Source: an uncultured bacterium (lineage in GTDB: Bacteria > Nitrospirota > Thermodesulfovibrionia > Thermodesulfovibrionales > CALJEL01). From it: a stretch of DNA of 62,483 nt. A program made the position numbers and the translations under genes. The stretch's first letter is position 1, and every line of letters starts with the position of its first letter. The notes under the pieces are model-generated. The model ran no database searches, had not been told where the DNA came from, and saw nothing but the letters and a program-made list of their open reading frames with translations. This document shows positions 1 through 62,483 of the stretch, piece after piece. Where the stretch lies: contig CALJEL010000044.1 in the NCBI GenBank assembly GCA_938074335.1, positions 1 through 62,483 on the forward strand. Direction: 5' to 3'.

Positions 1-1
1 T

Positions 2-493
2 CTAAATACCTTTTTTGAATCGTTGAAACCTTATGTGAGTATTAAAAAAGCTACAGCCAGGTCTCTCGAGGCAAAAGGACAGTACCGAGAAGCCTTGAAT
101 GAATACGCAGAAGTTTTAAAGGTAGTTGATGACAGAGAGGCTAAAATAATAAGAAGTCAGATAGCAGTTCTTATAAAGAAAAATCCGTATCTATCGGAGA
201 TACCTGAAGAAGCAAGGAAGTATGCTTTAGGTGGAGAGGTCTTACTTAAGGAGGGTAAATTAAAAGAAGCTTTGCAAGAATACCTAAAGGCAGTAAAAAT
301 TGCTCCCCACATTGCAGTCCTTTACAAGACTATAGCTTTGATAAACGGTGAACTCAAGGATTATGCTAATGCTGTGCGCAATATGACTATTTATCTTGAG
401 CTTATGCCAGACGCCCCTGATGCACGTGCAGCACAGGACCAGATATACAAATGGGAGTTTATGCTGGAGAAAGAAAAAGGGGGAAAGCGATGA
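2..493 (+). CDS. TPR-repeat protein, probably 5'-partial
   Basis: The ORF track gives 23..493 with a TTG start, but the frame has no stop back to the window edge. Repeated A/Y/L helical pairs (GQYREALNEYAEVLK, GKLKEALQEYLKAVK, YANAVRNMTIYLE) look like TPR repeats. Confidence 0.7.
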   Translation, partial: LNTFFESLKPYVSIKKATARSLEAKGQYREALNEYAEVLKVVDDREAKIIRSQIAVLIKKNPYLSEIPEEARKYALGGEVLLKEGKLKEALQEYLKAVKIAPHIAVLYKTIALINGELKDYANAVRNMTIYLELMPDAPDARAAQDQIYKWEFMLEKEKGGKR

Positions 494-1509
494 GAAGGAT
501 ATATCAGATATCCATGATTTTATTAATGGCATGGCTTTTTACAGGCCTTGCTATTGCCTCTGATGAGCTTCAATACAGAAGTAACTTTTTGGTCTCTGTC
601 TACCTCAAAACTCAGATTCTTAGAGATCAGGCAATTGCAGAGATCAGAAAGATTGATACAGAAATCAAGAAAAATGAGGAGACCATACAGAAATCACTGC
701 AGATAATAAACCTTGCAAGTCAAAGAACAGATGCGAATGCAAAAAAGGCTGAAACAATTGCAAGAGAAGCCCTGATGAAGGCACAGGAGGCAAAAAGAAA
801 AAATGAAGAAACAAAAAAGGAATGGGAGTTAAAAAAGATAAAGGCTGATAGATCTTACGCAGTAATTCAAAGCATGCTTTCTCAAAATTATGGCTCCAAC
901 AGGCAGATTAAAGGTTTTATGACAAATTACACGGGAAATGTCTATATCATTAAAGCAAATGGCGATCAGGTATCTCCTGAGAATGGCTTTCTTGAGCCCG
1001 GGGATAAGGTCTGGACTGGTGATGGAATTGCTGATGTTCAGATGTTGGATGGCAGAGCCACTACCCAAATAGGACCCTATTCAGAGCTTTATCTAAAGAA
1101 AGATACAGCTTATGAACAAATTGCAGAGCTTGTTAAAGGTAAAATCTATATGGCAATAGAAAGTTTAGATGAATATGAAAAGAAAATGAAAGAAGTAGTT
1201 GAAAAATACAAAAAAGACATAAAAACAACAAAAGAATGGTTAGATGAGTATTTAAAAAGTCTATTAAATAAAAGATTTAAAGTAAATACTCCACATGCTG
1301 TAATTGGAGTAAGGGGGACAAAATTTGTTGTAGAAGTTAAGGATATACAATCCTCAGAATTAATTGTTTTAGAAGGTAGCGTAGAAGTGGGTAGTCTTAA
1401 TGGTGACAAAGTGGTAATAGTCGATGAAGGTTATAAAGTAATTGCAACAAAAAATGGCATAGGGGATATTGAAAAGATAACAGATATAGATAGGTGGTGG
1501 GGAAAATAA
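490..1509 (+). CDS. Exported FecR-domain protein with a coiled-coil N-terminal region
   Basis: The internal ATG at 490 gives MRRIYQISMILLMAWLFTGLAIA, which reads as a signal peptide or TM anchor, and avoids overlap with the upstream CDS. A K/E-rich coiled coil follows. The C-terminal beta-rich part (VNTPHAVIGVRGTKFVVEV) resembles a FecR domain. Confidence 0.7.
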   Translation: MRRIYQISMILLMAWLFTGLAIASDELQYRSNFLVSVYLKTQILRDQAIAEIRKIDTEIKKNEETIQKSLQIINLASQRTDANAKKAETIAREALMKAQEAKRKNEETKKEWELKKIKADRSYAVIQSMLSQNYGSNRQIKGFMTNYTGNVYIIKANGDQVSPENGFLEPGDKVWTGDGIADVQMLDGRATTQIGPYSELYLKKDTAYEQIAELVKGKIYMAIESLDEYEKKMKEVVEKYKKDIKTTKEWLDEYLKSLLNKRFKVNTPHAVIGVRGTKFVVEVKDIQSSELIVLEGSVEVGSLNGDKVVIVDEGYKVIATKNGIGDIEKITDIDRWWGK

Positions 1510-1692
1510 GTGGAAAATTAAATAGGATGAAAAAAAATAAAGACAGCGATGAATTGAATTGCAATGAAAAGGGTTTTATGGAGGAGGATATTATTTTTAG
1601 GCTGAATTAAAGAGAACCGTCCCCTTTAAGTCTAATATTGTGCAGATGGGCATTAATAGTGATATAATTCGGAAGAGTAGGAGGTGATTTTC

Positions 1693-1851
1693 ATGAAAGA
1701 GGAAAATCTTTTAAATCGTATAACAGTTAATCCAGAAGTAATGGTTGGTAAACCCACTATCAGAGGTTTGAGAATAACTGTCGAACAGATTTATGACTAC
1801 CAAATTGAAATTTCTGGTGGATGTCGGAGTCGGCAGGAAAGTCGAATGTAA
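1693..1851 (+). pseudogene. Truncated DUF433-type antitoxin remnant
   Basis: AGGAGG lies upstream of the ATG at 1693. The first ~33 aa (RITVNPEVMVGKPTIRGLRITVEQI) match the DUF433 core as I remember it. The reading frame then runs into unrelated sequence and stops after 52 codons. A second short frame starts at 1793 (MTTKLKFLVDVGVGRKVE..., stop at 1882) and looks like the N-terminus of the PIN-like DUF5615 partner, also truncated. Confidence 0.45.
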
Positions 1852-2156
1852 TTGTTGCGCTATTACAGATTGCATCTCTTGAGTATGAGTTTTTTGATGG
1901 CAGTGGTGATAAGATTGCTATTACCACTGGCAGTGAGCTTGAAAACCTTTTAAAGGCAAGGCATGGTGCTGGATGGTCAGCTACTGAAAATAATACTTTA
2001 AGGATTAACAAACCAAGATTCATTGGCTATAGGATGGCTCAATTAAATGAAGTTAGTTATGGAAATGTTAAATCATTAGGGCAAAAGGGTATGTATAAAA
2101 TTGAGCTTATAGACATTCCGGCAGAAGAATTGAGGAGATTATCAAGATGGATATGA
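1821..2156 (+). CDS. Hypothetical protein (111 aa), no recognisable domain
   Basis: ORF track only. It overlaps the TA remnant and ends in an ATGGATATGA overlap with the upstream-most start of the caspase ORF. Coding status is uncertain. Confidence 0.35.
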   Translation: MSESAGKSNVIVALLQIASLEYEFFDGSGDKIAITTGSELENLLKARHGAGWSATENNTLRINKPRFIGYRMAQLNEVSYGNVKSLGQKGMYKIELIDIPAEELRRLSRWI

Positions 2157-2233
2157 AAACCTTTTTTAAAAAGGCATACAAACTACATTACCCATGTTTC
2201 AATGATATGAAAGTAAACATTGGAGGGTTTCTA

Positions 2234-4651
2234 ATGGTTTACAAACTATTGCTAACTTTCCTTATATTTAGCACATTAGCTTTATTTACTTCAAGTTATG
2301 CGAAAAATTTGGATAATCCAAGACTTATTGTTGAGTCTAGCCACTTCGATTCTATTTTAGCTATTGCCTCAGATGGTAAAACAATTGGTTCGGTATCTGA
2401 AGAATGGGATAGTATCCACATAAGATTATGGGATATAGAATCTGGAAGATTAAAGGAACATATTATTTTAAACGAAAGTAAGGGTGTCTTGGACTTCTTA
2501 CGTATCTTTTTTGTTGAAAAAAGTAATAGTAAAATGATTTTATTAGTGTTAGATAAAAAGGGGGAATTTTTAAAATTTACTGAAATATCTGCTGAAAATG
2601 GTTCTATTTTAGGAAGTTTCACAGTCCCATACGATGCCTTCCTTAAAGATTATGAAAAAATCTTGAGAATGAACACACAGAGCAGTGATTACTATATCAG
2701 AGAAAGATTAGATTATATAAAAAATTCTGGAATTATTTGGGCTACAGACTTTGAAAAGTACCTAATTCTGATGGGTTACAAACCAAACATTAACTACAAG
2801 TTACGAGGAGAATTTAAAAATGATCGGCTTGAAATATCTTTTAAAGAAAACAAAGATTCTTACGATATTACAGTTAATGCATATTACAAGAAGACAGTTA
2901 TTAATTCTGTAGCGAAATACCCCCTACCATTTTTGACAAATGATGAAAAATATTTAATTGGAGTTCTAAGAGAGAATGAAAATGACAATTTATCACAAGA
3001 TAAAATTTTTATTTATGATATTTTCACAGGCCGAGTTACTGTCTTTGGCAATACAAAACCCATATTCCAAGAATGGGTTGCTAAAAATAGCTTTGATAGG
3101 TATTTTGCTACCTTTGATTATAGAACAAAAAATAAGTTTATTTTATGGGATTTAAAAGAGGCATCTCTTGTAAAACGTAACATTGATCTTAAAGAACTGA
3201 GCACTAAGTATATCCAGAACTTAGAAAAGGATAAAGATGGAAATTTTATAGTAACACAAGAACCTACGAAATCTATTAATAATAAATTTGAAATAAGAAT
3301 GGAGCCTGGAACTGCAATTTTATATGATCTTTCTGAAAAAAAGGAGTTAGCCCGTTTCTATGCCTTCACCGACGGAGAATGGATAGTAATAACTCCTGAA
3401 GGTTACTTCAATGCCTCACCCAGCGGGGATAAGTATTTCAATGTGCGTATTGGTAACAAAGTCTATGGCATAGAGAACTATCGGGAGCAGTTCTTCAGGC
3501 CAGACCTTGTAAGGCTTGCCCTTGCTGGTCAGTCTCTTATGGACTACAAGACCATTGCAAATGTACCTATGCCACCACAGGTTGAGATTGTGGATACACC
3601 CTCTGAGGTTAAAGCAGATGAGGTAAAGGTGACATTAAGGCTTACTGACATGGGTGGTGGTATTGGAGATGTGAGGCTCTATCTTAATGAGACATCCATA
3701 CTCCTTGACAGTGCAAGGGGAGTAAAGATAACACCCAAGCCCGGAGAAAAGACCATCTATAAGACCTATACAGTAAGGCTTCTTGAGGGAGAAAATATCA
3801 TAAAGGCAGTTGCCTTTAATGCCGAAGGCTCAATGGCAAGCAATCCTGCTACCCATAAGATAATCTCTCTTGCAAAGGCATTTAAGAAACCCTCCATGTA
3901 TGCTGTTGTAATAGGCATAAACGAATACAAAAACCCGAAGCTTGAGCTTAAATATGCAGTGGCAGATGCAAAACTCTTTGCAGAAACCCTTAAGGCCGTT
4001 GCAAGCCCTCTTTTTGAAAAGGTAAACATAACCCTTCTTACCAAAAAAGAAGAGACCACAAAGGAGAGTATCAAAAAGACTCTTGAGGGGATGAAGGGAT
4101 TGAGACCTGATGATGTCTTTGTCTTTTATGTGGCAAGCCATGGCACAGTGGATGAGGGAGAGTATTTCCTTATCACCTCAAATGTTGGCTCTGTAAGCAC
4201 CTTCAGGCTTAAGGAAGATGCCCTCACACAGGCAGAGCTAAAGGAGCTTATAGCCAATGTGCCAACAACAAAGAAGCTCATAATTATAGATACCTGTAAC
4301 GCAGGTAAGCTTGGAGAGACCTTGCAGATGGCAATGCTTACAAGGGGTATGAGTGAGGAGACAGCCATGAAGATACTCTCCAGTGCAGTGGGCTCAACCA
4401 TAATAAGTGCCTCTACGGGACTACAGGAGGCAGTGGAAGGTTACAAGGGGCATGGGCTTTTTACCTATGTGCTCACAGAAGGGCTTAAAGGCAAGGCAGA
4501 CATAGACCGAGACGGCTTTATAAAAACCCTTGAGCTTGCAAACTATGTGGATAGTGAGGTTCCTCTTCTTGCAGAGAAGGTCTTCAAGCGTGCCCAGTAT
4601 CCCACAGCCCAGCCCACAGGCCAGGCATTTCCAGTAGGTAAGGTAAGATAA
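2234..4651 (+). CDS. Exported caspase-family (peptidase C14) protein with an N-terminal beta-propeller/WD40-like region
   Basis: GGAGGG at 2222-2227 sits 6 nt before the ATG at 2234, giving MVYKLLLTFLIFSTLALFTSSYA (signal peptide). The ORF track start at 2147 is probably too long. Catalytic dyad context: FVFYVASHGTVDEGEYFLI (His) and LIIIDTCNAGK (Cys). The motif EWIVITPEGYFNASPSGDKYF is typical of WD40-caspase proteins. Confidence 0.85.
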   Translation: MVYKLLLTFLIFSTLALFTSSYAKNLDNPRLIVESSHFDSILAIASDGKTIGSVSEEWDSIHIRLWDIESGRLKEHIILNESKGVLDFLRIFFVEKSNSKMILLVLDKKGEFLKFTEISAENGSILGSFTVPYDAFLKDYEKILRMNTQSSDYYIRERLDYIKNSGIIWATDFEKYLILMGYKPNINYKLRGEFKNDRLEISFKENKDSYDITVNAYYKKTVINSVAKYPLPFLTNDEKYLIGVLRENENDNLSQDKIFIYDIFTGRVTVFGNTKPIFQEWVAKNSFDRYFATFDYRTKNKFILWDLKEASLVKRNIDLKELSTKYIQNLEKDKDGNFIVTQEPTKSINNKFEIRMEPGTAILYDLSEKKELARFYAFTDGEWIVITPEGYFNASPSGDKYFNVRIGNKVYGIENYREQFFRPDLVRLALAGQSLMDYKTIANVPMPPQVEIVDTPSEVKADEVKVTLRLTDMGGGIGDVRLYLNETSILLDSARGVKITPKPGEKTIYKTYTVRLLEGENIIKAVAFNAEGSMASNPATHKIISLAKAFKKPSMYAVVIGINEYKNPKLELKYAVADAKLFAETLKAVASPLFEKVNITLLTKKEETTKESIKKTLEGMKGLRPDDVFVFYVASHGTVDEGEYFLITSNVGSVSTFRLKEDALTQAELKELIANVPTTKKLIIIDTCNAGKLGETLQMAMLTRGMSEETAMKILSSAVGSTIISASTGLQEAVEGYKGHGLFTYVLTEGLKGKADIDRDGFIKTLELANYVDSEVPLLAEKVFKRAQYPTAQPTGQAFPVGKVR

Positions 4652-4672
4652 GATGCCAAAAAGGAGGGCAAG

Positions 4673-5515
4673 ATGCTTAAGATATTTGTCTCGGTGATCC
4701 TCAGTTTATTCTTTATAACCAATCTTTATGCAGGCGAGTCTCTAATCACTGAATCAGAGGGCTATGCCTGTATGGGTGAGGATAGGACAAAGCGTCAGAC
4801 AGAGGAGACAGCACTTCAGGATGCAAAGAGAAAGGCAATTGAACAGGTATCCACATACATTCAATCAGAAACACAGGTCAAGGACCTTGAGCTTCAGAAG
4901 GACATTGTCAATGCCTATGCTAATGCAAAGGTGAGGGTCCTTGAACAGAGGGGCATCTGGGACAGTGAGCCTCCAAAGATAGGAGACTGCTACAGGATTA
5001 AGATAAAGGCAGAGGTCATACCTGATGAATCTGCCATGAAGAGGCTCTCTGAAGCAAGGGAGCTTGATGACCCATCTCTACCGCTTAAGGTCCAGGTCTG
5101 GACAGATAAGAAGGAATACCGGTCAGGTGAAAAGATAAAGGTATATCTCAAGGGAAACAAGCCCTTTTATGCAAGGGTCCTTTACAAACAGGCAGATGGA
5201 GGCCTTATACAGATACTTCCAAATCCTTACAGAAAGGAGAACTATTTTCAGGGTGGTGTTATCTATGAGATTCCCTCAGGACCAGACAGGTTTGAGCTTG
5301 AGGTAACACCACCTTTTGGTGAGGAGACGATTATTGTATATGCAAGCACAGGAGAGCCTGACAGTATTGAGCTTGAGCCGGCTGGAGGTGTTTACAGGGT
5401 TAAGACAGGCCTTGAGGATTACAGTGAGAAATCAAGGGGTATAAAGATTACAGGAAAAGGTCAGGCAAAGGCATCTGAGTTTTATGAGGCAGGGCTGAGC
5501 ATCAAGACAAGGTAG
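4673..5515 (+). CDS. Exported LPP20-like / DUF4384-domain protein
   Basis: Signal peptide MLKIFVSVILSLFFITNLYAG. The N-terminal part (EGYACMGEDRTKRQTEETALQDAKRKAIEQVSTYI) is LPP20-like. The C-terminal part (VQVWTDKKEYRSGEKIKVYLKGNKPFYARVLYKQADGGLIQILPN) is DUF4384-like, a domain commonly found beside bacterial caspases. Confidence 0.75.
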   Translation: MLKIFVSVILSLFFITNLYAGESLITESEGYACMGEDRTKRQTEETALQDAKRKAIEQVSTYIQSETQVKDLELQKDIVNAYANAKVRVLEQRGIWDSEPPKIGDCYRIKIKAEVIPDESAMKRLSEARELDDPSLPLKVQVWTDKKEYRSGEKIKVYLKGNKPFYARVLYKQADGGLIQILPNPYRKENYFQGGVIYEIPSGPDRFELEVTPPFGEETIIVYASTGEPDSIELEPAGGVYRVKTGLEDYSEKSRGIKITGKGQAKASEFYEAGLSIKTR

Positions 5516-5723
5516 AAAGAATCTCCTTTGCCACTTCTAACTGGTCTTTTCTTACGAGTAGCCTTAGAGGCTCTATTACAGGCTCCATTAAGGAGGAATA
5601 TTCTCCCTTAAGATAATACACTATCCCTTCTTCCTCAAGAAGGGATTTTATTATAATTACCTTCACTGGATCAAAAATAGAAAGGAGCTCTACAAACTCT
5701 GTATTTCTTGAAATCATTTTCAT
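5502..5723 (-). CDS. DUF2007-like small protein (putative signal-transducing protein)
   Basis: 73 aa. The motif VELLSIFDPVKVIIIKSLLEEEGIVYYLKGE resembles DUF2007. It converges on and overlaps the 3' end of the previous CDS. Confidence 0.55.
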   Translation of the reverse strand: MKMISRNTEFVELLSIFDPVKVIIIKSLLEEEGIVYYLKGEYSSLMEPVIEPLRLLVRKDQLEVAKEILSTLS

Positions 5724-5750
5724 GATATATTATATCATACCCAGAAAAAT

Positions 5751-5988
5751 GCCAATAGAAAACTGGCAGTGTGCCACAAAGTCTTCTTAGAGCAGCAGGC
5801 AATAACGAACAACAGAGCAGCAGTTAATAACAGAGCAGTAGAGCAGCAGAGCAACAGCGCAGCAGCTTAAACAGTTTGAACAGATTGAACTGTTTGAACT
5901 GTTTGAAGAAATGTCTGCTCTACTGGTCTGCTGCTCTATCAATAAGGACTGCTGCTCTACTGAGGGTTATTAGAAATTTCTATTGACA
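5751..5988. repeat. Composite hairpin repeat element, copy R1
   Basis: The left end GCCAATAGAAAACTGGCAGTGTGCCACAAAGTCTTCTTAGA is shared with the other copies. The core is built from GCAGCAGAGC/GCTCTACTGC words plus an AACAGTTTGAAC/GTTTGAACTGTT palindrome. The right end is AGAAATTTCTATTGAC. Confidence 0.8.
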
Positions 5989-6005
5989 TCTTTTGACATA
6001 CTATA

Positions 6006-7115
6006 ATGCTTAAAAAATTAATCATTGAAAAAATAGCAAGAGAGGGGCCCATCACCTTTGAGACCTTCATGGAGACATGCCTCTATGCTCCTGAATATGG
6101 ATATTATATGAGAGATATTACAGAGATAGGCAGGAAGGGAGATTTTTATACAGCACCCCATCTGCATAGTGCCTTTGGAGCTGCCATAGTAAAACAAATA
6201 GAGGAATGCTGGGTTTTTATGGAAAGACCCGATGAATTTATCATACTTGAGATGGGTGCTGGTATGGGCTATCTTGCAAGGGATATGCTTGATTATATAG
6301 AGAAAAAGGACTTCTATTCTGCAATTAAATACCAAATTATTGAATTAAATCCTTCACTCATTAATAAACAGAAAGAGATACTCAAAGGACATTCAGGCAA
6401 GATCAAATGGTTTAATTCCTTAAATGAGATAGCTCCTTTCAGGGGAGCTGTGGTATCAAATGAATTACTGGATTCCTTTCCTGTGCATATAATTGAATTC
6501 AACAGAGACTGTGTTGAGGAGATATATGTATCCAGTGATGGAAAGGGATTCCTTGAGATAAAAGGACCTTTAAGCAATGGTTTAGAGGAATATATAAGGG
6601 AGTTCTCCGTTGATCTTGCAGAAGGCTCAAGGACAGAAATAAACCTCAGGATAAAAGACTGGTTGAGGGCAATATCAGAGGTCTTAATTGAGGGTTTTGT
6701 CATAACCATTGATTATGGCTATCCTGCCTCACAGTATTACAGTGAGGATTATCCCCGAGGCACGCTTCAGTGTTATTACAGACATCAGAAATCAGACAAT
6801 CCCTATGTCAATATTGGTGAGCAGGATATTACATGCCATGTGAATTTCAGCGCTCTTAAGAAATGGGGTGAGGAGCTTGGTTTTAAAAATACTGGTTATA
6901 CGGCTCAGGGCAGTTTTATTGTATCCATGGGTATAGATGAGATAATTAATGAATTGATAAAACCAGAAGATTATACCTTTGAGGTTGCAAAGATCAAATC
7001 CCTTATACTTCCAGAGGGAATGGGAGAATCCCATAAGGTGATGATCCAGTACAAAGGAAAAGGCAATCCTCAGCTGAGGGGATTTAAGCTAAGGAACGAA
7101 CTCTGGAAGCTCTGA
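6006..7115 (+). CDS. Class I SAM-dependent methyltransferase, MidA/NDUFAF7 (DUF185) family
   Basis: GPITFETFMETCLYAPEYGYY...GRKGDFYTAPHLHSAFG followed by ILEMGAGMGYLARD (SAM-binding loop) is the MidA signature as I recall it. Confidence 0.8.
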   Translation: MLKKLIIEKIAREGPITFETFMETCLYAPEYGYYMRDITEIGRKGDFYTAPHLHSAFGAAIVKQIEECWVFMERPDEFIILEMGAGMGYLARDMLDYIEKKDFYSAIKYQIIELNPSLINKQKEILKGHSGKIKWFNSLNEIAPFRGAVVSNELLDSFPVHIIEFNRDCVEEIYVSSDGKGFLEIKGPLSNGLEEYIREFSVDLAEGSRTEINLRIKDWLRAISEVLIEGFVITIDYGYPASQYYSEDYPRGTLQCYYRHQKSDNPYVNIGEQDITCHVNFSALKKWGEELGFKNTGYTAQGSFIVSMGIDEIINELIKPEDYTFEVAKIKSLILPEGMGESHKVMIQYKGKGNPQLRGFKLRNELWKL

Positions 7116-7869
7116 ATTCCTCAAGCCATTTCAGGCTTTTCAAGAAATGCTCAGGGGTATGGGCCTCTATGGTATATATACAGGGCCTGTCTCCAAGGGT
7201 CTCAAGAAGTTCTATCATATTGAAGGTCCCTTCATCCAGAGGATAATGCTGGTCAGAGGTTCTGTCGTTGTTATGAAGATGCAGCTCTTTTATATAAGGG
7301 AGTGTCTGAGAAAGCCATTCCTTAAGGGATACCTTTGAGAAGAGATTAAAATGTCCTGTATCAAAGCAGAGGCCAATATTCGGGTCATCTATTTCTTCCA
7401 TGAGGAGCCTTAGATTTGCTGGTTCATCCTCAAAGATATTCTCTATTAAAATAAGGAACCTTCCAGATACCTGGCTGAGTATCTCCTTCCATGTCTTTAT
7501 ACTTCCTTCAAGCCAGGGCTCTATCTTCAAACTGTATTTCCATTTTTCATATCCTGAATGAAATACCACAGCCTTTGCACCAGTAGCAGCTGCTATTTCA
7601 GTTATAGTTGAGAATCTCTGAAGTGTAGCCTTCCTCACAAGGGAGTCAACAGCACCAGGGGAAAGGTCCATAAAGGGTGCATGAAGAGTGAGTTCAGGCT
7701 CATAATTAAGTTTTTCTTTTAATGAGGCCAGCTCGCTCAGCTCCACAGTGTCAAGTACAGGGGAGCTGATATAGACCTCTAAATTGATCTTATATTTGTT
7801 GAGCAGGTCCCTGTGTTTGGCAATCTTTTCATAAGGGATATGGGCATGAGGTCTCATAAAGGACCTCAT
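7084..7869 (-). CDS. Xylose-isomerase-like TIM-barrel protein (sugar phosphate isomerase/epimerase family)
   Basis: 261 aa. The motifs [22 protein letters not shown] and ELHLHNN are spaced as in the AP-endonuclease-2/TIM-barrel family. A 4-nt overlap links it to the upstream zinc-ribbon gene. Confidence 0.7.
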
Positions 7870-8123
7870 GCCTTGTCTGTGGTTGATGGAGATTTTTTCT
7901 CTTCTGACTTACCTGAAGAACCATTACCACCATTATCCGAGCCCTTTCTTGCATAGTCCGTCAGGTACCAGCCTGAGCCTCTAAGGATAAATGAGGAGTT
8001 TGAGATAAGTCTTTTCATTGTTCCACCGCAGGCAGGACATTCTTTTACAGGTTCATCACTGAATCTCTGAAAATATTCTCTCCTCTCATTACAGGATGTG
8101 CATTCATATTCATAAATGGGCAT
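7866..8123 (-). CDS. FmdB-family zinc-ribbon protein (CxxC_CxxC_SSSS)
   Basis: [34 protein letters not shown] is the canonical FmdB zinc-ribbon N-terminus. Confidence 0.85.
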
Positions 8124-8228
8124 CTTAAAATCACCTCCAGTTTATATAAGCCTATAAATTCTAATAGATCTAAGCCTACCTTAGGCCTGAGAACTGTCGT
8201 GCAGTAGCACTTTTCGCTAAGCTGTTAA

Positions 8229-9041
8229 CTAAAACTCATAAGAGAAATAGACCTTTATATTCTTCTCACGGGCATATCTTAGAACCTGTGGTGAGGTATG
8301 ATAGGTCACGAGAATCCTTACCTGTTCTTTTGGTATATATTTACTCACTGCCTCTGCCTTCTTAATAAATTCATTAATGTTACTTTTCTTAAGCTGACTC
8401 TTAGCCTCACCGATGATAACATACTCCTTGCCATTTGATCTCCCTTCGCCCCAGATATTAACCTCTATATATCTCTCCTTACCTATTTCCAGGAAGTCCC
8501 TCTTGAGTCTTCCTATCACCTCTATGCCCATTTCTTTTTTGAGAAGGGCAGGTAGTGCTTTGTAAGACTCGTCTTCAAGCCTATAACCAACTGTATGAGC
8601 AAGTCCTCCTACTTCTTCCCTCAGTTCTTTATGGCTCTTCACAAGCCACTGAAGTTCTTCTTCTGTCCTCTTCTGTGCCTCAGCAAGTTCCTCTACCCTC
8701 TGCTCAGTCCTTCTCTGTGCTTCAGCAAGCTCCTGCAAAGCCCTGTCAAGCCTTGAGACCTCCTTCTGCGTCTCCCTCTGTGCCTCAGCAAGTTCCTCTA
8801 CCCTCTGCTCTGTCCTCTTCTGTGCCTCAGCAAGCTCTCCAACTACCCTTTCAAGTCCTGCAATCCTTTCTTCAGACTTCTTCTGTGCTTCTATAAGCTC
8901 GCGAACAATAGCCTTCAGCTCTTCAAAGTCAGATCTCTTAACAGTCTCGGCTATCTCTTCCCGAAAAAGCTCAAAGGCCTTCATAAGAGGAAGCTTGAGC
9001 TCCATTGGAAGTTGCTCTATGGCCTCAAGATAACGGATCAT
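8229..9041 (-). CDS. Coiled-coil repeat protein with a C-terminal restriction-endonuclease-like domain (DUF3782-like)
   Basis: Internal repeats ELAEAQ(K/R)RTEQRVEELAEAQ are mirrored by DNA direct repeats near 8674-8716 and 8778-8822. The C-terminal ~110 aa have alternating beta/alpha character with E...IIGEAK, which is PD-(D/E)XK-like. Confidence 0.7.
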   Translation of the reverse strand: MIRYLEAIEQLPMELKLPLMKAFELFREEIAETVKRSDFEELKAIVRELIEAQKKSEERIAGLERVVGELAEAQKRTEQRVEELAEAQRETQKEVSRLDRALQELAEAQRRTEQRVEELAEAQKRTEEELQWLVKSHKELREEVGGLAHTVGYRLEDESYKALPALLKKEMGIEVIGRLKRDFLEIGKERYIEVNIWGEGRSNGKEYVIIGEAKSQLKKSNINEFIKKAEAVSKYIPKEQVRILVTYHTSPQVLRYAREKNIKVYFSYEF

Positions 9042-9083
9042 ATTTAAAAATATTAACAGAATGGCTTCAAGATATGCAACTTT

Positions 9084-9305
9084 CCGAAAAGTGCCGATAG
9101 AAATTTATAATAATCTTTTCAACAAAACTGGCAGGCTGCCGAAAAGGCTTTACCTGCGACACCTTAATGTAAAATATCTAATAAGCTTACTATACATACC
9201 TGACTTCACCTTGTGGGTAAAGACCTCTTGCTACATGATAAATAAAAATCGTCGCATTGTAAAGACTTTGAGGTAGCCTGCCAGTAGGGTATCGGCAAAA
9301 TAGGG
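9084..9305. repeat. Composite repeat element, copy R2 (near-identical inverted copy of 53144-53366)
   Basis: It aligns end to end with the reverse complement of 53144-53366. By eye I count about 8 substitutions and one 1-nt indel. It contains AAAACTGGCAGGCTGCC ... GGTAGCCTGCCAGT inverted ends, CCTGCGACACCTTA and AAGACTTTGAGG. Confidence 0.9.
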
Positions 9306-9538
9306 ACTTTGAAAACGACCCGTAATCTGACGAAGAAATATATTTTAAATAGTACGACAGTACGACTGTGCGACTGTGTCGCTCTATAGCCTATCGCACT
9401 CTAGCTCTGTAACACTGGTGTGAGGCATACCGCACCATTCTGCCAGGAGTTCACGGACGATAGAGGTGGCCACACAGTATCATTGCACTATATAAGGCCG
9501 CCCTGTAAAGAACAGGGGCAACTATTTTAGTTGCCCGT

Positions 9539-9556
9539 AAAAAGGCAGGAACTGCC
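9539..9556 (-). terminator. Putative intrinsic terminator downstream of the PilZ/J-domain gene
   Basis: On the minus strand: GGCAG-TTC-CTGCC followed by TTTTT. A second perfect 9-bp hairpin, GGGCAACTA-N3-TAGTTGCCC, lies at 9516-9536. Confidence 0.5.
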
Positions 9557-9610
9557 CCACTTCATAGACTTTCTACCGGTAATCTACAGGCTTAAGACCG
9601 AACTCTTTAC

Positions 9611-11284
9611 TTAGCCACAGGCTTCAAGTCCTTCCTTTGCCCTTTTATGAGCTGGTGAGATATTCAATGCCCTCTCAAAGGTCTTCTTTGCCCTTAACTT
9701 CATGTCAAGCCTGAGATAGAGATAACCAAGTTCCGTAACATAATCAGGATTATCAGGCACGAGCTCTATTGCCTTAAGCAAGGCTCGCTCAGCCTCTTTA
9801 TATTTACCCGCCTCTCTAAGGGCAAGGCCGTAATAAAAGTGATATCTGGGTTTAGCAGCATCAAGATATACCGCCTGGCCAAAGGCTGTCACTGCATCAG
9901 TGTAAGCCTTCCTTTGATAAAGCTCCATGCCCTCCTGAAATCTCTGAAATGCTGTATCAGTCTGTTCTGAAGTTCTGGAAAGACCTGAATCGTACTCCTG
10001 TCTCTTCGATTTATCACTGAGGACTGTATAGGCAAGGTTTATCCTTTTAAATATACTTGATAATTTATTTTTTAGATCATCATGACCTATTTTAAAATAT
10101 CTGTCCGGGTGAAATCTTTTAACAAGCCTGTAGTATGCCCTTTTAAGCTCATCACTGGATGAATCCCTTTTAAGGCCAAGTATCTCATAATGTGTCATGC
10201 TTTCACATCTCTGATAAAGATCCTCAACCTCTTTAAGGAATTCAGCATCAATATCACTATTTCTGAGGACCTCATCCATTGATACTGTCTCCTCCCTGTC
10301 AGTCTCCGCTACAGATTCTTTTAATTCTATTATCCTTGTACACAAAAGGGCATAAATGGTCTTTAATGTCTCAAACTGGTTTAAGCCTGAGCTTTTAATT
10401 ATATCATTAATCGTGTTTTTACCATCAACAAGCAGTAAGATCTTCCTGTCGTCTTCATCAAGAGATATGTCCTGAAAAAGATGATAGGGATCAGCTGAAG
10501 GAACGGTTACTGCATTAAGGTCATGACGCTCAGATCTTATGAACTGAAAACTCCCTATAGACTTTATCCCTCTATATATAAGATTTGCAAGGCTCAACTT
10601 CAAGGTTATTATTTCATTTACAGGAAGAGGTCCTTCCCTGAATTCAAAGGTTCCGGTAAGGAGTTTAAAGGTGTTCTTTATCATCTCCTCAATCTGCTGT
10701 CTCACGAGTCTGGGGAGATCTTCAACCTTTAGATAACCTGCCTCTACAAGAACAGCTCCCTGCCTCTTACCTGTTTTTTTCATGAGCTCTACAGAGTGAT
10801 TATAGGCATCTATGGTTATAATACCCTGCTTGAGGAGGAACTCTCCCAGCCTTTCATCTTCAATATTAGAACGGGCAAAGATAGGATCTCCTGATTTTAT
10901 ATATATGGTCTTTTTAATCTCATCAGACTGTATGTCAAGTACCCCTGTTTTCCCAGCCCTCTTGATACCTATCAGTAAATCCCAGAGCCTGTAAATACTT
11001 AAATCTCCCGTTATTGGGCCATCAATAGCAATTCCTGTATTGTCACCTGAGACCCAGACTACATGACCCTTAAGATGATGTCTGTCTATAATTATCTCTA
11101 CAGGCTCATGTGGAGTAAGTACAGGTCTCATCTTTATCCTTATCCCAAAGGGAGAATAATCAATGAGCCTCAATTGATAGGTCTCCTTACCCCTTATCAG
11201 GGTGACAGGTGTCTCTTTTTTATATCTCCTGTATCTCCTCTTTTCATCTATTAGTTTCACGCCTGATTTTGTCTCAAGGGGCAT
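9611..11284 (-). CDS. PilZ - DUF4388 - J-domain (DnaJ) - TPR multidomain protein
   Basis: PilZ motifs RRYRR (RxxxR) and DYSPFG (DxSxxG) are at the N-terminus. A DUF4388-like block follows (GVLDIQSDEIKKTIYIKSGDPIFARSN...LGEFLLKQGIIT). The J-domain is HYEILGLKRDSSSDELKRAYYRLVKRFHPDR. C-terminal TPRs include YHFYYGLALREAGKYKEAERALLKAIEL. Confidence 0.85.
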   Translation of the reverse strand: MPLETKSGVKLIDEKRRYRRYKKETPVTLIRGKETYQLRLIDYSPFGIRIKMRPVLTPHEPVEIIIDRHHLKGHVVWVSGDNTGIAIDGPITGDLSIYRLWDLLIGIKRAGKTGVLDIQSDEIKKTIYIKSGDPIFARSNIEDERLGEFLLKQGIITIDAYNHSVELMKKTGKRQGAVLVEAGYLKVEDLPRLVRQQIEEMIKNTFKLLTGTFEFREGPLPVNEIITLKLSLANLIYRGIKSIGSFQFIRSERHDLNAVTVPSADPYHLFQDISLDEDDRKILLLVDGKNTINDIIKSSGLNQFETLKTIYALLCTRIIELKESVAETDREETVSMDEVLRNSDIDAEFLKEVEDLYQRCESMTHYEILGLKRDSSSDELKRAYYRLVKRFHPDRYFKIGHDDLKNKLSSIFKRINLAYTVLSDKSKRQEYDSGLSRTSEQTDTAFQRFQEGMELYQRKAYTDAVTAFGQAVYLDAAKPRYHFYYGLALREAGKYKEAERALLKAIELVPDNPDYVTELGYLYLRLDMKLRAKKTFERALNISPAHKRAKEGLEACG

Positions 11285-11298
11285 CTTGCTAACACTAC

Positions 11299-12219
11299 CT
11301 ATAAACTCTTTACTGTATTAATCAGGGTATCCCTGTCTTCTACATTATAGACCTTTACATCAGGACATATCCTTTTTATCAAGCCTGATAATACCTTACC
11401 TGGACCTATCTCAACAAAGGTATGAACACCCACCTTGTACATATTCCTTACAGAATCCTCCCAGAGCACTCCTGAATGGAGCTGCCTTAATAAGGCATCT
11501 TTTATTGAAGAGGCATCTGTCCTTGCAATACCATCCACATTACTTACAACAGGTATCAATGCATTATTAAAATTGAATTTTGTAAAAAATTCACCAAGTT
11601 TCTCTGATGCCTTAAGCATCAGTTTTGAATGAGATGGGACACTCACAGCAAGCGTTACCGCTCGCTTTGCACCCTTTTGCTTCAGCTCCTCTACTGCCTC
11701 AAGTACCGCACCCCTTTCACCAGAAATAACTATCTGACCCGGGCAATTGTAATTTGCGGGTGCCACATATCCTGACTTTATATTCCTGCATACATCCTCA
11801 ACTACCTCTCTCTGAAGACCCAGTATGGCTGCCATCAGGCCTTTACCTTCAGGCACAGCATCCTCCATGAAAAGACCCCTTTTTTCAACGATACTCACAC
11901 AATCTCTGAATCCAAGCACTCCTGCAGAAACACAGGCAGTATATTCTCCAAGGCTATGACCTGCAACCATTGAAGGTCTTTTATTATTAAGTTCCATTAA
12001 TCTCAGAGCTGCAACACTTACTGTAAGAATAGCAGGTTGAGTCTTTGATGTCCTGTCAAGAACCTCTCTGGGACCTTCAAAGCAGAGTTTCTCCATATCA
12101 TAACCGAGGACATCTGATGCCTCTTTAAAGACCTCCCTTGTCTCAGGAAAATTTTCATAGAGATCCTTTCCCATCCCCACATACTGGGAACCCTGACCCG
12201 GAAAAACAAAGGCAATCAT
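11299..12219 (-). CDS. fabD: Malonyl-CoA:ACP transacylase
   Basis: FVFPGQGSQYVGMG and the GHSLGEY active-site serine motif. The start overlaps the etfA stop (ATGA). Confidence 0.92.
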   Translation of the reverse strand: MIAFVFPGQGSQYVGMGKDLYENFPETREVFKEASDVLGYDMEKLCFEGPREVLDRTSKTQPAILTVSVAALRLMELNNKRPSMVAGHSLGEYTACVSAGVLGFRDCVSIVEKRGLFMEDAVPEGKGLMAAILGLQREVVEDVCRNIKSGYVAPANYNCPGQIVISGERGAVLEAVEELKQKGAKRAVTLAVSVPSHSKLMLKASEKLGEFFTKFNFNNALIPVVSNVDGIARTDASSIKDALLRQLHSGVLWEDSVRNMYKVGVHTFVEIGPGKVLSGLIKRICPDVKVYNVEDRDTLINTVKSL

Positions 12220-13412
12220 AGTCCTTTAAGCTCCTTTATCTTTTTTATCAAGAGAGGCACTATCTCATAAACATCTCCTACAATACCGTAGTTAGCAACA
12301 TTAAATATGGGTGCCTCTGGATTCTTGTTTATTGCAACTATTATATCAGAGGACTGCATACCCACAAGGTGCTGCACGGCACCCGATATACCACAGGCAA
12401 TATAAAGCTTCGGACATACGGTCTTTCCTGTTTGACCGATCTGATGACTGTAGGATATCCATCCTGCATCAACAGCAGCCCTTGATGCACCCACCACTCC
12501 ACCAAGCAAAGCAGCAAGTTCTTCAAGGAGTTTGAAGCCCTTTGCATCACCGAGACCTCTTCCACCAGATACTATAACCTCAGCCTCTTGAAGGTTCACG
12601 CTCAGCTCAGATACCTCTTTTACTGTATCTATTACCTTTGTCCTTGAAGAAAGGTTGTCTGGTTTTACATAAATTATGTCTCCTTTTCTTGAAGGGTCTG
12701 GCTCAAGCCTCTTCATAACCCTCGGTCTTACTGTTGCCATCTGGGGTCTTCTGTTAGGAGTTATTATAGTTGCCATGATGTTTCCACCGAAGGCAGGTCT
12801 TGTCTGAAGAAGGTTTCCTGTCCCTGGTTCGATATCAAAGGCTGTACAATCTGCAGTGAGCCCTGCCCTGAGTATTGCAGCAACCCTCGGAAAGAAAGAC
12901 CTTCCAATGGGGGTAGCACCTGCAAGGACTATCTCGGGTTTGTGAGTATTTATCAAAAAGGCAAGAAGCCTTGCATAGGGTTCGTCATTAAATCTTTCAA
13001 GTAATGGCTCCTGAGCAAGATAAACCCTGTCTGCACCATATTTAATCAGCTCCCTGGCACTCTCCTCTGAACTACCAAAAAGTACAGCAGATAGTTCAAC
13101 ACCGAGGGTATCAGCAAGTCTTCTTCCAGCACCGAGAAGCTCAAAGGCAACAGAGGCTACCTTACCATTCCTCTGCTCTGCAAAGACCCAGACACCTCTA
13201 TAGGCTGAAGGCTCAGCTACAGTAACACCTTCACCCTCTTCCATTACCTCAATAATTGCACCTTCAGGACATACACTGAGGCATGCCCTGCAGAGCTGAC
13301 AGTATTCTGTAATAAAGGCCTTGCCTTCCTTCATCACTATAGCGGTGTAGGGACAGGAACTCACACAGGTTTCACAACCTGAACATATCTCACTTCTTAC
13401 AACTATCCTCAT
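12216..13412 (-). CDS. etfA: Electron transfer flavoprotein alpha subunit with an N-terminal 2x[4Fe-4S] ferredoxin domain
   Basis: The N-terminus has CSGCETCVSSCP and CQLCRACLSVCP. The C-terminus (GGRGLG..., SRAAVDAGW, QIGQTGKTV.PKLYIACGISGAVQH) is the EtfA FAD-binding domain. Confidence 0.9.
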   Translation of the reverse strand: MRIVVRSEICSGCETCVSSCPYTAIVMKEGKAFITEYCQLCRACLSVCPEGAIIEVMEEGEGVTVAEPSAYRGVWVFAEQRNGKVASVAFELLGAGRRLADTLGVELSAVLFGSSEESARELIKYGADRVYLAQEPLLERFNDEPYARLLAFLINTHKPEIVLAGATPIGRSFFPRVAAILRAGLTADCTAFDIEPGTGNLLQTRPAFGGNIMATIITPNRRPQMATVRPRVMKRLEPDPSRKGDIIYVKPDNLSSRTKVIDTVKEVSELSVNLQEAEVIVSGGRGLGDAKGFKLLEELAALLGGVVGASRAAVDAGWISYSHQIGQTGKTVCPKLYIACGISGAVQHLVGMQSSDIIVAINKNPEAPIFNVANYGIVGDVYEIVPLLIKKIKELKGL

Positions 13413-13504
13413 TTTCAGTTTCCTCCTTTAAACTTCAGAGCAGCAGACCGGAGTTTGAATGGCACTACTGCTCTAATTCAGCCTATCGTCTGAAGCACCT
13501 CCTA

Positions 13505-14293
13505 CTACAGGAACTGACATTTAAGGCCCTTTAATTCCTCTATAAGTTTCTGCACCTGTTCCTCTGGAGAGCCCTCAAGCATCTTTTTTTCCTTCTTCAA
13601 TTCAGGAGCAAATATCCTTTTTACCTGTGTTGGTGAACCCTTAAGACCAATTAGTGACTCCTCTGCCTCTATGTCCTTTGCTGTGAGTCTTTTGATCTCT
13701 GCCTTCTTTGCAGCCATCTTTCCTCTTAAGGATGGAAGCCTTGGTTCATTTAACTCCTTCACAACAGTAATGAGAACAGGTAAAGAGGCCTCTACAATAT
13801 CATATCCCTCCTCCATTAACCTCTCAACTATTATGGAATCTTCTGTGATGGAATCTATCTTCCTTACATAAGCCACATGGGGGATATCTAAGAACTCTGC
13901 CAGCTCAGGTCCCACCTGGGCTGTATCACCATCAATTGCCTGCTTTCCACATATAATAATATCTGCACCGATCTTATTTATTGCCCTTGAGAGTGTATAG
14001 GCAGTAGCCCATGTATCAGCACCCGCAAAGGCCCTGTCTGTAAGAAGTACTGCCTCGTCTGCACCCATGGAAAGGGCATCCCTCAATGCCTGCTCTGCCT
14101 GTGGTGGTCCCATAGTAATAACTGTGACCTTGCCTCCGAGTTTTTCCTTTATTTGAAGACCTGCCTCTATCGCATGAAGGTCATAGGGATTTATTATACT
14201 TGGAACCCCATCCCTTATCAGGGTACCTGTCTCAGGGTTTATCCTTACCTCTGCAGAATCAGGCACCTGTTTGATACAGACAACAATATTCAT
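13505..14293 (-). CDS. etfB: Electron transfer flavoprotein beta subunit (bifurcating-type sequence features)
   Basis: MNIVVCIKQVPD...GTLIRDGVPSIINPYD...ITMGPPQA...RAFAGADTWATAYTL...GKQAIDGDTAQVGP closely resembles EtfB of the clostridial/Acidaminococcus bifurcating Etfs as I remember them. Confidence 0.9.
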   Translation of the reverse strand: MNIVVCIKQVPDSAEVRINPETGTLIRDGVPSIINPYDLHAIEAGLQIKEKLGGKVTVITMGPPQAEQALRDALSMGADEAVLLTDRAFAGADTWATAYTLSRAINKIGADIIICGKQAIDGDTAQVGPELAEFLDIPHVAYVRKIDSITEDSIIVERLMEEGYDIVEASLPVLITVVKELNEPRLPSLRGKMAAKKAEIKRLTAKDIEAEESLIGLKGSPTQVKRIFAPELKKEKKMLEGSPEEQVQKLIEELKGLKCQFL

Positions 14294-14380
14294 CTTCCAC
14301 CTCCAGATCCTGAGTGAATAATAAATTACATTTTACCATAACTATCTAATTGAATGAACCTGTAAGATCCGCCCGAAAAG

Positions 14381-14692
14381 AGCTAATAGAAATGCATTTT
14401 CAATGGCGTGGTATGCCTCAAAGTCTTCTTAGACCAGCAGAGCAGTAGAGCAAGTAGCACAGACATTCTTGTCTGTGGCTTACGCAGCAGTTTTTATTAA
14501 TAGACCAGCAGAGCAGTAGAGCAGTAGCTACAACAGTGCGATAGTGCTACAGTGCGACAGTGCTAAAGTAGTGAGTTAGCATGCAAGTGAGCTAAAGTAG
14601 TGAGTTAGTATGCAAGTGAATTAGTGAGTTAGGATTCACTAATTCACTAACTCACTAACTCACTAATTCACTAATTCACTAATTCACTAACT
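14381..14692. repeat. Composite hairpin repeat element, copy R3
   Basis: GCTAATAGAA...TGCCTCAAAGTCTTCTTAGACCAGCAGAGCAGTAGAGC, then GTGCGACAGTGC words, then two tandem 29-nt units (14562-14590 and 14591-14619), then seven tandem 8-nt units YTCACTAA (14635-14690) that pair with the preceding TAGTGARTTAG words. Confidence 0.85.
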
Positions 14693-17600
14693 TACCATCT
14701 CTACCCTGTCTCTTCCTTTTTCCTTGGCAAGTCTGAGCGCCCTTTCTGCACAATGGAGTAATTCCTCCGGTGATTGACCTCTGAATTCAGCAACTCCTAT
14801 GCTCACCGTAAACTTACCCTTTGGCTGTATCTCCTCATGGATAAAGGGATATTCCCTGATCATGTTGAGAAATCTTCTTGATATCTGAAGGGCAGGTTCA
14901 GGAAGTGTGTTTGTAAAGATTATTACAAAGGCATCCTCTCCATACCTGCATACCACATCAGAGCCCCTCAGATTCTTTTTCAGAATCTCAGCAATCTTTT
15001 TAAGGACAATATTCCCATGATATATACCCTGTTTGCTCACATAATGAGCGAAATGATCTATGTCTATAAGGGATATAACAAGGGGTATCTTATATCTCCT
15101 TGACCTCAAACACTCCTGTGCAAGTCTCAACTGAAAATATCTGAAATTGAATAAACCGGTGATCTCATCAATAAGACCTGCCCTTTTTGGATAAAGAAGC
15201 TCCAGCTCCCTTAAATGGCTCAGGAGTTCCTTTGAGCTCAGGGCATCCTTGCTGAGAAGCCTCTCTATCAGGCCTGTAACCTTTATCCTCTCATCCATGG
15301 GAAGGTCACTGTCTGCAAGACCAAAAATAAGTGCATCCTTCGTGGCAGGAGTTTCTCTCAGAGATTGTATGAAAGAGGCGATCGCCTCACCCATGGTAAG
15401 GTCAACAATTACCACATGAGGTCTTATCATAAGTGAAGCCTTCAGCGCCTCCTCAGGGTCTCTATAGTGATGAAATATAAAACCCTCTGATTCAGTCATT
15501 TCTTTGAGATTTGTCCTGCATCTATCATCCTCTGTAACAACAAAGATATTTACTGGCAATCTCTTTCTCTTATGGAGATAAGAAAGTTCACCAAGTTTTT
15601 TGAGGAATAAGGCCTTATCAGCAGGCTTTACAATGTAATCAGTTGCACCAAGTGCAAAGGCAAGTTCCCTTTCTTCAAGGATGGAATGGATAATCACAGG
15701 TATATCCGAGGTAGAGGGATCACCCTTCAATGCCTGAAGCACCTCCCAGCCATCCTTTCCAGGAAGCATAATGTCAAGAATTACGGCAAAGGGTTGAAGC
15801 TCTCTTACGAGTCTAAGAGCCTCGATGCCATCTCTTGCATACTCTACCCTGTAGCCACCCTCCTTAAGATAAATACCAATAAGTTCTGCTGTGGAAGGTT
15901 CATCCTCGGCTATAATCACAAGAGGAGATTCTTTCTCAAACTCTGGTTGTGATATCTTCTTTTTTAAGGTCTCTATGAGCTCAGGTGCTGCTGATGGTAA
16001 GTAGACATGAAAACGGGTTCCCCTCTGAGGAAGGCTTTCAAGGTCTATATATCCACCATGAAGTTCAACAAGTTTTTTTGTCATTGGAAGCCCGAGACCC
16101 GTCCCCTCAATAGCACGGGAAGGATCAAGTTGCTCAAACTCCTCAAATATCCTTTCTTTGTGTTCCTCCGGTATGCCAATACCTGTATCCCATACAGTAA
16201 TCTTGAGAAATTTCCTCCCTGATGGTGCCCATGGAAAGGGACTGATCACATATTCAGCCTCTATTCCAACATTGCCGCCCTCTGGTGTAAACTTAACAGC
16301 ATTACTGAGGAGATTATAAAGTATCTGTTTCATCTTCACCATGTCTGCAACAAAGTCACTCACATCAGTAGAGATCCTTACATTTATGCTGATGGACTTT
16401 TTATCTGCCTGTGGTTTCATCACAAAGACAATCTCATTTATAAGGTCAGGGATTGAAAGAGTGTCTGATACAAGGGTAATCTTTCCTGTCTCTATCTTTG
16501 CAAGGTCAAGTATATTGTTTACAAGGTGAAGGAGGTGTTTACCAGCCTGCATTATATGCTTTATATACCTCTCCTGTGTCTCATTTATATCACCATAGGT
16601 TTTATCAAGAAACAGTTCTGAATAACCCAGTATGGATGTAAGGGGAGTCCTCAGCTCATGACTCATATTTGATATAAACCTTGCCTTTGCCTGATTAGCA
16701 CGCTTGAGCTCTTCATTTATCTTTTCAAGTTCCCTGGTTCTTTCCAGCACCTTTTCCTCAAGCTGTTCATTGAGCTCCTCAAGCTCCCTGTTTTTTCTTG
16801 CAAGCTCTTCCCTTAATCTCTTCTCCTCTGTGATATCCTTGCTTATACCAACAGTTCCGATTATATTACCATCTCTATCCCTGAGCCTTGATATGGTAAG
16901 GCTTATATCAACAGGCCTGCCATCCTTTCTTAAGACCTGTGTCTCATAATTAAAGAGTGCATCCCTCTCATTAAGTATCTCCATTATCCTTTTTCTTTCC
17001 TCTGGATTGACATAGAGCTCTGCTGCGTCCTTCCCCCTGATTTCTTCCTCTGTGTATCCGAGTATCCGTTCTCCACCCTTTGAAAATTTCACTATCCTTC
17101 CTTCATTATCAGTTGTTGCTATCATGTCCTGGGAGTCTTCAAAAACAGCCTGCAGATAGGCAAGGGACTCATCAAGCTCATGTATGAGCCTGAATTTCTC
17201 TATGGCGTGGGCTGCAAAGGCAGAGAAAAGTTGAATAAGCTTCTTATGCCTGTCGGTAAATTTTCTTGGCTTGAAATCATCAAGATAAAGTATTCCAACC
17301 ACTCCACCATCTAAAAGTAAAGGACTGGCAAGGAGTGCCCTTATTCCTTCTTTCTTGATATTGGTGCCTTCAAATAAAGGGTCTTTAAGGATATCTTCCC
17401 ATTCAACAGGCTCCCTCTGACCCAATATGTATCTGCTCAGTCCTTCAGGTCTCGGTCTCCATCTCTTCTGTCTAAAAAACTCTTCGCTCAGTCCCTTGTG
17501 AGCTGCCATGACCATCTCTTCACCCTCAATAAGACTGATGCTTCCAGCAGGTGTCTCTGTGAGTGCCATGGCAGAAATGAGTATGCTCTCAAGAACCTCT

Positions 17601-17986
17601 TCAAGACTCTTTGACCTTGCTATCAGGAGTGCATTCTGATAGAGTATGGAGAGATCCCTTCTTGCCTCCTGCTGACGCCTCACAAGCTCCCAGAGAAACC
17701 ATGCGCTTGTTCCTTCTATAATCTCAACAGGATAGGGAAAGCTCTGTCTTATATAATCAGAAACCCTGGGACTACCTGTAGCATTGATAATTATGTGGGG
17801 ATTTCTGGTTGATAATTCCTCTATTGAGTTTGCTATGTATATTCCATGAGTCCTTGCAATTGAAAGACCTGGTGCCTGGGGATCGGTATCTGTAATCCCT
17901 ACGACCCTGACATCACCATTTGCAATAAATACCTCAAGAAGACCTGCGCCTCCCTTGCCAGCACCGACAATCCCTATGTTGATCAT
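14687..17986 (-). CDS. Hybrid sensor: Rossmann-like N-domain - GAF - PAS - HisKA/HATPase - 2 receiver domains - degenerate GGDEF
   Basis: N-terminus INIGIVGAGKGGAG (dinucleotide-binding loop); a GAF-like block; PAS (DMIATTDNEGRIVKFSKGGERILGYTEEE); H-box SNMSHELRTPL; G-boxes DTGIGI and GTGLGL; receiver ILDIMLPGKDG; GGDEF domain reading RGSDVVCRYGEDAF. Confidence 0.9.
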   Translation of the reverse strand: MINIGIVGAGKGGAGLLEVFIANGDVRVVGITDTDPQAPGLSIARTHGIYIANSIEELSTRNPHIIINATGSPRVSDYIRQSFPYPVEIIEGTSAWFLWELVRRQQEARRDLSILYQNALLIARSKSLEEVLESILISAMALTETPAGSISLIEGEEMVMAAHKGLSEEFFRQKRWRPRPEGLSRYILGQREPVEWEDILKDPLFEGTNIKKEGIRALLASPLLLDGGVVGILYLDDFKPRKFTDRHKKLIQLFSAFAAHAIEKFRLIHELDESLAYLQAVFEDSQDMIATTDNEGRIVKFSKGGERILGYTEEEIRGKDAAELYVNPEERKRIMEILNERDALFNYETQVLRKDGRPVDISLTISRLRDRDGNIIGTVGISKDITEEKRLREELARKNRELEELNEQLEEKVLERTRELEKINEELKRANQAKARFISNMSHELRTPLTSILGYSELFLDKTYGDINETQERYIKHIMQAGKHLLHLVNNILDLAKIETGKITLVSDTLSIPDLINEIVFVMKPQADKKSISINVRISTDVSDFVADMVKMKQILYNLLSNAVKFTPEGGNVGIEAEYVISPFPWAPSGRKFLKITVWDTGIGIPEEHKERIFEEFEQLDPSRAIEGTGLGLPMTKKLVELHGGYIDLESLPQRGTRFHVYLPSAAPELIETLKKKISQPEFEKESPLVIIAEDEPSTAELIGIYLKEGGYRVEYARDGIEALRLVRELQPFAVILDIMLPGKDGWEVLQALKGDPSTSDIPVIIHSILEERELAFALGATDYIVKPADKALFLKKLGELSYLHKRKRLPVNIFVVTEDDRCRTNLKEMTESEGFIFHHYRDPEEALKASLMIRPHVVIVDLTMGEAIASFIQSLRETPATKDALIFGLADSDLPMDERIKVTGLIERLLSKDALSSKELLSHLRELELLYPKRAGLIDEITGLFNFRYFQLRLAQECLRSRRYKIPLVISLIDIDHFAHYVSKQGIYHGNIVLKKIAEILKKNLRGSDVVCRYGEDAFVIIFTNTLPEPALQISRRFLNMIREYPFIHEEIQPKGKFTVSIGVAEFRGQSPEELLHCAERALRLAKEKGRDRVEMVS

Positions 17987-18023
17987 CCTTATTCCCCCAT
18001 CTTTATCCTCTTTTCTAATCCAC

Positions 18024-18051
18024 AGGGGTGCAATCCCTGAATTGCACCCCT
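18024..18051 (-). terminator. Perfect 11-bp hairpin downstream of the HesB/IscA gene (possible terminator, no U-tract)
   Basis: AGGGGTGCAAT-CCCTGA-ATTGCACCCCT lies between the stop at 18070 and the next start at 17986. Confidence 0.35.
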
Positions 18052-18069
18052 TCAGTTATCTTTAAATAA

Positions 18070-18387
18070 TCATCCACAGCTGCAACCAGGACCACAGGAA
18101 GATGCCCCACCACCTGAAAGGACAAATCCCTGTCTCTGACCATCATCAATAAAGTCAAGGACCATCTCATTGAGATTCATGAAGGTCTCCCTGTCCATAA
18201 ATATCCTTAGGCCATTCTTTTCTATTACCTCATCTGTCTCAGAAGCCCTTTCATCAATATCCATACCATAGGATGGTCCACAGCACCCTCCATCTATCCT
18301 GAATATCCTTAAACCCCATCCAGCTTTTCCCTCTGCTGTGAGAACCTCCTTTATCTTTTCTGCTGCAATATCTGATACTGTAAACAT
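18070..18387 (-). CDS. Iron-sulfur cluster insertion/assembly protein, HesB/IscA/ErpA family
   Basis: 105 aa. FTVSDIAAEKIKEVL at the N-terminus, GCCGPSYGM, and a C-terminal cysteine cluster CGPGCSCG. Confidence 0.8.
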   Translation of the reverse strand: MFTVSDIAAEKIKEVLTAEGKAGWGLRIFRIDGGCCGPSYGMDIDERASETDEVIEKNGLRIFMDRETFMNLNEMVLDFIDDGQRQGFVLSGGGASSCGPGCSCG

Positions 18388-18506
18388 CTGTCCTCCTTTT
18401 AAGATTTTTAAGCAACCTCACTGTTACTTTGCGACCGAAAAGTCGCATTATTAAAATACCTGATTGATGCTTTAAAAAGCAACTTTGTCACCTTTGACTC
18501 TATTTT

Positions 18507-18848
18507 GCCATTAGAAAACCGGCAGTCTGCCTCAAAGTCTTCTTAGACCAGCAGAGCAGTAGTGCAGTAGTTTTTATTAAGGAATTTTTTTAATTATTTA
18601 ACTGCTGCGCTGCTGCTCTACTGCTCTGTTATTGTCTGTTGCTCTGCTGCTCTGTTGCTCTGTTATTGCCTGCTGCTCTACTGCTCTATTAAGGTGTCGC
18701 AGGCGGGGTCCCCAGAAAGTCATTAGATTTTCTGGGGTGTTAGTATTGCCTTTAGAGCACGGACTGAAGACAAGCTTCATCCCGTGAACCCCGAAATAAC
18801 GGCATCTGCCAGTTTTGTTGAAGGGGTTATCAGAAATTTCTATTGGCA
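18507..18848. repeat. Composite hairpin repeat element, copy R4, with a ~90-nt insert
   Basis: GCCATTAGAAAACCGGCAGTCTGCCTCAAAGTCTTCTTAGACCAGCAGAGCAG ... TTAAGGTGTCGCAGG [insert 18704-18793] ... CTGCCAGTTTTGTTGAAGG..AGAAATTTCTATTGGC. The listed ORF 18598..18867 lies inside it and is low complexity. Confidence 0.85.
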
Positions 18849-18855
18849 TTTGGGC

Positions 18856-18885
18856 TTGACAAAGCATACAGGATTTTTTGATAAT
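18856..18885 (+). promoter_or_regulatory. Candidate sigma70-type promoter for slp, implying a leaderless or near-leaderless mRNA
   Basis: TTGACA (18856-18861), an 18-nt spacer, then GATAAT (18880-18885). The ATG at 18894 is 8 nt after the -10 element and no Shine-Dalgarno sequence intervenes. Confidence 0.35.
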
Positions 18886-18893
18886 TAATCATA

Positions 18894-19382
18894 ATGAAAA
18901 ATATTCTTATAGTTTTCTTCTTGATATCAACATTTCTGTTTTCCTCCTGCGGGCATGTGGTGCCAGAGGAGCTGAGAAATCAGATTGACAGGTCTGTAAC
19001 AGCAGAGATACTCTTTAAAGATCCTGAGGCATATAAAGGAAAGACAGTCATGCTCGGCGGTCTTATCCTTGCTACCGCAAACGCAAAGGATGCCACCTAT
19101 ATAGAGGTCCTTGAGAGACCCCTTGATGGAAGAGGAAGACCAGAGGATACAGACCTATCAAGGGGAAGGTTCATGATTAAATATGAAGGTTATCTTGACC
19201 CTGCCATATACACAAAAGGAAAAATGCTCACAGCAGTGGGAGAAGTCTCGGGTGTGATACCTGGAAAGATCGGAGAGATGGAATATAAATATCCCCTTAT
19301 TACCTCAAAAAACCTCTACCTCTTTGAAAAGACCAGGGATATACCTGTGAGATTCGGGATCGGGATATTTAAGAGCTTTTAA
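18894..19382 (+). CDS. Slp-family outer-membrane lipoprotein
   Basis: Lipobox LFSSC. The block YKGKTVMLGGLILATANAKDATYIEVLERPLDGRGRP...SRGRFMIKYEGYLDPAIY..GKMLTAVGEV matches the Slp pattern. Confidence 0.8.
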   Translation: MKNILIVFFLISTFLFSSCGHVVPEELRNQIDRSVTAEILFKDPEAYKGKTVMLGGLILATANAKDATYIEVLERPLDGRGRPEDTDLSRGRFMIKYEGYLDPAIYTKGKMLTAVGEVSGVIPGKIGEMEYKYPLITSKNLYLFEKTRDIPVRFGIGIFKSF

Positions 19383-19391
19383 GGGATACCA

Positions 19392-19484
19392 TAGTAGTGA
19401 ATTAGTATGCAAGTGAGCTAAAGTAGTGAGGTAGTATGCAAGTGAATTAGTGAGTTAGGATTTTCTAATTCACTAATTCACTAA
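19392..19484. repeat. Short composite hairpin repeat, copy R5
   Basis: TAGTGAATTAGTATGCAAGTGAGCTAAAGTAGTGAGGTAGTATGCAAGTGAATTAGTGAGTTAGGA pairs with CTAATTCACTAATTCACTAA. It sits between convergent genes, and the TAG stop of the minus-strand gene (19481-19483) lies inside the last word. Confidence 0.8.
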
Positions 19485-20506
19485 TCCCTTGTCAATCTCC
19501 TGATTTCTCTGAGCCACCATGGTAAAAGTATGAACCTCACAAGTATACCGAGTATTACAAGGATCAGTCCTGCTCCGATAACATAGACACCTTTATCCCT
19601 CACCACCTCAAGAAGGACCCAGTAGGTATGTCCTGTAACATTAAGGCTGTAGCCATCAAATTTCAATGGATATCTTGAATCACCCTCTGTTATAAGTGTC
19701 CCTGCCTCCTGCGGATTTTTGACCCTGAAAACCTTTATTTCGTAAAATCTATCATTAAGGTCATACTCCTTTGCCGTGATATCACCCCTTTTGATCTCCC
19801 TTGATGGAAGGAGTTTCATGGTAATCCTGTAGGGAAGACCTTCAAGGATCACATAATCTATATTGCCTGCTGGCAGAATCTGGAGGGCAAGGTCTCCTTT
19901 CATAACGACTCTACCAGATGAATCCCTTATCTCAATAGATGGTGCAATATTAAAATTAAGGATATGAAAGAATGTGCCATCAATCCTTTGAGGCGGAAAG
20001 ACCCCAACCCTATAGGTATCCTTAAAATCAGTAAGCAATACCACAGGTTCTCTTGTAAATACAGGTGATGGTGATTCCTGCTCTATGTCAAGAAACCTCT
20101 CCTTAATGGATGGCTTTACATCCATCACACCGAATCTCTTTTGAGACCAGGGGATCTGAAATATATCTTCCTTTCCTGTGAGTATCCTTGTATCCATCCT
20201 CATGGAGGCACTCAAAAAAAATCCTGTTAGAAAGACAATCATACCTGCTGGCAGGATAAACCAGAGGAAAGCGAAAAAAGGGGCCTTTTTTATCCTCTGC
20301 CTGAACTTATAAATCATCTCAATACCGAGGAGCATAATAAAGGCCACAAAAAGAACCTGCCAGATAATATTCCTTCCAAGGCCAGAGACAAATCCTGCAA
20401 AGGCCTCTTTTGACCAGGTACTCCATGTAAGATAATAAATCAGCCATGCCCATACCATGAGCCTTCTTAATTTAATAACCTTATCAATCTTTAAAGGCCC
20501 TCTCAT
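19481..20506 (-). CDS. Integral membrane protein with a large extracytoplasmic domain (ResB-like topology)
   Basis: Several N-terminal TM helices, a ~200-aa soluble region and one C-terminal TM (VYVIGAGLILVILGILVRFILL). A 4-nt overlap links it to the upstream DUF2318 gene. The family assignment is tentative. Confidence 0.6.
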   Translation of the reverse strand: MRGPLKIDKVIKLRRLMVWAWLIYYLTWSTWSKEAFAGFVSGLGRNIIWQVLFVAFIMLLGIEMIYKFRQRIKKAPFFAFLWFILPAGMIVFLTGFFLSASMRMDTRILTGKEDIFQIPWSQKRFGVMDVKPSIKERFLDIEQESPSPVFTREPVVLLTDFKDTYRVGVFPPQRIDGTFFHILNFNIAPSIEIRDSSGRVVMKGDLALQILPAGNIDYVILEGLPYRITMKLLPSREIKRGDITAKEYDLNDRFYEIKVFRVKNPQEAGTLITEGDSRYPLKFDGYSLNVTGHTYWVLLEVVRDKGVYVIGAGLILVILGILVRFILLPWWLREIRRLTRD

Positions 20507-21831
20507 TCTCTGCTAACCCCTGAATGAACGAGTCTCCATTTCTTCAATATCTCTTCAACCTCTATCTTTATCTCTTTTTCTGTCATTATGTAACCTACAG
20601 GTATGGGATTACAGCCTCCTGGCTCACCAACTGTATTGAAAGGAATTGGTGTATTACAGTAAATACATATAAGATGTTGCCTTGCCTGTCCATATCCTTC
20701 AGGAGGACATATCTCACAGGCATCAAGGCATACAGAGAATTTACCATCAGGTCTTTTAAATATAAAGAATCTATAAGTCTTTTCATCTTTCCTGAGGATA
20801 AATTTATGAATGTTGCCATCGCCGAGCTCACGGCCAGGCTCTTTTAATTTAATTATTACAAATCCCTCCTCCTCTACCACTGGAACAGGCTGCGGTATAT
20901 AAAGCCCGGGACCTGATTCAGCCTTGAAGAACCAGAAGAAAGAAACCATGAGTGCAAATAAAAAGATCGGGAAAGCCCTTTTCCTATTCAGGAGCATAAA
21001 CTCATGGATATATTTTCTCCTTTCCGCTCCTTTAAGACCTTCAGGGACCTCTTCTGGTCTTTTCAAAAGCCTTAAGACAATCACCAGAGGTGGAATTACA
21101 AGGATGCAGAGTGTTGCTATCATTGTAAAAGCTTCTCCAAAGATAAGGCCAATAAAGTTCCATACTGTGGTCTTGAGCAAAGGATGGTCAGGAACCATGA
21201 AAAATACAAAGAGCTGGTGCACGAGGTCATGAAAGAATTTCATGAGCCCCCTCTGGACTGCTGGTATAAGGGAAAGCTCAGCATATCCTCCGGTGCCTCC
21301 AAGAAGGAGTTTTATTGCTGAGAGGCTGAAAAAAAGGCCTGTAAGGGATAAATAGGGAGAAAGCCCTGACCTTATCTTTTTTTCAAAAAATAATAAAGAA
21401 AGACCTGAGAGAAATCCTGTTATTCCTGCTATGTATGCTCCGGTAAAGTTCTGCCTCATTGCTGATAGATCCTTGAGAAAAAAGGAAAGGCTCATTACAT
21501 CAGGACCATAAAGGAGCATTATAAGGAAGATATAGAATAATCTAAACTCCCTCTTCAAAGACCATCCAGATGAAAAAATAGCGGTTATCAAAAGGAGACC
21601 GAACATATAGGCAGAGACCCTTCTTATCTGGTCTTTGTAAAAGGCATCAAATTCAATAAAAGTGCCAGCAATAAAGAGGAGCATAAACCATAATATTAAA
21701 ATAAACAGATGAACAGGGCCTGTTTCTTTATTTTTTGAGCTGAGATAGGAATTAATAACAAGCCAAGAGGCACTTATTGCAATTGTACCCTTTATCGAAC
21801 CTATAAATGCCTCAGGAATGAAAAGACTCAT
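20503..21831 (-). CDS. Polytopic membrane protein with a C-terminal Cys-rich DUF2318 domain
   Basis: About 8 TM helices, then FSVCLDACEICPPEGYGQARQHLICIYCNTPIPFNTVGEPGGCNPIP, which is the DUF2318 cysteine pattern. Confidence 0.75.
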   Translation of the reverse strand: MSLFIPEAFIGSIKGTIAISASWLVINSYLSSKNKETGPVHLFILILWFMLLFIAGTFIEFDAFYKDQIRRVSAYMFGLLLITAIFSSGWSLKREFRLFYIFLIMLLYGPDVMSLSFFLKDLSAMRQNFTGAYIAGITGFLSGLSLLFFEKKIRSGLSPYLSLTGLFFSLSAIKLLLGGTGGYAELSLIPAVQRGLMKFFHDLVHQLFVFFMVPDHPLLKTTVWNFIGLIFGEAFTMIATLCILVIPPLVIVLRLLKRPEEVPEGLKGAERRKYIHEFMLLNRKRAFPIFLFALMVSFFWFFKAESGPGLYIPQPVPVVEEEGFVIIKLKEPGRELGDGNIHKFILRKDEKTYRFFIFKRPDGKFSVCLDACEICPPEGYGQARQHLICIYCNTPIPFNTVGEPGGCNPIPVGYIMTEKEIKIEVEEILKKWRLVHSGVSRE

Positions 21832-22474
21832 CCTTTATTATCCTTCCATCCTCCATTGTAAGAAGCCTTTTGCCCCAGCCTGCTACATAGGGGTCATGGG
21901 TCACAAGGACTATGGTAAATCCTTCGTTACTGTGAAGCTCTCCAAGAAGCTCAAGAATGACTCTTGTATTTTCCCTATCAAGATTTCCTGTTGGTTCATC
22001 AGCAAGTAGTACCTTTGGAGAATTAATTAATGCCCTTGCAATACATACCCTCTGCTGTTCACCTCCTGAGAGTTCAGAGGGTCTGTGATGAAGCCTGTGA
22101 CTCAGACCAACCCTTTTTAATGCCTCAGCAGCCTCCTTTTCATCTACAATACTATGGAAATACTGGGCAAGCATAACATTCTCAAGGGCTGTCAGATAGG
22201 GTATAAGATAGGATTGCTGGAAGATAAAACCGATATTTTCCCTTCTGAAGACAGCAAGCTCATCCTCCTTCATCGTGGTTATTTCCTTTCCATCATAACT
22301 CACAGAGCCCTCAGTGGGATAGTCAAGTCCTCCCAGGATATTCAATAAAGTAGATTTTCCAGAGCCTGAGGGTCCCATTATAGAGAGCCATTCATTATCC
22401 TGAATATCCATATCAACTCCCCTTAAAGCAACCGCAGAGGGATAGACCTTTTTAAGACCCCTTACCTTTATCAT
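21812..22474 (-). CDS. ABC transporter ATP-binding protein (LolD/MacB-type)
   Basis: Walker A GPSGSGKST, Q-loop, signature LSGGEQQRV, Walker B LLADEPTGNLD, H-loop VTHD. Confidence 0.92.
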   Translation of the reverse strand: MIKVRGLKKVYPSAVALRGVDMDIQDNEWLSIMGPSGSGKSTLLNILGGLDYPTEGSVSYDGKEITTMKEDELAVFRRENIGFIFQQSYLIPYLTALENVMLAQYFHSIVDEKEAAEALKRVGLSHRLHHRPSELSGGEQQRVCIARALINSPKVLLADEPTGNLDRENTRVILELLGELHSNEGFTIVLVTHDPYVAGWGKRLLTMEDGRIIKDESFHS

Positions 22475-23556
22475 ATCTCTCCTCTTAAAATAATTGATGG
22501 TCTGTAGGCTGTAATCCTCATGATTGGTGCAATTGCAGAGGCAACAGAAAGCATAAGGCCTGAAGATATGGCAAGAGGAATGGAGAAAAGAGGAACAGCC
22601 ACTGCCCTCTGAAAGGCACTTAGGGCTATGAGCTCAGCAGAAGCAGTACCCAGAAGATGACCTCCGAGAGAACCAAGTAATCCGGTAATAATTGCCTCAA
22701 CTATAAAGAATGCCTGTATCTGCCTGTTTGTGGCTCCCATTGTCTTCATAAGTGCTATGTCTGTGAGTCTTTCAAATATGGTAGCAGCCATTATCCCACC
22801 CACTGTTATAACCGAGGCAACCACCACAACAACAGCAACAACAAAAAGGAGAAACTCTATCTTTTTAAGTAATGATTCCTCTGAAAGGGCTATCTGTCTT
22901 ACAGGCTTTATTTCGAGCTCTGGAAATTCCTTTTTGAGATTCTCCATTGTTAGCTCAAAGACAGCTGGGTTGACCCTTAGCATTATGATACTGACCTTAT
23001 TTTCCAGACCGAGAAGTTTCTGCAATTCCTTCAGCTCCATAATAAGGGCATTATCTTCAGAGCCTACCTTTTCAAATATGCCTGAGAGCTTAAATTTCAT
23101 CTCCTCACTTCCGCAGGGAATTGATAGGCCTATCTCATGACCTGTTTTCAGTTCTCCTGCTTTTGCCAGCCTGCTACCTGCAAGGACAGAACCCTTCTGT
23201 ACCTCTCCAGTGACCCTCATCCTTTTCATATCCTCAAGGCGCATCCCGATCACATTAATATACACTCCTTTAAAACAGGCCCTTCCATAGAGTTCTGGCA
23301 GGACCTCATCTATTGCATTAATACCAGAGAGCCTTTGAACTATCTCTTCATTAATATAATCAGGGGAGGTAATGAGGGCATTTGCACCATAGGCCTTCAA
23401 TTCTTCAGAAAGTCTTTCTCTCATACCTTTACTTAAAATAATCATGGAAATAAGTAATCCTACAGAAAGGGAGACTGCGAAGACCATGAGAAAGATCCTC
23501 TGTAGCCTTTCCTTTATTGCCTTTCCTGTAAAGAAAAAGAGTGTGCGATATCTCAT
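22471..23556 (-). CDS. ABC transporter permease, FtsX/MacB-like
   Basis: An N-terminal TM, a periplasmic MacB-PCD-like region, and a C-terminal FtsX block (LMKTMGATNRQIQAFFIVEA). Confidence 0.85.
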   Translation of the reverse strand: MRYRTLFFFTGKAIKERLQRIFLMVFAVSLSVGLLISMIILSKGMRERLSEELKAYGANALITSPDYINEEIVQRLSGINAIDEVLPELYGRACFKGVYINVIGMRLEDMKRMRVTGEVQKGSVLAGSRLAKAGELKTGHEIGLSIPCGSEEMKFKLSGIFEKVGSEDNALIMELKELQKLLGLENKVSIIMLRVNPAVFELTMENLKKEFPELEIKPVRQIALSEESLLKKIEFLLFVVAVVVVVASVITVGGIMAATIFERLTDIALMKTMGATNRQIQAFFIVEAIITGLLGSLGGHLLGTASAELIALSAFQRAVAVPLFSIPLAISSGLMLSVASAIAPIMRITAYRPSIILRGEI

Positions 23557-24794
23557 TCCATACCCTTAAGCACAATGGCAGGTTTTAAGGAGAGCGATCT
23601 CCTGAGTGGCAGAAAGGCACCAGCAATGGTCATAAAAATCCCGATTAGAAGTGCAATGGGTAGGAGAAGAACCCTGTTTTCCAGACCTGTGCCAAAAACC
23701 TCCTTACCAATAATATCAGAAAGGAATAATGAAAGGAGGAATCCACCAAGAGATGCCAGAACAGTAACTGCTGCTACACCTGAAAGAAGAAGCAGGCTTA
23801 TCTTCAGCCCTCCGCCACCCAGGGCCTTCATAAGTCCTATCTCCCTTGACCTCTTTAAAAAAGAGCTCATCAGTGCAGCAGATAGGCCCATTGCACTGGC
23901 AAGAAGGGTTATCAGACTGAGGAGATACACTGCAAGCTTTAATTTCCTTAGGATATTACCCTCAGCCTCTGCAACCCTCCATACAGGTCTTGCAGAGGAG
24001 CCCCTGATAACCTCCTCTATCTGTTTTGCAATGGATGTTACATATCCGGTACAGTACCATTTTTCATATTCTGCTGGTGTCATCTTTGAAGGGTCTTTAT
24101 AGGCAAATTCATCCATTGGTGTTGTGAGGGCACTTATCCATATGTAAGAAACCCTTCCAGCAAGTCCTTTTATTCTCTGCATCTCTTCAAGGGACATCAC
24201 AATAAAATCGTCCTCTCTTGAACCTGTGCTCAGTATCCCGGTAATGGTAAACACCTCTTTTCCAAAAGTAACCGTATCACCGATCTTTAAACCCAGTCTT
24301 CCTGCAAGGGCTGAACCAAAAAGGCATTCTCTTTTAAGAGGAAGCCTTCCATCCACATACCACCATGATACTACAGTGAATACACCTGTCTTCATGAAGC
24401 CTTTCTCTCCTGGAACAGGAAGCTCTTTGTCAAACCATGTGCCAAGGCCATTAAACTTATAAGCCTTACCATTAATATTACCATCAAGAGTTGCTTCAAG
24501 AAACGGTGCTATGCCAATGATATTATGCCTCCAGAAGATGGTCTTTACCCTGGGGATATCTGATTCCATGAGATAATGAGGCTGTCCTGCCAGGCTCATG
24601 AGACCCTTTACCTCAGGCTCAACAATTATATTTGCACCAAAGGACCTCAATTCCCTTTTTACTTTGTCTTCAATCTCAAAGGAAAGGGAAAGCATGGTGG
24701 CTATAACAGCGGTACCAGCTACGGTGGAAAAGAATATCACGGTGACAGCCTTTTTTTCTTTTCTCAGGAAGTTTATTATGACCCTGAAAAACAT
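23553..24794 (-). CDS. ABC transporter permease, FtsX/MacB-like
   Basis: Same architecture as the neighbouring permease. FtsX block IGLMKALGGGGLKISLLLLSG. A 4-nt overlap links it to the next gene. Confidence 0.85.
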   Translation of the reverse strand: MFFRVIINFLRKEKKAVTVIFFSTVAGTAVIATMLSLSFEIEDKVKRELRSFGANIIVEPEVKGLMSLAGQPHYLMESDIPRVKTIFWRHNIIGIAPFLEATLDGNINGKAYKFNGLGTWFDKELPVPGEKGFMKTGVFTVVSWWYVDGRLPLKRECLFGSALAGRLGLKIGDTVTFGKEVFTITGILSTGSREDDFIVMSLEEMQRIKGLAGRVSYIWISALTTPMDEFAYKDPSKMTPAEYEKWYCTGYVTSIAKQIEEVIRGSSARPVWRVAEAEGNILRKLKLAVYLLSLITLLASAMGLSAALMSSFLKRSREIGLMKALGGGGLKISLLLLSGVAAVTVLASLGGFLLSLFLSDIIGKEVFGTGLENRVLLLPIALLIGIFMTIAGAFLPLRRSLSLKPAIVLKGME

Positions 24795-24811
24795 ATATTG
24801 ATTTTAACACA

Positions 24812-24947
24812 CCGTGCGGTATGCCTTACACCAGTCACCTCGCAGGTGAAGGAATTTTATAGGTGAAGTGGTGAAGTGGTGAGTCTATCGCACTGTCGCA
24901 CTACTAAGGTGTCGCTATAAGGGCATTCATACCGCATTCTATCGGCA
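24812..24947. repeat. Composite repeat element, copy R6 (short variant)
   Basis: CGTGCGGTATGCC...CACCTCGCAGGTGAAGG...GTGAAGTGGTGAAGTGGTGAG...TCGCACTGTCGCACTACTAAGGTGTCGC...GGCATTCATACCGCATTCTATCGGCA. It shares TAAGGTGTCGC and TTCTATCGGCA with the other copies. Confidence 0.7.
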
Positions 24948-24982
24948 TCAAAAGAGAATGGATAATTTCATGGCTTCTGGCA

Positions 24983-24991
24983 TGATATAAT
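24983..24991 (+). promoter_or_regulatory. Candidate extended -10 promoter element (TGATATAAT) upstream of the OmpA-like gene
   Basis: TGnTATAAT lies at 24983-24991, AGGAGG at 25013-25018 and the ATG at 25024. There is no good -35 element. Confidence 0.35.
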
Positions 24992-25023
24992 ATTTCAGGC
25001 CTATCTTTTAAAGGAGGTGCTTT

Positions 25024-25908
25024 ATGAAAAGGTTAATACTAATACTCCTGGTCGCATTATTGCCCGGTGCCTGTGTCTCTTCAAAGGAATACAAGGCAAG
25101 ACTTGCTGAGATTGACAGCCTCAAGGGCAATATGTCACAGCTTGAAGAGACCATTAAACAAAAAGAGGATGAAAAGGTAGCACTTAGCTCAGAGCTTTCA
25201 AAACTCAGAAGGGAGTATGAAGACCTGAAAAAGGAAAGGGATAGCCTTCAGGCAGATAATGCAAATCTTAAATACCTTCTTGAGGCAAAGAAGGATGAGC
25301 TCTCAAAGGCAATTACAGACCTGAGGGCAAAGGTCTCAGAAAAGGAGCAGAGGATTAAGGAACTTGAATCAGAGATAGCAAGACTCTCACAGGAAAAACA
25401 AAGGGTACTTGAGGAAAAGGAAAAGGCAATAGCAGAGCTTAAAGGCACATACAATAAACTTGTAAATGAACTCCAGGAAGAGATTAAAAAGGGAGAGATA
25501 GAGGTAACCCAGCTCAGGGATAAGCTTACACTTTCCATGGTTGAAAAGATACTCTTTGATTCAGGAAGTGCAGAGATTAAAAAAGAGGGCAAGAAGGTCC
25601 TTGACAGGGTAGTTGAGATACTGAAGAATGTAAAGGACAGACAGATAAATATCGAAGGCCATACAGACAATGTCCCTATAAGCCCGAGGCTTGCGCAGAA
25701 ATTTCCAACAAACTGGGAGCTCTCAACTGCAAGGGCAACAAATGTGGTGAGATATCTTCAGGAAAAGGGTATTGACCCAGCACTTTTAAGTGCTACAGGT
25801 TATGCTGAATACAGACCTGTTTCTCCTAATGATACAGAGGAAGGAAGGGCAAAGAACAGGAGGATAGAGATTGTCCTTGTGCCACTGGAATTAAAAAAGT
25901 CAGAATGA
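25024..25908 (+). CDS. OmpA/MotB-domain lipoprotein with a long coiled coil
   Basis: Lipobox LLPGAC. A ~150-aa heptad-rich region follows. C-terminal OmpA-like block: FDSGSAEIKKEGKKVLDRV...INIEGHTDNVPI...NWELSTARATNVVRYL...NRRIEIVL. Confidence 0.88.
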   Translation: MKRLILILLVALLPGACVSSKEYKARLAEIDSLKGNMSQLEETIKQKEDEKVALSSELSKLRREYEDLKKERDSLQADNANLKYLLEAKKDELSKAITDLRAKVSEKEQRIKELESEIARLSQEKQRVLEEKEKAIAELKGTYNKLVNELQEEIKKGEIEVTQLRDKLTLSMVEKILFDSGSAEIKKEGKKVLDRVVEILKNVKDRQINIEGHTDNVPISPRLAQKFPTNWELSTARATNVVRYLQEKGIDPALLSATGYAEYRPVSPNDTEEGRAKNRRIEIVLVPLELKKSE

Positions 25909-26792
25909 AGGTAGAATTAAGAGAAAAAAGGATAGAAGAACTTTATAGCCTTCTCAGGGAGTGCCGGCTCTGTCCCAGAAATTGTAAGGTAAACAGGCTT
26001 GAAGGTAAAAAGGGATTCTGCAGGACTGGTTCAAAGCCAGTAGTGTCAAGCTGGGGGCCTCACTTTGGAGAGGAGAGGCCCCTTGTTGGAAGACATGGCT
26101 CAGGTACCATATTCTTTACCCATTGTAATCTTGGATGCCTGTACTGCCAGAACTGGACAATAAGCCATCTTGGAGAAGGAGAGGAGACCACTGTTGAAAG
26201 GCTCGCAAACATAATGCTCATGCTCCAGGCTGAGGGTTGTCACAATATCAATCTTGTTACCCCGACGCACCAGACACCAATGATAGTGGAGGCAATATAT
26301 ATTGCAAGGGACAGAGGTCTTGAGATACCCATAGTGTATAACTGCGGAGGCTATGAATCAGTAGAGACCCTGAGACTCCTTGAAGGGATTATAGAGATAT
26401 ATATGCCTGATATAAAATATATGTCTAAGGAATTTTCAAAAAAATATTCTCTTGCACCTGATTATCCAGAGATTGTCAGGGCTGCAATTAAGGAGATGCA
26501 CAGGCAGGTTGGTGACCTGATAATAGATAAAAGGGGTATAGCAGTGAAGGGCCTCCTTGTAAGGCACCTCGTTCTTCCCAACAATATTGCTGGAACAGAA
26601 GAAGTGGTAAGATTTATTGCCGAGGAGATATCAAAGGATACCTATATTAACATAATGGACCAGTACAGGCCATGCTACAGGGCCTTTGAATTCCCGGAGT
26701 TATCAAGAAGGATCACCCCAGAGGAGTATGACTCTGCCATAAGGGCAGCCCTTAAGGCAGGTCTTAAAAGGATTGATGGAGTGACAGTTTGA
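25905..26792 (+). CDS. Radical SAM protein, PflX-like (pyruvate formate-lyase activase-related)
   Basis: CNLGCLYCQN is the CxxxCxxC radical-SAM cluster. The N-terminal CRLCPRNC is typical of the COG1313 family. Confidence 0.8.
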   Translation: MKVELREKRIEELYSLLRECRLCPRNCKVNRLEGKKGFCRTGSKPVVSSWGPHFGEERPLVGRHGSGTIFFTHCNLGCLYCQNWTISHLGEGEETTVERLANIMLMLQAEGCHNINLVTPTHQTPMIVEAIYIARDRGLEIPIVYNCGGYESVETLRLLEGIIEIYMPDIKYMSKEFSKKYSLAPDYPEIVRAAIKEMHRQVGDLIIDKRGIAVKGLLVRHLVLPNNIAGTEEVVRFIAEEISKDTYINIMDQYRPCYRAFEFPELSRRITPEEYDSAIRAALKAGLKRIDGVTV

Positions 26793-28171
26793 AGATAAGG
26801 TTTCTTGGTGCTACAAAGGGGGTTACAGGTTCATGCTTTTTGCTTGAGATAAATGATTTAAATATCCTCATTGAATGCGGTCTCCATCAGGGAGAGGGAA
26901 ATCACGAGGAAAACTTAAAGCCCTTTGCCTTTGATCCTTCCGGGATAGATTACCTCTTTCTCACTCATGCACACCTTGACCATTCAGGACTCATCCCGAA
27001 GCTCGTAAAGGATGGATTCAGGGGAAGGATTATCACCACTGCTGCAACAAGGGACCTCGTTGAGTTACTCCTTTTTGACGCAGCCCATATTCAGGAGGCA
27101 GATGCAGAATGGGCAACAAGAAAGGCCCTGAGGAGTGGAAGACCTCCAGTAACCCCCCTCTATACAGTTGATGATGTAAGGCAGGTCCTGCCATTATTTG
27201 ATATAAAGCCCTATGATAAGATAAATCATCTTGGCAATGGCATAAAATACAGATTCCTTGACGCAGGCCATATACTTGGCTCAGGGACACTTGAGCTCTG
27301 GTATCAGGATGGTCCTCAGGAAAAGAAGATAATATTTTCAGGAGATATCGGTAAAAAAGGAAGCCCCATTATAAAAGACCCTGAGATAACAAAAGAGGCA
27401 GATTATATAGTGATGGAGGCAACATACGGAAACAGACTTCATAAGCCTCTTGAGGAAAGTATAAATGAGCTTGTAGATGCTATAAAGACCACATTCAAAA
27501 AAGGCGGCAATGTCTATATACCATCTCATGCAGTTGGAAGGACTCAGGACCTTTTATATATCCTTAATAATCTTGTCAGAGAAGGAAGGCTCTACAGGAT
27601 TCATGTCTATCTTGATAGTCCCCTTGCAGAGGAGGCAACAAAGGTATATCTTGCCCATCCAGAATGCTTTGATGAGGAGGCAATGAAACTCTTCACAGGA
27701 AAGAGGATAGGCGACTCTATAGTCCTTCACTTTGTAAGACGAACAGAGGATTCAATGGCACTGAATAAAATAAGCTCAGGCATCATTGTTATTGCAGGAA
27801 GCGGTATGTGTGAAGGTGGCAGGATAAGACATCATCTCAAGCATAACCTCTGGAGACCTGAATGCAGCGTGATATTCGTGGGATTCCAGGCAAAAGGCAC
27901 CCTTGGCAGGAGGATTGTAGAAGGAGCTTCCAGCGTTAATATCCTTGGAGAGGAGATTGCTGTGAGATCCTCTATATATACGATAAATGGATTTTCAGCC
28001 CATGCAGACAGAGACGGACTCCTTGAATGGCTTGGAAACTTTGCTGATTCACCCGAGATATTCCTTGTGCATGGTGAAGAAGATGTCCTCAATTCTTTCA
28101 AAGATTTAATTATAGAAAAATATGGTCTTAAGGTCACCATCCCTGAAAAGGGAGAAGAATTTGTAGTTTAA
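26789..28171 (+). CDS. MBL-fold beta-CASP hydrolase (RNA-metabolising metallo-beta-lactamase family)
   Basis: HAHLDHSG motif, later DAGHILGS, ATYG, and the C-terminal SAHAD motif. At 460 aa it fits beta-CASP proteins. Confidence 0.85.
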   Translation: MKIRFLGATKGVTGSCFLLEINDLNILIECGLHQGEGNHEENLKPFAFDPSGIDYLFLTHAHLDHSGLIPKLVKDGFRGRIITTAATRDLVELLLFDAAHIQEADAEWATRKALRSGRPPVTPLYTVDDVRQVLPLFDIKPYDKINHLGNGIKYRFLDAGHILGSGTLELWYQDGPQEKKIIFSGDIGKKGSPIIKDPEITKEADYIVMEATYGNRLHKPLEESINELVDAIKTTFKKGGNVYIPSHAVGRTQDLLYILNNLVREGRLYRIHVYLDSPLAEEATKVYLAHPECFDEEAMKLFTGKRIGDSIVLHFVRRTEDSMALNKISSGIIVIAGSGMCEGGRIRHHLKHNLWRPECSVIFVGFQAKGTLGRRIVEGASSVNILGEEIAVRSSIYTINGFSAHADRDGLLEWLGNFADSPEIFLVHGEEDVLNSFKDLIIEKYGLKVTIPEKGEEFVV

Positions 28172-28279
28172 TCGGCAGATTTCTAAAAAACTTTAGCCAT
28201 TCACCAATTCACCAAAATTCTACTGGTGGCAAAAGTAACAGTTGAGTCATCACAGAGCTTTTTGATTTTTGAACCCCCC

Positions 28280-28306
28280 TAAAGTTTCACCTTGAGTAAT
28301 CCGAAT
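28280..28306 (+). promoter_or_regulatory. Candidate sigma28 (FliA)-type promoter for flagellin
   Basis: TAAAGTTT (28280-28287), an 11-12 nt spacer, then (A)TCCGAAT. The consensus is TAAAGTTT-N11-GCCGATAA. The -35 is perfect and the -10 is partial. Confidence 0.4.
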
Positions 28307-28431
28307 CTAAAAGTGAAGGCCAAAAAAACGGGATGAAGGAGGTGATGAAGATAGTTAAAGCTCCCGAGGCCTGATATTTAAAACCCCGGTAAGAATTACC
28401 GGAAAGATTTCTCAGAAGGAGGTATTTAAAA

Positions 28432-29250
28432 ATGGCTATCAATGATATCACCCTTACCGCTGGAATGCGGAGTAACCTTTTAAGTCTTCAGAAGACAGCA
28501 GAACTTTTTGACAGGACACAGATAAGACTCTCAACAGGTAAAAAGGTAAATTCAGCCCTTGATGACCCTGTCAATTACTTTGCAGCAAAGTCTCACATGA
28601 GCAGGGCATCTGACCTGGCAGCCCTTAAGGACATGATGAACGAGGCGATCCAGACTGTGAAGGCTGCAGATGCAGGACTCTCTGCCATTGAGTCACTCAT
28701 CTACCAGGCAAAGTCACTCGCCCAGTCTGCACTTCAATCCAATGATGCAACAGTAAGAGCAAATCTTGCAGCCCAGTTTAATGAGATCCTTAACCAGATA
28801 GACAATGTAGCAGCAGACTCAGGCTATCGCGGTACAAACCTGATAGACAGTGGAACAGATAATTTAGTAGTTGTGTTCAATGAAGATAATACAAGCACAC
28901 TCACCATCAATCATCAAAACGCCACATCAGCAGGACTTGGTATCAATGCTGCTGGTGACTGGGCAAATGATACGGATATCCAGACCTCAATAAGTGAGCT
29001 TGATGCAGCCATAGTCACCTTAAGACAGTATTCCCAGACACTTTCCTCCAACCTTTCAGTGGTGCAGATAAGGCTTGACTTCACAAACAATATGATTAAT
29101 ACCCTTACAAAGGGTGCAGAGAATCTCATACTTGCTGATATGAATGAGGAAGGTGCAAACTTACTCATGCTCCAGACCAGACAGGCACTTGGTGTGACAG
29201 CCCTTAGCCTTGCATCCCAGGCAGCTCAGTCAGTACTGAGGTTGTTCTAA
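28432..29250 (+). CDS. Flagellin (short, ~270-aa type)
   Basis: The conserved N-terminal block (LTAGMRSNLLSLQKT...RLSTGKKVNSALDDPVNYF) and C-terminal block (LGVTALSLASQAAQSVLRLF) are present. AGGAGG lies 8 nt upstream. Confidence 0.92.
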   Translation: MAINDITLTAGMRSNLLSLQKTAELFDRTQIRLSTGKKVNSALDDPVNYFAAKSHMSRASDLAALKDMMNEAIQTVKAADAGLSAIESLIYQAKSLAQSALQSNDATVRANLAAQFNEILNQIDNVAADSGYRGTNLIDSGTDNLVVVFNEDNTSTLTINHQNATSAGLGINAAGDWANDTDIQTSISELDAAIVTLRQYSQTLSSNLSVVQIRLDFTNNMINTLTKGAENLILADMNEEGANLLMLQTRQALGVTALSLASQAAQSVLRLF

Positions 29251-29257
29251 ATTCCAT

Positions 29258-29283
29258 AAGGCAGGGGCTTTTGCCCCTGCCTT
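29258..29283 (+). terminator. Putative terminator hairpin after flagellin
   Basis: AAGGCAGGGGC-TTTT-GCCCCTGCCTT is a perfect 11-bp stem 8 nt after the stop. The trailing T-tract is weak. Confidence 0.55.
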
Positions 29284-29302
29284 GATTAATTAAAGGTCTG
29301 TC

Positions 29303-29782
29303 ATGGTTGTAAGAGGGGTAGAAGAAGGACCCCATCCAGTACCTCAGATAAGGTCTGAGGATAAAAGCCAGATGTCTTTTTCTCGAGACAGGGTTAATGA
29401 GAAAGAAGTGACTGTGGGTCTGAAAGAACCCTTTGACTTCAAAAAGATATACAGCATAAAATCAGAAATTTATAGTTCAGTGCGTCTTTTAAAAGAAGAG
29501 GATATCATGGATCTAATAGAAAATATTTCAGAAGACCTTTTTAATATAAACAAGATATTCCCACCCTATCCACCAGGAGGTGAGGAACGGATAAGCACTC
29601 TTAAGAGTTTTATTGCCTTCAGGACCCTTATAGAAAGGCTTACCATACCGCCAGAACAGACAGAAGAGATAACGAGACTCTCTGCAGAGCTTGCAGAGCA
29701 AAAAAGTCTTGACATCAAGCACACCCTTTCCAGTGAAAAGACCAGTCTAACCAAAGAGACTGCCTTCTTAAAGGAATTTTAA
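29303..29782 (+). CDS. Hypothetical protein (159 aa) in the flagellin regulatory cluster
   Basis: ORF track. No domain recognised, and it does not look like FlaG. It is tightly followed (1 nt) by flbT. Confidence 0.5.
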   Translation: MVVRGVEEGPHPVPQIRSEDKSQMSFSRDRVNEKEVTVGLKEPFDFKKIYSIKSEIYSSVRLLKEEDIMDLIENISEDLFNINKIFPPYPPGGEERISTLKSFIAFRTLIERLTIPPEQTEEITRLSAELAEQKSLDIKHTLSSEKTSLTKETAFLKEF

Positions 29783-29783
29783 T

Positions 29784-30182
29784 ATGCCTCTTAAGATAAA
29801 CCTTAAACCCGGAGAAAAGATAATCATAGGTGGAGCGGTAATAAAAAATGGCGAACGACCGGCAACACTTTTTATAGAAAATAAGGTCCCTCTCTTAAGA
29901 GAAAAGGATATCCTGAAAGAAGAGGATGCTGTTACCTATTGCAGCAAGATCTATTTTGTCATACAGCTCATGTATATTGATGGCAAGAATATGCTTGATT
30001 ATCACAACATCTACTGGAGGCTGGTGAGAGAGCTTGTTGAGGCAGTTCCAAGGACAACAGGTATAATTGACAGGATAAGCCAGAATATACTTGAGGAAAA
30101 TTATTACCAGGCATTGAAGCTTGCCAAAAAACTCATTGAATTTGAAAAGGAGGTATTAAAGGATGTTAAAAACAGGCGTTGA
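29784..30182 (+). CDS. flbT: Flagellar biosynthesis repressor FlbT
   Basis: MPLKINLKPGEKIIIGGAVIKNGERPATLFIENKVPLLREKDIL matches the FlbT N-terminus known from Caulobacter and Brucella. Confidence 0.8.
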   Translation: MPLKINLKPGEKIIIGGAVIKNGERPATLFIENKVPLLREKDILKEEDAVTYCSKIYFVIQLMYIDGKNMLDYHNIYWRLVRELVEAVPRTTGIIDRISQNILEENYYQALKLAKKLIEFEKEVLKDVKNRR

Positions 30183-30534
30183 GGCTTACAGGGATGTTCA
30201 GAAGGCCACGCTTTCAGGCAGGGAACTGGAGGCATCAGTTCTTGTAAAGGCAGCACATCTTCTCAAGGAGTGCAAAGACAGATGGAATGATCCAGACAGG
30301 GATCTAAGACTTGATAATGCCCTCAGATACAATCAAAGGCTCTGGAGTTTATTTCAGACAGAACTCTCAAGACCAGACCATCCCATGCCAAAGAATTTAA
30401 GAGAAGACCTTCTGAGTCTGAGCCTCTTCATTGATAAAAGGACCTTTGAATTAATGGCATCACCCTCTCCAGAGAAACTTGATATATTGATAAAAATAAA
30501 TCTCAACATTGCTGCTGGTCTGAGTTCAAAATAA
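30163..30534 (+). CDS. flaF: Flagellar biosynthesis regulator FlaF
   Basis: AYRDVQKATLSGRELEASVLVKAAHLLKEC...NQRLWSLF matches the FlaF pattern (PRELEA..LL.AA..L; N..LW). Confidence 0.75.
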   Translation: MLKTGVEAYRDVQKATLSGRELEASVLVKAAHLLKECKDRWNDPDRDLRLDNALRYNQRLWSLFQTELSRPDHPMPKNLREDLLSLSLFIDKRTFELMASPSPEKLDILIKINLNIAAGLSSK

Positions 30535-30537
30535 AGG

Positions 30538-30742
30538 GTACGGAATAGATACCGCCAAACCTTGAAAGTGCGACAGAGCGACAGCACACCTGACGGTGCA
30601 GTGAGTTAGTGAATTAGTGAAATAGTGAATTAGAAAATACTAACTCACTAACTCACTTGCATGCTAACTCACTACTTTAGCTCTGTCGCACTGTAGCACT
30701 ATGGTGTGGCAGACTGACAGTTTTCTATCGGCAAAATAGGGG
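30538..30742. repeat. Composite hairpin repeat element, copy R8
   Basis: GTGCGACAGAGCGACAGC...GTGAGTTAGTGAATTAGTGAAATAGTGAATTAG pairs with CTAACTCACTAACTCACTTGCATGCTAACTCACTACTTTAGCTCTGTCGCACTG. The right end is GGCAGACTGACAGTTTTCTATCGGCAAAATAGGGG. It starts 3 nt after the flaF stop. Confidence 0.85.
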
Positions 30743-30790
30743 TATTCGGGCCTCTCGCTTATAGTATGAACTACATGTTAAAATCATTTC

Positions 30791-32689
30791 ATGGGTCTTG
30801 GTAAGATAAGTGACCTTGCAAATCCAAAGACAGTAATACTCTTCTTTTTACAGTTTTTTCTCATAATCGGGATCCTCTCCTATCGCTCCTACAGGGACTC
30901 CTCAGAGACCTGTATTAAATGCCATGGAGATAAAGAAAGGATGGAAGAGCTTGGTTATCCTCAGTTCTATATGACTGAAGAGGAGGTAAAAAAACAGACA
31001 GGCCATAAATATACCACATGCAGGGATTGCCATCTTGGAAATGGAAGGACAATGGATCCTCAGAAGGCTCATAAAGGGCTCCTAAGGCCCTTATTTGTCA
31101 GTGAGGCTGGAGAGGTCCTTGATAGAAAAAAACTCTATGATAAAGGAGAGACAGAACTGAACAGGCTTCTTCCTCATGGCAATGATAAGCTCTTTGAGAT
31201 GCTTCCAAAGAAGAGGGACAAAAAAGGTAATCTCTATATCCATCCAGAGGTTAGAAATCTCCTCTGGCATGACAGAGACCCCGAGACACTGAATTTTGAC
31301 CCGAGGATTGCCCAGAAGACCTGCTCAAAATCAGGCTGTCATGTGGAGGAATTAAGACAGTTCAAAAAGACCATAATGGCAAGGAATTTCAGGCAGAGGA
31401 CCATGAGGACATGGCTTGAGCCCTATGGACCTCATAATTGCGGGCCTTCCTTTGCAGACCCTCCACCACCTGAGGTTCTTGAAGGTGCTGAATTTGATTT
31501 TAATAACACAGTGAAGATCCAGAAGGAATTAAATATAGGATTCTCAAAGGAGCAGGCAGTAGTAAAACAGAGATTTTGTAATGTCTGTCATGCAGGATGC
31601 CTTGATTGCCACTATACACCAGGAAAGGATGGAAAGGTCCATTCCTTTACAAAGAGGCCTGATTCCTATTCCTGTGCTGGATGGGGCAGGGGCAATAGCA
31701 TATGCCATCCAGGTGCCATGCAATCCCGAAGGGGTGAAACCTATATTGGAGGGGATTATTCTATTCCAAGAGGAATGGCTCCTGATATACATTTTAAGAA
31801 AAACATTCATTGCAGGGACTGTCATCAGACAGGAACACTCGGTATGGGTGATATGGAAAGAAAGGCTACATGTCAGGATTGTCATGTAGAGATTGAGGAG
31901 GCCCATGAAAGCTCCATCCACAAAGATCTTACATGCACAGCCTGCCATGTCCGAAGGGCAGGTGGTTACCAGATAACCATATGGGGTAAGGGGCTTGTGG
32001 GAGGAAAGGAAAATCCCTTTAAGAAATACTCACTCTATTACGGAATACAGGAACCATTGATATTAATGAAAGATCAGAAGGGTAAATGGTTTCCTGTAAA
32101 GATATGGCCTCATGCAGTAGGAAATATAAGACTGGATATAAAGCCATCTGGTCTGAAATTCCGCTGGCCTGATGGAAGTACGAGGGATATGTATGCCCTG
32201 ATGGGTAGCTTTGATGGCCTTCCAGGTGCAAACAGACACCTGCTCTGGTTAGAGATACAGGAGGTAAGCCATCCCTTTGAAAGGTCTCGAAGGTGTAAAG
32301 ATTGTCATAAAGAAAGACAGGTCTCCCTTTCAAGATGGGAATTTCAGGATGATCAGGGTGCAGAGCCCTTTAAGGGTTCATACAGGATAGTTGCTGACAG
32401 AGATGGTTTAAGGATAGAGGATATGAAGAATACTACTCCCATAAGGCTCCTTGAGGGCTACAGGCTTGAGGACTTTGCCTCATGGCTCTATCTCAAGGAT
32501 AAATGGCAGATAAAGGGAGACTTCTCCATAAAGACAGATAGGAAAAAATATGAAAGATATCTCAGGCTTGATGAAGAGATAAGAAAGACCCCTGTAGCCC
32601 TGCTAAAAGAAAGGCTTGGTATAAAAGAAAGGCTAAAACCAGAGATAATAAAGGCAGTTGCTATACATAATCCTGATTTATTAAAATAA
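30791..32689 (+). CDS. Membrane-anchored multiheme cytochrome c (8 canonical CxxCH motifs)
   Basis: N-terminal [19 protein letters not shown]. CxxCH motifs: CIKCH, CRDCH, CNVCH, CLDCH, CRDCH, CQDCH, CTACH, CKDCH. Also CSKSGCH (CX4CH) and [12 protein letters not shown] (CX9CH). The stop is 5 nt before the gspG-like start. Confidence 0.9.
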
Positions 32690-32694
32690 CTACC

Positions 32695-33129
32695 ATGAAG
32701 ATGCAAGATAAAGGTTTCACCCTTATTGAGGTCCTTGTTGTAATCTTTATCCTGAGTATCCTTGCTGCCCTTGTGGCACCAAAGATAATAGGCAGGACTG
32801 ATGATGCAAGGATAGCAGAGGCAAGGCTTCAGATAAAGAACTTTGAGACAGCCCTGAAGCTCTTTAAACTTGACAACGGCTTTTATCCATCAACAGAACA
32901 GGGGCTTGAGGCATTGATAACAAAACCCACCATCGGAAGGATACCACCTAATTACAGGGAAGGTGGCTATCTTGAGCAGAAAAAGATACCCCTTGATCCC
33001 TGGGGAAATCCCTATATCTATCTCTGTCCTGGCATCCAGGGAGACTATGATATAATCTCCTATGGTGCTGATGGTAAAGAGGGAGGAGAGGGAAAGGACG
33101 CTGATATCACGAACTGGAATATCCAGTAA
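32695..33129 (+). CDS. gspG: Type II secretion major pseudopilin GspG-like
   Basis: Prepilin leader MKMQDKG|FTLIEVLVV, then the GspG core: [47 protein letters not shown]...DPWGNPYIY...[16 protein letters not shown]. Confidence 0.9.
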
Positions 33130-33574
33130 CTGTTACTTCTGCACCAAAGGTTTTACTCTCCTTGAAATTATTGTTGTCCTGTTCATCATTTCCATAACCC
33201 TTGGGATCGTCCTTCCATCTATCAATATAAAAAAGTCACTGAGCTCTGAGGCAAAGAGGTTTGCCTCTGTGCTCAGGTATATACTTGATGAGGCAGCAAC
33301 AAAGAAAGAAACCCTTTATCTCACTGTAAAGATTCAGGAAAAGAGGATATTCTATGAGGTCTCGGAAGGCAAAAGACAGGAGTCTCTGCCTCACCTGGTA
33401 GGGATAAAGACCTCTTCAAGAGGAGATCTCAAAGACTCAAGCCTGACCATATTATTTTATCCCTCTGGTGTGAGAGAGGCCTTTGTCTTTATATTTCAGG
33501 ATAAAAAAGAAAGATATGAGGTAAAGATAAATCCAGTAAGTAACAGGGTAAGGATTGAAAAGGGTAGTATATAA
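33062..33574 (+). CDS. Minor pseudopilin, GspH-like (start uncertain)
   Basis: [25 protein letters not shown] is a prepilin-type N-terminus. The listed start overlaps gspG by 68 nt. The true start is probably a non-ATG codon near 33100-33120. Confidence 0.65.
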
Positions 33575-33908
33575 TTGCAAGAAGGGCTTTACCCTCATAG
33601 AGGTGCTTGTAAGCCTTGCAGTGGTGGGCTCCCTTGTGGTTGCCCTTTACAGCCTTCTTTATCATATGAATCTTTATATAGAGCATGAAGACCTCCTTAA
33701 GGCAACACTCCTTGCAAGAGAAAAGCTCTATGAAGAGCCCTTGCAGAGAGGCCCTGAGCAGGCAAGATCCTCACCTGATGATAGATTCTCTTATAGAAAA
33801 GAAATTATTAATACACCCTTTCAGGGAATAAAGCTATTAAGGATTACGGTTCAAAGTAATGGTAGAGACCTCATAACAATGGAGAGATTGATAAGGCTAA
33901 ATGAATGA
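33555..33908 (+). CDS. Minor pseudopilin, GspI-like
   Basis: [23 protein letters not shown] prepilin N-terminus, 117 aa. Confidence 0.7.
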   Translation: MKRVVYNCKKGFTLIEVLVSLAVVGSLVVALYSLLYHMNLYIEHEDLLKATLLAREKLYEEPLQRGPEQARSSPDDRFSYRKEIINTPFQGIKLLRITVQSNGRDLITMERLIRLNE

Positions 33909-34497
33909 AGGCATCCTTCAGCCTGTTTCTGATAGAGGATTCACCCTTATAGAGGTCCTTATTGCCATTGCCATTGCCTCAATCGTGGCAGGGGCATTAC
34001 TGAGCATATATGTCTCTGTTGAGAAGACTCTATCTGCCATGGAAGGCAGGGCACTAAGACTCGAGGAGGCAAGGAATCTCCTTGATATGCTTTCAAGAGA
34101 AGTCTCCTCTGCTTATTTTAATAAGGATGATAAAAGGACCTTCTTTATCATAAAAGACAGGGACATTTATGGAAGAGCAGCCTCTATCCTGAGCTTTACA
34201 GCCTTCAGAGAAAGGGGTCTGATGAGCATTACTTACGAGGTTAAGGAAGAAGGGGATAAGAAATTAATTCTTATTAAAAAAGAAGGGCCTGCCTTCAGGG
34301 AAGAAGGCTTAGAGGCAGAACTTATTGAGGATATGGAAGGTTTTCTTGTGGAGATCCCCAGGGCAGAAGGTTTCCTGAGGACATGGGATACAGAACTTAC
34401 AGGAAGACTCCCTGAAAGGATAAGGATAACCCTCAGCATGAATATAAATCAAAAAAGGATTGATCTCACCGAGACAGTGATACCAAGGCTCCAATGA
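33901..34497 (+). CDS. Minor pseudopilin, GspJ-like
   Basis: [21 protein letters not shown] prepilin N-terminus. At 198 aa the size and position fit GspJ. Confidence 0.7.
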   Translation: MNEGILQPVSDRGFTLIEVLIAIAIASIVAGALLSIYVSVEKTLSAMEGRALRLEEARNLLDMLSREVSSAYFNKDDKRTFFIIKDRDIYGRAASILSFTAFRERGLMSITYEVKEEGDKKLILIKKEGPAFREEGLEAELIEDMEGFLVEIPRAEGFLRTWDTELTGRLPERIRITLSMNINQKRIDLTETVIPRLQ

Positions 34498-35378
34498 ACC
34501 CTGCCAGAGACAATAAGGGCTTTATACTTGTACCTGTGCTGATTATATTTGCAGTTGTAATAGCAATGGTGGGAGACTTTTCCTATGAGGTATTTGTTGA
34601 TACAGGAGCCCTGAAAAACTATGTCATATCCCAGAGGCTCTCTGTGCTTGGCAGTTCGGCAATGGATTTTTCCATTGAGCATATAAGCAATTATCTCAAG
34701 GGCTTGGATTATACTTATGAGAGAGAATTACTTCTTGACCTTTCAAGTTTTGTTGAATCAGAGGGCCTGAACCTTGCTGTTATCCTCAGTGATGAGAATG
34801 GAAAGTTTAATCTCAATTCCCTTTATACCCACAGCCTTACAGATAAGATAAAGGCAATTGAGGGTCTTAAAAGGCTCTTAAGAAGACTCAAGCTTAATGA
34901 GGATATCAGTCTTATAATCTCTGACTGGATAGACAGGGACAGTGATGAGGAATACCCTCAAGGAGAAAGGTATTCTAAAAACAGGCCCCTCTACAGCATT
35001 GAAGAACTCCTCCAGATACCAGGGATAACAGAAGAGATCTTTGAAAAACTCAAGCCCTATGTAACCTGTTATACTGATGGAAGGATAAATATAAATTCTG
35101 CTCCAGCTGAGGTCCTTCTTACCATTGATGGTATAACAGAGGATATTGCTGAAGCAGTCATAAATTACAGAAAAGAAAGGCCCTTTGAAAGGTCTGAGGA
35201 TCTGAAGAATGTCCCTGGCATAAGCCCTCACCTTTATCAGTCCCTTCAGGGAAGATACACTGTAAAGGCACTGATTTATGGAATAACCATAAGGGCAGAA
35301 CAATCAGGTATAAAGAGATATATCCACGGAGTTGTTAATACAGAGACATTAAGATTAAAATATTACAGGGAAGAATAA
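34494..35378 (+). CDS. Minor pseudopilin GspK-like
   Basis: NKGFILVPVLIIFAVVIAMV N-terminus without the Glu5 residue. The helix-hairpin-helix-like block NINSAPAEVLLTIDGITEDIAEAVINYRKERPFERSEDLKNVPGI is typical of GspK. Confidence 0.75.
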   Translation: MNPARDNKGFILVPVLIIFAVVIAMVGDFSYEVFVDTGALKNYVISQRLSVLGSSAMDFSIEHISNYLKGLDYTYERELLLDLSSFVESEGLNLAVILSDENGKFNLNSLYTHSLTDKIKAIEGLKRLLRRLKLNEDISLIISDWIDRDSDEEYPQGERYSKNRPLYSIEELLQIPGITEEIFEKLKPYVTCYTDGRININSAPAEVLLTIDGITEDIAEAVINYRKERPFERSEDLKNVPGISPHLYQSLQGRYTVKALIYGITIRAEQSGIKRYIHGVVNTETLRLKYYREE

Positions 35379-35379
35379 G

Positions 35380-36435
35380 ATGGCAAGGCTTCTGTTCATA
35401 GAGATTAATAATAACTTTAATGTAATCCTCTCTGAAAAGAAAGGAAAGGTCTTTAAGATATTAAAGACCGTAGAGATCAATGGTGATGAGCCTTCAAGGA
35501 TAAGGGCTGAATTAAACTCAGGATTATCCTGGTTTAAGGCTCCACTCTGTTACATAAGCCTTCCAGTGAGGATGTTTGGATACAGGATAATAGAACTTCC
35601 CTTTAAAGAAGAAGATAAGATAAGGGATGTCCTTGCCTTTGAATTAAAAGAAAAGGTAATGCAGCCTGTTGAAGACCTCGTTTATGATTTTGTAATGCTT
35701 CCCTCAGATAATGATAAGACCCAGAAGATACTAACTGTTTATACAGGAAAGGATGAACTGAGTAGCCTTCTTAAAAGACTTTCAGAGGCTAATATAGAAC
35801 CTGATGTTATAGGCTCCATTTCTCTCAGAAACTTAATTGAAAAAGGCTTCAGGGCTGAAGACCTGCTGAATCCACCTCCTTATAAAGAGGATCTTTTAGA
35901 ACTTCTTCAAAAGGAGGCAGAAAGGCCTGTGATAAACCTCTTAAGAGGAGGCCTTGGCATGAGTATAGAAAGAGAGGCCCTCTTAAAAAGGTTAAGGATA
36001 ACAAATATACTTCTTCTTGGCATATCATTGATCCTTACCCTGTCCTTTGGTCTATCAATTAAGAGGAATTATTCAGAGGCATTAAAGCTGAGGACATGGA
36101 TTAATGATGAATACAGAAAAGAATTCCCTCAAGAAAAGATAAAGGATGAGATACTGCAGCTAAGATCCCACTTAAAGGAGGTAAAGGATAAAAAGGATAT
36201 ACTTCTGGGAATACCTGCGGTTGATACACTTAAAAAGATCAAACCTGGTGACACTATAAATATTGAATCAGTTGATATGGACGTCAAGGGCATCACCCTT
36301 AAAGGAGAAGCCAGAGACCTTGGAGGCATTGAATCATACAGGGAAAAACTGAAGGAAACTCTTAAGAATCCCACCATTATAGAGAGCGGACAGTTTTCAG
36401 GCAAGATAAGATTCACCCTAAAGGCAGAAAGATGA
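35380..36435 (+). CDS. GspL/PilM-like bitopic assembly-platform protein
   Basis: A cytoplasmic ~200-aa domain, a single TM (ITNILLLGISLILTLSFGL) and a periplasmic C-terminal domain. Its position after gspK fits GspL. Confidence 0.5.
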   Translation: MARLLFIEINNNFNVILSEKKGKVFKILKTVEINGDEPSRIRAELNSGLSWFKAPLCYISLPVRMFGYRIIELPFKEEDKIRDVLAFELKEKVMQPVEDLVYDFVMLPSDNDKTQKILTVYTGKDELSSLLKRLSEANIEPDVIGSISLRNLIEKGFRAEDLLNPPPYKEDLLELLQKEAERPVINLLRGGLGMSIEREALLKRLRITNILLLGISLILTLSFGLSIKRNYSEALKLRTWINDEYRKEFPQEKIKDEILQLRSHLKEVKDKKDILLGIPAVDTLKKIKPGDTINIESVDMDVKGITLKGEARDLGGIESYREKLKETLKNPTIIESGQFSGKIRFTLKAER

Positions 36436-36932
36436 TAAAGATCTTCTATAAGACCCTGATACTCACCGCAGTTGTTCTAACAGTGTTAATAGCAGGCCTT
36501 TTCACAAAGGCAGCTTCAGAAAGGGAACTGGAGCATCAGAAAAAAAGGCTCAGGGAATTCCAGGGTCTCATACAGGAATACAGGGGGATTAAAGAAGAGC
36601 TATCAAAAACAACTGCCTTCACCACCAATCAGGCAAGGAAAAATAAAGCCCTCATGGATGAACTTAATTCTGTGCTTAACACAACAGGTCTTAAGGAAAA
36701 GATCAGGGCCTTAAAACAGACTCCTGTTAAAAAGGAAACTCCCTTTGGTGATGTTGAAGAGGCAGAGCTTATTATGGAAAGGCTTACCATGAATGAGATC
36801 GCAAATCTCTTCTATCAGATAGACCAGAGGCATTCCATCACGATCAGCAGATTATCTATTAAAAGGGCCTTTGATGCACCTGAACTGCTGAATCTTACAA
36901 TGATGCTCTCTTCGCTCAAAGAAAAAAGATGA
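36432..36932 (+). CDS. GspM-like bitopic protein
   Basis: 166 aa with an N-terminal TM (LILTAVVLTVLIAGLF). 4-nt overlaps on both sides. Assigned by size, topology and position only. Confidence 0.45.
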   Translation: MIKIFYKTLILTAVVLTVLIAGLFTKAASERELEHQKKRLREFQGLIQEYRGIKEELSKTTAFTTNQARKNKALMDELNSVLNTTGLKEKIRALKQTPVKKETPFGDVEEAELIMERLTMNEIANLFYQIDQRHSITISRLSIKRAFDAPELLNLTMMLSSLKEKR

Positions 36933-37684
36933 ATATCCATCTTAGATGGCTGAAATATCTGGCCCTGAGTCCAGTTTTTCTGATTCTAATTATAGAAGGC
37001 CTCTGGCTTATTGCCATACCTGAAGGTCTTATAAAAGAAAAAATCCTTTCTCATATCCCTGCTGGATTTGATATTGAAATAAAGGGAATCAGGAAAGGTC
37101 TTTTTCCTTCTTTATATATACAGGACCTTTCTCTCAGGACAAAGGATTCAGGGATTGCCATCAATGAGATCAGGGCATCCATTCACTTTCCTTCTTTATT
37201 AAAAGGAAGGCTCATGATAGCTGTAAAGGATGGAGGGATTAATGGACTCATTGGTTTATCAGGGAATATAGCTGTAAAGGTGAGGGGCTACAGTTTATCT
37301 CAGGTCAAAAATCCTGTTTTAAAAGGTGATGGTGTTATTCACATGGAATCAGAAATAGTAAAAGGAAAAGGAAAGATGGATTTTTCACTAACTGATGCAA
37401 GGCTTGAGCCCTTTAATGACAATGGAATATATATCCCTTTAAATCTTATTGACACAATAAAGGGCAGACTTGATATTGATGGAGGAGATATTATCATTCA
37501 GTCTATAACCCTTTCTGGCAAGGACATCTATGGAAGGGTTAAAGGTAAGATAAGGGATAACAGGGCTGAGCTTGTCATTGAGCTCATGCCAGAAAAGGAG
37601 TTAAATAATACACTTATGATCTTGATGCCCCACTCCATGGTATCTCCTGGATATTTCAGGATAGAGGTCAAAAGACAATTATGA
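36929..37684 (+). CDS. GspN-like protein
   Basis: 251 aa with an N-terminal TM (LALSPVFLILIIEGLWLIAI) and a beta-rich remainder. It is the last gene of the pseudopilin operon. Assigned by position and size. Confidence 0.4.
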   Translation: MNIHLRWLKYLALSPVFLILIIEGLWLIAIPEGLIKEKILSHIPAGFDIEIKGIRKGLFPSLYIQDLSLRTKDSGIAINEIRASIHFPSLLKGRLMIAVKDGGINGLIGLSGNIAVKVRGYSLSQVKNPVLKGDGVIHMESEIVKGKGKMDFSLTDARLEPFNDNGIYIPLNLIDTIKGRLDIDGGDIIIQSITLSGKDIYGRVKGKIRDNRAELVIELMPEKELNNTLMILMPHSMVSPGYFRIEVKRQL

Positions 37685-38985
37685 AAAAACCTCTTATTGC
37701 CATAGTTGGAAGACCAAATGCTGGTAAATCCACCCTTTTTAATCGCCTCATCAGGCAGAAAAGGGCGATAACAGAAAAGACACCTGGTGTAACCCGTGAC
37801 AGGATAGAAGCAGAGGCAGAATGGGAAGGAAAGAGGTTCATTCTTGTGGATACAGGAGGCTTCACAGATATTAAAGACACCATAATGACGCAGGTGAGAA
37901 AACAGGCACTCTATGCAATTGAGGAGGCAGAGCTGGTGATACATCTTCTGGATGCAAAGATTGGTGTAACCCCTGAGGATATGGAGCTCATGAGACTACT
38001 TAAAGAAAAAAACAAAAAGGTGATATTTGCAGTAAACAAGATAGATACACCATCAAAAAGGGATTTAATATACGAATTCTATAAACTTGGTGACGAGCCT
38101 GTGCCTGTCTCAGCCCAGACAGGCTATGGAATTGAAGAGCTTATGGAAAAGGTCCTCTCACTTATTCCGCAGAAAGAAAAGGAAGAGACTCGGGGTCTTC
38201 CGAAGATTGCCATAGTGGGCAGGCCGAACACAGGAAAATCTACCCTCGTAAATACACTGCTTGGGAAGGAGAGGATGATAGTGAGTCCCATTCCTGGCAC
38301 CACAAGGGATTCTGTTGATTCAATCTGCAGATATTATGGCAGGCAATATCTGCTCATTGATACCGCTGGCATAAGGAGAAAGGCAAGGATTGAGGATAAT
38401 ATTGAATATTATTCTATCACAAGGGCAATGAAGAGCATAGAAAGGGCTGACCTGGTAATCCTCCTGATAGATGCAGTGGAGGGGATTACTGATCAGGACC
38501 AGAAGATAGCAGGACTGATAAGAGAAAATAATAAATCTGCAATTGTGTGCTTTAACAAATGGGATAAGATTGAAGAACCTGATAAAAGACTGAAATATCT
38601 TCTTTCCGAATTTCAGAGAAAATTACCCCATCTGAGTTATGCACCTGTACTTACCATTTCAGGACTTGAGAAAAGGAGGGTTACGAAAATATTTCCCCTT
38701 ATTGATGAGATACTTTCTGAAAGAAAAAAGAGGATCACTACAGGAGAATTAAATAGAATTTTAAAAAAGATAAAGGAAGAGCTCATGATACCAGCCTATC
38801 ATGGTAAGGAGATAAAGATCTATTATCTCACACAGGCAGAGACAGAACCACCTGGTTTTGTCCTTTTTGTGAATCTTCCTCAGGCAATAAAAGACCATCA
38901 TAAAAAATACATAGAGAATCTCCTGAGGGAAAGATTCGGTTTCAAGGGAAGTCCATTGAGGATTTACATAAGGGAGAGCAAATAA
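37681..38985 (+). CDS. der: Ribosome-associated GTPase Der (EngA), double G-domain
   Basis: Two G1 loops (GRPNAGKST and GRPNTGKST), two DTGG/DTAG motifs, NKID/NKWD motifs, and a KH-like C-terminus. Confidence 0.95.
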   Translation: MKKPLIAIVGRPNAGKSTLFNRLIRQKRAITEKTPGVTRDRIEAEAEWEGKRFILVDTGGFTDIKDTIMTQVRKQALYAIEEAELVIHLLDAKIGVTPEDMELMRLLKEKNKKVIFAVNKIDTPSKRDLIYEFYKLGDEPVPVSAQTGYGIEELMEKVLSLIPQKEKEETRGLPKIAIVGRPNTGKSTLVNTLLGKERMIVSPIPGTTRDSVDSICRYYGRQYLLIDTAGIRRKARIEDNIEYYSITRAMKSIERADLVILLIDAVEGITDQDQKIAGLIRENNKSAIVCFNKWDKIEEPDKRLKYLLSEFQRKLPHLSYAPVLTISGLEKRRVTKIFPLIDEILSERKKRITTGELNRILKKIKEELMIPAYHGKEIKIYYLTQAETEPPGFVLFVNLPQAIKDHHKKYIENLLRERFGFKGSPLRIYIRESK

Positions 38986-38987
38986 AA

Positions 38988-39842
38988 ATGCAGGCCTTCA
39001 CAGTTAAAACACCCTCCTCACTTCAGGAATATCTCCTGAAACAGGGTTTCAAGAGAAACCGGATAAGACAGCTCCTTAAATATGGTTCCCTTTATGTAAA
39101 TGGAAAGGTTGTAAAGAGATATGACCATCCCTTAGTGACAGGAGACAGGCTATCCATTGAGATTAAAAAAGAGGCATCAAAAGAGATCCTTCGGAGATTT
39201 AGAATAAAGCTCCTTTATGAAGATGACCACATTATTGTGATTGATAAACCTCCTGGACTTTTAAGCATTGCCACCGAGACAGAAAGGCAAAGAACTGCCT
39301 ACTATATAATCAATGAATATCTTAAACAAAAAAACGAAAGAGTCTTCATTGTCCACAGGCTTGACAGGGATACCTCTGGAGTCATGGTTTTTGCAAAGAC
39401 AGAAGAGGCAAAAAGAAGACTTCAGTCCAGCTGGCATAATGTAGAAAAAATATACCTCTGTCTTGTAGAGGGAAGGCCTGAGAAAAAAGAAGGTATCATA
39501 ACAGGGTATCTTAAAGAGACAGAAACCTTTCTTGTTCATCCTGCAAAAGGCAGTGTTAATGCAAAATATGCTGTAACAGAATACCGTGTCTTAAAGGAAG
39601 GCAAAGATTATACGCTCCTTGAGGTAAGAATCGTTACAGGTAGAAAGAACCAGATACGAGCGCATCTCTCAGGTATAGGTCATCCAGTGGCTGGTGATAA
39701 AAAATATGGTGCAAAAACAGATCCCTTTAAAAGACTATGCCTTCACGCCTCAAACCTATCTTTCAGACATCCTGTAACAGGAAGGATAATGAGATTTAAT
39801 AGTAAGATACCTGAATGGGGAAAGGACTTTCAGATCATTTAA
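38988..39842 (+). CDS. RluA-family pseudouridine synthase with an S4-like N-domain
   Basis: HRLDRDTSGVMVFAK is the catalytic Asp motif. Also GRKNQIRAH. The N-terminal S4-like segment is LQEYLLKQGFKRNRIRQLLKYGSLYVNGK. Confidence 0.88.
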   Translation: MQAFTVKTPSSLQEYLLKQGFKRNRIRQLLKYGSLYVNGKVVKRYDHPLVTGDRLSIEIKKEASKEILRRFRIKLLYEDDHIIVIDKPPGLLSIATETERQRTAYYIINEYLKQKNERVFIVHRLDRDTSGVMVFAKTEEAKRRLQSSWHNVEKIYLCLVEGRPEKKEGIITGYLKETETFLVHPAKGSVNAKYAVTEYRVLKEGKDYTLLEVRIVTGRKNQIRAHLSGIGHPVAGDKKYGAKTDPFKRLCLHASNLSFRHPVTGRIMRFNSKIPEWGKDFQII

Positions 39843-39868
39843 AAACACTTCCAGAAAATTTCAGTATT

Positions 39869-40579
39869 TCAAGGTAATAAAATATTCCCGAAAATTAGAT
39901 CAAACCCCTCAATTTTAAAACCAAGGCTGGAATAAAAATTCATAGCATTAATATTTTTTAATTGAGTACGTACCTTCACAGATGTAACGCCCTCATGGTG
40001 GAACCAGTCCAGTGCCTTTTCCATTAAAGCCCTCCCTATACCTTTTCGCTGCCACTGTTCCAGTACCCCGATTAGAATAATTTTACCTATTTTATTTTGC
40101 TTTTTGCAGGTAATGTAACCCTTTTTAGGGTAATAAAAAACAATATCGGCTGCATCGCCCACAATTGAGTTCTCTATCCATACTTCAAATAATCTTTCAG
40201 CATCATGCCTGTTGAAAAAAGGATCGCTGTAGAATCGACTATCTTTGAAAAGTAAAGAACTTATCTGTTTTAATTCATAAATATGTGATGGTTCAGCTTT
40301 GATGATATGATTCTTGATCTTCGTGCCAGGACGGGCAATAAATTTCTTTACATCAATCTTCCACGTTACACCTATATCTGTAAGATAGAAACCATTGGAG
40401 GTTAAAAGTTTAATTAAAGAGGTATCCTGTTTTTCAAATCGACACAGGAGATAATGAAATCCATCAGCTTTCGCCTTATTTAAAAGATCCTTTACATTAG
40501 AAAAGGCCATATCTGATAGAATAACTTCACCTATTTTTTTCCCAAAAAAATTACTATCCCAGCTAAGTTCTTTTATCAT
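39869..40579 (-). CDS. GNAT acetyltransferase, WecD/RffC-like (dTDP-4-amino-4,6-dideoxyhexose N-acetyltransferase)
   Basis: The N-terminal LSWDSNFFGKKIGE matches the WecD start motif. The C-terminal GNAT core is QRKGIGRALMEKAL. Confidence 0.65.
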   Translation of the reverse strand: MIKELSWDSNFFGKKIGEVILSDMAFSNVKDLLNKAKADGFHYLLCRFEKQDTSLIKLLTSNGFYLTDIGVTWKIDVKKFIARPGTKIKNHIIKAEPSHIYELKQISSLLFKDSRFYSDPFFNRHDAERLFEVWIENSIVGDAADIVFYYPKKGYITCKKQNKIGKIILIGVLEQWQRKGIGRALMEKALDWFHHEGVTSVKVRTQLKNINAMNFYSSLGFKIEGFDLIFGNILLP

Positions 40580-41519
40580 TTTCTAAAAGAAATTCCTTAA
40601 CAATATATAGAGGACGTCTTTGGACTTCCTGATATGTTCGTCCAAGATATTCTCCGAATATGCCAAGCACAAGAAGCTGAATACCACCCACAAAAAAAAT
40701 AGAAACAATTATTGAAGCATAACCGAGAATCGGTATGTTAAAGAAAATTTTTTTATAAATAAAATATAACCCTGCAAGAAAACTAACAATAGAACTTATC
40801 AAACCCATATAAGTTGCTAACCTTAAAGGTACAATAGAAAAAGAAGTTACAGCATGAAAGGCAAGTTTAAAAAGTCTGGGTATATTATATTTACTTCGTC
40901 CCTTATATCTTGGATTATGTTGAACATCCATAGTTGTTGCATTAAAGCCCGTCCATGCTATCATTCCGTGAATAAATCTTGCATATTCTCTCATTTCCCT
41001 GAGCACAGTCACAACTCTTCTACTTAAAACCCTTAACATTGTCTGCCCTGCCGGCATATCCACTCCTGAAAACCTCCCTAAGAACCACCAGAAAATAGCT
41101 GATGTCAATCTTTTCAAGAAAGGATCTCGTCTAACTTTTCTAATTCCATATACAATATCATACCCTTCTTTAAATTTCTGATAAAGCCTCGGTATTTCTT
41201 CTGGTGAATCCTGAAGATCTGCATCCATCATAATTATGATTGAACCATTTACATGGTCAAGTCCAGCTGTAATAGCCATATGGTGTCCAAAATTCCGCGA
41301 AAAACTTATTCCCTTAATTCTTGGGTCTTTATGGTGGAGTTCCTTTATAAGTTCCCAGCTCCTGTCTCTGCTTCCGTCATCAACCATTATTATTTCATAA
41401 GTGCCAAGTGTTTCCATTACAGCAGTAAGCCTTTTATAAAGCTCAGGGATATTTTCCTCTTCGTTGTAAACAGGAATTACTATTGAAAAATCAGGAGGCG
41501 TTGATGTTTTATTTTCCAT
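40563..41519 (-). CDS. Family 2 glycosyltransferase, polyprenyl-phosphate sugar transferase type (ArnC/GtrB/DPM1-like)
   Basis: FSIVIPVYNEEENI...IIMVDDGSRD...MDADLQD, plus two C-terminal TM helices. Confidence 0.85.
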   Translation of the reverse strand: MENKTSTPPDFSIVIPVYNEEENIPELYKRLTAVMETLGTYEIIMVDDGSRDRSWELIKELHHKDPRIKGISFSRNFGHHMAITAGLDHVNGSIIIMMDADLQDSPEEIPRLYQKFKEGYDIVYGIRKVRRDPFLKRLTSAIFWWFLGRFSGVDMPAGQTMLRVLSRRVVTVLREMREYARFIHGMIAWTGFNATTMDVQHNPRYKGRSKYNIPRLFKLAFHAVTSFSIVPLRLATYMGLISSIVSFLAGLYFIYKKIFFNIPILGYASIIVSIFFVGGIQLLVLGIFGEYLGRTYQEVQRRPLYIVKEFLLENDKRT

Positions 41520-42676
41520 ACTATATATTATATAATATTTTTGTGCATGGAATTGAATTTTTCAAGCATAACATTGAACACAGCGATATTGAAAGGGTTA
41601 ATGAAGTCCTTAGATCAATATTCCTTACCACAGGGGAAAAAGTAAGGGAGTTTGAAGAAAAATTCTCTACCTATCTTGGCTCACGATACACAATCGGTGT
41701 TACAAGCTGTACAGCTGCCTTGCATTTAAGCCTTATTGCTGCTGGTACAGGTCCTGGTGATGAGGTAATTACCACACCTATGAGCTTCTGCGCGACGGCA
41801 AACTCGATACTCCATGCAGGTGCAAGGCCTGTTTTTGTGGATGTGGAAGAAGACACGGGCAATATAAATGCAGAACTTATAGAAAAGGTAATCACTGAAA
41901 AAACAAAGGCAATAATACCTGTTCATCTCTATGGTCAGATGTGTGACATGAAAAGGATTAAAGAAATAGCTGATAGATATAATCTAAAGGTCATAGAGGA
42001 TGCAGCCCATGCCATTGAAGCAGAAAGGGATGAAATCAAACCAGGTCAGCTATCCTTTTCTGCCTGCTTCAGCTTCTATGCTACAAAAAATATAACCTCT
42101 GGTGAAGGTGGGGCAATAACAACAAATGATAAAGAGATAGCTGAATTGCTTAGAATGCTCAGATTGCACGGAATTGATAAATCAGCAATTGATAGATATA
42201 CAAAAAGATATCAGCACTATGATATGCCAGTACTTGGTTGGAAGTATAATATGGACAATATACAGGCAGCGCTCCTCATAGGTCAGCTTGAAAGGATTGA
42301 TGAACTATGGAAGAGGAGAGATAATCTCTGGAGACTCTATGAAGATGAGCTGGAAGGTATTAAAGGTATAAAACTCCCAAAAACTGTTCCCAATTCAAGG
42401 CATGCAAGGCATCTCTTTACTGTGCTTGTCCCATCAGGGAAAAGGGATGAGATATTATGGAGGCTTCAAGAAGCAGGTATTGGTGTTGCTGTAAATTACA
42501 GGCCAATACATCTCATGTCATTTTATAGAAAGACCTTTGGTTATAAAGAGGGTGATTTCCCTGTGGCAGAGGATATTGGTTCAAGGACTATCTCTCTTCC
42601 CCTCTACCCCTTATTAAAAGAAGAGGGATTGAAAATAGTGTGTACTACACTGAAAAGAATTATGGAGGAGATATGA
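41483..42676 (+). CDS. DegT/DnrJ/EryC1/StrS-family PLP aminotransferase (WecE/ArnB-like)
   Basis: FLTTGEKVREFEEKF, CTAALHLSL, AIIPVHLYGQ, and FSFYATKNITSGEGG (the PLP lysine). The listed start overlaps the divergent gene. An in-frame GTG at 41543 is a likelier start. Confidence 0.88.
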   Translation: MKNQEALMFYFPYYILYNIFVHGIEFFKHNIEHSDIERVNEVLRSIFLTTGEKVREFEEKFSTYLGSRYTIGVTSCTAALHLSLIAAGTGPGDEVITTPMSFCATANSILHAGARPVFVDVEEDTGNINAELIEKVITEKTKAIIPVHLYGQMCDMKRIKEIADRYNLKVIEDAAHAIEAERDEIKPGQLSFSACFSFYATKNITSGEGGAITTNDKEIAELLRMLRLHGIDKSAIDRYTKRYQHYDMPVLGWKYNMDNIQAALLIGQLERIDELWKRRDNLWRLYEDELEGIKGIKLPKTVPNSRHARHLFTVLVPSGKRDEILWRLQEAGIGVAVNYRPIHLMSFYRKTFGYKEGDFPVAEDIGSRTISLPLYPLLKEEGLKIVCTTLKRIMEEI

Positions 42677-43701
42677 AGACTATTCTTGTAACAGGCGGGG
42701 CAGGTTTCATCGGAAGCAATTTTGTTGAATATATCTTTAATAAACATCCTGACTGGAGAATCCTTGTTGTTGATGCCCTCACCTATGCTGGTGATATTGA
42801 GAACATACCTGAGTACATCAGAAATTCTGAAAGGTTTGAGTTCTGGTATGGTGATATAAATAACCTTGACCTCATGAGCGACCTTGTGAGTCGTTCAGAT
42901 ATGGTGGTGCACCTTGCAGCAGAGACCCATGTGGCAAGGTCTCTTTATTCTCAAAGGGAATTCTTTGTTACTGATGTTCTCGGAACACAGTCAGTTGTAA
43001 ATGCTGTCCTTAAACATCTGGACAGGATAAAGAGATTTGTTCATATCTCCACCTCAGAGGTCTATGGCACAGCAATAAGAGAACCAATGGATGAAGAACA
43101 CCCATTGAATCCAACAACACCCTATGCTGCAGCAAAGGCAGGTGCTGACAGGCTTGTCTATTCCTATATAGTCTCCTTTGATATACCAGGTGTTATTATA
43201 AGGCCCTTTAATAACTATGGTCCAAGACAGCACCTTGAAAAGGCTATCCCACGATTTATTACAAGCTGTATACTTGGAGAACCCCTCACAATACATGGAG
43301 ATGGCTCAGCACGAAGAGACTGGATATTCGCAGAAGACACTGCAAGGGCAATTGACCTGGTACTGTCTGCACCTCTTGAGAAGGTCAAGGGAGAGGTCTT
43401 TAATATAGGTACAGGAAGAAGTATCTCTGTCCTTGAGATTGCAAAGCTTATAGTTCAGAATTTTAACAAAGGCTCTGACTGCATGACATATATACCTGAC
43501 AGGCATGGTCAGGTTCAGAATCATATTTCCTCCACTGAAAAGGCTGAAAGGCTTTTAGGTTTCAAGGCTTCTATCAATGTAGAGGAAGGGATAAAAAAAA
43601 CCATTGAATGGTATCTTAAAAATCCAAAACTATGGGAAAAGCAGATACCCCTAAGAAAGGTGCCCCTCAGGATGAGAGACGGAAGCATAGTCTGGTATTA
43701 A
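42673..43701 (+). CDS. rfbB: dTDP-glucose 4,6-dehydratase
   Basis: GGAGG lies upstream of the ATG at 42673, giving MKTILVTGGAGFIGSNF. Also STSEVYG and the YAAAKAG catalytic YxxxK. The ORF track start at 42640 is probably too long. Confidence 0.88.
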   Translation: MKTILVTGGAGFIGSNFVEYIFNKHPDWRILVVDALTYAGDIENIPEYIRNSERFEFWYGDINNLDLMSDLVSRSDMVVHLAAETHVARSLYSQREFFVTDVLGTQSVVNAVLKHLDRIKRFVHISTSEVYGTAIREPMDEEHPLNPTTPYAAAKAGADRLVYSYIVSFDIPGVIIRPFNNYGPRQHLEKAIPRFITSCILGEPLTIHGDGSARRDWIFAEDTARAIDLVLSAPLEKVKGEVFNIGTGRSISVLEIAKLIVQNFNKGSDCMTYIPDRHGQVQNHISSTEKAERLLGFKASINVEEGIKKTIEWYLKNPKLWEKQIPLRKVPLRMRDGSIVWY

Positions 43702-44112
43702 ACTTAGAAATAAAACAACCCTAACTCACAGAACCTGATATTTGAGCCATTTAAAAATCTCCTCTATCTTATGGTGCTATATCTTATGGTGCTATGATAT
43801 AAATATATTAAAGCTATCAGAAAACTTTTTGAATCTTCAATCCTTATAAAGGTTTATAAAAGATTAAGTCTTAAAAAAAATTTTTGTAAAGATATTGAGC
43901 ACAAAAGGTGTTTAGATTACTATCTTTGATTTTGGGTTTGTTTGTTCCTTAACCTATGAGGTGATAGAAAAAAGTTTTTTGAAAATAAAGGGTTAAAAGC
44001 ATCTTGAATCTCAGCTTTGGAATGAAAAGCTTGAGAACATGATTGATAACAGCCGCAGAAATCTGGTATTGTATTTTTCATAAAAAATGGATTTCAAAAA
44101 AGGAGGCTCTTT

Positions 44113-44307
44113 ATGCCCGAGTTCGAACTAAAGATTGATGGTATGAGCTGTCAGCACTGTGTTATGAGGGTTAAAAAGGCACTTGAGTCTGTAAAGGGTG
44201 TAAGATCTGCAGAGGTGGAGATAGGAAGGGCAATTGTGAGCTGTGATTGTAAAAAAGAAGAACTTATAGAGGCTATCGCAAGGGCTGGTTACAAAGTAAT
44301 AAATTAA
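44113..44307 (+). CDS. copZ: Heavy-metal-associated (HMA) domain copper chaperone, CopZ-like
   Basis: 64 aa with GMSCQHCVMRVKKALE (the MxCxxC motif). AGGAGG lies upstream. Confidence 0.85.
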   Translation: MPEFELKIDGMSCQHCVMRVKKALESVKGVRSAEVEIGRAIVSCDCKKEELIEAIARAGYKVIN

Positions 44308-46352
44308 GAACGAATCGTCCCACCTGTCTTTTCTATAAGAAGGTTTATTATATTTTCATGCATTCCTTCTACCTCTTCTTCTGTAAGGGTCCTGTCCTTT
44401 GCCCTGTAGCGAATCCTGAGGCCGATGCTCTTTTGACCTTCAGGTATGTTCCCACCCCTGAAATAGTCAAATATCGTAACTGATTCAATAAGCTCAGATG
44501 GATAGGCGGTAATTAAATCTCTGAGCATCTCGGCTGATATCTCGTTATCCACGATCATGGCTAAATCCCTTTCAATATATGGATAAACTGGGATTGGTTT
44601 AAATACAGGCTCAGGACCTCTGTAGCTTAAGAGTAAATCAAAGTCTATCTCAAGCAGGGCAACAGGTGATTCTGTTTTAAGGTCAAGGGAATCAGCTACC
44701 TTTGGAGAAAGAATCCCGAGGAAACCAATCTTTTTTTGATTTATAAATATATCTGCTGACTGGCCAGGGTGTAGAAAAGGCTCCATAGAGGGTTTTAATT
44801 TAAAACTTATTCTGAATTCTTTGAAAATCCCATCTATTATCTCCCTGAGGAAATAATAGGGATTAATGCTTTCCCTCCATAAGACAGGTCTCGGGCTCTG
44901 CCAGTAGAGGGCTCCAAGGTGAAGCCTTTCATCAGGTAGTTCGTTATCCTTCTTGAAGAATACCCTTGCTATCTCAAAAAGAGAGACCTCCTTTATGCCA
45001 TACCTTATATTGGTCCTGAGGTTATTAATAAGAGAAAGGGTTATACTGGTCCTTAAAAAGGACTCCTCCCGTCTCAAGGGGTTTCTGAGTTCAATAGCCC
45101 TGAATCTCTCGTCTTTTTCATCAATCATGAGTTTCTTAAGATCATCTATGTCCATGAAGCTCAGGTTTATTGCCTCTGAATAACCCTTTGCCCTGAATAT
45201 TGCCTTTATGAACTCTACATCTTTGAATTTTTTGTTTACAGTAATGGACAGTCTCTCCTCTGGCATTATTGAGGGGATCCTGTCATATCCCCTTATCCTT
45301 GCAATCTCCTCTATAAGGTCAATCTCTGTATTTATGTCAGGTCTTCTTGAAAGTGTCTTCACAAAAAAGGACTCACCCTCTCTTCTTATCTCAAAACCAA
45401 GGCTCTGAAGTATATTACTTACCTCCTCAGATGAAACCTCCTCACCTATAATCTTTTTTATCCTTTCTGACCTCAGCCTTATCTCTTGAGGCATGAACTT
45501 AAGGGGATACTCATCAAGGAGCTCCATAAGTTCACCGCCAGCAAGTTCAAGTATAAGCTCCGCTGCCCTGTTTGTGCAGAAAAGAAGTCCTTCAATATCT
45601 GTGCCTCTTTCAAACCTGTAGGAGGCCTCTGTCCTCAAGCCAAGTTTCCTGGAACTTCTTCTTATTGATGATGGAGCAAAGTAAGCAGCCTCAAGTAATA
45701 TGTTCTTTGTCTCAGGTCTTACCTCTGTCTCCTCTCCACCCATTATCCCCGCAACTGCGACAGGTCTTTCTGCATCCCAGATAAGTAATGTATCTTCTGG
45801 AAGGTCTCTTTCAAATCCATCAAGGGTCTTTATCTTCTGGCCTTTACCAGCCGGGGCCACCCTTATGAGATTGCCTCTTAGTGTATCAAGGTCAAAGGCA
45901 TGAAGTGGATGGCCGTAGCCAAGCATTATATAATTAGTTATATCAACAATAATGTTTATAGATCTCAATCCGCACTGTTCAAGTCTCTTCTTCAACCATT
46001 CTGGAGAATCACCCACCTTCACATTTTTTATTATCCTGGCTGTGTATCTTGGGCAGAGCACTGGATCGTCTATGATTATTCTGAATGAAGGATGATGCCC
46101 TGCACTCAAGGGCTTTTTCAATTGAGGCTCACGGAATTCTTTTCCGATGGCAATAGCTACTTCTCTTGATATACCTGCTACTGACAGGCAATCAGGCCTA
46201 TTCGGTGTAATACTTATATCAAAGATGATTTCTCCATCAGCCTCCTCTATAGATTCCACCTCAAGACCGAGCATAGTGAGGCCTGAGGCAATTTCTGAAG
46301 GAGATGCATCAAGGGAGACAAACTCCTTTATCCAGCCAAGAGGTACCTTCAT
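44304..46352 (-). CDS. pheT: Phenylalanine--tRNA ligase beta subunit (short form lacking the B2 OB-fold domain)
   Basis: MKVPLGWIKEFV...ITPNRPDCLSVAGISREVA; the B3/B4, B5 (RPDI) and FDX-ACB C-terminal regions are recognisable. 682 aa. Confidence 0.93.
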   Translation of the reverse strand: MKVPLGWIKEFVSLDASPSEIASGLTMLGLEVESIEEADGEIIFDISITPNRPDCLSVAGISREVAIAIGKEFREPQLKKPLSAGHHPSFRIIIDDPVLCPRYTARIIKNVKVGDSPEWLKKRLEQCGLRSINIIVDITNYIMLGYGHPLHAFDLDTLRGNLIRVAPAGKGQKIKTLDGFERDLPEDTLLIWDAERPVAVAGIMGGEETEVRPETKNILLEAAYFAPSSIRRSSRKLGLRTEASYRFERGTDIEGLLFCTNRAAELILELAGGELMELLDEYPLKFMPQEIRLRSERIKKIIGEEVSSEEVSNILQSLGFEIRREGESFFVKTLSRRPDINTEIDLIEEIARIRGYDRIPSIMPEERLSITVNKKFKDVEFIKAIFRAKGYSEAINLSFMDIDDLKKLMIDEKDERFRAIELRNPLRREESFLRTSITLSLINNLRTNIRYGIKEVSLFEIARVFFKKDNELPDERLHLGALYWQSPRPVLWRESINPYYFLREIIDGIFKEFRISFKLKPSMEPFLHPGQSADIFINQKKIGFLGILSPKVADSLDLKTESPVALLEIDFDLLLSYRGPEPVFKPIPVYPYIERDLAMIVDNEISAEMLRDLITAYPSELIESVTIFDYFRGGNIPEGQKSIGLRIRYRAKDRTLTEEEVEGMHENIINLLIEKTGGTIRS

Positions 46353-47365
46353 CAGAACTGTCCTAAAAACATGAGGTTGTTTTCATAGAAAAGCCTTATA
46401 TCATCTATCCTGTAACGAAGCATGGCTATCCTTTCCACACCAAGACCAAAGGCAAATCCTGTATATCTCTCTATATCATAGCCCACAGCCTTAAAGACCT
46501 CTGGATGGACCATCCCTGCTCCAAGGATCTCAAGCCAGCCAGAGTTCTTGCATACCCTGCAGCCCCTCTGACCACATAAAAGACATCCAATATCAACCTC
46601 TGCAGATGGTTCTGTGAAAGGGAAATAACTGGGCCTGAACCTTACAGGTGTGTCAGGACCAAAGAGCTCTCTCAGGAACGCCTCGAGAACTGCCTTTAGA
46701 TTTGCCATTGAGATATCCTCTCCTACCATAAGACCTTCAACCTGATGAAACACGGGGCTGTGGGTAACATCGGCATCACAACGATAAACCTTTCCAGGGG
46801 CTATCATCCTCAGGGGTGGTTTTCTCTTTTCCATTACCCTGATCTGTACAGGAGATGTATGGGTTCGTAAGAGTATATCATCTGTAATATAAAAGGTGTC
46901 CTGCATATCTCGTGCAGGATGATCCCTGGGTATATTGAGTGCCTCAAAATTGTAAAAGTCAAGTTCAACCTCTGGACCCTCTTCAACAGAAAAGCCCATG
47001 GAGGAAAAGATATTTATAATCTCCTTAAGGGTCTTTGTAAGAGGATGTTCAGTGCCAAATCTCTGGAGTCTTCCAGGAATGGTGATATCTATCTTTTCTG
47101 AAGTGAGTTTTCTGAGATATTCTATCTCTATGAGCTCTTTTTCCTTCTCGATAAGCCTTCTTTCAATATACTCCTTGAGCTCATTCAAAATCCTGCCCCT
47201 GAGAGGCCTTTCTTCCTTTGGAAGGGATTGAAGGGCCTTTATTGCCTCAGCAATGAAACCTTTTTTACCAATATAATGGGCCTTCAATACTGAAAGGCCC
47301 TCTCTTTGAGAAAGGGCCTTCAATTCCTGGTCAAACTTTTCCTTAATTACTTCTGGATTTTCCAT
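46352..47365 (-). CDS. pheS: Phenylalanine--tRNA ligase alpha subunit
   Basis: HPLTKT, PRDHPARDMQDTFY, LLRTHTSPVQIR, FRPSYFPFTEPS and GFAFGLGVERIAM are the class II motifs. Confidence 0.96.
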   Translation of the reverse strand: MENPEVIKEKFDQELKALSQREGLSVLKAHYIGKKGFIAEAIKALQSLPKEERPLRGRILNELKEYIERRLIEKEKELIEIEYLRKLTSEKIDITIPGRLQRFGTEHPLTKTLKEIINIFSSMGFSVEEGPEVELDFYNFEALNIPRDHPARDMQDTFYITDDILLRTHTSPVQIRVMEKRKPPLRMIAPGKVYRCDADVTHSPVFHQVEGLMVGEDISMANLKAVLEAFLRELFGPDTPVRFRPSYFPFTEPSAEVDIGCLLCGQRGCRVCKNSGWLEILGAGMVHPEVFKAVGYDIERYTGFAFGLGVERIAMLRYRIDDIRLFYENNLMFLGQF

Positions 47366-47385
47366 GGATTAATTAGAGGGTCTTA

Positions 47386-47745
47386 TCAGGCGCTCAGGGC
47401 AGATTTTGCTGTATCAACTATTTTTTCAAAGGCCTTGGGGTCATTAAGGGCCATGTCTGCAAGGACCTTTCTGTTAAGCTCGATCCTTGCCTTCTTGAGT
47501 CCTTCCATGAGCCTGCCATAGGTTATTCCAAGTGCCCTTGCTGCTGCATTTATCCTCACTATCCAGAGGCTGCGCATCTCACGCTTCTTTGCCCTCCTAT
47601 CACGATAGGCATACTGAAGGGCCTTCTCCACAGCACCTGCTGCTACCTTATAGGAACGACTCCTTGCACCATAATAACCTTTAGCAAGTTCAAGAATCTT
47701 TTTATGCCTTATTCTTGTCTTAAAACCACCTTTTGCCCTTGGCAT
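47386..47745 (-). CDS. rplT: 50S ribosomal protein L20
   Basis: [30 protein letters not shown]...[25 protein letters not shown]. Confidence 0.97.
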
Positions 47746-47757
47746 CTTTTCTCCTCC

Positions 47758-47958
47758 TTAAAATGAATAAGGTAAAAGTCTCTTCAGATTTTTGTAGTCA
47801 CTATCTGAAACAATAGCAGACTCCCTCAGCCTTCTTGTCCTTTTTGAAGGCTTACCTGTTAGGAGGTGGCTTTTATTTGCCTTCCTCCTCATTATCTTCC
47901 CAGTTCCTGTGACCTTAAATCTCTTTTTTGCACCACTATGGGTCTTAAGTTTTGGCAT
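47758..47958 (-). CDS. rpmI: 50S ribosomal protein L35
   Basis: [36 protein letters not shown]. Confidence 0.96.
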
Positions 47959-47970
47959 CCCTTGCCTCCT

Positions 47971-48492
47971 TCATGTTCGTTTTTTCTTTTTTATTTGTTT
48001 AATCTCAGTGCTATCCCTGTGAGAAATAATCTCTGCCTTTATTCCAGAAACCTCTTTTTTAAGATCAAACATCTCAATCTCTACCTTATTTAGCCTCTCT
48101 TTAATTTCACAAATATCTTTTTCAACTTTATATACTTTCCCTTTAACCTCTGAAACCTCTTTCTCTACTTCGCCTAAACCCGCCCCGAGTTTATCTTCCG
48201 TCTCTTTTAATCCAGCCCTGAATTCTGCCCCGAGTTTATCTTCCGTCTCTTTTAATCCAGCCCTGAGTTCTACCCTGAGTTTATCTTCCGTCTCCTTTAA
48301 TCCAGCCCTGAACTCTGCCCTGAGTTCTTTTTTCGTCTCTTCATTTGTGGTCTTAATCAGCCTTTTTATATCTTCCTGAGCATCTATTACAAAATTCAGT
48401 TTATGCTGAAAATCCTCAGCAAGGATACCGAGATACCTTTTCAGTTCTTCTTTAAATTCCTCAGCATCTGCCTTTGTAAAATAATCACTCAT
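47971..48492 (-). CDS. Coiled-coil repeat protein inserted between infC and rpmI
   Basis: 173 aa starting at ATG, 1 nt after the infC stop and ending 12 nt before the rpmI start. It contains 15-aa tandem repeats (A/V)E(F/L)RAGLKETEDKL(G/R) and a KKKKRT tail. Confidence 0.65.
   Translation of the reverse strand: MSDYFTKADAEEFKEELKRYLGILAEDFQHKLNFVIDAQEDIKRLIKTTNEETKKELRAEFRAGLKETEDKLRVELRAGLKETEDKLGAEFRAGLKETEDKLGAGLGEVEKEVSEVKGKVYKVEKDICEIKERLNKVEIEMFDLKKEVSGIKAEIISHRDSTEIKQIKKKKRT
48183..48343. repeat. 45-bp tandem repeat (~3.5 units) inside the coiled-coil ORF
   Basis: Units at 48183-48227, 48228-48272 and 48273-48317, plus a partial fourth. Only a few substitutions separate the units, and the period is in frame (15 codons). 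Confidence 0.9.
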
Positions 48493-48493
48493 C

Positions 48494-49000
48494 CTACTTC
48501 CCAGGGGCTATAACCATTGTTATATTACTGCCTTCAATGGTTGGTTTCTTCTCAATAGCAAATTTACCCTCTATCATCTCAATAAGTCTCTCAAAAACCT
48601 TCATCCCGAGGTCAGGTCTGGTTGCCTCTCTTCCTCTGAGCATCATGGTAATCTTTGCCTTGTTGCCATCATCAAGGAATCTCCTTATATTCTTGGCTTT
48701 TAACTGAAGGTCATGGTCATCTATCCTTGGTCTCAGCTTTATCTCTTTAACATCAGCTGTCTTTTTCTGGTGAGACTTCTTCTGCATCTGGTACCTGTAT
48801 TTTCCGTAATCCATAATCCTGCAGACAGGGGGATTGGCATTTGGAGCAACTTCCACAAGGTCAAGGCCCCTTTCCCTTGCAAGGGCGAGCGCCTCCTTTA
48901 TCGGAACAACTCCCACCTGACTGCCATCCACATCAATAAGCCTCACCTCGCTTCTTCTTATTGCCTCATTTACTCTGACTTCCTTTTCTATGAATGTCAC
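48494..49000 (-). CDS. infC: Translation initiation factor IF-3
   Basis: [63 protein letters not shown]. The start codon is GTG and overlaps the thrS TGA stop (GTGA). Confidence 0.95.
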
Positions 49001-50766
49001 CTCCTTGATTTAATTTCCTCTTTGAGGAATGCCAGAAAGGCATCTGCCTCAAAGGGTCCGATGTTTTCTCCATTTCTCTTCCTAACAGTATAACTATTTT
49101 CAGAAATCTCTTTATCACCTATTATAACCATATAGGGCACTTTCTTTAAAGTCATCTCCCTGATTTTATAGCCTATTTTTTCATTCTCAAGCCTCAATTC
49201 AGAACGAATCCCGTTCTCTTTAAGGAACCTGTGAAATTTTGCTGCAGCCTCATTATGCCTTTCACTTATGGGAAGCACAGCCACCTGTACTGGTGCAAGC
49301 CACAGGGGAAAGGCACCTGCATAATGCTCAATAAGTATACCAAAAAATCTCTCAAGAGAACCCATTAATGCCCTGTGAATCATTATCGGTCTGTGATCCC
49401 TTCCATCACTACCGCGATAGGTGAGAGCAAATCTTTCAGGGTTATTGAAATCAACCTGTATGGTGCTGCATTGCCAGGGCCTTCCAAGACAATCCTTTAC
49501 CTTTATATCTATCTTCGGGCCATAAAATACACCTTCACCAGGGTCTATGGAATACTGCAAACCCTTTATCTCAAGTGCCCTTTTAAGGGCATTGGTTGAG
49601 CGCTCCCAGTTATCGGGTGATCCAACATACTTTTCAGGTCTTGTGGAAAGATATATATCATATTCATTGAAACCGAAGGTTTTCAAGATATAAAGTGTGA
49701 AATCAAGGACATGGAGAACCTCTTCCTCTATCTGGTCCTCTCTGCAAAATATATGGGCATCATCCTGGGTGAATCCCCTCACCCTCAGGAGTCCATGAAG
49801 TACACCTGATCTCTCATATCTATAGACTGTGCCAAGTTCTGCAAACCTGATTGGCAATTCCCTGTAACTCCGGAGCTGACTTTTATAAATGCTTATATGG
49901 AAGGGACAGTTCATTGGTTTCAGCTCATAAAGTACTCCCTCTATCTCCATGGGAGAATACATATTTTCTCTGTAATAATCAAGATGACCACTCCTTTTCC
50001 ATAAGTCAAGCCTTGCTATGTGAGGTGTATAGAGGAGTTTATAATCAGCCTTGAGATGTTCATCTCTCCAGAAGTCCTCTATAATTTTTCTTACAATAGC
50101 CCCATTGGGATGCCACAGTATCAGTCCTGAACCTATATCATCATTTATACTGAAAAGATCAAGCTCTTTACCGAGTTTTCTGTGGTCTCTTTTTTTAACC
50201 TCTTCAAGGAAGGTAAGGTATTCCTTTAATTGACTTTCCTCAAAAAAGGCTGTACCATAAATCCTCTGAAGCATCTTGTTTCTCTCATCACCCTTCCAGT
50301 AGGCACCTGCGATACTCAACAGTTTGAAATATTTTATCTTTCCAGCCTTTGGCACATGAGGTCCTCTACAGAGATCAATAAAATCTCCTTCCTCATAAAC
50401 CGTTACCTCTTCATCGGGAATTTCATTAATGAGTTCAATCTTATAAGGTTCATTGAGTCTTTTAAAAAGTTCAAGGGCCTCCTGCTTACTGAGTACCTTC
50501 TTGACAAAAGGTCTGTCCTCTTTGATTATCTTTCTCATCTCATCTTCTATTCTTTTTAGGTCCTCTGGGGCAAGAGGTCTTTCTATATCAAAGTCATAAT
50601 AAAATCCATTCTCTATGGCAGGACCTATGGCAAGTTTTGCTTCGGGGAATAATCTTTTTACAGCATGGGCCATTATATGGGCAGTGCTATGACGGTAAGT
50701 CTCAAGGGATAATTCCTCTGAGAGCTCTGCTTTCTTTCTTGACTGCTCCGGATTATTTATTGACAT
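48997..50766 (-). CDS. thrS: Threonine--tRNA ligase (lacks the N-terminal TGS domain)
   Basis: [34 protein letters not shown] (editing domain), [55 protein letters not shown]. Confidence 0.96.
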
Positions 50767-50791
50767 ATTTCATCCCGTTTATTAGATACCC

Positions 50792-51322
50792 TTAGTTTTT
50801 AAATTCAGTCCTTATTGCCCCCAGAAGTCTCTGTATTGCTCTATCAAGGGCTTCATCAATAATCTTCATTTCATCATCACTGAATCTCTCAAGAACATAT
50901 TCCTGAGGAGGAATCTCTTTTGACCTGCCAATTCCAATCTTCATCCTTATAAAGCCATCACCAATTGCATCAATAATGGACTGAACACCTCTGTGACCAC
51001 CTGATGAACCCCTTTTCCGAATCCTTATCTTACCCAGTTCCATATCAAGGTCATCATGAATCACTACAACATTCTCTGGAGGTATACCCATCTTCATGCA
51101 CAGGGCTCCGATCGCCTCTCCACTCCTGTTCATGTATGTCAGTGGTTTCATAAGTATAATCTCCATTCCATCAATAAATACTTTATTCATCATGTAATTC
51201 CCGAAATCCTTAAGCCGCACATTCCAGAGTCTGCAGAGTCTATCAATGAACATAAAGCCGATGTTATGCCTTGTGAATTCGTACCTTTTCCCGGGATTTC
51301 CAAGGCCAGCAAAGAGCCACAA
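50792..51322 (-). CDS. pth: Peptidyl-tRNA hydrolase
   Basis: LFAGLGNPGKRYEFTRHNIGF...MNRSGEA...VIHDDLDMELGKIRIRKRGSSGGHRG. Confidence 0.95.
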   Translation of the reverse strand: MWLFAGLGNPGKRYEFTRHNIGFMFIDRLCRLWNVRLKDFGNYMMNKVFIDGMEIILMKPLTYMNRSGEAIGALCMKMGIPPENVVVIHDDLDMELGKIRIRKRGSSGGHRGVQSIIDAIGDGFIRMKIGIGRSKEIPPQEYVLERFSDDEMKIIDEALDRAIQRLLGAIRTEFKN

Positions 51323-51973
51323 TTACTTCTTACCCTCTTCAGTCTCTTCCTTCTTACCCTTCTTTATAACCTCAGGCTCTGTTATCTCTGGGGCAGGTGC
51401 TGCTGGAGCAACCTCTTCAACAACAGGTGCTGTAACAGTGGCTATCACCTCTTCTCTGTCTGTGAGTATCTTTATTCCCTCTCCAAGCTTGAGGTCTGAG
51501 ACATGAATGGATTGACCGACTGCAAGGTCTGATACATCTACCTCAATGTGTCCTGGTATCTTATCAGGAAGTGCCTCTATCTCCAGCTCCCTGAGGGCAT
51601 GCTGAAGGATTCCGCCCTGTTCCTTCACACCCTTCGGAATACCTTTTGTAATAACCTTTACTGTAACCCTTACAGTCTCTGTTAAGAGAACCTCCTGAAA
51701 ATCTGTATGCAGAAGCTCTCCTGTTACAGGATCAAGTTGATAGTCTTTTATAACAGCAAGTCTGTTACCTTCAGGGAATTGAAGATTTACAAGGATATTC
51801 TCACCTTTTGTTTTCTTCAGGAGCTTTACGAATTCTGCCTGTGGAATCTTTATAGATTCAGACTTTCCAGCCCTGTATAAGACAGCAGGCAATTCACCGT
51901 TCCTCCTGAGGGAACGAGCAACTCCCTTGCCAGTGGCCTCCCTTTTGTATGCAGTTATAGAAACCCTTTCCAT
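51323..51973 (-). CDS. rplY: 50S ribosomal protein L25 / general stress protein Ctc (long form)
   Basis: GKGVARSLRRNGELPAVLYRAG...HTDFQEV... plus an acidic/Lys-rich C-terminal tail. It abuts pth (0-nt gap). Confidence 0.92.
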   Translation of the reverse strand: MERVSITAYKREATGKGVARSLRRNGELPAVLYRAGKSESIKIPQAEFVKLLKKTKGENILVNLQFPEGNRLAVIKDYQLDPVTGELLHTDFQEVLLTETVRVTVKVITKGIPKGVKEQGGILQHALRELEIEALPDKIPGHIEVDVSDLAVGQSIHVSDLKLGEGIKILTDREEVIATVTAPVVEEVAPAAPAPEITEPEVIKKGKKEETEEGKK

Positions 51974-52023
51974 TATTTCCTCCTCAAAATCTTTATTACT
52001 TTTTTATAAGTGCTGAAGCACCT

Positions 52024-52968
52024 TTATACAAATAGTGAACTTATTGATGTCTCTTCATGAATTCTCTTTATTGCCTCTGCAAGCAATAAGCCAATACTCA
52101 GGACCTTTAACTTCCTGCAGGCCTCCTGTTTACTATCAAGAGGGATAGTATTTGTTACTATCACCTCCTTGATAGGAGAATTATTCAATCTCTCAATGGC
52201 AGGGCCTGAAAGCACCGCATGTGTGCAGGCTGCATTTACTGATCTCGCACCATGCTCTATAAGGGCCTGAGCAGCCAGTGTGGTTGTGCCTCCTGTATCA
52301 ATTATATCATCAAGGATCAGGGTATCCTTACCTTTTACATCACCGATAACATGCATAACCTGTGCTACATTTGCCCTTTCTCTTCTTTTATCTATAATCG
52401 CAAGTGATGAACCAAGCTTTCTGGCAAATGTCCTTGCCCTTTCCACTCCACCTGCATCGGGTGACACTATGACAAGCCTTTCACTGTCATAATGTGACCT
52501 TATATAATCAAGCAGTACAGGCATTGCATAAAGATGATCAACAGGTATATCAAAAAAACCCTGTATCTGGCCAGCGTGAAGGTCCATGGTAAGTACCCTG
52601 TTTGCACCTGCAACTGTTATGAGGTCAGCAACAAGCCTTGAAGATATAGGAACCCTCGGCTGGACCTTTCTATCCTGTCTTGCATATCCATAATAAGGAA
52701 TAACTGCAGTAACCCTCCTTGCAGAGGCCCTTCTCAGGGCATCAATTATTAAAAGAAGTTCCATAATATTATGGTTAACCGGTGCACAGGTTGGTTGAAT
52801 AACAAAGACATCTGTACCCCGAACATTCTCATTAATCTGAACCATTATCTCACCATCACTGAAGGTTGTTACAGTAGCATCGCAAAGAGGCATCCCCAGA
52901 TAAGAAGCAACCTCTTCTGCAAGTTTTCTGTGGGCATTACCTGTTATTATCTTTATTCCTTCTGGCAT
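52024..52968 (-). CDS. prs: Ribose-phosphate pyrophosphokinase
   Basis: The start is taken at [21 protein letters not shown] (52968). The longer listed ORF (to 53076) runs through the tRNA gene. Motifs: [29 protein letters not shown]. Confidence 0.93.
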
Positions 52969-53002
52969 AATTCCTTTCCTTAACTTTATGTCTTTTTTAT
53001 AA

Positions 53003-53075
53003 CTGGGGCGGGAGGATTCGAACCTCCAGATGGGAGATCCAAAGTCTCCTGGCTTGCCCGTTTGCCTACGCCCCA
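53003..53075 (-). tRNA. tRNA-Gln (anticodon UUG)
   Basis: The reverse complement folds as: TGGGGCG / TA / GGC-AAACGGGCAA-GCC / A / GGAGA-CTTTGGA-TCTCC / CATCT / GGAGG-TTCGAAT-CCTCC / CGCCCCA / G. It has a U1-A72 pair and a TTG anticodon. CCA is not encoded. Confidence 0.9.
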
Positions 53076-53143
53076 TTCAGGCTGGCCAAATTTGCAAATA
53101 ATTATAACATAAAGATAAAAATCCTAACAACAAAAAGGCAGAT

Positions 53144-53366
53144 CCCTATTTTGCCGATAGAAAACTGGCAGGCTACCTCAAAGTCTTTACAATGCGACAA
53201 TTTTTATTTATCATGTAACAAGAGGTCTTTACCCACAAGGTGAAGTCAGGTATGTATAGTAAGCTTATTAGATATTTTACATTAAGGTGTCGCAGGTAAA
53301 GCCTTTTCGGCAGCCTGCCAGTTTTGTTGAAAGGATTATTTATAAATTTCTATCAGCACTTTTCGG
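53144..53366. repeat. Composite repeat element, copy R9 (inverted twin of 9084-9305)
   Basis: CCCTATTTTGCCGATAGAAAACTGGCAGGCTACCTCAAAGTCTT ... TTAAGGTGTCGCAGG ... GGCAGCCTGCCAGTTTTGTTGAAAGG ... AAATTTCTATCAGC. It is the reverse complement of R2 apart from a few mismatches. Confidence 0.9.
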
Positions 53367-53424
53367 CAGATTACCATTATGGCAAACTGCCTTCAATAAA
53401 TACAGACTTTATTCAGATTATTAA

Positions 53425-53643
53425 TTATTGCTTCGGGGGTATTTCTACAAAGCTTCCACCAAAGTAGGTATATATAAGTTTTCCCTCATCTATCAATTCT
53501 TTAAGGGCAGCCTTTACATCCTGTCTCGTTACCCCTGCCTCCTCAGAAATCTTCTTCTCTATATCTGACTGTTTGAGCTTCTTCTTCCCCATAGACTGTT
53601 CTACAAGGCTGTAGATCTTTTGCTTTAATTCTTCCTTATCCAT
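53425..53643 (-). CDS. dsrD: Dissimilatory sulfite reductase-associated protein DsrD (winged-helix)
   Basis: 72 aa, directly downstream of dsrB. The K-rich helix-turn-helix-like sequence (VTRQDVKAALKELIDEGKLIYTYFGGS) fits DsrD in size, position and pattern. Confidence 0.75.
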   Translation of the reverse strand: MDKEELKQKIYSLVEQSMGKKKLKQSDIEKKISEEAGVTRQDVKAALKELIDEGKLIYTYFGGSFVEIPPKQ

Positions 53644-53672
53644 CCTGTTCCTCCTTCATTATTAGAATGTTA

Positions 53673-53716
53673 GTTAAGGTCAAGGTCAAGAACGTGTTCT
53701 CAACCTTAACCTTAAC
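53673..53716 (-). promoter_or_regulatory. Long imperfect hairpin in the dsrB-dsrD spacer
   Basis: GTTAAGGTCAAGGTCAAGAAC-G-TGTTCTCAACCTTAACCTTAAC, built from AAGGTY repeats. The arms are complementary except for two Y (T/C) differences. It lies between the dsrB stop (53727) and the dsrD start (53643). Confidence 0.5.
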
Positions 53717-53726
53717 CTTTTTTAAA

Positions 53727-54797
53727 TTACCACTTAAATGCTGCTGAGGTCCTGAATGTTTCCCTTGCTATTAAGAAGTCATCAATATGCTGATGGGTGA
53801 ATGGCAGTCCTGTAACCTTGAAGAACTTTTCCCATCCAATCCTCTCTATCCACTCACCAACACGCTCATGCTTCATCGCACCCTTTTCATAGGCATTGAG
53901 TATCTTCTTAACCGCATCTACCACCTCTGGCCATCTTGGCGGATTATTCTTTATAAAAGGCACGACAAGCTTTGAGAATTTCGGAGGAGTCCTCAGATTA
54001 CCCACTTTTCCTCCAGCCACAATGGCAACTCCATCATACTCAGGGTCATGAATCTCCATTGGAGGGCAGACTGTAAAACAATTACCGCAGTACATGCATT
54101 TGTCTTCCTTGATCTTAACACTCTTCTTTGCTGGATCAGGGCTTATTGCACCTGTAGGACATGCAGCAATGGTAGATGGTATCTCGCACATATTGGGTAC
54201 CTTTTCATGATCAATCTGCGGTATTTTTCTATGAACTGCCACAATTGCTATATCAGAGCAGTGGACCGCACCACACATATTTGTGCAGCATGCTACTGCA
54301 AGCCTGACCCTGTTGGGGAGTTCCTTCTTCGTAAAGTACTCTGCAAATTCATCCATTAAGACCTTCACAAGACCGGATGCATCAGATGCTGCTGAGTGAC
54401 AGTGTATCCATCCCTGTGTATGGACTATATTTGATACCCTCGGGCCTATTCCACCCATCATATAGCCCTTCTTCTTGAGCTCTTCTTTAAGGGGGTTCAG
54501 GTTCTTTTCATCAGAAACAAGAAACTCTATATTATTTCTTGTGGTAAACCTCAGATAACCACCGCAGTACTTTGCTGCAATATCTGCAATATCTCTGAGT
54601 GTATCTGTGCTCAGAAGCCTTGGTGATGCAACTCTTACAGACCATATCTTGTCTCCACTGTTGGCAACATGGACCATTACACCTGGCTCGAGTATCTCAT
54701 GATACTTCCAGTTTCCATAGTTCTTCTGTATAACCGGGGGTAAAAAATCCTTATAATGAGGTGGGCCAATATCTGTTCTTCTCTGTGGTGCTGCCAT
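53727..54797 (-). CDS. dsrB: Dissimilatory sulfite reductase beta subunit
   Basis: Siroheme/[4Fe-4S] cysteine clusters (CHSAASD..., [13 protein letters not shown]) and a ferredoxin insert ([12 protein letters not shown]). It pairs with dsrA 26 nt upstream. Confidence 0.92.
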
Positions 54798-54823
54798 TTT
54801 TATCCTCCTTTTATTTAAATTTT

Positions 54824-56020
54824 TTAAAGTTTTGAATTTGGAACAAGCTCTTCTTCCTTCCAGAAGTAGAATGGGTCTCTTCTTGGTTCCTTGACCATCC
54901 TTGGATCAGGCTGGATACCTACATACTCAAGAAAATCCCTCATTCCACGCCTTATGATAAGCTCACCAATCCTTTCTCTGTTCTTGCCATACTCATCCCA
55001 GTACTCCCAGACCTTCCTTGTGAATTCCTTTAGCTCTGTATAGGGTGGCTCCATCTTCATGAAGGGTATTATTACCCATGAAAGTGTTGCACCTATAACA
55101 AAGGGTGCCTTACTTCCAATGAGAATTGTCGCACCCCTTTCACCGGTTGGTTTGAGTGCCTTTGTCATCTTTGCAATACAGTGCATGCACCTTGAGCAAT
55201 CCTCATCATTGATCTTAAGGGTCTTTCCATCATAGCTCATGCATTTTGTGGGGCATCTGTTAACTATCTCCTCCTGGATATTCATTCCATTCTTCTCATA
55301 CCACTTCACAGCATCCTGATCAATGGCGATATTTCCTTTCCATGTTCCTATAATTGAACAATCAGCCCTTGCTATGGAGGCTATACAGTCAACAGCGCAA
55401 CCTGCAGTCTTGAATTTAAATTTATAAGGGAATGCAGGTCTGTGAAGTTCATCCTGAAACTCCTGGGTAATACTATAGGTAATATCCAGTGTATCAATAT
55501 TAGACCATTCACATCTTGCCGGTCCAACGCAGCAGCTTGGTGTCCTCATTGCTGAACCAGAACCACCAAGATCCCAACCACGGGATGAAAACTCAGCAAA
55601 TAATGGTTCAAGATTCTCGGTATTGGTTCCAAGCAGAATTATATCACCTGTTGATCCATGAAAATTTGTTAGTCCGCTTCCATATTTGTCCCATATATCA
55701 CACATCATTTTGATTGCATCAGATGTATAGAAGAAACCTGCTATAGAATTAATTCTGACAGTATGGAAATTGGCTACATTTGGGAACTGATCAGGAAGGG
55801 ATGAATATCTACCTATAACTCCAGCACCATATCCTCTGACACCAACTATTCCACCGTGTTTCCAGTAACCACGCTTGTCCGTGTAAGACTTTTCAAGCTG
55901 CGCAAGCTCATCTTTTGCCATCAGATTCTTCTTTGCTGCCTTCTTAATCTCTGTTACGAAGCTGGGCCATGGACCCTTCTCAAGTTCATCAAGTAAGGGT
56001 GTTTTTGGCAGTTCACTCAT
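54824..56020 (-). CDS. dsrA: Dissimilatory sulfite reductase alpha subunit
   Basis: [17 protein letters not shown]..., [25 protein letters not shown], and ferredoxin-type CSRCMHCI... Confidence 0.92.
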
Positions 56021-56138
56021 GACAGTCCTCCTTTTTATATTTTATAAGCTGGCTAAGGCTCAGCCGAAGATTTTTTGAAACATACAAAGCTACTATATAT
56101 AAGAGGCTCTGGTCAAATTAAAAAATTTAATCAATAAA

Positions 56139-56615
56139 TCATTTTTCTTTATTATCTAAATCTATAATCACTGCATCTTCATCACACTCAGGGAACTTAG
56201 GGCACTTAAGGCAATCACCCCATATCTTCTGGGGTAAGTCAGTCTTCTCAGTCTTTTTGAATCCACTTTTAACAAAAAATTCTGGATGATATGTAAGGGC
56301 AAAGACCCTTTTTACACCAAGCCTCTTTGCCTCCTCAAGGCATCTCTTAAGCAGCTTTTTTCCTATACCCTTTTTTTGAAATTCTTTTTTTACTGCAAGA
56401 GACCTTATCTCAGCAAGGTCTTCCCAGAGGATATGAAGGGCACAGAGCCCGATGATATCCCCCTTATTCTCAAGTACATAGAAATCCCTTATGTTTTCAT
56501 ATAATTCATTAAGAGAACGGGGAAGCATCTCCTCTTTTCTGGCAAATTCATTAATAACCCTGTGCATCTGTTTTACATCACTTACTGTGGGTTTTCTTAT
56601 TTTCAATGTATTCAA
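56139..56615 (-). CDS. GNAT N-acetyltransferase (short ArgA-like amino-acid acetyltransferase type)
   Basis: IRKPTVSDVKQMHRVINEF...LAVKKEFQKKGIGKKLLKRCLEEAKRLG (acetyl-CoA loop) and a C-terminal CLKCPKFPEC motif. The TTG start overlaps the upstream gene by 38 nt. Confidence 0.8.
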   Translation of the reverse strand: MNTLKIRKPTVSDVKQMHRVINEFARKEEMLPRSLNELYENIRDFYVLENKGDIIGLCALHILWEDLAEIRSLAVKKEFQKKGIGKKLLKRCLEEAKRLGVKRVFALTYHPEFFVKSGFKKTEKTDLPQKIWGDCLKCPKFPECDEDAVIIDLDNKEK

Positions 56616-57123
56616 TACCTCTTCGAATAAGTCTCTTATTTATCTCAACAAGCTTATTTCTTGATGATGGAATTGTCTCCTCAAGGGTTTTAAAAATATC
56701 TTCTTCATTAAGAATCTCTGTTTTTGCTATGAAGGCACCAAGCATGACCATGTTTGCACCCCTTGGATTTCCATCCTCTGCAGCTATCAGGGTGGCTGGT
56801 ATAGCAAGACCTGAATCTACAGTGTCCTTTATTACAGAAGAGTCATAAAAAAGCAGTCCGTCCTTTTTTAATCTCTGAAAGAATTTCTTTAATGATGCCT
56901 CATTAAAGACGATAAGGATATCCACATTACCTGTCACAGGTGAACCTATAAGTTCATCTGAAATAATGACAGTGCAATTTGCTGTTCCACCCCTCATCTC
57001 TGCTCCATAGGAAGGAAACCATGTAACCTCCTTACCTGAAAGCATTGCTGCGTGGGCAATAGTCTTACCAAGGAAAAGTATGCCCTGACCTCCAAAACCA
57101 GCTATTATGATTCCTCTTTCCAT
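56578..57123 (-). CDS. 2-oxoacid:ferredoxin oxidoreductase gamma subunit
   Basis: IIIAGFGGQGILFLGKTIAHAAMLSGKEVTWFPSYGAEMRGGTANCTVIIS is the canonical POR/KOR gamma N-terminus. Confidence 0.9.
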   Translation of the reverse strand: MERGIIIAGFGGQGILFLGKTIAHAAMLSGKEVTWFPSYGAEMRGGTANCTVIISDELIGSPVTGNVDILIVFNEASLKKFFQRLKKDGLLFYDSSVIKDTVDSGLAIPATLIAAEDGNPRGANMVMLGAFIAKTEILNEEDIFKTLEETIPSSRNKLVEINKRLIRRGIEYIENKKTHSK

Positions 57124-57476
57124 TACCTCAGAGCCCCTAAAACCTTTTCAATCTGGGTTTTATGATGTTCTATTATATCCTGGGGTGTTCCCCATGAGGC
57201 AGACTTGCTTGCAAGTCTTTCAACCACATTTAAAAGGTCCTGCTTTGATGGATTCTCAAAGGAGCCGTTAACCTCTTTAAATACAAGTTTTACTGCATTC
57301 GTTACACTTTCAAGTATCTCATCATCACTTACCTTTCTTCCGAGAGATTCCTTTACCCTTGCAAAAGTCTCCTTCTGAGCCTCAAAAAAGCATTTAATTA
57401 TAATATCCCTTGCCCTTCTGGTATCAAGACCGATCAGGTCTTTTTCATCCACAAACCATCTTTTGTATTTCTTCAT
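57123..57476 (-). CDS. Hypothetical helical protein (117 aa) between the oxidoreductase beta and gamma genes
   Basis: ORF track. There is no Cys cluster, so it is not a delta/ferredoxin subunit. Its stop overlaps the gamma start by 1 nt, and it begins 16 nt after the beta stop. Confidence 0.55.
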   Translation of the reverse strand: MKKYKRWFVDEKDLIGLDTRRARDIIIKCFFEAQKETFARVKESLGRKVSDDEILESVTNAVKLVFKEVNGSFENPSKQDLLNVVERLASKSASWGTPQDIIEHHKTQIEKVLGALR

Positions 57477-57492
57477 GTTACTTCTTAATTTT

Positions 57493-58227
57493 TCAGGCCT
57501 TCAATATACCTGTCTTAAAATAATTCTTCATCTCCTCCTTCATCCACCTCTTTGCCTCAGAAGGGCTCATGCCCCAGTCTGTAGGACAGGGTGAAAGAAC
57601 CTCCACAAAGCTGAATCCTTTATTATCCATCTGATTACGAAAGGCTGTAATTATGTAGTCCTTTGTCTTCTTTATATCTCCCACTGAATCAATACTGCCC
57701 CTTGCAATGAATCTCGTACCATCAAGAGTTGCAAGCATTTCCGAAACCCTTATGGGATAGCCATGTCTGACTTTATCTCTGCCATGAGGTGTAGTTGAGG
57801 TTCTCTGGCCAATAAGGGTTGTTGGAGCCATCTGACCACCTGTCATCCCGTAAGTGGCATTATTAATAAAGATAACAGTGATATTCTCTCCTCTGGCACC
57901 AGCATGAATAATCTCAGCCATACCAATTGAGGCGAGATCACCATCTCCCTGATAGGAGAATATTATCCTGTCAGGCATTACCCTTTTCAGACCTGTAGCC
58001 ACCGCAGGAGGTCTTCCATGGGCTGCCTCTATTACATCAAAATCAAAATAATCATAGGCAAAGACAGCACAACCAACAGGTGCTATCCCTATCACCCTTT
58101 CCCTTATCTGAAGCTTATCAATGCACTCAGCAACAAGCCTGTGGGCAATGCTGTGACCACAACCTGGACAGTATCTGAAAGGAACCTCTTTGAGACTATA
58201 AGGTCTTGAAAAGATCTGCCTCATCAA
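57493..58227 (-). CDS. 2-oxoacid:ferredoxin oxidoreductase beta subunit (TPP-binding)
   Basis: YCPGCGHSIAHRL, SYQGDGDLASIGMAEIIHAGARGENITVIFINNATYGMTGGQ (TPP/Mg motif GDG...NN). Confidence 0.92.
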   Translation of the reverse strand: MMRQIFSRPYSLKEVPFRYCPGCGHSIAHRLVAECIDKLQIRERVIGIAPVGCAVFAYDYFDFDVIEAAHGRPPAVATGLKRVMPDRIIFSYQGDGDLASIGMAEIIHAGARGENITVIFINNATYGMTGGQMAPTTLIGQRTSTTPHGRDKVRHGYPIRVSEMLATLDGTRFIARGSIDSVGDIKKTKDYIITAFRNQMDNKGFSFVEVLSPCPTDWGMSPSEAKRWMKEEMKNYFKTGILKA

Positions 58228-58239
58228 AAACCTCCATAC

Positions 58240-59625
58240 CTATTTTTTTCCTTCTGTTTCAAAGATAGTTGACTCTCTATGAAACAGGATTATCCTGTTC
58301 TTACCAAGTGACTTTGCCTCATACATTGCCTTATCAGCAGCATTGAGAAGTCTATCAGCATCAATAAAATCATCCGGGCATGTGGTGATACCACCACTTA
58401 TGGTAACAGGACAGACAACCTCTATCCCTTTATCTGAATGACATTCAAATATAGTCTTTGAGACCTCCTCTCTTATCCTGTTTGCTATCATACCTGCCTC
58501 TGCCTTTTGAGTATTGGGCAAAAGTAATATAAATTCCTCTCCACCATATCTGGCAATTATATCAACCTTTCTCAGTGCCTTTCTCAGTATATCCGCCAGG
58601 ACCTGCAGAACCCTGTCACCAGCAAGATGACCATATTCATCATTAACTTTTTTAAAATCATCTATGTCTATAAGGACAATGGAAAAACTTGCCTTATATC
58701 TCTTGACCCTCTCTATCTCCTTTTCAAGGGCTTCATAAAAATATCTCCTGTTAAAAAGCCCTGTAAGGGCATCGGTAATGGATAGTCTTTCCATTTCTTT
58801 AAAAAGTTTTATCTTATCAAAAACAAGAGATACATTATTCGCAATAAGTGATATGATAGATGCAAGCTCAAGATCAAAGGCCCTTTCTTTCCTGTTGCCA
58901 AGGAGAAGATAACCAAGTATGGTCCCGCTACTTAGAAGAGGCACTACCACAAGAAATAATATCCCTTCCTTTAAAAAGACTTCCTTTTTTTCAATCTCTT
59001 CAATTTCAAAAACTCGCATAGGCGGCTCTGCCGATGTTATGAAATCAGTCAACTGACCTGTCTGGACAGCCCGCTGAAAGGCAAGAGAAAAGCCTCTATA
59101 AGCCTTAACCACCAAGGCTTTTTCATCTGAGGGTATTACAACAGCACCAAGGCCAAAATCTCCAACGAGCATGCATTTTTCAAGGATATGTCCATAAAGT
59201 TCTTCAGTCTCGGAAGAAGATATAAATATATTTGATATAGAATTTGCAATCATAAGCTCCCTGTTTTTTCTGAGGAGTTCTTTCTCAGCATTTATAAATC
59301 TTGTTACATCAATAAGATATATAATAGAGACCTTTTCATCATAAATCTCCTGTGCCCTGTTTTTATCAATCCACAATTCAAAAACAGAGTCTCCATGATA
59401 TACATACATTCTTTTTGCCCTGCCTTCATGTAAAAGTGTCTCTGTAAGCTCAAGCCTTATATCTCTGAATATCCCTATATCCCTTACATCCATACCGAAA
59501 GAGGCCTTTCCTGCACCTGATATAAGCATAAAGGCCCTGTTAAAATCTATTACAGTAAGGTCATGCCTTACCACCACAACTGGTATGCTTATTAATTCAA
59601 GCATGCTATTAATAGTAATACCCAT
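58240..59625 (-). CDS. PAS-like / GAF / GGDEF diguanylate cyclase (intact active site)
   Basis: DALTGLFNRRYF, DIDDFKKVNDEYGHLAGD, RKVDIIARYGGEEF (an RxxD I-site plus GGEEF). Confidence 0.9.
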   Translation of the reverse strand: MGITINSMLELISIPVVVVRHDLTVIDFNRAFMLISGAGKASFGMDVRDIGIFRDIRLELTETLLHEGRAKRMYVYHGDSVFELWIDKNRAQEIYDEKVSIIYLIDVTRFINAEKELLRKNRELMIANSISNIFISSSETEELYGHILEKCMLVGDFGLGAVVIPSDEKALVVKAYRGFSLAFQRAVQTGQLTDFITSAEPPMRVFEIEEIEKKEVFLKEGILFLVVVPLLSSGTILGYLLLGNRKERAFDLELASIISLIANNVSLVFDKIKLFKEMERLSITDALTGLFNRRYFYEALEKEIERVKRYKASFSIVLIDIDDFKKVNDEYGHLAGDRVLQVLADILRKALRKVDIIARYGGEEFILLLPNTQKAEAGMIANRIREEVSKTIFECHSDKGIEVVCPVTISGGITTCPDDFIDADRLLNAADKAMYEAKSLGKNRIILFHRESTIFETEGKK

Positions 59626-59639
59626 CCCTTTACGCCCTG

Positions 59640-60608
59640 CTAACCGCCTATTACTGAAGAGGCTTCATATTTTATTATACCTTCTAAGATACCAAAATCA
59701 CTAACCATAAGTGTCTCCTTTGAAAAAAATTTCATAATTTCTATCACCGAAAGGAGTCCCGCAATAATCATGTCTTCCCTTCCCTTCTCAATCCCCTTCA
59801 GCTCTCTTATCTGCTGCAGTGTAAGCCCTGAAAGTCTCCTCAGGAGTTCTTCAAGACCTGATAGAGATAATCTATGACCGTGAATCCTTTCTGACTCGTA
59901 TTTATCAAGAGAAAGATCGAGACTGGCAAGCGTGGTAACAGTACCTCCTGTACCTATTAATATCCCGGGCTTTATGCAGAAGGATAAATCATGAAGTTCG
60001 TAGGATAATAAAAAACTTTTTATTTTAGAACATATCTCAGATATAATTTCATGAGAGGGAGGATAGCTTTTTATAAGGTGAGAAAGCTTAAGCACACCCA
60101 TGGGAATGGATAACATATGAAGGGTACCATCTCTTCCTATTATAAATTCTGTGCTTCCACCACCGAGGTCAAAGGCAATAAAATCCTGAGGCAGCTCAAG
60201 ACCAGACCTTATGCCCTCTATGGTAAGAAAGGCCTCTTCCTCTTCAGTGATGACCTTGATATCAATACCAATCTCATTTTTTACCCTTTCAAGGAATTCA
60301 TGAGAATTTCTGGCTTCACTTAAGGCAGAGGTGCCCACTGCAGAAATCTTATTAACTCCAAACTCTATTGCCTTTTCCTTAAAACCCTTAAGGCATTCAA
60401 TGCTTTCCCTGATACTTGATTCCTTTATCATTCCCGTAGTTTTTATAAATTCTCCAAGTCTTGTGATCTTCCTGTCTGAATAGACCTTTTCTATTCTGTT
60501 ATTACTGAAGAAACCAATAAGAAATCTGATCGTATTAGAACCCGTATCTATGGACGCTATCAGGGGAGAGCTTTGTGATGGCCTTTGTCCTTCTTTCCTT
60601 GAGCTCAA
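59640..60608 (-). CDS. Ppx/GppA-family phosphatase (exopolyphosphatase / pppGpp phosphohydrolase)
   Basis: IASIDTGSNTIRFLI, VGTSALSEARN, FDLGGGSTEF. The TTG start has GGAAGG 5 nt upstream and overlaps the proS 3' end by 74 nt. Confidence 0.85.
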   Translation of the reverse strand: MSSRKEGQRPSQSSPLIASIDTGSNTIRFLIGFFSNNRIEKVYSDRKITRLGEFIKTTGMIKESSIRESIECLKGFKEKAIEFGVNKISAVGTSALSEARNSHEFLERVKNEIGIDIKVITEEEEAFLTIEGIRSGLELPQDFIAFDLGGGSTEFIIGRDGTLHMLSIPMGVLKLSHLIKSYPPSHEIISEICSKIKSFLLSYELHDLSFCIKPGILIGTGGTVTTLASLDLSLDKYESERIHGHRLSLSGLEELLRRLSGLTLQQIRELKGIEKGREDMIIAGLLSVIEIMKFFSKETLMVSDFGILEGIIKYEASSVIGG

Positions 60609-62199
60609 TGTAACCTTCCTTTAAGCCCCTTTCACCAATTATTATCTGATAGGGTATGCCGATCAAATCTGCGTCTTTAAATTTTACACCAGGCCTCTCA
60701 TCTCTGTCATCAAGAAGGACATCAAATCCCCTTTCTATAAGGGAATTATAGATCTTTTTTGCGGTTTCCATCACCACATTGCCTGGACTAAGGGGAAGAA
60801 TCTCTATGTCAAAGGGTGCGATGCTCTTTGGCCATATAATCCCATCTGCATCATTAGCCTGTTCAACAGCAGCAGCCATAATCCTTGCAGGGCCTATTCC
60901 ATAACTGCCCATGATAATGGGCCTCTGCTGTCCTGAACTGTCAAGATAAAAGGCCTTTAAAGGAATTGAGTACTTTGTGCCAAGTTTAAATATATTACCT
61001 ATCTCGATTGCCTTTTCAATCCTTAAGGGAGAATTACATTTAGGGCAACCCTCTCCTTCTTTTGCTATATGTATGCTGTACCATTCCGGTTTAAAATGAA
61101 CACCTGCCTTTAAACCCCTTATATGATAATCCTTCTTATTTGCACCGCTTATATAAGAGCCTTTCTGAAGCACAGGATCTGCGATTATTCTTAAACCATG
61201 ACCATGAGGCCCAATAAACCCGGGCTCTGTGCCAAGCCTTTCTATTATCTCTTCTTTTAAGGCCTGCCTGAAAGGACCTATTATCTTCTGAAGCTTTTTT
61301 TCATGAAGTTGCTGATCGCCCCTTAAGAGCGCGATGACCAAACCCTCAGATGCCATTATTGCGAGGGTCTTAATGAATCCCTCCCGGGGTACGCCAAGGA
61401 ATCGCGAAACCTCCTCCACTGTCCTCTTATCAGGCGTATGCACCTCTTCAAGATTTGATTCTTCTTTAATGGTCTCATGAGGTATAGAATCAGCCACCTC
61501 CATATTTGCTGCATATCCACACCTGTCACATATTACAATCTCATCCTCACCAGCTGTTGATGGAGCCATAAACTCATGGGACTGACCACCTCCCATCATT
61601 CCCGGGTCTGACTCAACCTCATAAAATTTTAAACCGCACCTCTCAAAAATCCTGTGGTAGGCCTTTCTGTGTATCTCATAACTGTGATTAAGACCTTCCT
61701 CATCCATATCAAAACTATAACTATCTTTCATAATGAATTCTCTTGTCCTCATAATACCAGCCTTAGGTCTTGCCTCATCCCTTAACTTTGTCTGAATCTG
61801 ATACCATATCTGAGGAAGTTCTCTATAAGACCTGATCTCCTTTGAAGCAAGCCATGCCATCACCTCCTCATGGGTCATTCCAAGACACATATTTCTTCCA
61901 CCCCGGTCTTTAAGCCTGAACATCTCATCCTTAATCTCATACCATCTTCCCGTGGCCTCCCACAGCTCAGCAGGGTGAAGTACAGGACAGGTAATCTCCT
62001 GTGCACCTATGGCATCCATCTCCTCTCTGAGGATCTTTATTATCCTCTGCATAACCCTCCAGCCAAGAGGCAGATAAATATAAAGTCCCGAGGCAAGCTG
62101 TCTTATAAATCCACCTTTCAGGAGAAGCCTGTGACTGATTGCCTCTGCCTCCTGACCAACTTCCCTAAGGGTTGGTATGAATATCTTCGAATAAAACAT
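60535..62199 (-). CDS. proS: Proline--tRNA ligase (bacterial type with editing insertion)
   Basis: HRLLLKGGFIRQLASGLYIYLPLGWRV, FRLKDRGGRNMCLGMTHEE, RDEARPKAGIMRTREFIMKDSYSF, MGSYGIGPARIMAA. Confidence 0.95.
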   Translation of the reverse strand: MFYSKIFIPTLREVGQEAEAISHRLLLKGGFIRQLASGLYIYLPLGWRVMQRIIKILREEMDAIGAQEITCPVLHPAELWEATGRWYEIKDEMFRLKDRGGRNMCLGMTHEEVMAWLASKEIRSYRELPQIWYQIQTKLRDEARPKAGIMRTREFIMKDSYSFDMDEEGLNHSYEIHRKAYHRIFERCGLKFYEVESDPGMMGGGQSHEFMAPSTAGEDEIVICDRCGYAANMEVADSIPHETIKEESNLEEVHTPDKRTVEEVSRFLGVPREGFIKTLAIMASEGLVIALLRGDQQLHEKKLQKIIGPFRQALKEEIIERLGTEPGFIGPHGHGLRIIADPVLQKGSYISGANKKDYHIRGLKAGVHFKPEWYSIHIAKEGEGCPKCNSPLRIEKAIEIGNIFKLGTKYSIPLKAFYLDSSGQQRPIIMGSYGIGPARIMAAAVEQANDADGIIWPKSIAPFDIEILPLSPGNVVMETAKKIYNSLIERGFDVLLDDRDERPGVKFKDADLIGIPYQIIIGERGLKEGYIELKERRTKAITKLSPDSVHRYGF

Positions 62200-62244
62200 G
62201 GTATTAATTGTAAAATTGCTTTAACCTGTCAGTCAAGCACCGTT

Positions 62245-62267
62245 CCCTTCACCTCGTAAGTGAAGGG
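62245..62267 (-). terminator. Hairpin downstream of the DUF3108-like gene (possible terminator, no U-tract)
   Basis: CCCTTCAC-CTCGTAA-GTGAAGGG lies 15 nt after the stop at 62282-62284. Confidence 0.3.
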
Positions 62268-62281
62268 GCTTCCTCTTGTCT

Positions 62282-62483
62282 TTAATTTTCTATTGTTGCC
62301 ACCACCGAGCCTATGAGTACCTTTGTCTTGAGCATTACCGGAATTCTCATGCTATCGTCTGTAAGCCAGATATAAATATCTCCTTTTCTGTAAAATATAC
62401 CCTCTGACTGCATAAGTGGCTTTATTACTATGGTATCCATCTCCTTATCTCCTATCTCTACCTTTTCCTTTCTAAGGACCTGC
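62282..62483 (-). CDS. DUF3108-like protein, C-terminal fragment (the CDS continues beyond the window)
   Basis: The minus-strand frame is open to the window edge: ...KPLMQSEGIFYRKGDIYIWLTDDSMRIPVMLKTKVLIGSVVATIEN*. IWLTDD..RIPV......GSV.A is the DUF3108 C-terminal motif as I recall it. It is not in the ORF track. Confidence 0.55.
   Translation of the reverse strand, partial: QVLRKEKVEIGDKEMDTIVIKPLMQSEGIFYRKGDIYIWLTDDSMRIPVMLKTKVLIGSVVATIEN

Follow-up and report, generated by a model that had tools for sequence, protein, structure and literature searches.

In cyanobacteria, heptamers termed short tandemly repeated repetitive (STRR) sequences have reportedly been described, and the small repeats of Nostoc are said to be nested; several very short tandem-repeat families are found there between genes, form hairpins from an array and its inverted array, are nested within other repeats and are unexplained in origin and function. 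Bacterial MITEs (Correia elements, Nezha, ERIC) are small, non-coding, intergenic elements with terminal inverted repeats, a long internal stem, a target-site duplication (TSD), several copies per genome and empty sites in relatives. BOX of Streptococcus pneumoniae is organised as boxA-boxB(n)-boxC with a 45-nt boxB unit of one kind. REP elements are single palindromes of 20–40 nt with GTAG as conserved head, lack a TSD and are accompanied by a RAYT gene. Rickettsia palindromic elements (RPE) are unique palindromes of 100–150 nt that can sit in frame within genes. In Geobacter metallireducens, according to the genome report, class 1 global regulator sites consist of four tandem GTTGCTYN octanucleotides per strand in pairs of variable distance, with 24 such pairs per genome (Aklujkar et al. 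2009, PMC2700814); that report reads the sites as IHF/HU sites without a test, and ISGme8/9 insert beside them. TAACTGA direct repeats are found in Beggiatoaceae, Cyanobacteria and Bacteroidetes (MacGregor 2015, PMC4679880). A protein-binding or regulatory role has been guessed for the TAACTGA repeats and for the GTTGCTYN sites.

The window analysed here (the whole stretch of 62,483 nt, from a contig of a sulfate-reducing Nitrospirota) carries intergenic tracts that are probably recently acquired, non-coding repetitive DNA with two superimposed kinds of element, a MITE and STRR-like octamer arrays. The MITE resembles the bacterial MITEs in all features listed above and differs from them in that its termini had no match in the collections searched and that one subfamily has tandem octamer arrays as its core. 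The closest precedents for the arrays are, by analogy, the STRR heptamers of cyanobacteria and the octanucleotide pairs of G. metallireducens, and the arrays may be viewed as the octamer equivalent of STRR repeats, themselves still unexplained. Several unit families, intergenic position and both orientations forming hairpins are shared with STRR; differences are the unit of 8 nt instead of 7, the host, a sulfate-reducing Nitrospirota, and the location of the arrays within a TSD-flanked MITE. With BOX they have in common conserved end modules around a variable number of tandem modules and a long hairpin overall, but no sequence relation. The tracts are intergenic, palindromic and mosaic and lie in gaps of every orientation like REP/BIME, from which they are set apart by tandem 8-mers, TSDs on MITE-ended copies, GTAG in some units only and the lack of a RAYT gene in the window. 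In-frame palindromic repeats as in RPE were seen only in related MAGs (L219, L271, L280); the window copies are all intergenic, and they are tandem arrays instead of unique palindromes.

Judged by the published consensus alone, the window GTTGCTCT/GCTGCTCT arrays fit GTTGCTYN of G. metallireducens, region 18602-18687 reads ...GTTGCTCTGCTGCTCTGTTGCTCT... and faces CAGAGCAGTAG at 18552-18570 in the manner of the paired sites, and tract 5750-5990 is built alike. MITE ends, long arrays and hairpins that combine these sites with other unit families are not described in that report (PMC2700814). The TAACTGA repeats are likewise short intergenic tandem repeats of distant phyla for which no vector is known, and the window unit TAACTCAC/TAATTCAC resembles TAACTGA; in contrast to the window arrays, they are heptamers, almost exclusively direct (one inverted case), and lie mostly directly upstream of start codons in a single orientation (PMC4679880). 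The proposal of the earlier note that the repeats belong to no described family was retained for the termini, which were found nowhere else, and given up for the octamer-array hairpins, which have precedents and whose units occur in many genomes.

A dispersed intergenic repeat family with MITE ends

Self-BLASTN of the window linked 5750-5990, 9084-9306, 14381-14692, 18500-18848, 19392-19485, 30538-30741 and 53143-53366. Tracts 53143-53366 and 9084-9306 were reverse complements with 96% identity over 224 nt, and the hairpin copies at 14.5, 19.4 and 30.6 kb were mutually 89–98% identical. CCTCAAAGTCTT was observed six times at up to 1 mismatch (five of these inside tracts) against 0.5 expected from shuffles, exact matches of TAAGGTGTCGC numbered 4 against 0.36 expected, and the 27-mer terminus had two matches in the window at up to 3 mismatches and two more at 4 mismatches. 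Together, the BLASTN links and the motif counts above shuffles bear out the earlier claim of a related dispersed intergenic repeat family. Related hairpin tracts were present in 7 of 9 long intergenic gaps and in one short gap, in divergent, convergent and tandem settings; as had been stated, the only long gaps without a copy were those at 28.2 kb and 43.7–44.1 kb, and an apparent 1.5 kb gap contained a small ORF. Hairpin cores, which had been claimed for all tracts, were confirmed in seven by MFE z-scores of −5 to −11 (controls +0.1 to −4.6); 24812-24950 (z −1.7) and 9307-9445 (z 0.0) showed no excess over controls.

The ends thought to be shared by eight tracts were found in part of them, the left-end module in six (53144, 9305rc, 18498, 5741, 30741rc and, degenerate, 14373) and the right-end module in four (53366, 9084rc, 18852, 5996); aligned with each other, these ends enclosed differing cores. 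They belong to a MITE of roughly 220–256 bp with imperfect terminal inverted repeats and the core TGCCRATAGAAA, which is present at both ends of copies A1, A2, B and C; in copy C 15 of 19 end bases match. The outer end is GAAAAGTGCYGATAGAAATTT or CCCTATTTTGCCGATAGAAAAC, and the long internal stem includes CCTCAAAGTCTT, GCGACA/TGTCGC and CTGGCAGGCT/AGCCTGCCAG; CCTCAAAGTCTT and TAAGGTGTCGC, which the earlier note had listed among the shared boundary motifs, are internal modules. The elements are 222–355 nt long (under the ~600-bp limit for MITEs), have no coding capacity (overlapping ORFs are chance only, of at most 51 aa) and show, besides the inverted repeats, a TSD of fixed length and an unduplicated empty site.

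Copy A1 (53144..53366, plus strand) is a full-length copy of 223 nt whose core is free of arrays. It is situated between dsrD and the tRNA-Gln promoter, flanked by CAGAT at 53139-53143 and 53367-53371. Copy A2 (9084..9305, minus strand, 222 nt) is 96% identical to A1, is flanked by ACTTT at 9079-9083 and 9306-9310, and, relative to transcription, is oriented opposite to the other full copy. Copy C (5741..5996, plus strand) has a right-end-type module on either side, and in place of the core it carries an AGAGCARY octamer-array hairpin centred on a 9-mer array (AACAGTTTG); its TSD, CATAC, lies at 5736-5740 and 5997-6001. These three 5-bp TSDs are perfect, and the flanks of copy B (TTTGA and CTTGA) match in 4 of 5 positions. 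Copy B (18498..18852, plus strand) consists of the left end, an AGAGCAGY/CTGCTCTR array hairpin, TTAAGGTGTCGCAGG, an extra insert of 105 nt (18701-18805, containing the hairpin CCCCAGAAA..TTTCTGGGG) and the right end. Copy D (14373..14692, plus strand) has the degenerate MITE end CCTCAAAGTCTTCTTAGA followed by AGAGCAGY, AGTGCKAY and AGTGARTT arrays, the last of which forms a hairpin. Copy E (30538..30741, minus strand) combines the MITE left end (30714-30741, rc) with a nested hairpin, its outer stem built of AGTGCGAC units and its inner stem of AGTGARTT units, and has no recognisable right end.

Outside the window, genome and metagenome collections scanned for the MITE termini yielded nothing beyond chance-level matches, nhmmer over 3 Mb of fetched loci recovered the window only, and the plasmid collection contained no match; none of these searches turned up an autonomous partner sharing the ends. 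In agreement with the earlier note, no transposase, RAYT or integrase domain was present among the ~60 ORFs of the window.

Period-8 arrays inside and outside the MITE

The hairpin cores had been described as combinations of short words. These are not free words: the recurrent units are period-8 tandem arrays (TRF) of AGAGCARY, AGTGCKAY, AGTGARTT and GGTGAAGT, each followed by its reverse complement in palindromic arrangement. In several copies such arrays take the place of the MITE core; elsewhere they occur on their own. Period 8 was found in 12 window arrays of at least 2.5 copies, running up to 7 copies, at a density of 19.2 per 100 kb, ~11-fold above the 1.7 per 100 kb counted across 1.29 Mb from other genomes; period 7 showed no enrichment. 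The 62 kb contain at least four unit families unrelated to each other, many units (CAGTAGAG, AAGTAGTGAG) contain GTAG, and copies B, C and D have the junction AAAGTCTT-CTTAGA-SCAGCAG in common. The purine-rich unit leads in 8 of 8 window cases by inspection, and in wider counts at 15:1 and, by reading, about 22:1.

An AGTGARTT array hairpin without MITE ends stands alone at 19392..19485; it contains none of the three shared motifs and is 93% identical to 14567-14658 over 92 nt. The element at 24820..24956 (plus strand, 137 nt) is of a second type with 9-bp terminal inverted repeats TGCGGTATG/CATACCGCA, inserted directly after GTGCGG without a TSD and containing GGTGAAGT and TATCGCAC arrays; the shared motifs are represented in tract 24812-24947 by TAAGGTGTCGC and an incomplete MITE right end (TTCTATCGGCA) alone. 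A tract absent from the earlier note (9311..9445, minus strand) consists of AGTACGAC/GTGCGAC arrays facing GTCGC arrays, and its module GTGCGGTATGCCTCACACCAGT (rc, 9419-9440) is common to 24814-24835. GTGCGG precedes both copies of module TATGCCTYACACCAGT. The mini hairpin AGAGCAGCAG...CTACTGCTCT reported for the etfB-etfA spacer was located at 13438..13476, nested inside CTTCAGA...TCTGAAG.

The octamer vocabulary is common to many other Nitrospirota MAGs, AGTGARTT is also found in Bacteroidota and other phyla, and array hairpins of the window kind are present in dozens of independent assemblies. In other genomes, 84% of such arrays lie between genes, and no gap type is preferred.

Orthologous sites and gene ends

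Presence/absence comparison of orthologous gaps, together with the 5-bp TSDs, supported the MITE-like behaviour that had been proposed. The empty site of A1 was found in L199 and L200 (two assemblies, ~92% identical in DNA to the window), where GGTAATCTGCC is joined directly to TTTTTATTG and the window (rc) reads GGTAATCTGCC-element-ATCTGCCTTTTTGTTG; a single ATCTGCC thus corresponds to ATCTGCC-element-ATCTGCC. The 53.1 kb element is also absent from L201. The 19.4 kb and 24.8 kb elements are absent in L083 and L084: the two genes at the 19.4 kb site are separated by 5 nt in L083 vs 98 nt in the window, the empty site in L084 is GGTGCGG/AATGATT, and homology of L083 with the window begins at 18853, directly after copy B. 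L310–L312 lack the elements at 13.4 and 14.4 kb: the gap that holds copy D is 139 nt there vs 393 nt in the window, and the etfB-etfA spacer is 46 nt without hairpin in L310 vs 92 nt. The elements were absent at every orthologous site recovered in relatives (13.4, 14.4, 19.4, 24.8 and 53.1 kb). Contigs of relatives were seen to break beside such repeats (L309).

Two gene stops lie inside a repeat word, as had been noted. Copy D abuts a histidine kinase/GGDEF gene and replaces its stop (TAG 14687-14689, minus strand), and the array at 19392..19485 supplies TAG (19481-19483) as the stop of the minus-strand gene 19481-20506. The suggested terminator and promoter roles were not supported. The array hairpins lack the U-tract that follows the GC-rich stem of an intrinsic terminator, none was recovered in the terminator scan of the window, and the tract-bearing gaps contain a single clear intrinsic terminator, at 9516-9536, which is not part of the repeats. 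The Slp and tRNA-Gln promoters are positioned immediately beyond the elements and are also conserved where relatives have no element, and the more stable folding strand tracks element orientation and not gene direction. With Rfam 15 at gathering score, tRNA-Gln was the only hit in the whole window; the tracts gave sub-threshold microRNA-hairpin noise.

Origin of the elements and alternative explanations

We regard it as probable that the intergenic gaps of this contig hold junk-like recent insertions, a MITE relic and octamer-array hairpins. A DDE-type transposase with its gene at another place in the genome would mobilise the MITE in trans, duplicating 5 bp of target; in the ISfinder family scheme, CC...GG tips together with a 5-bp duplication would be consistent with IS1380-like elements. 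Octamer arrays occupy the centre of the MITE stem in the subfamily with the shared junction (B, C, D) and are also inserted alone at other intergenic sites. Slipped-strand mispairing may make the arrays grow, shrink and shuffle, and template switching within an extruded hairpin may keep the array arms matched; whole hairpin modules are also copied between loci, with 89–98% identity among the copies. Both layers would be selfish or neutral DNA tolerated only between genes. Effects on the host would be incidental: untranslated regions with long DNA/RNA hairpins, promoters displaced from upstream sequence, and two original stop codons replaced by one in the first octamer. The DDE cut-and-paste route fails for the 19.4 kb and 24.8 kb elements because they lack a TSD. 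Slippage alone is insufficient since it predicts neither the recurrence of units in distant phyla nor their near-invariant polarity, both of which suggest that a process of greater specificity, or a function under selection, is involved.

A hairpin-recognising HUH enzyme (RAYT/TnpA-REP or IS200/IS605-type TnpA) moving hairpin modules as single-stranded DNA is a possible, though unlikely, source of the 24.8 kb element, the array cores and the arrays without MITE ends, which would then be REP/BIME-like or PATE-like and not slippage products. HUH enzymes insert beside a short target word without duplication, which agrees with the missing TSDs at 19.4 and 24.8 kb and with GTGCGG before both TATGCCTYACACCAGT copies (L084 empty site GGTGCGG/AATG); the REP head GTAG in many units and the 89–98% identity of the hairpins at 14.5, 19.4 and 30.6 kb also fit. 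However, the window contains no Y1/HUH transposase, the GTGCGG flank is restricted to two copies, REPs are not tandem arrays, and MITE-ended copies do carry TSDs. The octamer arrays could also be under selection as sites to which a protein with a footprint of 8 nt binds on DNA or RNA (nucleoid-associated, global regulator or RNA-binding), with paired arrays organising DNA bending or post-transcriptional control. This is quite unlikely given four or more unrelated unit families in one 62 kb window, sites not conserved between relatives 87–92% identical in DNA, adjoining genes without common function and arrays in frame inside ORFs of other Nitrospirota, and a candidate binding protein was not identified; on the other side stand the recurrence of identical units and polarity across many genomes, the fit of the CTGCTCT/GTTGCTCT arrays to GTTGCTYN and the almost always intergenic position.

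A role of the hairpins as RNA elements acting in cis (terminators, attenuators, 3′-end stabilisers) or as outward promoters, spread by usefulness, was suggested by very stable stems, by several copies at gene 3′ ends (14.4, 19.4, 30.5 and 53.1 kb) and by a right end 10–45 nt from three start codons. It is rendered very unlikely by the terminator, promoter and folding results above, by the lack of orientation bias and by the right end itself, which has no conserved −35/−10 pair (TTGACA in 1 of 4 copies). Mere low-complexity composition or an assembly artefact has next to no probability: tandem repeats can mislead assemblers, and contigs of relatives break beside such repeats, but the 96% identity of two copies over 224 nt of non-repetitive sequence and the empty site in an independent assembly refute this reading, and precise ends with TSDs and array hairpins in dozens of assemblies also speak against it.

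Among the wider matches, a Geobacter MAG (L255) was matched by the array pattern, and in a cyanobacterial locus (L210) the window unit AGAGCAGC was nested between heptamer arrays.

Anatomy and insertion of the dispersed element

The repeat family proposed in the earlier note was confirmed, and it has more structure than was seen there. Self-BLASTN connected every listed tract but 24812-24947, and 9084-9306 aligned in reverse complement to 53143-53366 over 224 nt at 96% identity; short motif counts were far above shuffle expectation, and a family member was found in 7 of the 9 true gaps of ≥200 nt, consistent with the statement that nearly every long gap is filled. An extra tract at 9311-9445 had been missed. 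Shared ends had been attributed to all eight tracts; the left-end module was found in six and the right-end module in four only, and the 19.4 kb tract (19392-19485) contained no end motif at all. The description of the tracts as hairpins was borne out for seven of them, with z-scores (computed with mononucleotide shuffles) of -5 to -11, where five control spacers ranged from +0.1 to -4.6; 24812-24950 (z -1.7) and 9307-9445 (z 0.0) folded no better than controls. The two stop codons within repeat words, the mini hairpin in the etfB-etfA spacer and the lack of a transposase-like domain in the window (about 60 ORFs examined) were as described.

The copies of the MITE, A1 (53144-53366), A2 (9084-9305, reverse strand), B (18498-18852), C (5741-5996), D (14373-14692) and E (30538-30741, reverse strand), were aligned and gave the module order left end CCCTATTTTGCCGATAGAAAACTGGCAG, GCT/TCT, (A/G)CCTCAAAGTCTT, variable core, TTAAGGTGTCGCAGG, CTGCCAGTTTTGTTGAA, RGGRTTAT and right end AAATTTCTATYRGCAYTTTTCGG. 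The terminal inverted repeat was GAAAAGTGCYGATAGAAA, and TGCCRATAGAAA was common to both ends in inverted orientation; copy C had two ends of the right-end type (15/19 bases matching). Because base pairing joins inner modules to one another (CTGGCAGGCT/AGCCTGCCAG, AAAGTCTTTAC/GTAAAGCCTTT and GCGACA/TGTCGC), CCTCAAAGTCTT and TAAGGTGTCGC, formerly taken for boundary motifs, were assigned to the internal stem of the MITE.

The ThrS of the window had ≤72% identity to species representatives (top ones: Nitrospirae/Thermodesulfovibrionales MAGs), and closer relatives were found in public assemblies: L083 (SRR34265295), L199 (GCA_046292975.1), L200 and L309 (SRR31360863), with 86-92% DNA identity over aligned genes, L084 (GCA_026417875.1) and L201 (77-84% DNA identity), and L310-L312 (EtfB 89% identical to that of the window). 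Presence/absence differences were found. In L199 and L200 the spacer from dsrD to the tRNA-Gln promoter has the empty site ...GGTAATCTGCC|TTTTTATTGTTAAG..., the filled site of the window, taken on the same strand, is ...GGTAATCTGCC, element (GAAAAGTGCTGATAG...CGGCAAAATAGGG), ATCTGCCTTTTTGTTGTTAGG..., and BLAST homology to both relatives ends exactly at 53143; A1 at 53.1 kb is accordingly an insertion with duplicated target. A1 is flanked by the perfect 5-bp target-site duplication (TSD) CAGAT, and when its element limits were applied to the remaining full-length copies, perfect 5-bp TSDs were read for A2 (ACTTT) and C (CATAC), and TTTGA and CTTGA as flanks of B. As the TSDs and the empty site show, the MITE layer is ordinary, a new and lineage-restricted MITE.

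In searches for further copies, the left terminus gave two matches in the genome contig collection, about chance expectation, and the left terminus with CCWCAAAGTCTT gave one match in the metagenome contig collection, in an ArsR-like coding sequence and attributable to chance. BLASTN of all tracts against the relatives and other loci gave array-to-array matches only, fuzzy matching of five modules in the relatives found nothing, and nhmmer with left end, right end and full element (2.96 Mb of fetched loci) hit the window only, plus chance matches among loci fetched by pattern. Distant BLASTN of A1 against 72,556 plasmids gave no match. Upstream of etfB in L310, a relative without element D, a solitary CCCGGAAATAGAAATTAT (L310:9925-9950) resembles the MITE end GCCGATAGAAATTTAT but runs the opposite way; a related element could have left it as a relic, or the likeness could be due to chance. 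ORF 18598-18867 lies entirely within copy B and ORF 9061-9276 almost entirely within A2 (simple ORF caller, ≥60 aa); both are element artefacts that could be mis-annotated as genes.

The relatives were without element at every orthologous site recovered, and on this comparison the elements are recent. At 19.4 kb the convergent genes are 98 nt apart in the window vs 5 nt in L083, and the window gene is minus its last few codons and now ends at the TAG of the array. At 14.4 kb the gap measures 393 nt vs 139 nt in L310-L312, and the kinase 3' end ...EMV-TAA of L310-L312 is ...EMVS-TAG in the window, where AGT TAG is the first octamer of the array. The 13.4 kb spacer is 92 nt long vs 46 nt in a relative, and at 24.8 kb 137 nt of the window stand against about 20-30 nt in L083 and L084. 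In the closest relative, etfB stands alone on a 903-nt contig (L309:1-903, SRR31360863) that reaches only 73 nt beyond the gene on the upstream side and 41 nt on the downstream side and has GGCTTAAGG-type repeats at its end, so this relative is not repeat-free. Short-read assemblies of this lineage (Thermodesulfovibrionales MAGs) seem to break at such arrays, and arrays are for this reason probably under-represented in MAGs.

Tandem octamer arrays in hairpin form

The cores had been described as shuffled words; the words are tandem arrays of period 8 (TRF). Twelve period-8 arrays of ≥2.5 copies were found in the window, a density of 19.2 per 100 kb; loci from 82 other genomes, 1.29 Mb in total, had 1.7 per 100 kb. 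Other periods were not enriched to the same degree. The unit families were AGAGCARY (GCAGCAGAGCAGTAGAGC in the earlier note), AGTGCKAY (GTGCGACAGTGC), AGTGARTT (TAGTGAGTTAG), GGTGAAGT and AGTACGAC. Every array is succeeded by one built from the complementary unit, which gives the whole the form of a hairpin. Different unit families are nested: in 30538-30741 (reverse strand) an inner stem of AGTGARTT units lies within an outer stem of AGTGCGAC units, and in 5741-5996 a 9-mer array is enclosed by AGAGCARY arms. Array hairpins are also dispersed repeats themselves (14567-14658 vs 19393-19484, 93% identity; 14541-14591 vs 30652-30702, 98% identity). Since the junction AAAGTCTT-CTTAGA-(C/G)CAGCAG is common to copies B, C and D, these appear to form a single MITE subfamily in which the core became an AGAGCARY hairpin and later diverged in unit number and order.

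The purine-rich unit came first in 8/8 hairpins of the window (by inspection), and elsewhere in a ratio of 15:1 for AGAGCAG pairs and of about 22:1 for AGTGARTT-type pairs (our reading of the matches listed). Because an inverted repeat reads identically on either strand, this polarity is a true property of the element. For the unit sequences, stop codons in all six frames were considered as a general explanation and rejected, being present by eye in AGTGARTT and absent from AGAGCARY or AGTGCGAC.

Several roles were examined. A terminator role, suggested in the earlier note, did not hold for the array hairpins, which are without U-tract; the terminator of gene 9611-11284 is a separate one that lies beyond the repeats, at 9516-9536. 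The suggested outward promoters failed in the two checkable cases, the Slp promoter (TTGACA-18-GATAAT, 18856-18885) and the tRNA-Gln promoter lying just outside the elements and being conserved in relatives. No known RNA family was found with Rfam at gathering and E-value thresholds. Two-strand folding with comparison of G-U pairs, as a check on RNA-level selection, gave no link to transcription direction, and a sigma-54 reading of TGGCAG...GC in the left end was rejected by eye for wrong spacing.

Distribution and possible origin of the arrays

The octamer layer is made up of palindromic, STRR-like (STRR: cyanobacterial short tandem heptamer repeats) tandem arrays whose unit is 8 nt long, and its vocabulary and polarity are common to many other genomes. 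In cyanobacteria, short hepta- and octanucleotide tandem arrays have been on record since 1990; BOX, REP/BIME and Rickettsia palindromic elements (RPE) were compared as well as STRR. A scan for three units of AGTGARTT gave at least 113 loci. Those listed were mostly from Bacteroidota (Mucilaginibacter, Hymenobacter, Saprospiraceae, Lewinellaceae) and included Acidobacteriota, Verrucomicrobiota, Planctomycetota, Nitrospinota and a Chamaesiphon; further arrays were enriched in them too, those of period 8 at about 13 and those of period 7 at 16 per 100 kb, they contained at least 40 inverted array pairs, and 84% of their array clusters were intergenic, in every gap type. A scan for three units of YTGCTCTR gave at least 107 loci, with 18 of the first 80 matches listed from Nitrospirota or Thermodesulfovibrionales; the element there is identical in make-up to that of the window (AGAGCAG array, AT-rich loop, CTGCTCT array). 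The match totals of both scans are no measure of enrichment alone; taxonomic bias and co-occurring arrays are. In one locus (L229) an AGAGCAG/CTGCTCT-type hairpin precedes a TGTCGCAC array, in the vocabulary of the window, and a Geobacter MAG (L255) has an array pair about 110 nt apart.

In other Nitrospirota/Thermodesulfovibrionales MAGs the AGAGCAG/CTGCTCT hairpin was also seen in frame within long ORFs (L280:3177-3260, L219:6419-6450 and L271:1647-1720), the hosts being a 951-aa nuclease-like protein, an 890-aa P-type ATPase and a 166-aa protein; peptides are thereby added (e.g. TEQQSNRATEQQ...STALLRYCAT), a situation that resembles the in-frame insertions of RPE.

The array strings were absent from the literature searched in full text (8 million papers), and no description of the octamer layer was found there beyond a Geobacter supplement. 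According to its genome paper (PMC2700814), G. metallireducens has 24 site pairs of four tandem GTTGCTYN each, on opposite strands at variable distance, described only in supplements; further site classes are TCTCCGTS[Y] and the heptamer MTYCTGA, and the authors' guess was IHF/HU, with ISGme8/9 inserted at fixed distance. The GTTGCTCT/GCTGCTCT arrays of the window fit GTTGCTYN as published, the comparison being with this consensus. TAACTGA heptamer direct repeats are common to Beggiatoaceae, Cyanobacteria and Bacteroidetes according to MacGregor, with a single inverted case and octamers unmentioned (PMC4679880), and reports of 6-9 nt repeats in bacteria are rare (PMC4692102).

In the mechanism favoured as likely, the MITE would be moved by DDE-type transposition, the arrays would be shaped by slippage and hairpin-templated homogenisation, and both layers would persist selfishly between genes. 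The main uncertainty is the route of the array hairpins to new sites and the reason for constant unit sequences and polarity. It is unlikely that the hairpins move by an HUH-type route (RAYT/IS200/IS605-type enzyme), for which the second element type at 24820-24956 speaks: its inverted ends are 9 bp long (TGCGGTATG/CATACCGCA), a TSD is lacking, and it sits immediately behind GTGCGG, where L084 has the empty site GGTGCGG|AATG. Its 22-nt head GTGCGGTATGCCTYACACCAGT recurs reversed at 9419-9440. This pattern would be as expected of single-strand (HUH) transposition and, with two copies, is taken as a lead only. A selected binding function of the octamer arrays is quite improbable. Tentatively, and with considerable doubt, the tandem-octanucleotide palindromic arrays may be a distinct cross-phylum hairpin class, an 8-nt sister of STRR with shared AGAGCARY/AGTGCGAC/AGTGARTT units and fixed polarity (purine-rich unit towards the loop), created and spread by a dedicated enzymatic process and entering MITE cores, spacers, gene ends and in-frame gene interiors.

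A specific mechanism, if one underlies both the polarity and the common vocabulary, would be a new means of generating repeats. The contig is clean material on the origin of hepta- and octamer arrays, of which similar ones were noted in passing in Geobacter and Beggiatoaceae: the insertions are fresh with exact boundaries because assemblies at 87-92% identity keep empty sites, arrays are caught in a datable vehicle (a MITE with TSDs), two gene ends were rewritten by arrays, and units and polarity rule are common to many other Nitrospirota, one unit also to Bacteroidota and other phyla. In practice, the elements yield spurious ORFs and seem to break up short-read assemblies of Thermodesulfovibrionales MAGs.

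Other features of the window

The window has a G+C of 41% and contains dsrAB-dsrD, etfBA, flagellar genes, type II secretion pseudopilins and thrS-infC-rpmI-rplT-pheST. Its Slp protein had no identical entry on record. In the dsrB-dsrD spacer (53676-53719) a hairpin of hexamer arrays, (AAGGTC)2.5 ... (AACCTT)3, is conserved in L199 (about 92% DNA identity), unlike the octamer elements, and in L201 another hairpin takes its place; a functional stem in the dsr mRNA is a possible reading. A 45-nt tandem repeat (48182-48341; 3.6 copies, 89% matches) lies within a 173-aa ORF (47971-48492) between infC and rpmI, which had no match in Pfam and whose orthologues in L199 and L201 are 153-155 aa long, indicating an in-frame difference of repeat number. 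A 105-nt tandem repeat (8657-8888, 2.2 copies) lies within a coiled-coil ORF (8229-9041). The otherwise repeat-free 43.7-44.1 kb gap contains a perfect 15-nt direct repeat (TATCTTATGGTGCTA x2.1, 43765-43795) that adjoins a small heavy-metal-associated (HMA) gene (44113-44307; orthologue annotated in L199) and could be an operator. The longest-ORF call of prs (52024-53076, 350 aa) overruns tRNA-Gln(TTG) at 53003-53075; the real prs is the 314-aa version with start at 52968, as in L199 and L201. An apparent 1.5 kb gap is occupied by a small ORF (1694-1830, MKEENLLNRITVNPEVMVGKPTIRGLRITVEQI...) whose putative product, judged by eye, looks like a DUF433-type antitoxin-like protein.

Follow-up and report, generated by a model that had tools for sequence, protein, structure and literature searches.

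The multiheme cytochrome c gene and the gspG-to-gspN genes that follow it in the window (the whole analysed stretch of DNA, 62,483 nucleotides long) are probably two functionally separate units that were joined by a single rearrangement ancestral to a small Thermodesulfovibrionales clade. The first unit would be a cytochrome with its own promoter that is anchored in the inner membrane, faces the periplasm, carries 8–10 hemes, and occurs throughout Thermodesulfovibrionia. The second unit, gspG-N, would be the distal half of an ordinary type II secretion cluster, whose pseudopilins and L/M/N platform proteins would function normally and whose GspC/D/E/F and prepilin peptidase would be encoded at other sites of the genome. 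A break between gspF and gspG would have put gspG-N 5 nt behind the cytochrome gene and ahead of der. Since a rearrangement produced this order a single time, in one small lineage, the arrangement resembles inherited gene order rather than a new cytochrome-pilus machine. The window would then hold an ordinary split type II secretion cluster that adjoins a presumably respiratory cytochrome.

The cytochrome and its promoter

The cytochrome gene (positions 30,791–32,689, plus strand) encodes a membrane-anchored multiheme cytochrome c of 632 amino acids with eight CxxCH motifs and two candidate motifs of the types CX4CH and CX9CH. These noncanonical motifs (CSKSGCH at residue 178 and C295...C305-H306) are each invariant in 49 homologues, so that up to 10 hemes are possible. 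The homologues form a narrow family. An AlphaFold2 model (pLDDT 78.6, pTM 0.79) predicts an N-terminal helix at residues 12–35, and the first cysteine of the protein, C41, already lies inside a CxxCH motif. Neither a lipobox nor a signal-peptidase site was found at the N-terminus in the sequence and the model, and this end of the protein resembles an inner-membrane anchor that is not cleaved; the rest would face the periplasm. A Foldseek comparison of the model with the PDB gave zero matches below E 1, and a profile search of PDB sequences gave only a weak match to NrfH (E 0.003, about 40 residues) and an insignificant one to HdrA. The modelled layout would begin with an NrfH/NapC-like anchor and the first hemes, followed by a core rich in hemes and a C-terminal β-sandwich without a solved relative. 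The protein is most plausibly a respiratory electron-transfer protein, and its best candidate partner is a Rieske/cytochrome b complex, its neighbor in several other lineages.

An extended −10-like box (TGTTAAAAT, 30,776–30,784, plus strand) lies 6 nt before the cytochrome ATG and is a putative promoter for a leaderless transcript. The identical box occupies the identical position in four relatives (L001, L004, L081, and L083), and across the clade an extended −10 box is found 5–6 nt ahead of the cytochrome ATG. The form TGyTATAAT occurs at the same position in ten further loci of Thermodesulfovibrionales, of which eight belong to the Thermodesulfovibrio group; the genes upstream of these loci are different, and the box often stands right behind a terminator hairpin. 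Judged from these sequences, the cytochrome gene appears to have its own promoter of the leaderless type. Its own promoter and the uncleaved-looking anchor make the cytochrome a poor secretion substrate.

The cytochrome stop codon ends at 32,689 and the gspG ATG starts at 32,695, which leaves a spacer of 5 nt. No terminator-like site was found between the two genes in the window, and they are likely cotranscribed. With gspG-N placed 5 nt behind the cytochrome gene, transcripts from the cytochrome promoter probably read into gspG. Such read-through is a consequence of position and is no evidence for a cytochrome-pseudopilus device.

Upstream of the promoter, a nested palindromic element (30,567–30,700, no strand assigned) is built from four tandem 8-mers AGTGAnTT and their complement, with the arms AGTGCGACAG and CTGTCGCACT. 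It fills the spacer that holds a TPR gene of 393–395 amino acids in relatives. In the sequencing run X1, the word depth of the element is about 280 compared to about 7 for its flanks, and more copies of this 8-mer palindrome class are present elsewhere in the window.

The gspG-N genes

All eight gsp genes lie on the plus strand. The major pseudopilin gene gspG (32,695–33,129) is matched by TIGR01710 with 176 bits (cut-off 88.85) and by PF08334 with 143.8 bits; its leader MKMQDKG is followed by FTLIE, and it is 75–84% identical to the gspG of canonical clusters. Three minor pseudopilin genes follow that score under the model cut-offs and encode a prepilin motif each: a gspH-like gene (33,062–33,574; TIGR01708 51.4 bits, cut-off 80; motif from 33,149), a gspI-like gene (33,555–33,908; TIGR01707 28.7 bits, cut-off 44.35), and a gspJ-like gene (33,901–34,497; PF11612 19.7 and TIGR01711 25.2 bits, both sub-cut-off). 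Each of the three has a positional orthologue in canonical clusters. The gene for the minor pseudopilin at the tip, gspK (34,494–35,378), encodes a prepilin N-terminus and passes the Pfam T2SSK_1st and T2SSK models (PF21687 64.1 and PF03934 37 bits, both above cut-off); NF037980 falls short (120 bits, cut-off 130), and the GspK of the canonical cluster L084 matches at E 3e-30.

The two assembly-platform genes and gspN score below their models as well and are identified through L084. The gspL-like gene (35,380–36,435) reaches 37.3 bits with TIGR01709 (cut-off 65; L084 GspL E 2e-37), the gspM-like gene (36,432–36,932) 19.8 bits with NF040576 (sub-cut-off; L084 GspM E 1e-16), and the gspN-like gene (36,929–37,684) 43.9 bits with TIGR04411 (cut-off 50; L084 GspN E 2e-28). 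All three correspond to the positional L, M, and N in about 50 canonical loci. The type II secretion components found in the window are GspG, the minor pseudopilins GspH/I/J/K, and GspL/M/N. The EngA GTPase gene der (37,681–38,985, plus strand; TIGR03594 543 bits) overlaps gspN by 4 nt. The original prediction had described this inventory from the sequence alone, and most of it holds: the 632-residue cytochrome with eight CxxCH motifs 5 nt ahead of gspG, the H/I/J/K- and L/M/N-like genes behind it, the flanking repeat element and der, and the lack of GspC/D/E/F and prepilin peptidase genes in the window. The 0–4-nt overlaps or small gaps that it gave fit most of the block, in which most neighboring genes are −4 to +1 nt apart; they do not fit the longest open reading frames of G/H and H/I, which overlap by 68 nt and 20 nt, respectively. 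The dsrAB genes that it had named are also present, both on the minus strand (dsrB 53,727–54,797, dsrA 54,824–56,020).

A set that is split from its core genes could be a remnant without function, left behind when a secretion cluster broke up. The eight gsp genes are, however, intact in 9 of 9 genomes, and their dN/dS against five relatives is 0.04–0.31 where dS is saturated, with similar values for der, the cytochrome, and flagellin; decay is hardly credible as an explanation. With gspG-N under purifying selection, a working system is to be expected, with gspCDEF presumably elsewhere.

The missing core genes

In the window, GspC/D/E/F proteins of L084 have no tblastn match at E≤0.01, and neither GspC/D/E/F nor a prepilin peptidase is encoded among the open reading frames of at least 110 amino acids, all of which were read. 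The parts seen of the 60–99-kb contigs behind L081, L086, and L225 hold no gspC/D/E/F either. Three scans of species-representative genomes gave no contig of the clade genomes JBDOIG01, JBKBPW01, or CAMTWD01 with gspC/D/E/F among the matches listed, the first scan having used query-specific N-terminal patterns and the clade genomes being incomplete bins. These weak negative results would suit a clade that has lost gspC/D/E/F and in which another machine, for example a type IV pilus with PilB/PilC/PilD/PilQ, assembles gspG-N into a hybrid filament. This loss is unlikely. GspL, GspM, and GspN are kept under purifying selection, and GspL pairs with GspE in known systems. The scans also cover query-specific patterns or the matches listed in genomes that are incomplete, and a gspD-gspE contig exists at the depth of the window in the source metagenome.

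The latter stems from X1, the one public run in which the window occurs (depth 6.4–7.3); it occurs in no RNA run. A contig of 2,954 bp with a depth of 7.22 shows three separate alignments to Nitrospirota gspE and one of 35 nt to the 3′ end of gspD, and the contig of the window is the only carrier of the cytochrome family detected in X1. Tied to the window by depth and similarity only, the gspD-gspE contig is circumstantial support for gspCDEF elsewhere in the genome, as expected for a split cluster.

Distribution of the adjacency

The cytochrome is conserved across Thermodesulfovibrionia, with 80 species loci at 53–90% identity. A gsp gene within 10 kb of it is found in only three of them (L001, L002, and L004). 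At least 1.5 kb of sequence downstream of the cytochrome is available in 73 of the 80 loci, and because gspG is 75–84% identical across relatives, a gspG near the cytochrome would not have been missed. In the other 77 loci, the cytochrome adjoins other genes, mostly unrelated housekeeping ones: a RodZ-like protein upstream (26 loci), RNase R downstream (17), YmdB directly upstream (9, most with RarA and RNase Y ahead), a methyltransferase (6), or ThiD-RadA (4). Genes for Rieske, cytochrome b, and its C-terminal subunit adjoin it in 11 of the 80 loci; in five of these, the cytochrome immediately precedes them in the same orientation, at distances of −4 to 175 nt. Conversely, about 50 of 57 GspE loci from Thermodesulfovibrionales and other Nitrospirota show the order gsp(C-D-)E-F-G-H-I-J-K-L-M-N, and neither the cytochrome nor der is present in any of these roughly 50 canonical clusters. 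At least nine genomes carry the cytochrome and a canonical cluster on separate contigs (JAOUJR01, JBKQMP01, JBBIPQ01, JACRGU01, JACQXE01, JBEKCV01, JASEGS01, JBBISG01, and JAJYJJ01).

Conservation of the adjacency, which the original prediction proposed to check, is thus complete within one clade (9 of 9 members examined: the window, L001, L002, L004, L081, L083, L086, L224, and L225) and absent from the 77 other species loci and the roughly 50 canonical clusters. Seven adjacency loci form one clade on a neighbor-joining tree of the cytochrome, and L224 and L225 were added by arrangement and identity; a single clade indicates that the cluster broke only once between gspF and gspG. The spacer between the cytochrome and gspG is 3–22 nt in the window, L081, L083, L224, and L002. 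In L001, L004, and L086, the junction measures about 270–290 nt and contains arrays of 8-mer repeats, and a Uma2-family gene is inserted in L225. In L086 and L225, gspJ and gspK are separated by an MNT/HepT toxin-antitoxin pair. The context upstream also varies, with SLT/NadA in L083 and L224 and an inverted flagellin cluster in L002. The adjacency persists despite saturated synonymous divergence (dS above 1.5–2 to L086, L002, and L083), and selection for linkage could also be the source of this persistence.

Functional coupling would have the pseudopilus push or display the cytochrome, or both form a periplasm-spanning electron conduit, with cotranscription selected. It would account for the short spacer in five clade members, the lack of a terminator in the window, and a linkage held across deep divergence and differing upstream contexts. 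As a precedent, Shewanella moves its surface cytochromes MtrC and OmcA by type II secretion (PMC3279761), and a pseudopilus-like action has been proposed for Geobacter PilA filaments (PMC9239076). Coupling is nevertheless doubtful. The linkage originated once, and the cytochrome occurs without it in 77 of 80 species and in at least nine genomes with a canonical cluster of their own. Cytochrome length and all heme motifs are unchanged with or without gsp linkage, the N-terminus resembles an uncleaved anchor without lipobox or signal-peptidase site, and the protein shares no fold or sequence similarity with solved structures, those of the MtrC/OmcA type included. The junction has taken in repeat elements and a Uma2-family gene. 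Moreover, the 4-nt overlap of gspN and der is kept in the window, L081, L086, and L225, and this linkage is conserved at least as well as that of the cytochrome and gspG; der serves as an internal control which illustrates that tight linkage alone means little.

Among the interpretations that the original prediction had offered, the dedicated export or display device and the periplasm-spanning conduit both gained no positive support: the cytochrome looks anchored in the inner membrane, its length and invariant residues are unchanged in lineages where it is not linked to gsp, the junction tolerates insertions, and der is linked to gspN at least as tightly as the cytochrome to gspG. Chance adjacency stands insofar as no dedicated function is favored; the chance is historical, one rearrangement inherited by one clade, and not momentary. 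A more speculative version, to which we give slightly less credence than to coupling in general, is that the cluster break was fixed for placing the pseudopilus and platform genes under the cytochrome promoter, or for letting the pseudopilus present or release the anchored cytochrome toward the outer membrane. If true, the former would tie pseudopilus assembly to the respiratory state, and the latter would provide a sulfate-reducing lineage of Nitrospirota with an electron-transfer device made of cytochrome and pseudopilus. A pseudopilin operon with a cytochrome as its first gene in a dsrAB organism has probably not been described previously. Being undescribed does not make the arrangement functional.

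Comparison with known systems

As in the case of MtrC/OmcA of Shewanella oneidensis (PMC3279761), an anaerobic respirer here combines type II secretion genes with a multiheme cytochrome. The window cytochrome differs by its anchor-type N-terminus and by a gsp link that is positional only. MtrC and OmcA are lipoproteins, and their genes lie away from the gsp genes. Identity as a secreted decaheme cytochrome of this type was rejected, as neither a lipobox nor an MtrC/OmcA fold was found (Foldseek, PDB profile search).

With NapC/NirT/NrfH (PDB 2j7a chain C) the cytochrome shares an N-terminal membrane helix that is directly followed by the first CxxCH, and TIGR03153 matches weakly at residues 15–85 (E 0.0019). 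It is, however, three to four times longer, has 8–10 hemes instead of four, and carries an additional β-sandwich. Membership in this family of tetraheme proteins of about 150–200 amino acids was rejected (TIGR03153 18.2 bits, cut-off 134.2), and the resemblance is confined to the anchor and the first hemes. Rieske/cytochrome b complexes are linked to orthologous cytochromes by gene neighborhood only; in the window, no Rieske or cytochrome b gene is among the open reading frames read.

MccSep and ExtN/ExtO are likewise multiheme cytochromes that occur in Thermodesulfovibrionia. MccSep is a soluble 49-kDa pentaheme selenoprotein polysulfide reductase (PMC13510729), and the Geobacter ExtN/ExtO models show a weak local match to cytochrome residues 249–389. 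Both memberships were rejected, with 39.7 (NF040967) and 39.6 bits (NF040968) against a cut-off of 200 and an architecture unlike that of MccSep (PMC13510729).

The closest counterpart of the gsp genes is the canonical gspC-N cluster, as in L084 (GCA_049323875.1), which is flanked by S8 peptidase genes. In the window clade, gspC-F do not lie upstream of gspG, the cytochrome stands in their place, and der follows gspN. The window H-N are only 26–40% identical to those of other lineages. From gspG through gspN, the two clusters agree in gene order and gene content.

Gene content of the cytochrome–gspG region

The arrangement of a cytochrome gene in front of gspG is real and biologically ordinary: in one clade, a type II secretion cluster is split between gspF and gspG. 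The distal gspG–N half would have come to rest downstream of an unrelated gene, with a promoter of its own, for a presumably respiratory cytochrome. The multiheme cytochrome (632 aa, eight CxxCH motifs) is encoded at 30791-32689 on the + strand; its stop codon runs to 32689, and after a 5-nt spacer the gspG start codon follows at 32695. gspH–N follow, and der comes directly after gspN with a 4-nt overlap. The original prediction had described this layout, and both the ORFs and the family scores bear it out. GspG is unambiguous (TIGR01710, 176 bits), and GspK passes the Pfam T2SSK models. GspH, GspI, and GspJ have prepilin N-termini and score below the family cut-offs. GspL, GspM, and GspN also stay below cut-off, and they match the proteins at the L, M, and N positions of the canonical gspC–N cluster L084 (GCA_049323875.1) at E values of 2e-37, 1e-16, and 2e-28, respectively. 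Reading the ORFs of the window gave no GspC, GspD, GspE, or GspF and no candidate prepilin peptidase, as predicted, and tblastn with canonical GspC, GspD, GspE, and GspF gave no match either. Rfam gave no match in 27000-40000.

Upstream of the cytochrome gene, 28432-30534 holds a flagellin gene, an unassigned 159-aa ORF, and the regulators FlbT and FlaF (NF009432, 120.9 bits, below the cut-off of 153; NF009435, 124.8 bits). Alphaproteobacteria are the group in which FlbT and FlaF are most familiar; this lineage belongs to Nitrospirota and has dsrAB, which lies in the same window.

A cluster split in one clade

The close relatives L081, L083, and L086 repeat the order cytochrome, gspG–N, der. 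A distant Thermodesulfovibrionales locus (L082) has gspE-gspF-gspG through gspN, and L084 has the full gspC-D-E-F-G through gspN with S8 peptidase genes at its flanks. The canonical order is found in about 50 of 57 GspE loci, and neither the cytochrome nor der occurs in any of the 57. In nine genomes the cytochrome occurs together with a canonical cluster, each on its own contig.

For the converse view, 80 cytochrome loci (one genome per species) were surveyed up to 10 kb on either side, with at least 1.5 kb of downstream sequence in 73 of them. In tblastn with the proteins of the window, just three of the 80 showed gsp genes (L001, L002, and L004). gspG could not have escaped detection, because it is 75-84% identical across relatives. 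Conservation of the adjacency in relatives, a point raised by the original prediction, holds in all nine clade members examined; the other 77 species loci and the canonical clusters lack it. In this clade, nature provides an example of a type II cluster broken between gspF and gspG.

Origin and looseness of the junction

In a neighbor-joining tree of the cytochromes, all seven adjacency loci form one clade whose sister is the Thermodesulfovibrio group; L224 (67% identity) and L225 (81%) also carry the arrangement. The tree shows that the tight, conserved-looking junction probably came from one rearrangement. It is also loose. The spacer measures 3-22 nt in five clade members and about 270-290 nt, with arrays of 8-mer repeats, in L001, L004, and L086. 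In L225 a Uma2-family gene (L225 11928-12464) is inserted ahead of gspG, just after the cytochrome gene, and an MNT/HepT (nucleotidyltransferase/HepT) toxin-antitoxin pair separates gspJ from gspK in L086 (11933-12764) and L225 (14571-15402). The 4-nt gspN–der overlap serves as a control, as no one takes der for a secretion-system component. It is conserved at least as well as the cytochrome–gspG junction, and since der is linked as tightly, tight linkage carries little functional weight here. A single rearrangement can evidently yield a tight, conserved-looking operon junction.

The repeats are intergenic nested palindromes of tandem 8-mers (for example AGTGAnTT, CAGAGCAG, GGTGAATn, and CTTCAGCC). 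Copies lie at 30567-30700, 14566-14701, 5745-5993, and 18545-18687 in the window, and at L004 2025-2315, L086 9721-10001, and L001 10950-11219; elements of the same class occupy the cytochrome–gspG gap in relatives. In X1, the only public metagenome run that holds the window, the copy at 30.6 kb has a word depth of about 280 versus about 7 in its flanks, and Logan contigs break there. The lineage thus seems to harbor a class of repeats that is mobile or expanding.

Between flaF and the cytochrome gene, the closest relatives carry a TPR-repeat gene of 393-395 aa (L081 6837-8024, L086 6614-7795, L225 8801-9982, and L001). The window instead shows a spacer of just 256 nt that contains a repeat element (30535-30790), in which a search for a remnant of the TPR gene found none. 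In L081 (1-3672), L086 (1-3861), and L225 (868-4863), the flagellin group is immediately preceded by proS, ppx/gppA, and a GGDEF gene; in the window these three lie at 58240-62199, about 30 kb away on the far side of that group. The lineage has therefore undergone further local rearrangements.

Integrity of gspG–N and the missing partners

All eight genes from gspG to gspN are intact in nine genomes, and their dN/dS against five relatives is 0.04-0.31, comparable to values for der, flagellin, and the cytochrome. Intact genes and low dN/dS exclude a decaying remnant and imply that gspG–N probably has working partners.

The scan for full-length GspE with N-terminal patterns specific to the query, which gave the 57 loci, found none in the clade genomes JBDOIG01, JBKBPW01, and CAMTWD01. 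Scans with GspE core and GspF alignments returned no clade contig among the best 80 matches of either. A protein search with GspE of L091 listed 120 matches, all at least 76% identical, whose entries lack assembly labels by which any could be placed in the clade. In X1, where the window has a depth of 6.4-7.3 and its contig is the only detectable carrier of the cytochrome family, a 2,954-bp contig of depth 7.22 aligns in three pieces to Nitrospirota gspE (about 79-84% nucleotide identity) and also carries 35 nt of the gspD 3′ end. This contig gives some circumstantial support for gspCDEF elsewhere in the source genome.

Transcription

An extended -10-like box, TGTTAAAAT, lies 6 nt upstream of the cytochrome ATG on the + strand in the window (30776-30784) and at the equivalent position in L001, L004, L081, and L083. 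Ten other Thermodesulfovibrionales loci (L005, L006, L008, L011, L012, L015, L017, L021, L022, and L030), of which eight belong to the Thermodesulfovibrio group, have TGyTATAAT 5-6 nt before the ATG behind different upstream genes, often right after a terminator hairpin. Because the box keeps this distance whatever gene precedes it, we infer a conserved promoter that would give a leaderless cytochrome mRNA. The terminator scan found no terminator-like site between the cytochrome gene and gspG in the window, which makes read-through into gspG likely; a separating terminator would have spoken against the linkage in the original prediction. Apart from this, promoter and terminator counts are near the shuffled expectation, and a promoter-like match at 32658-32687 is weak and no better than chance. 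The single public run that holds the window is DNA only.

The cytochrome family and its neighborhoods

A protein search gave more than 470 homologs. The best 120 of these align along almost their whole length at 57-89% identity, and those with a named source are nearly all from Thermodesulfovibrionales or other Nitrospirota. The family is narrow, because a profile searched exhaustively against 1.84 billion representative proteins gave only 166 matches, about a dozen of which are full-length clusters.

Clustered flanking ORFs show recurrent but mutually exclusive contexts: a RodZ-like protein before the cytochrome gene and RNase R after it; RarA, RNase Y, and YmdB before it; ThiD and RadA after it; a methyltransferase after it; and a Rieske protein with cytochrome b and its C-terminal subunit. 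The last is found in 11 of the 80 species, which fall on four or more distinct branches of the cytochrome tree (L003 2557-5907, L062, L065, L066, L074, and L071; convergent in L006, L011, L012, L015, and L022), and recurs in the sister group, L003, and two distant clades. It is the best functional clue for the cytochrome and suggests that in these sulfate reducers the protein works with a bc-type complex. Literature searches turned up no description of this family or of its linkage to gspG. Without a solved relative and spread across Thermodesulfovibrionia, the family is worth characterizing as a respiratory component.

The cytochrome protein and comparison with type II secretion substrates

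Besides its eight CxxCH motifs, the cytochrome has a CSKSGCH motif (CX4CH) at residues 178-184 and a C295-X9-C305-H306 motif. Both are invariant in 49 homologs, as are 17 histidines, which makes nine or ten hemes plausible. Cys217 is the lone invariant cysteine in a strongly conserved stretch of 13 letters (residues 211-223); by analogy with other sulfur-active cytochromes, it may ligate a heme or take part in catalysis.

The AlphaFold2 model (pLDDT 78.6, pTM 0.79) consists of an N-terminal helix (12-35), a heme-rich part to about residue 390, a β-sandwich (about 390-550), and C-terminal helices. In Foldseek it found no solved structure below E 1; models without hemes often perform poorly in structure searches. 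Profile searches of PDB sequences matched NrfH weakly at the anchor and first hemes. ExtN/ExtO matched weakly in heme-rich stretches, and no further sequence similarity was found. Assignment as MccSep or ExtN/ExtO is ruled out by score and architecture (PMC13510729).

At the N-terminus, 18 hydrophobic residues in a row, without a lipobox or an obvious signal-peptidase site, probably form an uncleaved anchor. Type II secretion substrates are set free into the periplasm or are lipoproteins, and with such an anchor the cytochrome would be a poor substrate. The original prediction had offered three possible readings: a device for cytochrome export or display, a pseudopilus–cytochrome conduit, or chance adjacency. 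No positive evidence emerged for the device or the conduit, and the single origin, the loose junction, and the anchor-like N-terminus count against both; a functional link between cytochrome and pseudopilus is quite improbable. If such a link were true, a multiheme cytochrome would be genetically hard-wired to a pseudopilus, which would bear on the debate about the part of filament systems in extracellular electron transfer. MtrC and OmcA represent the lipoprotein case among type II secretion substrates (PMC3279761), whereas the present cytochrome differs from both in having no lipobox.
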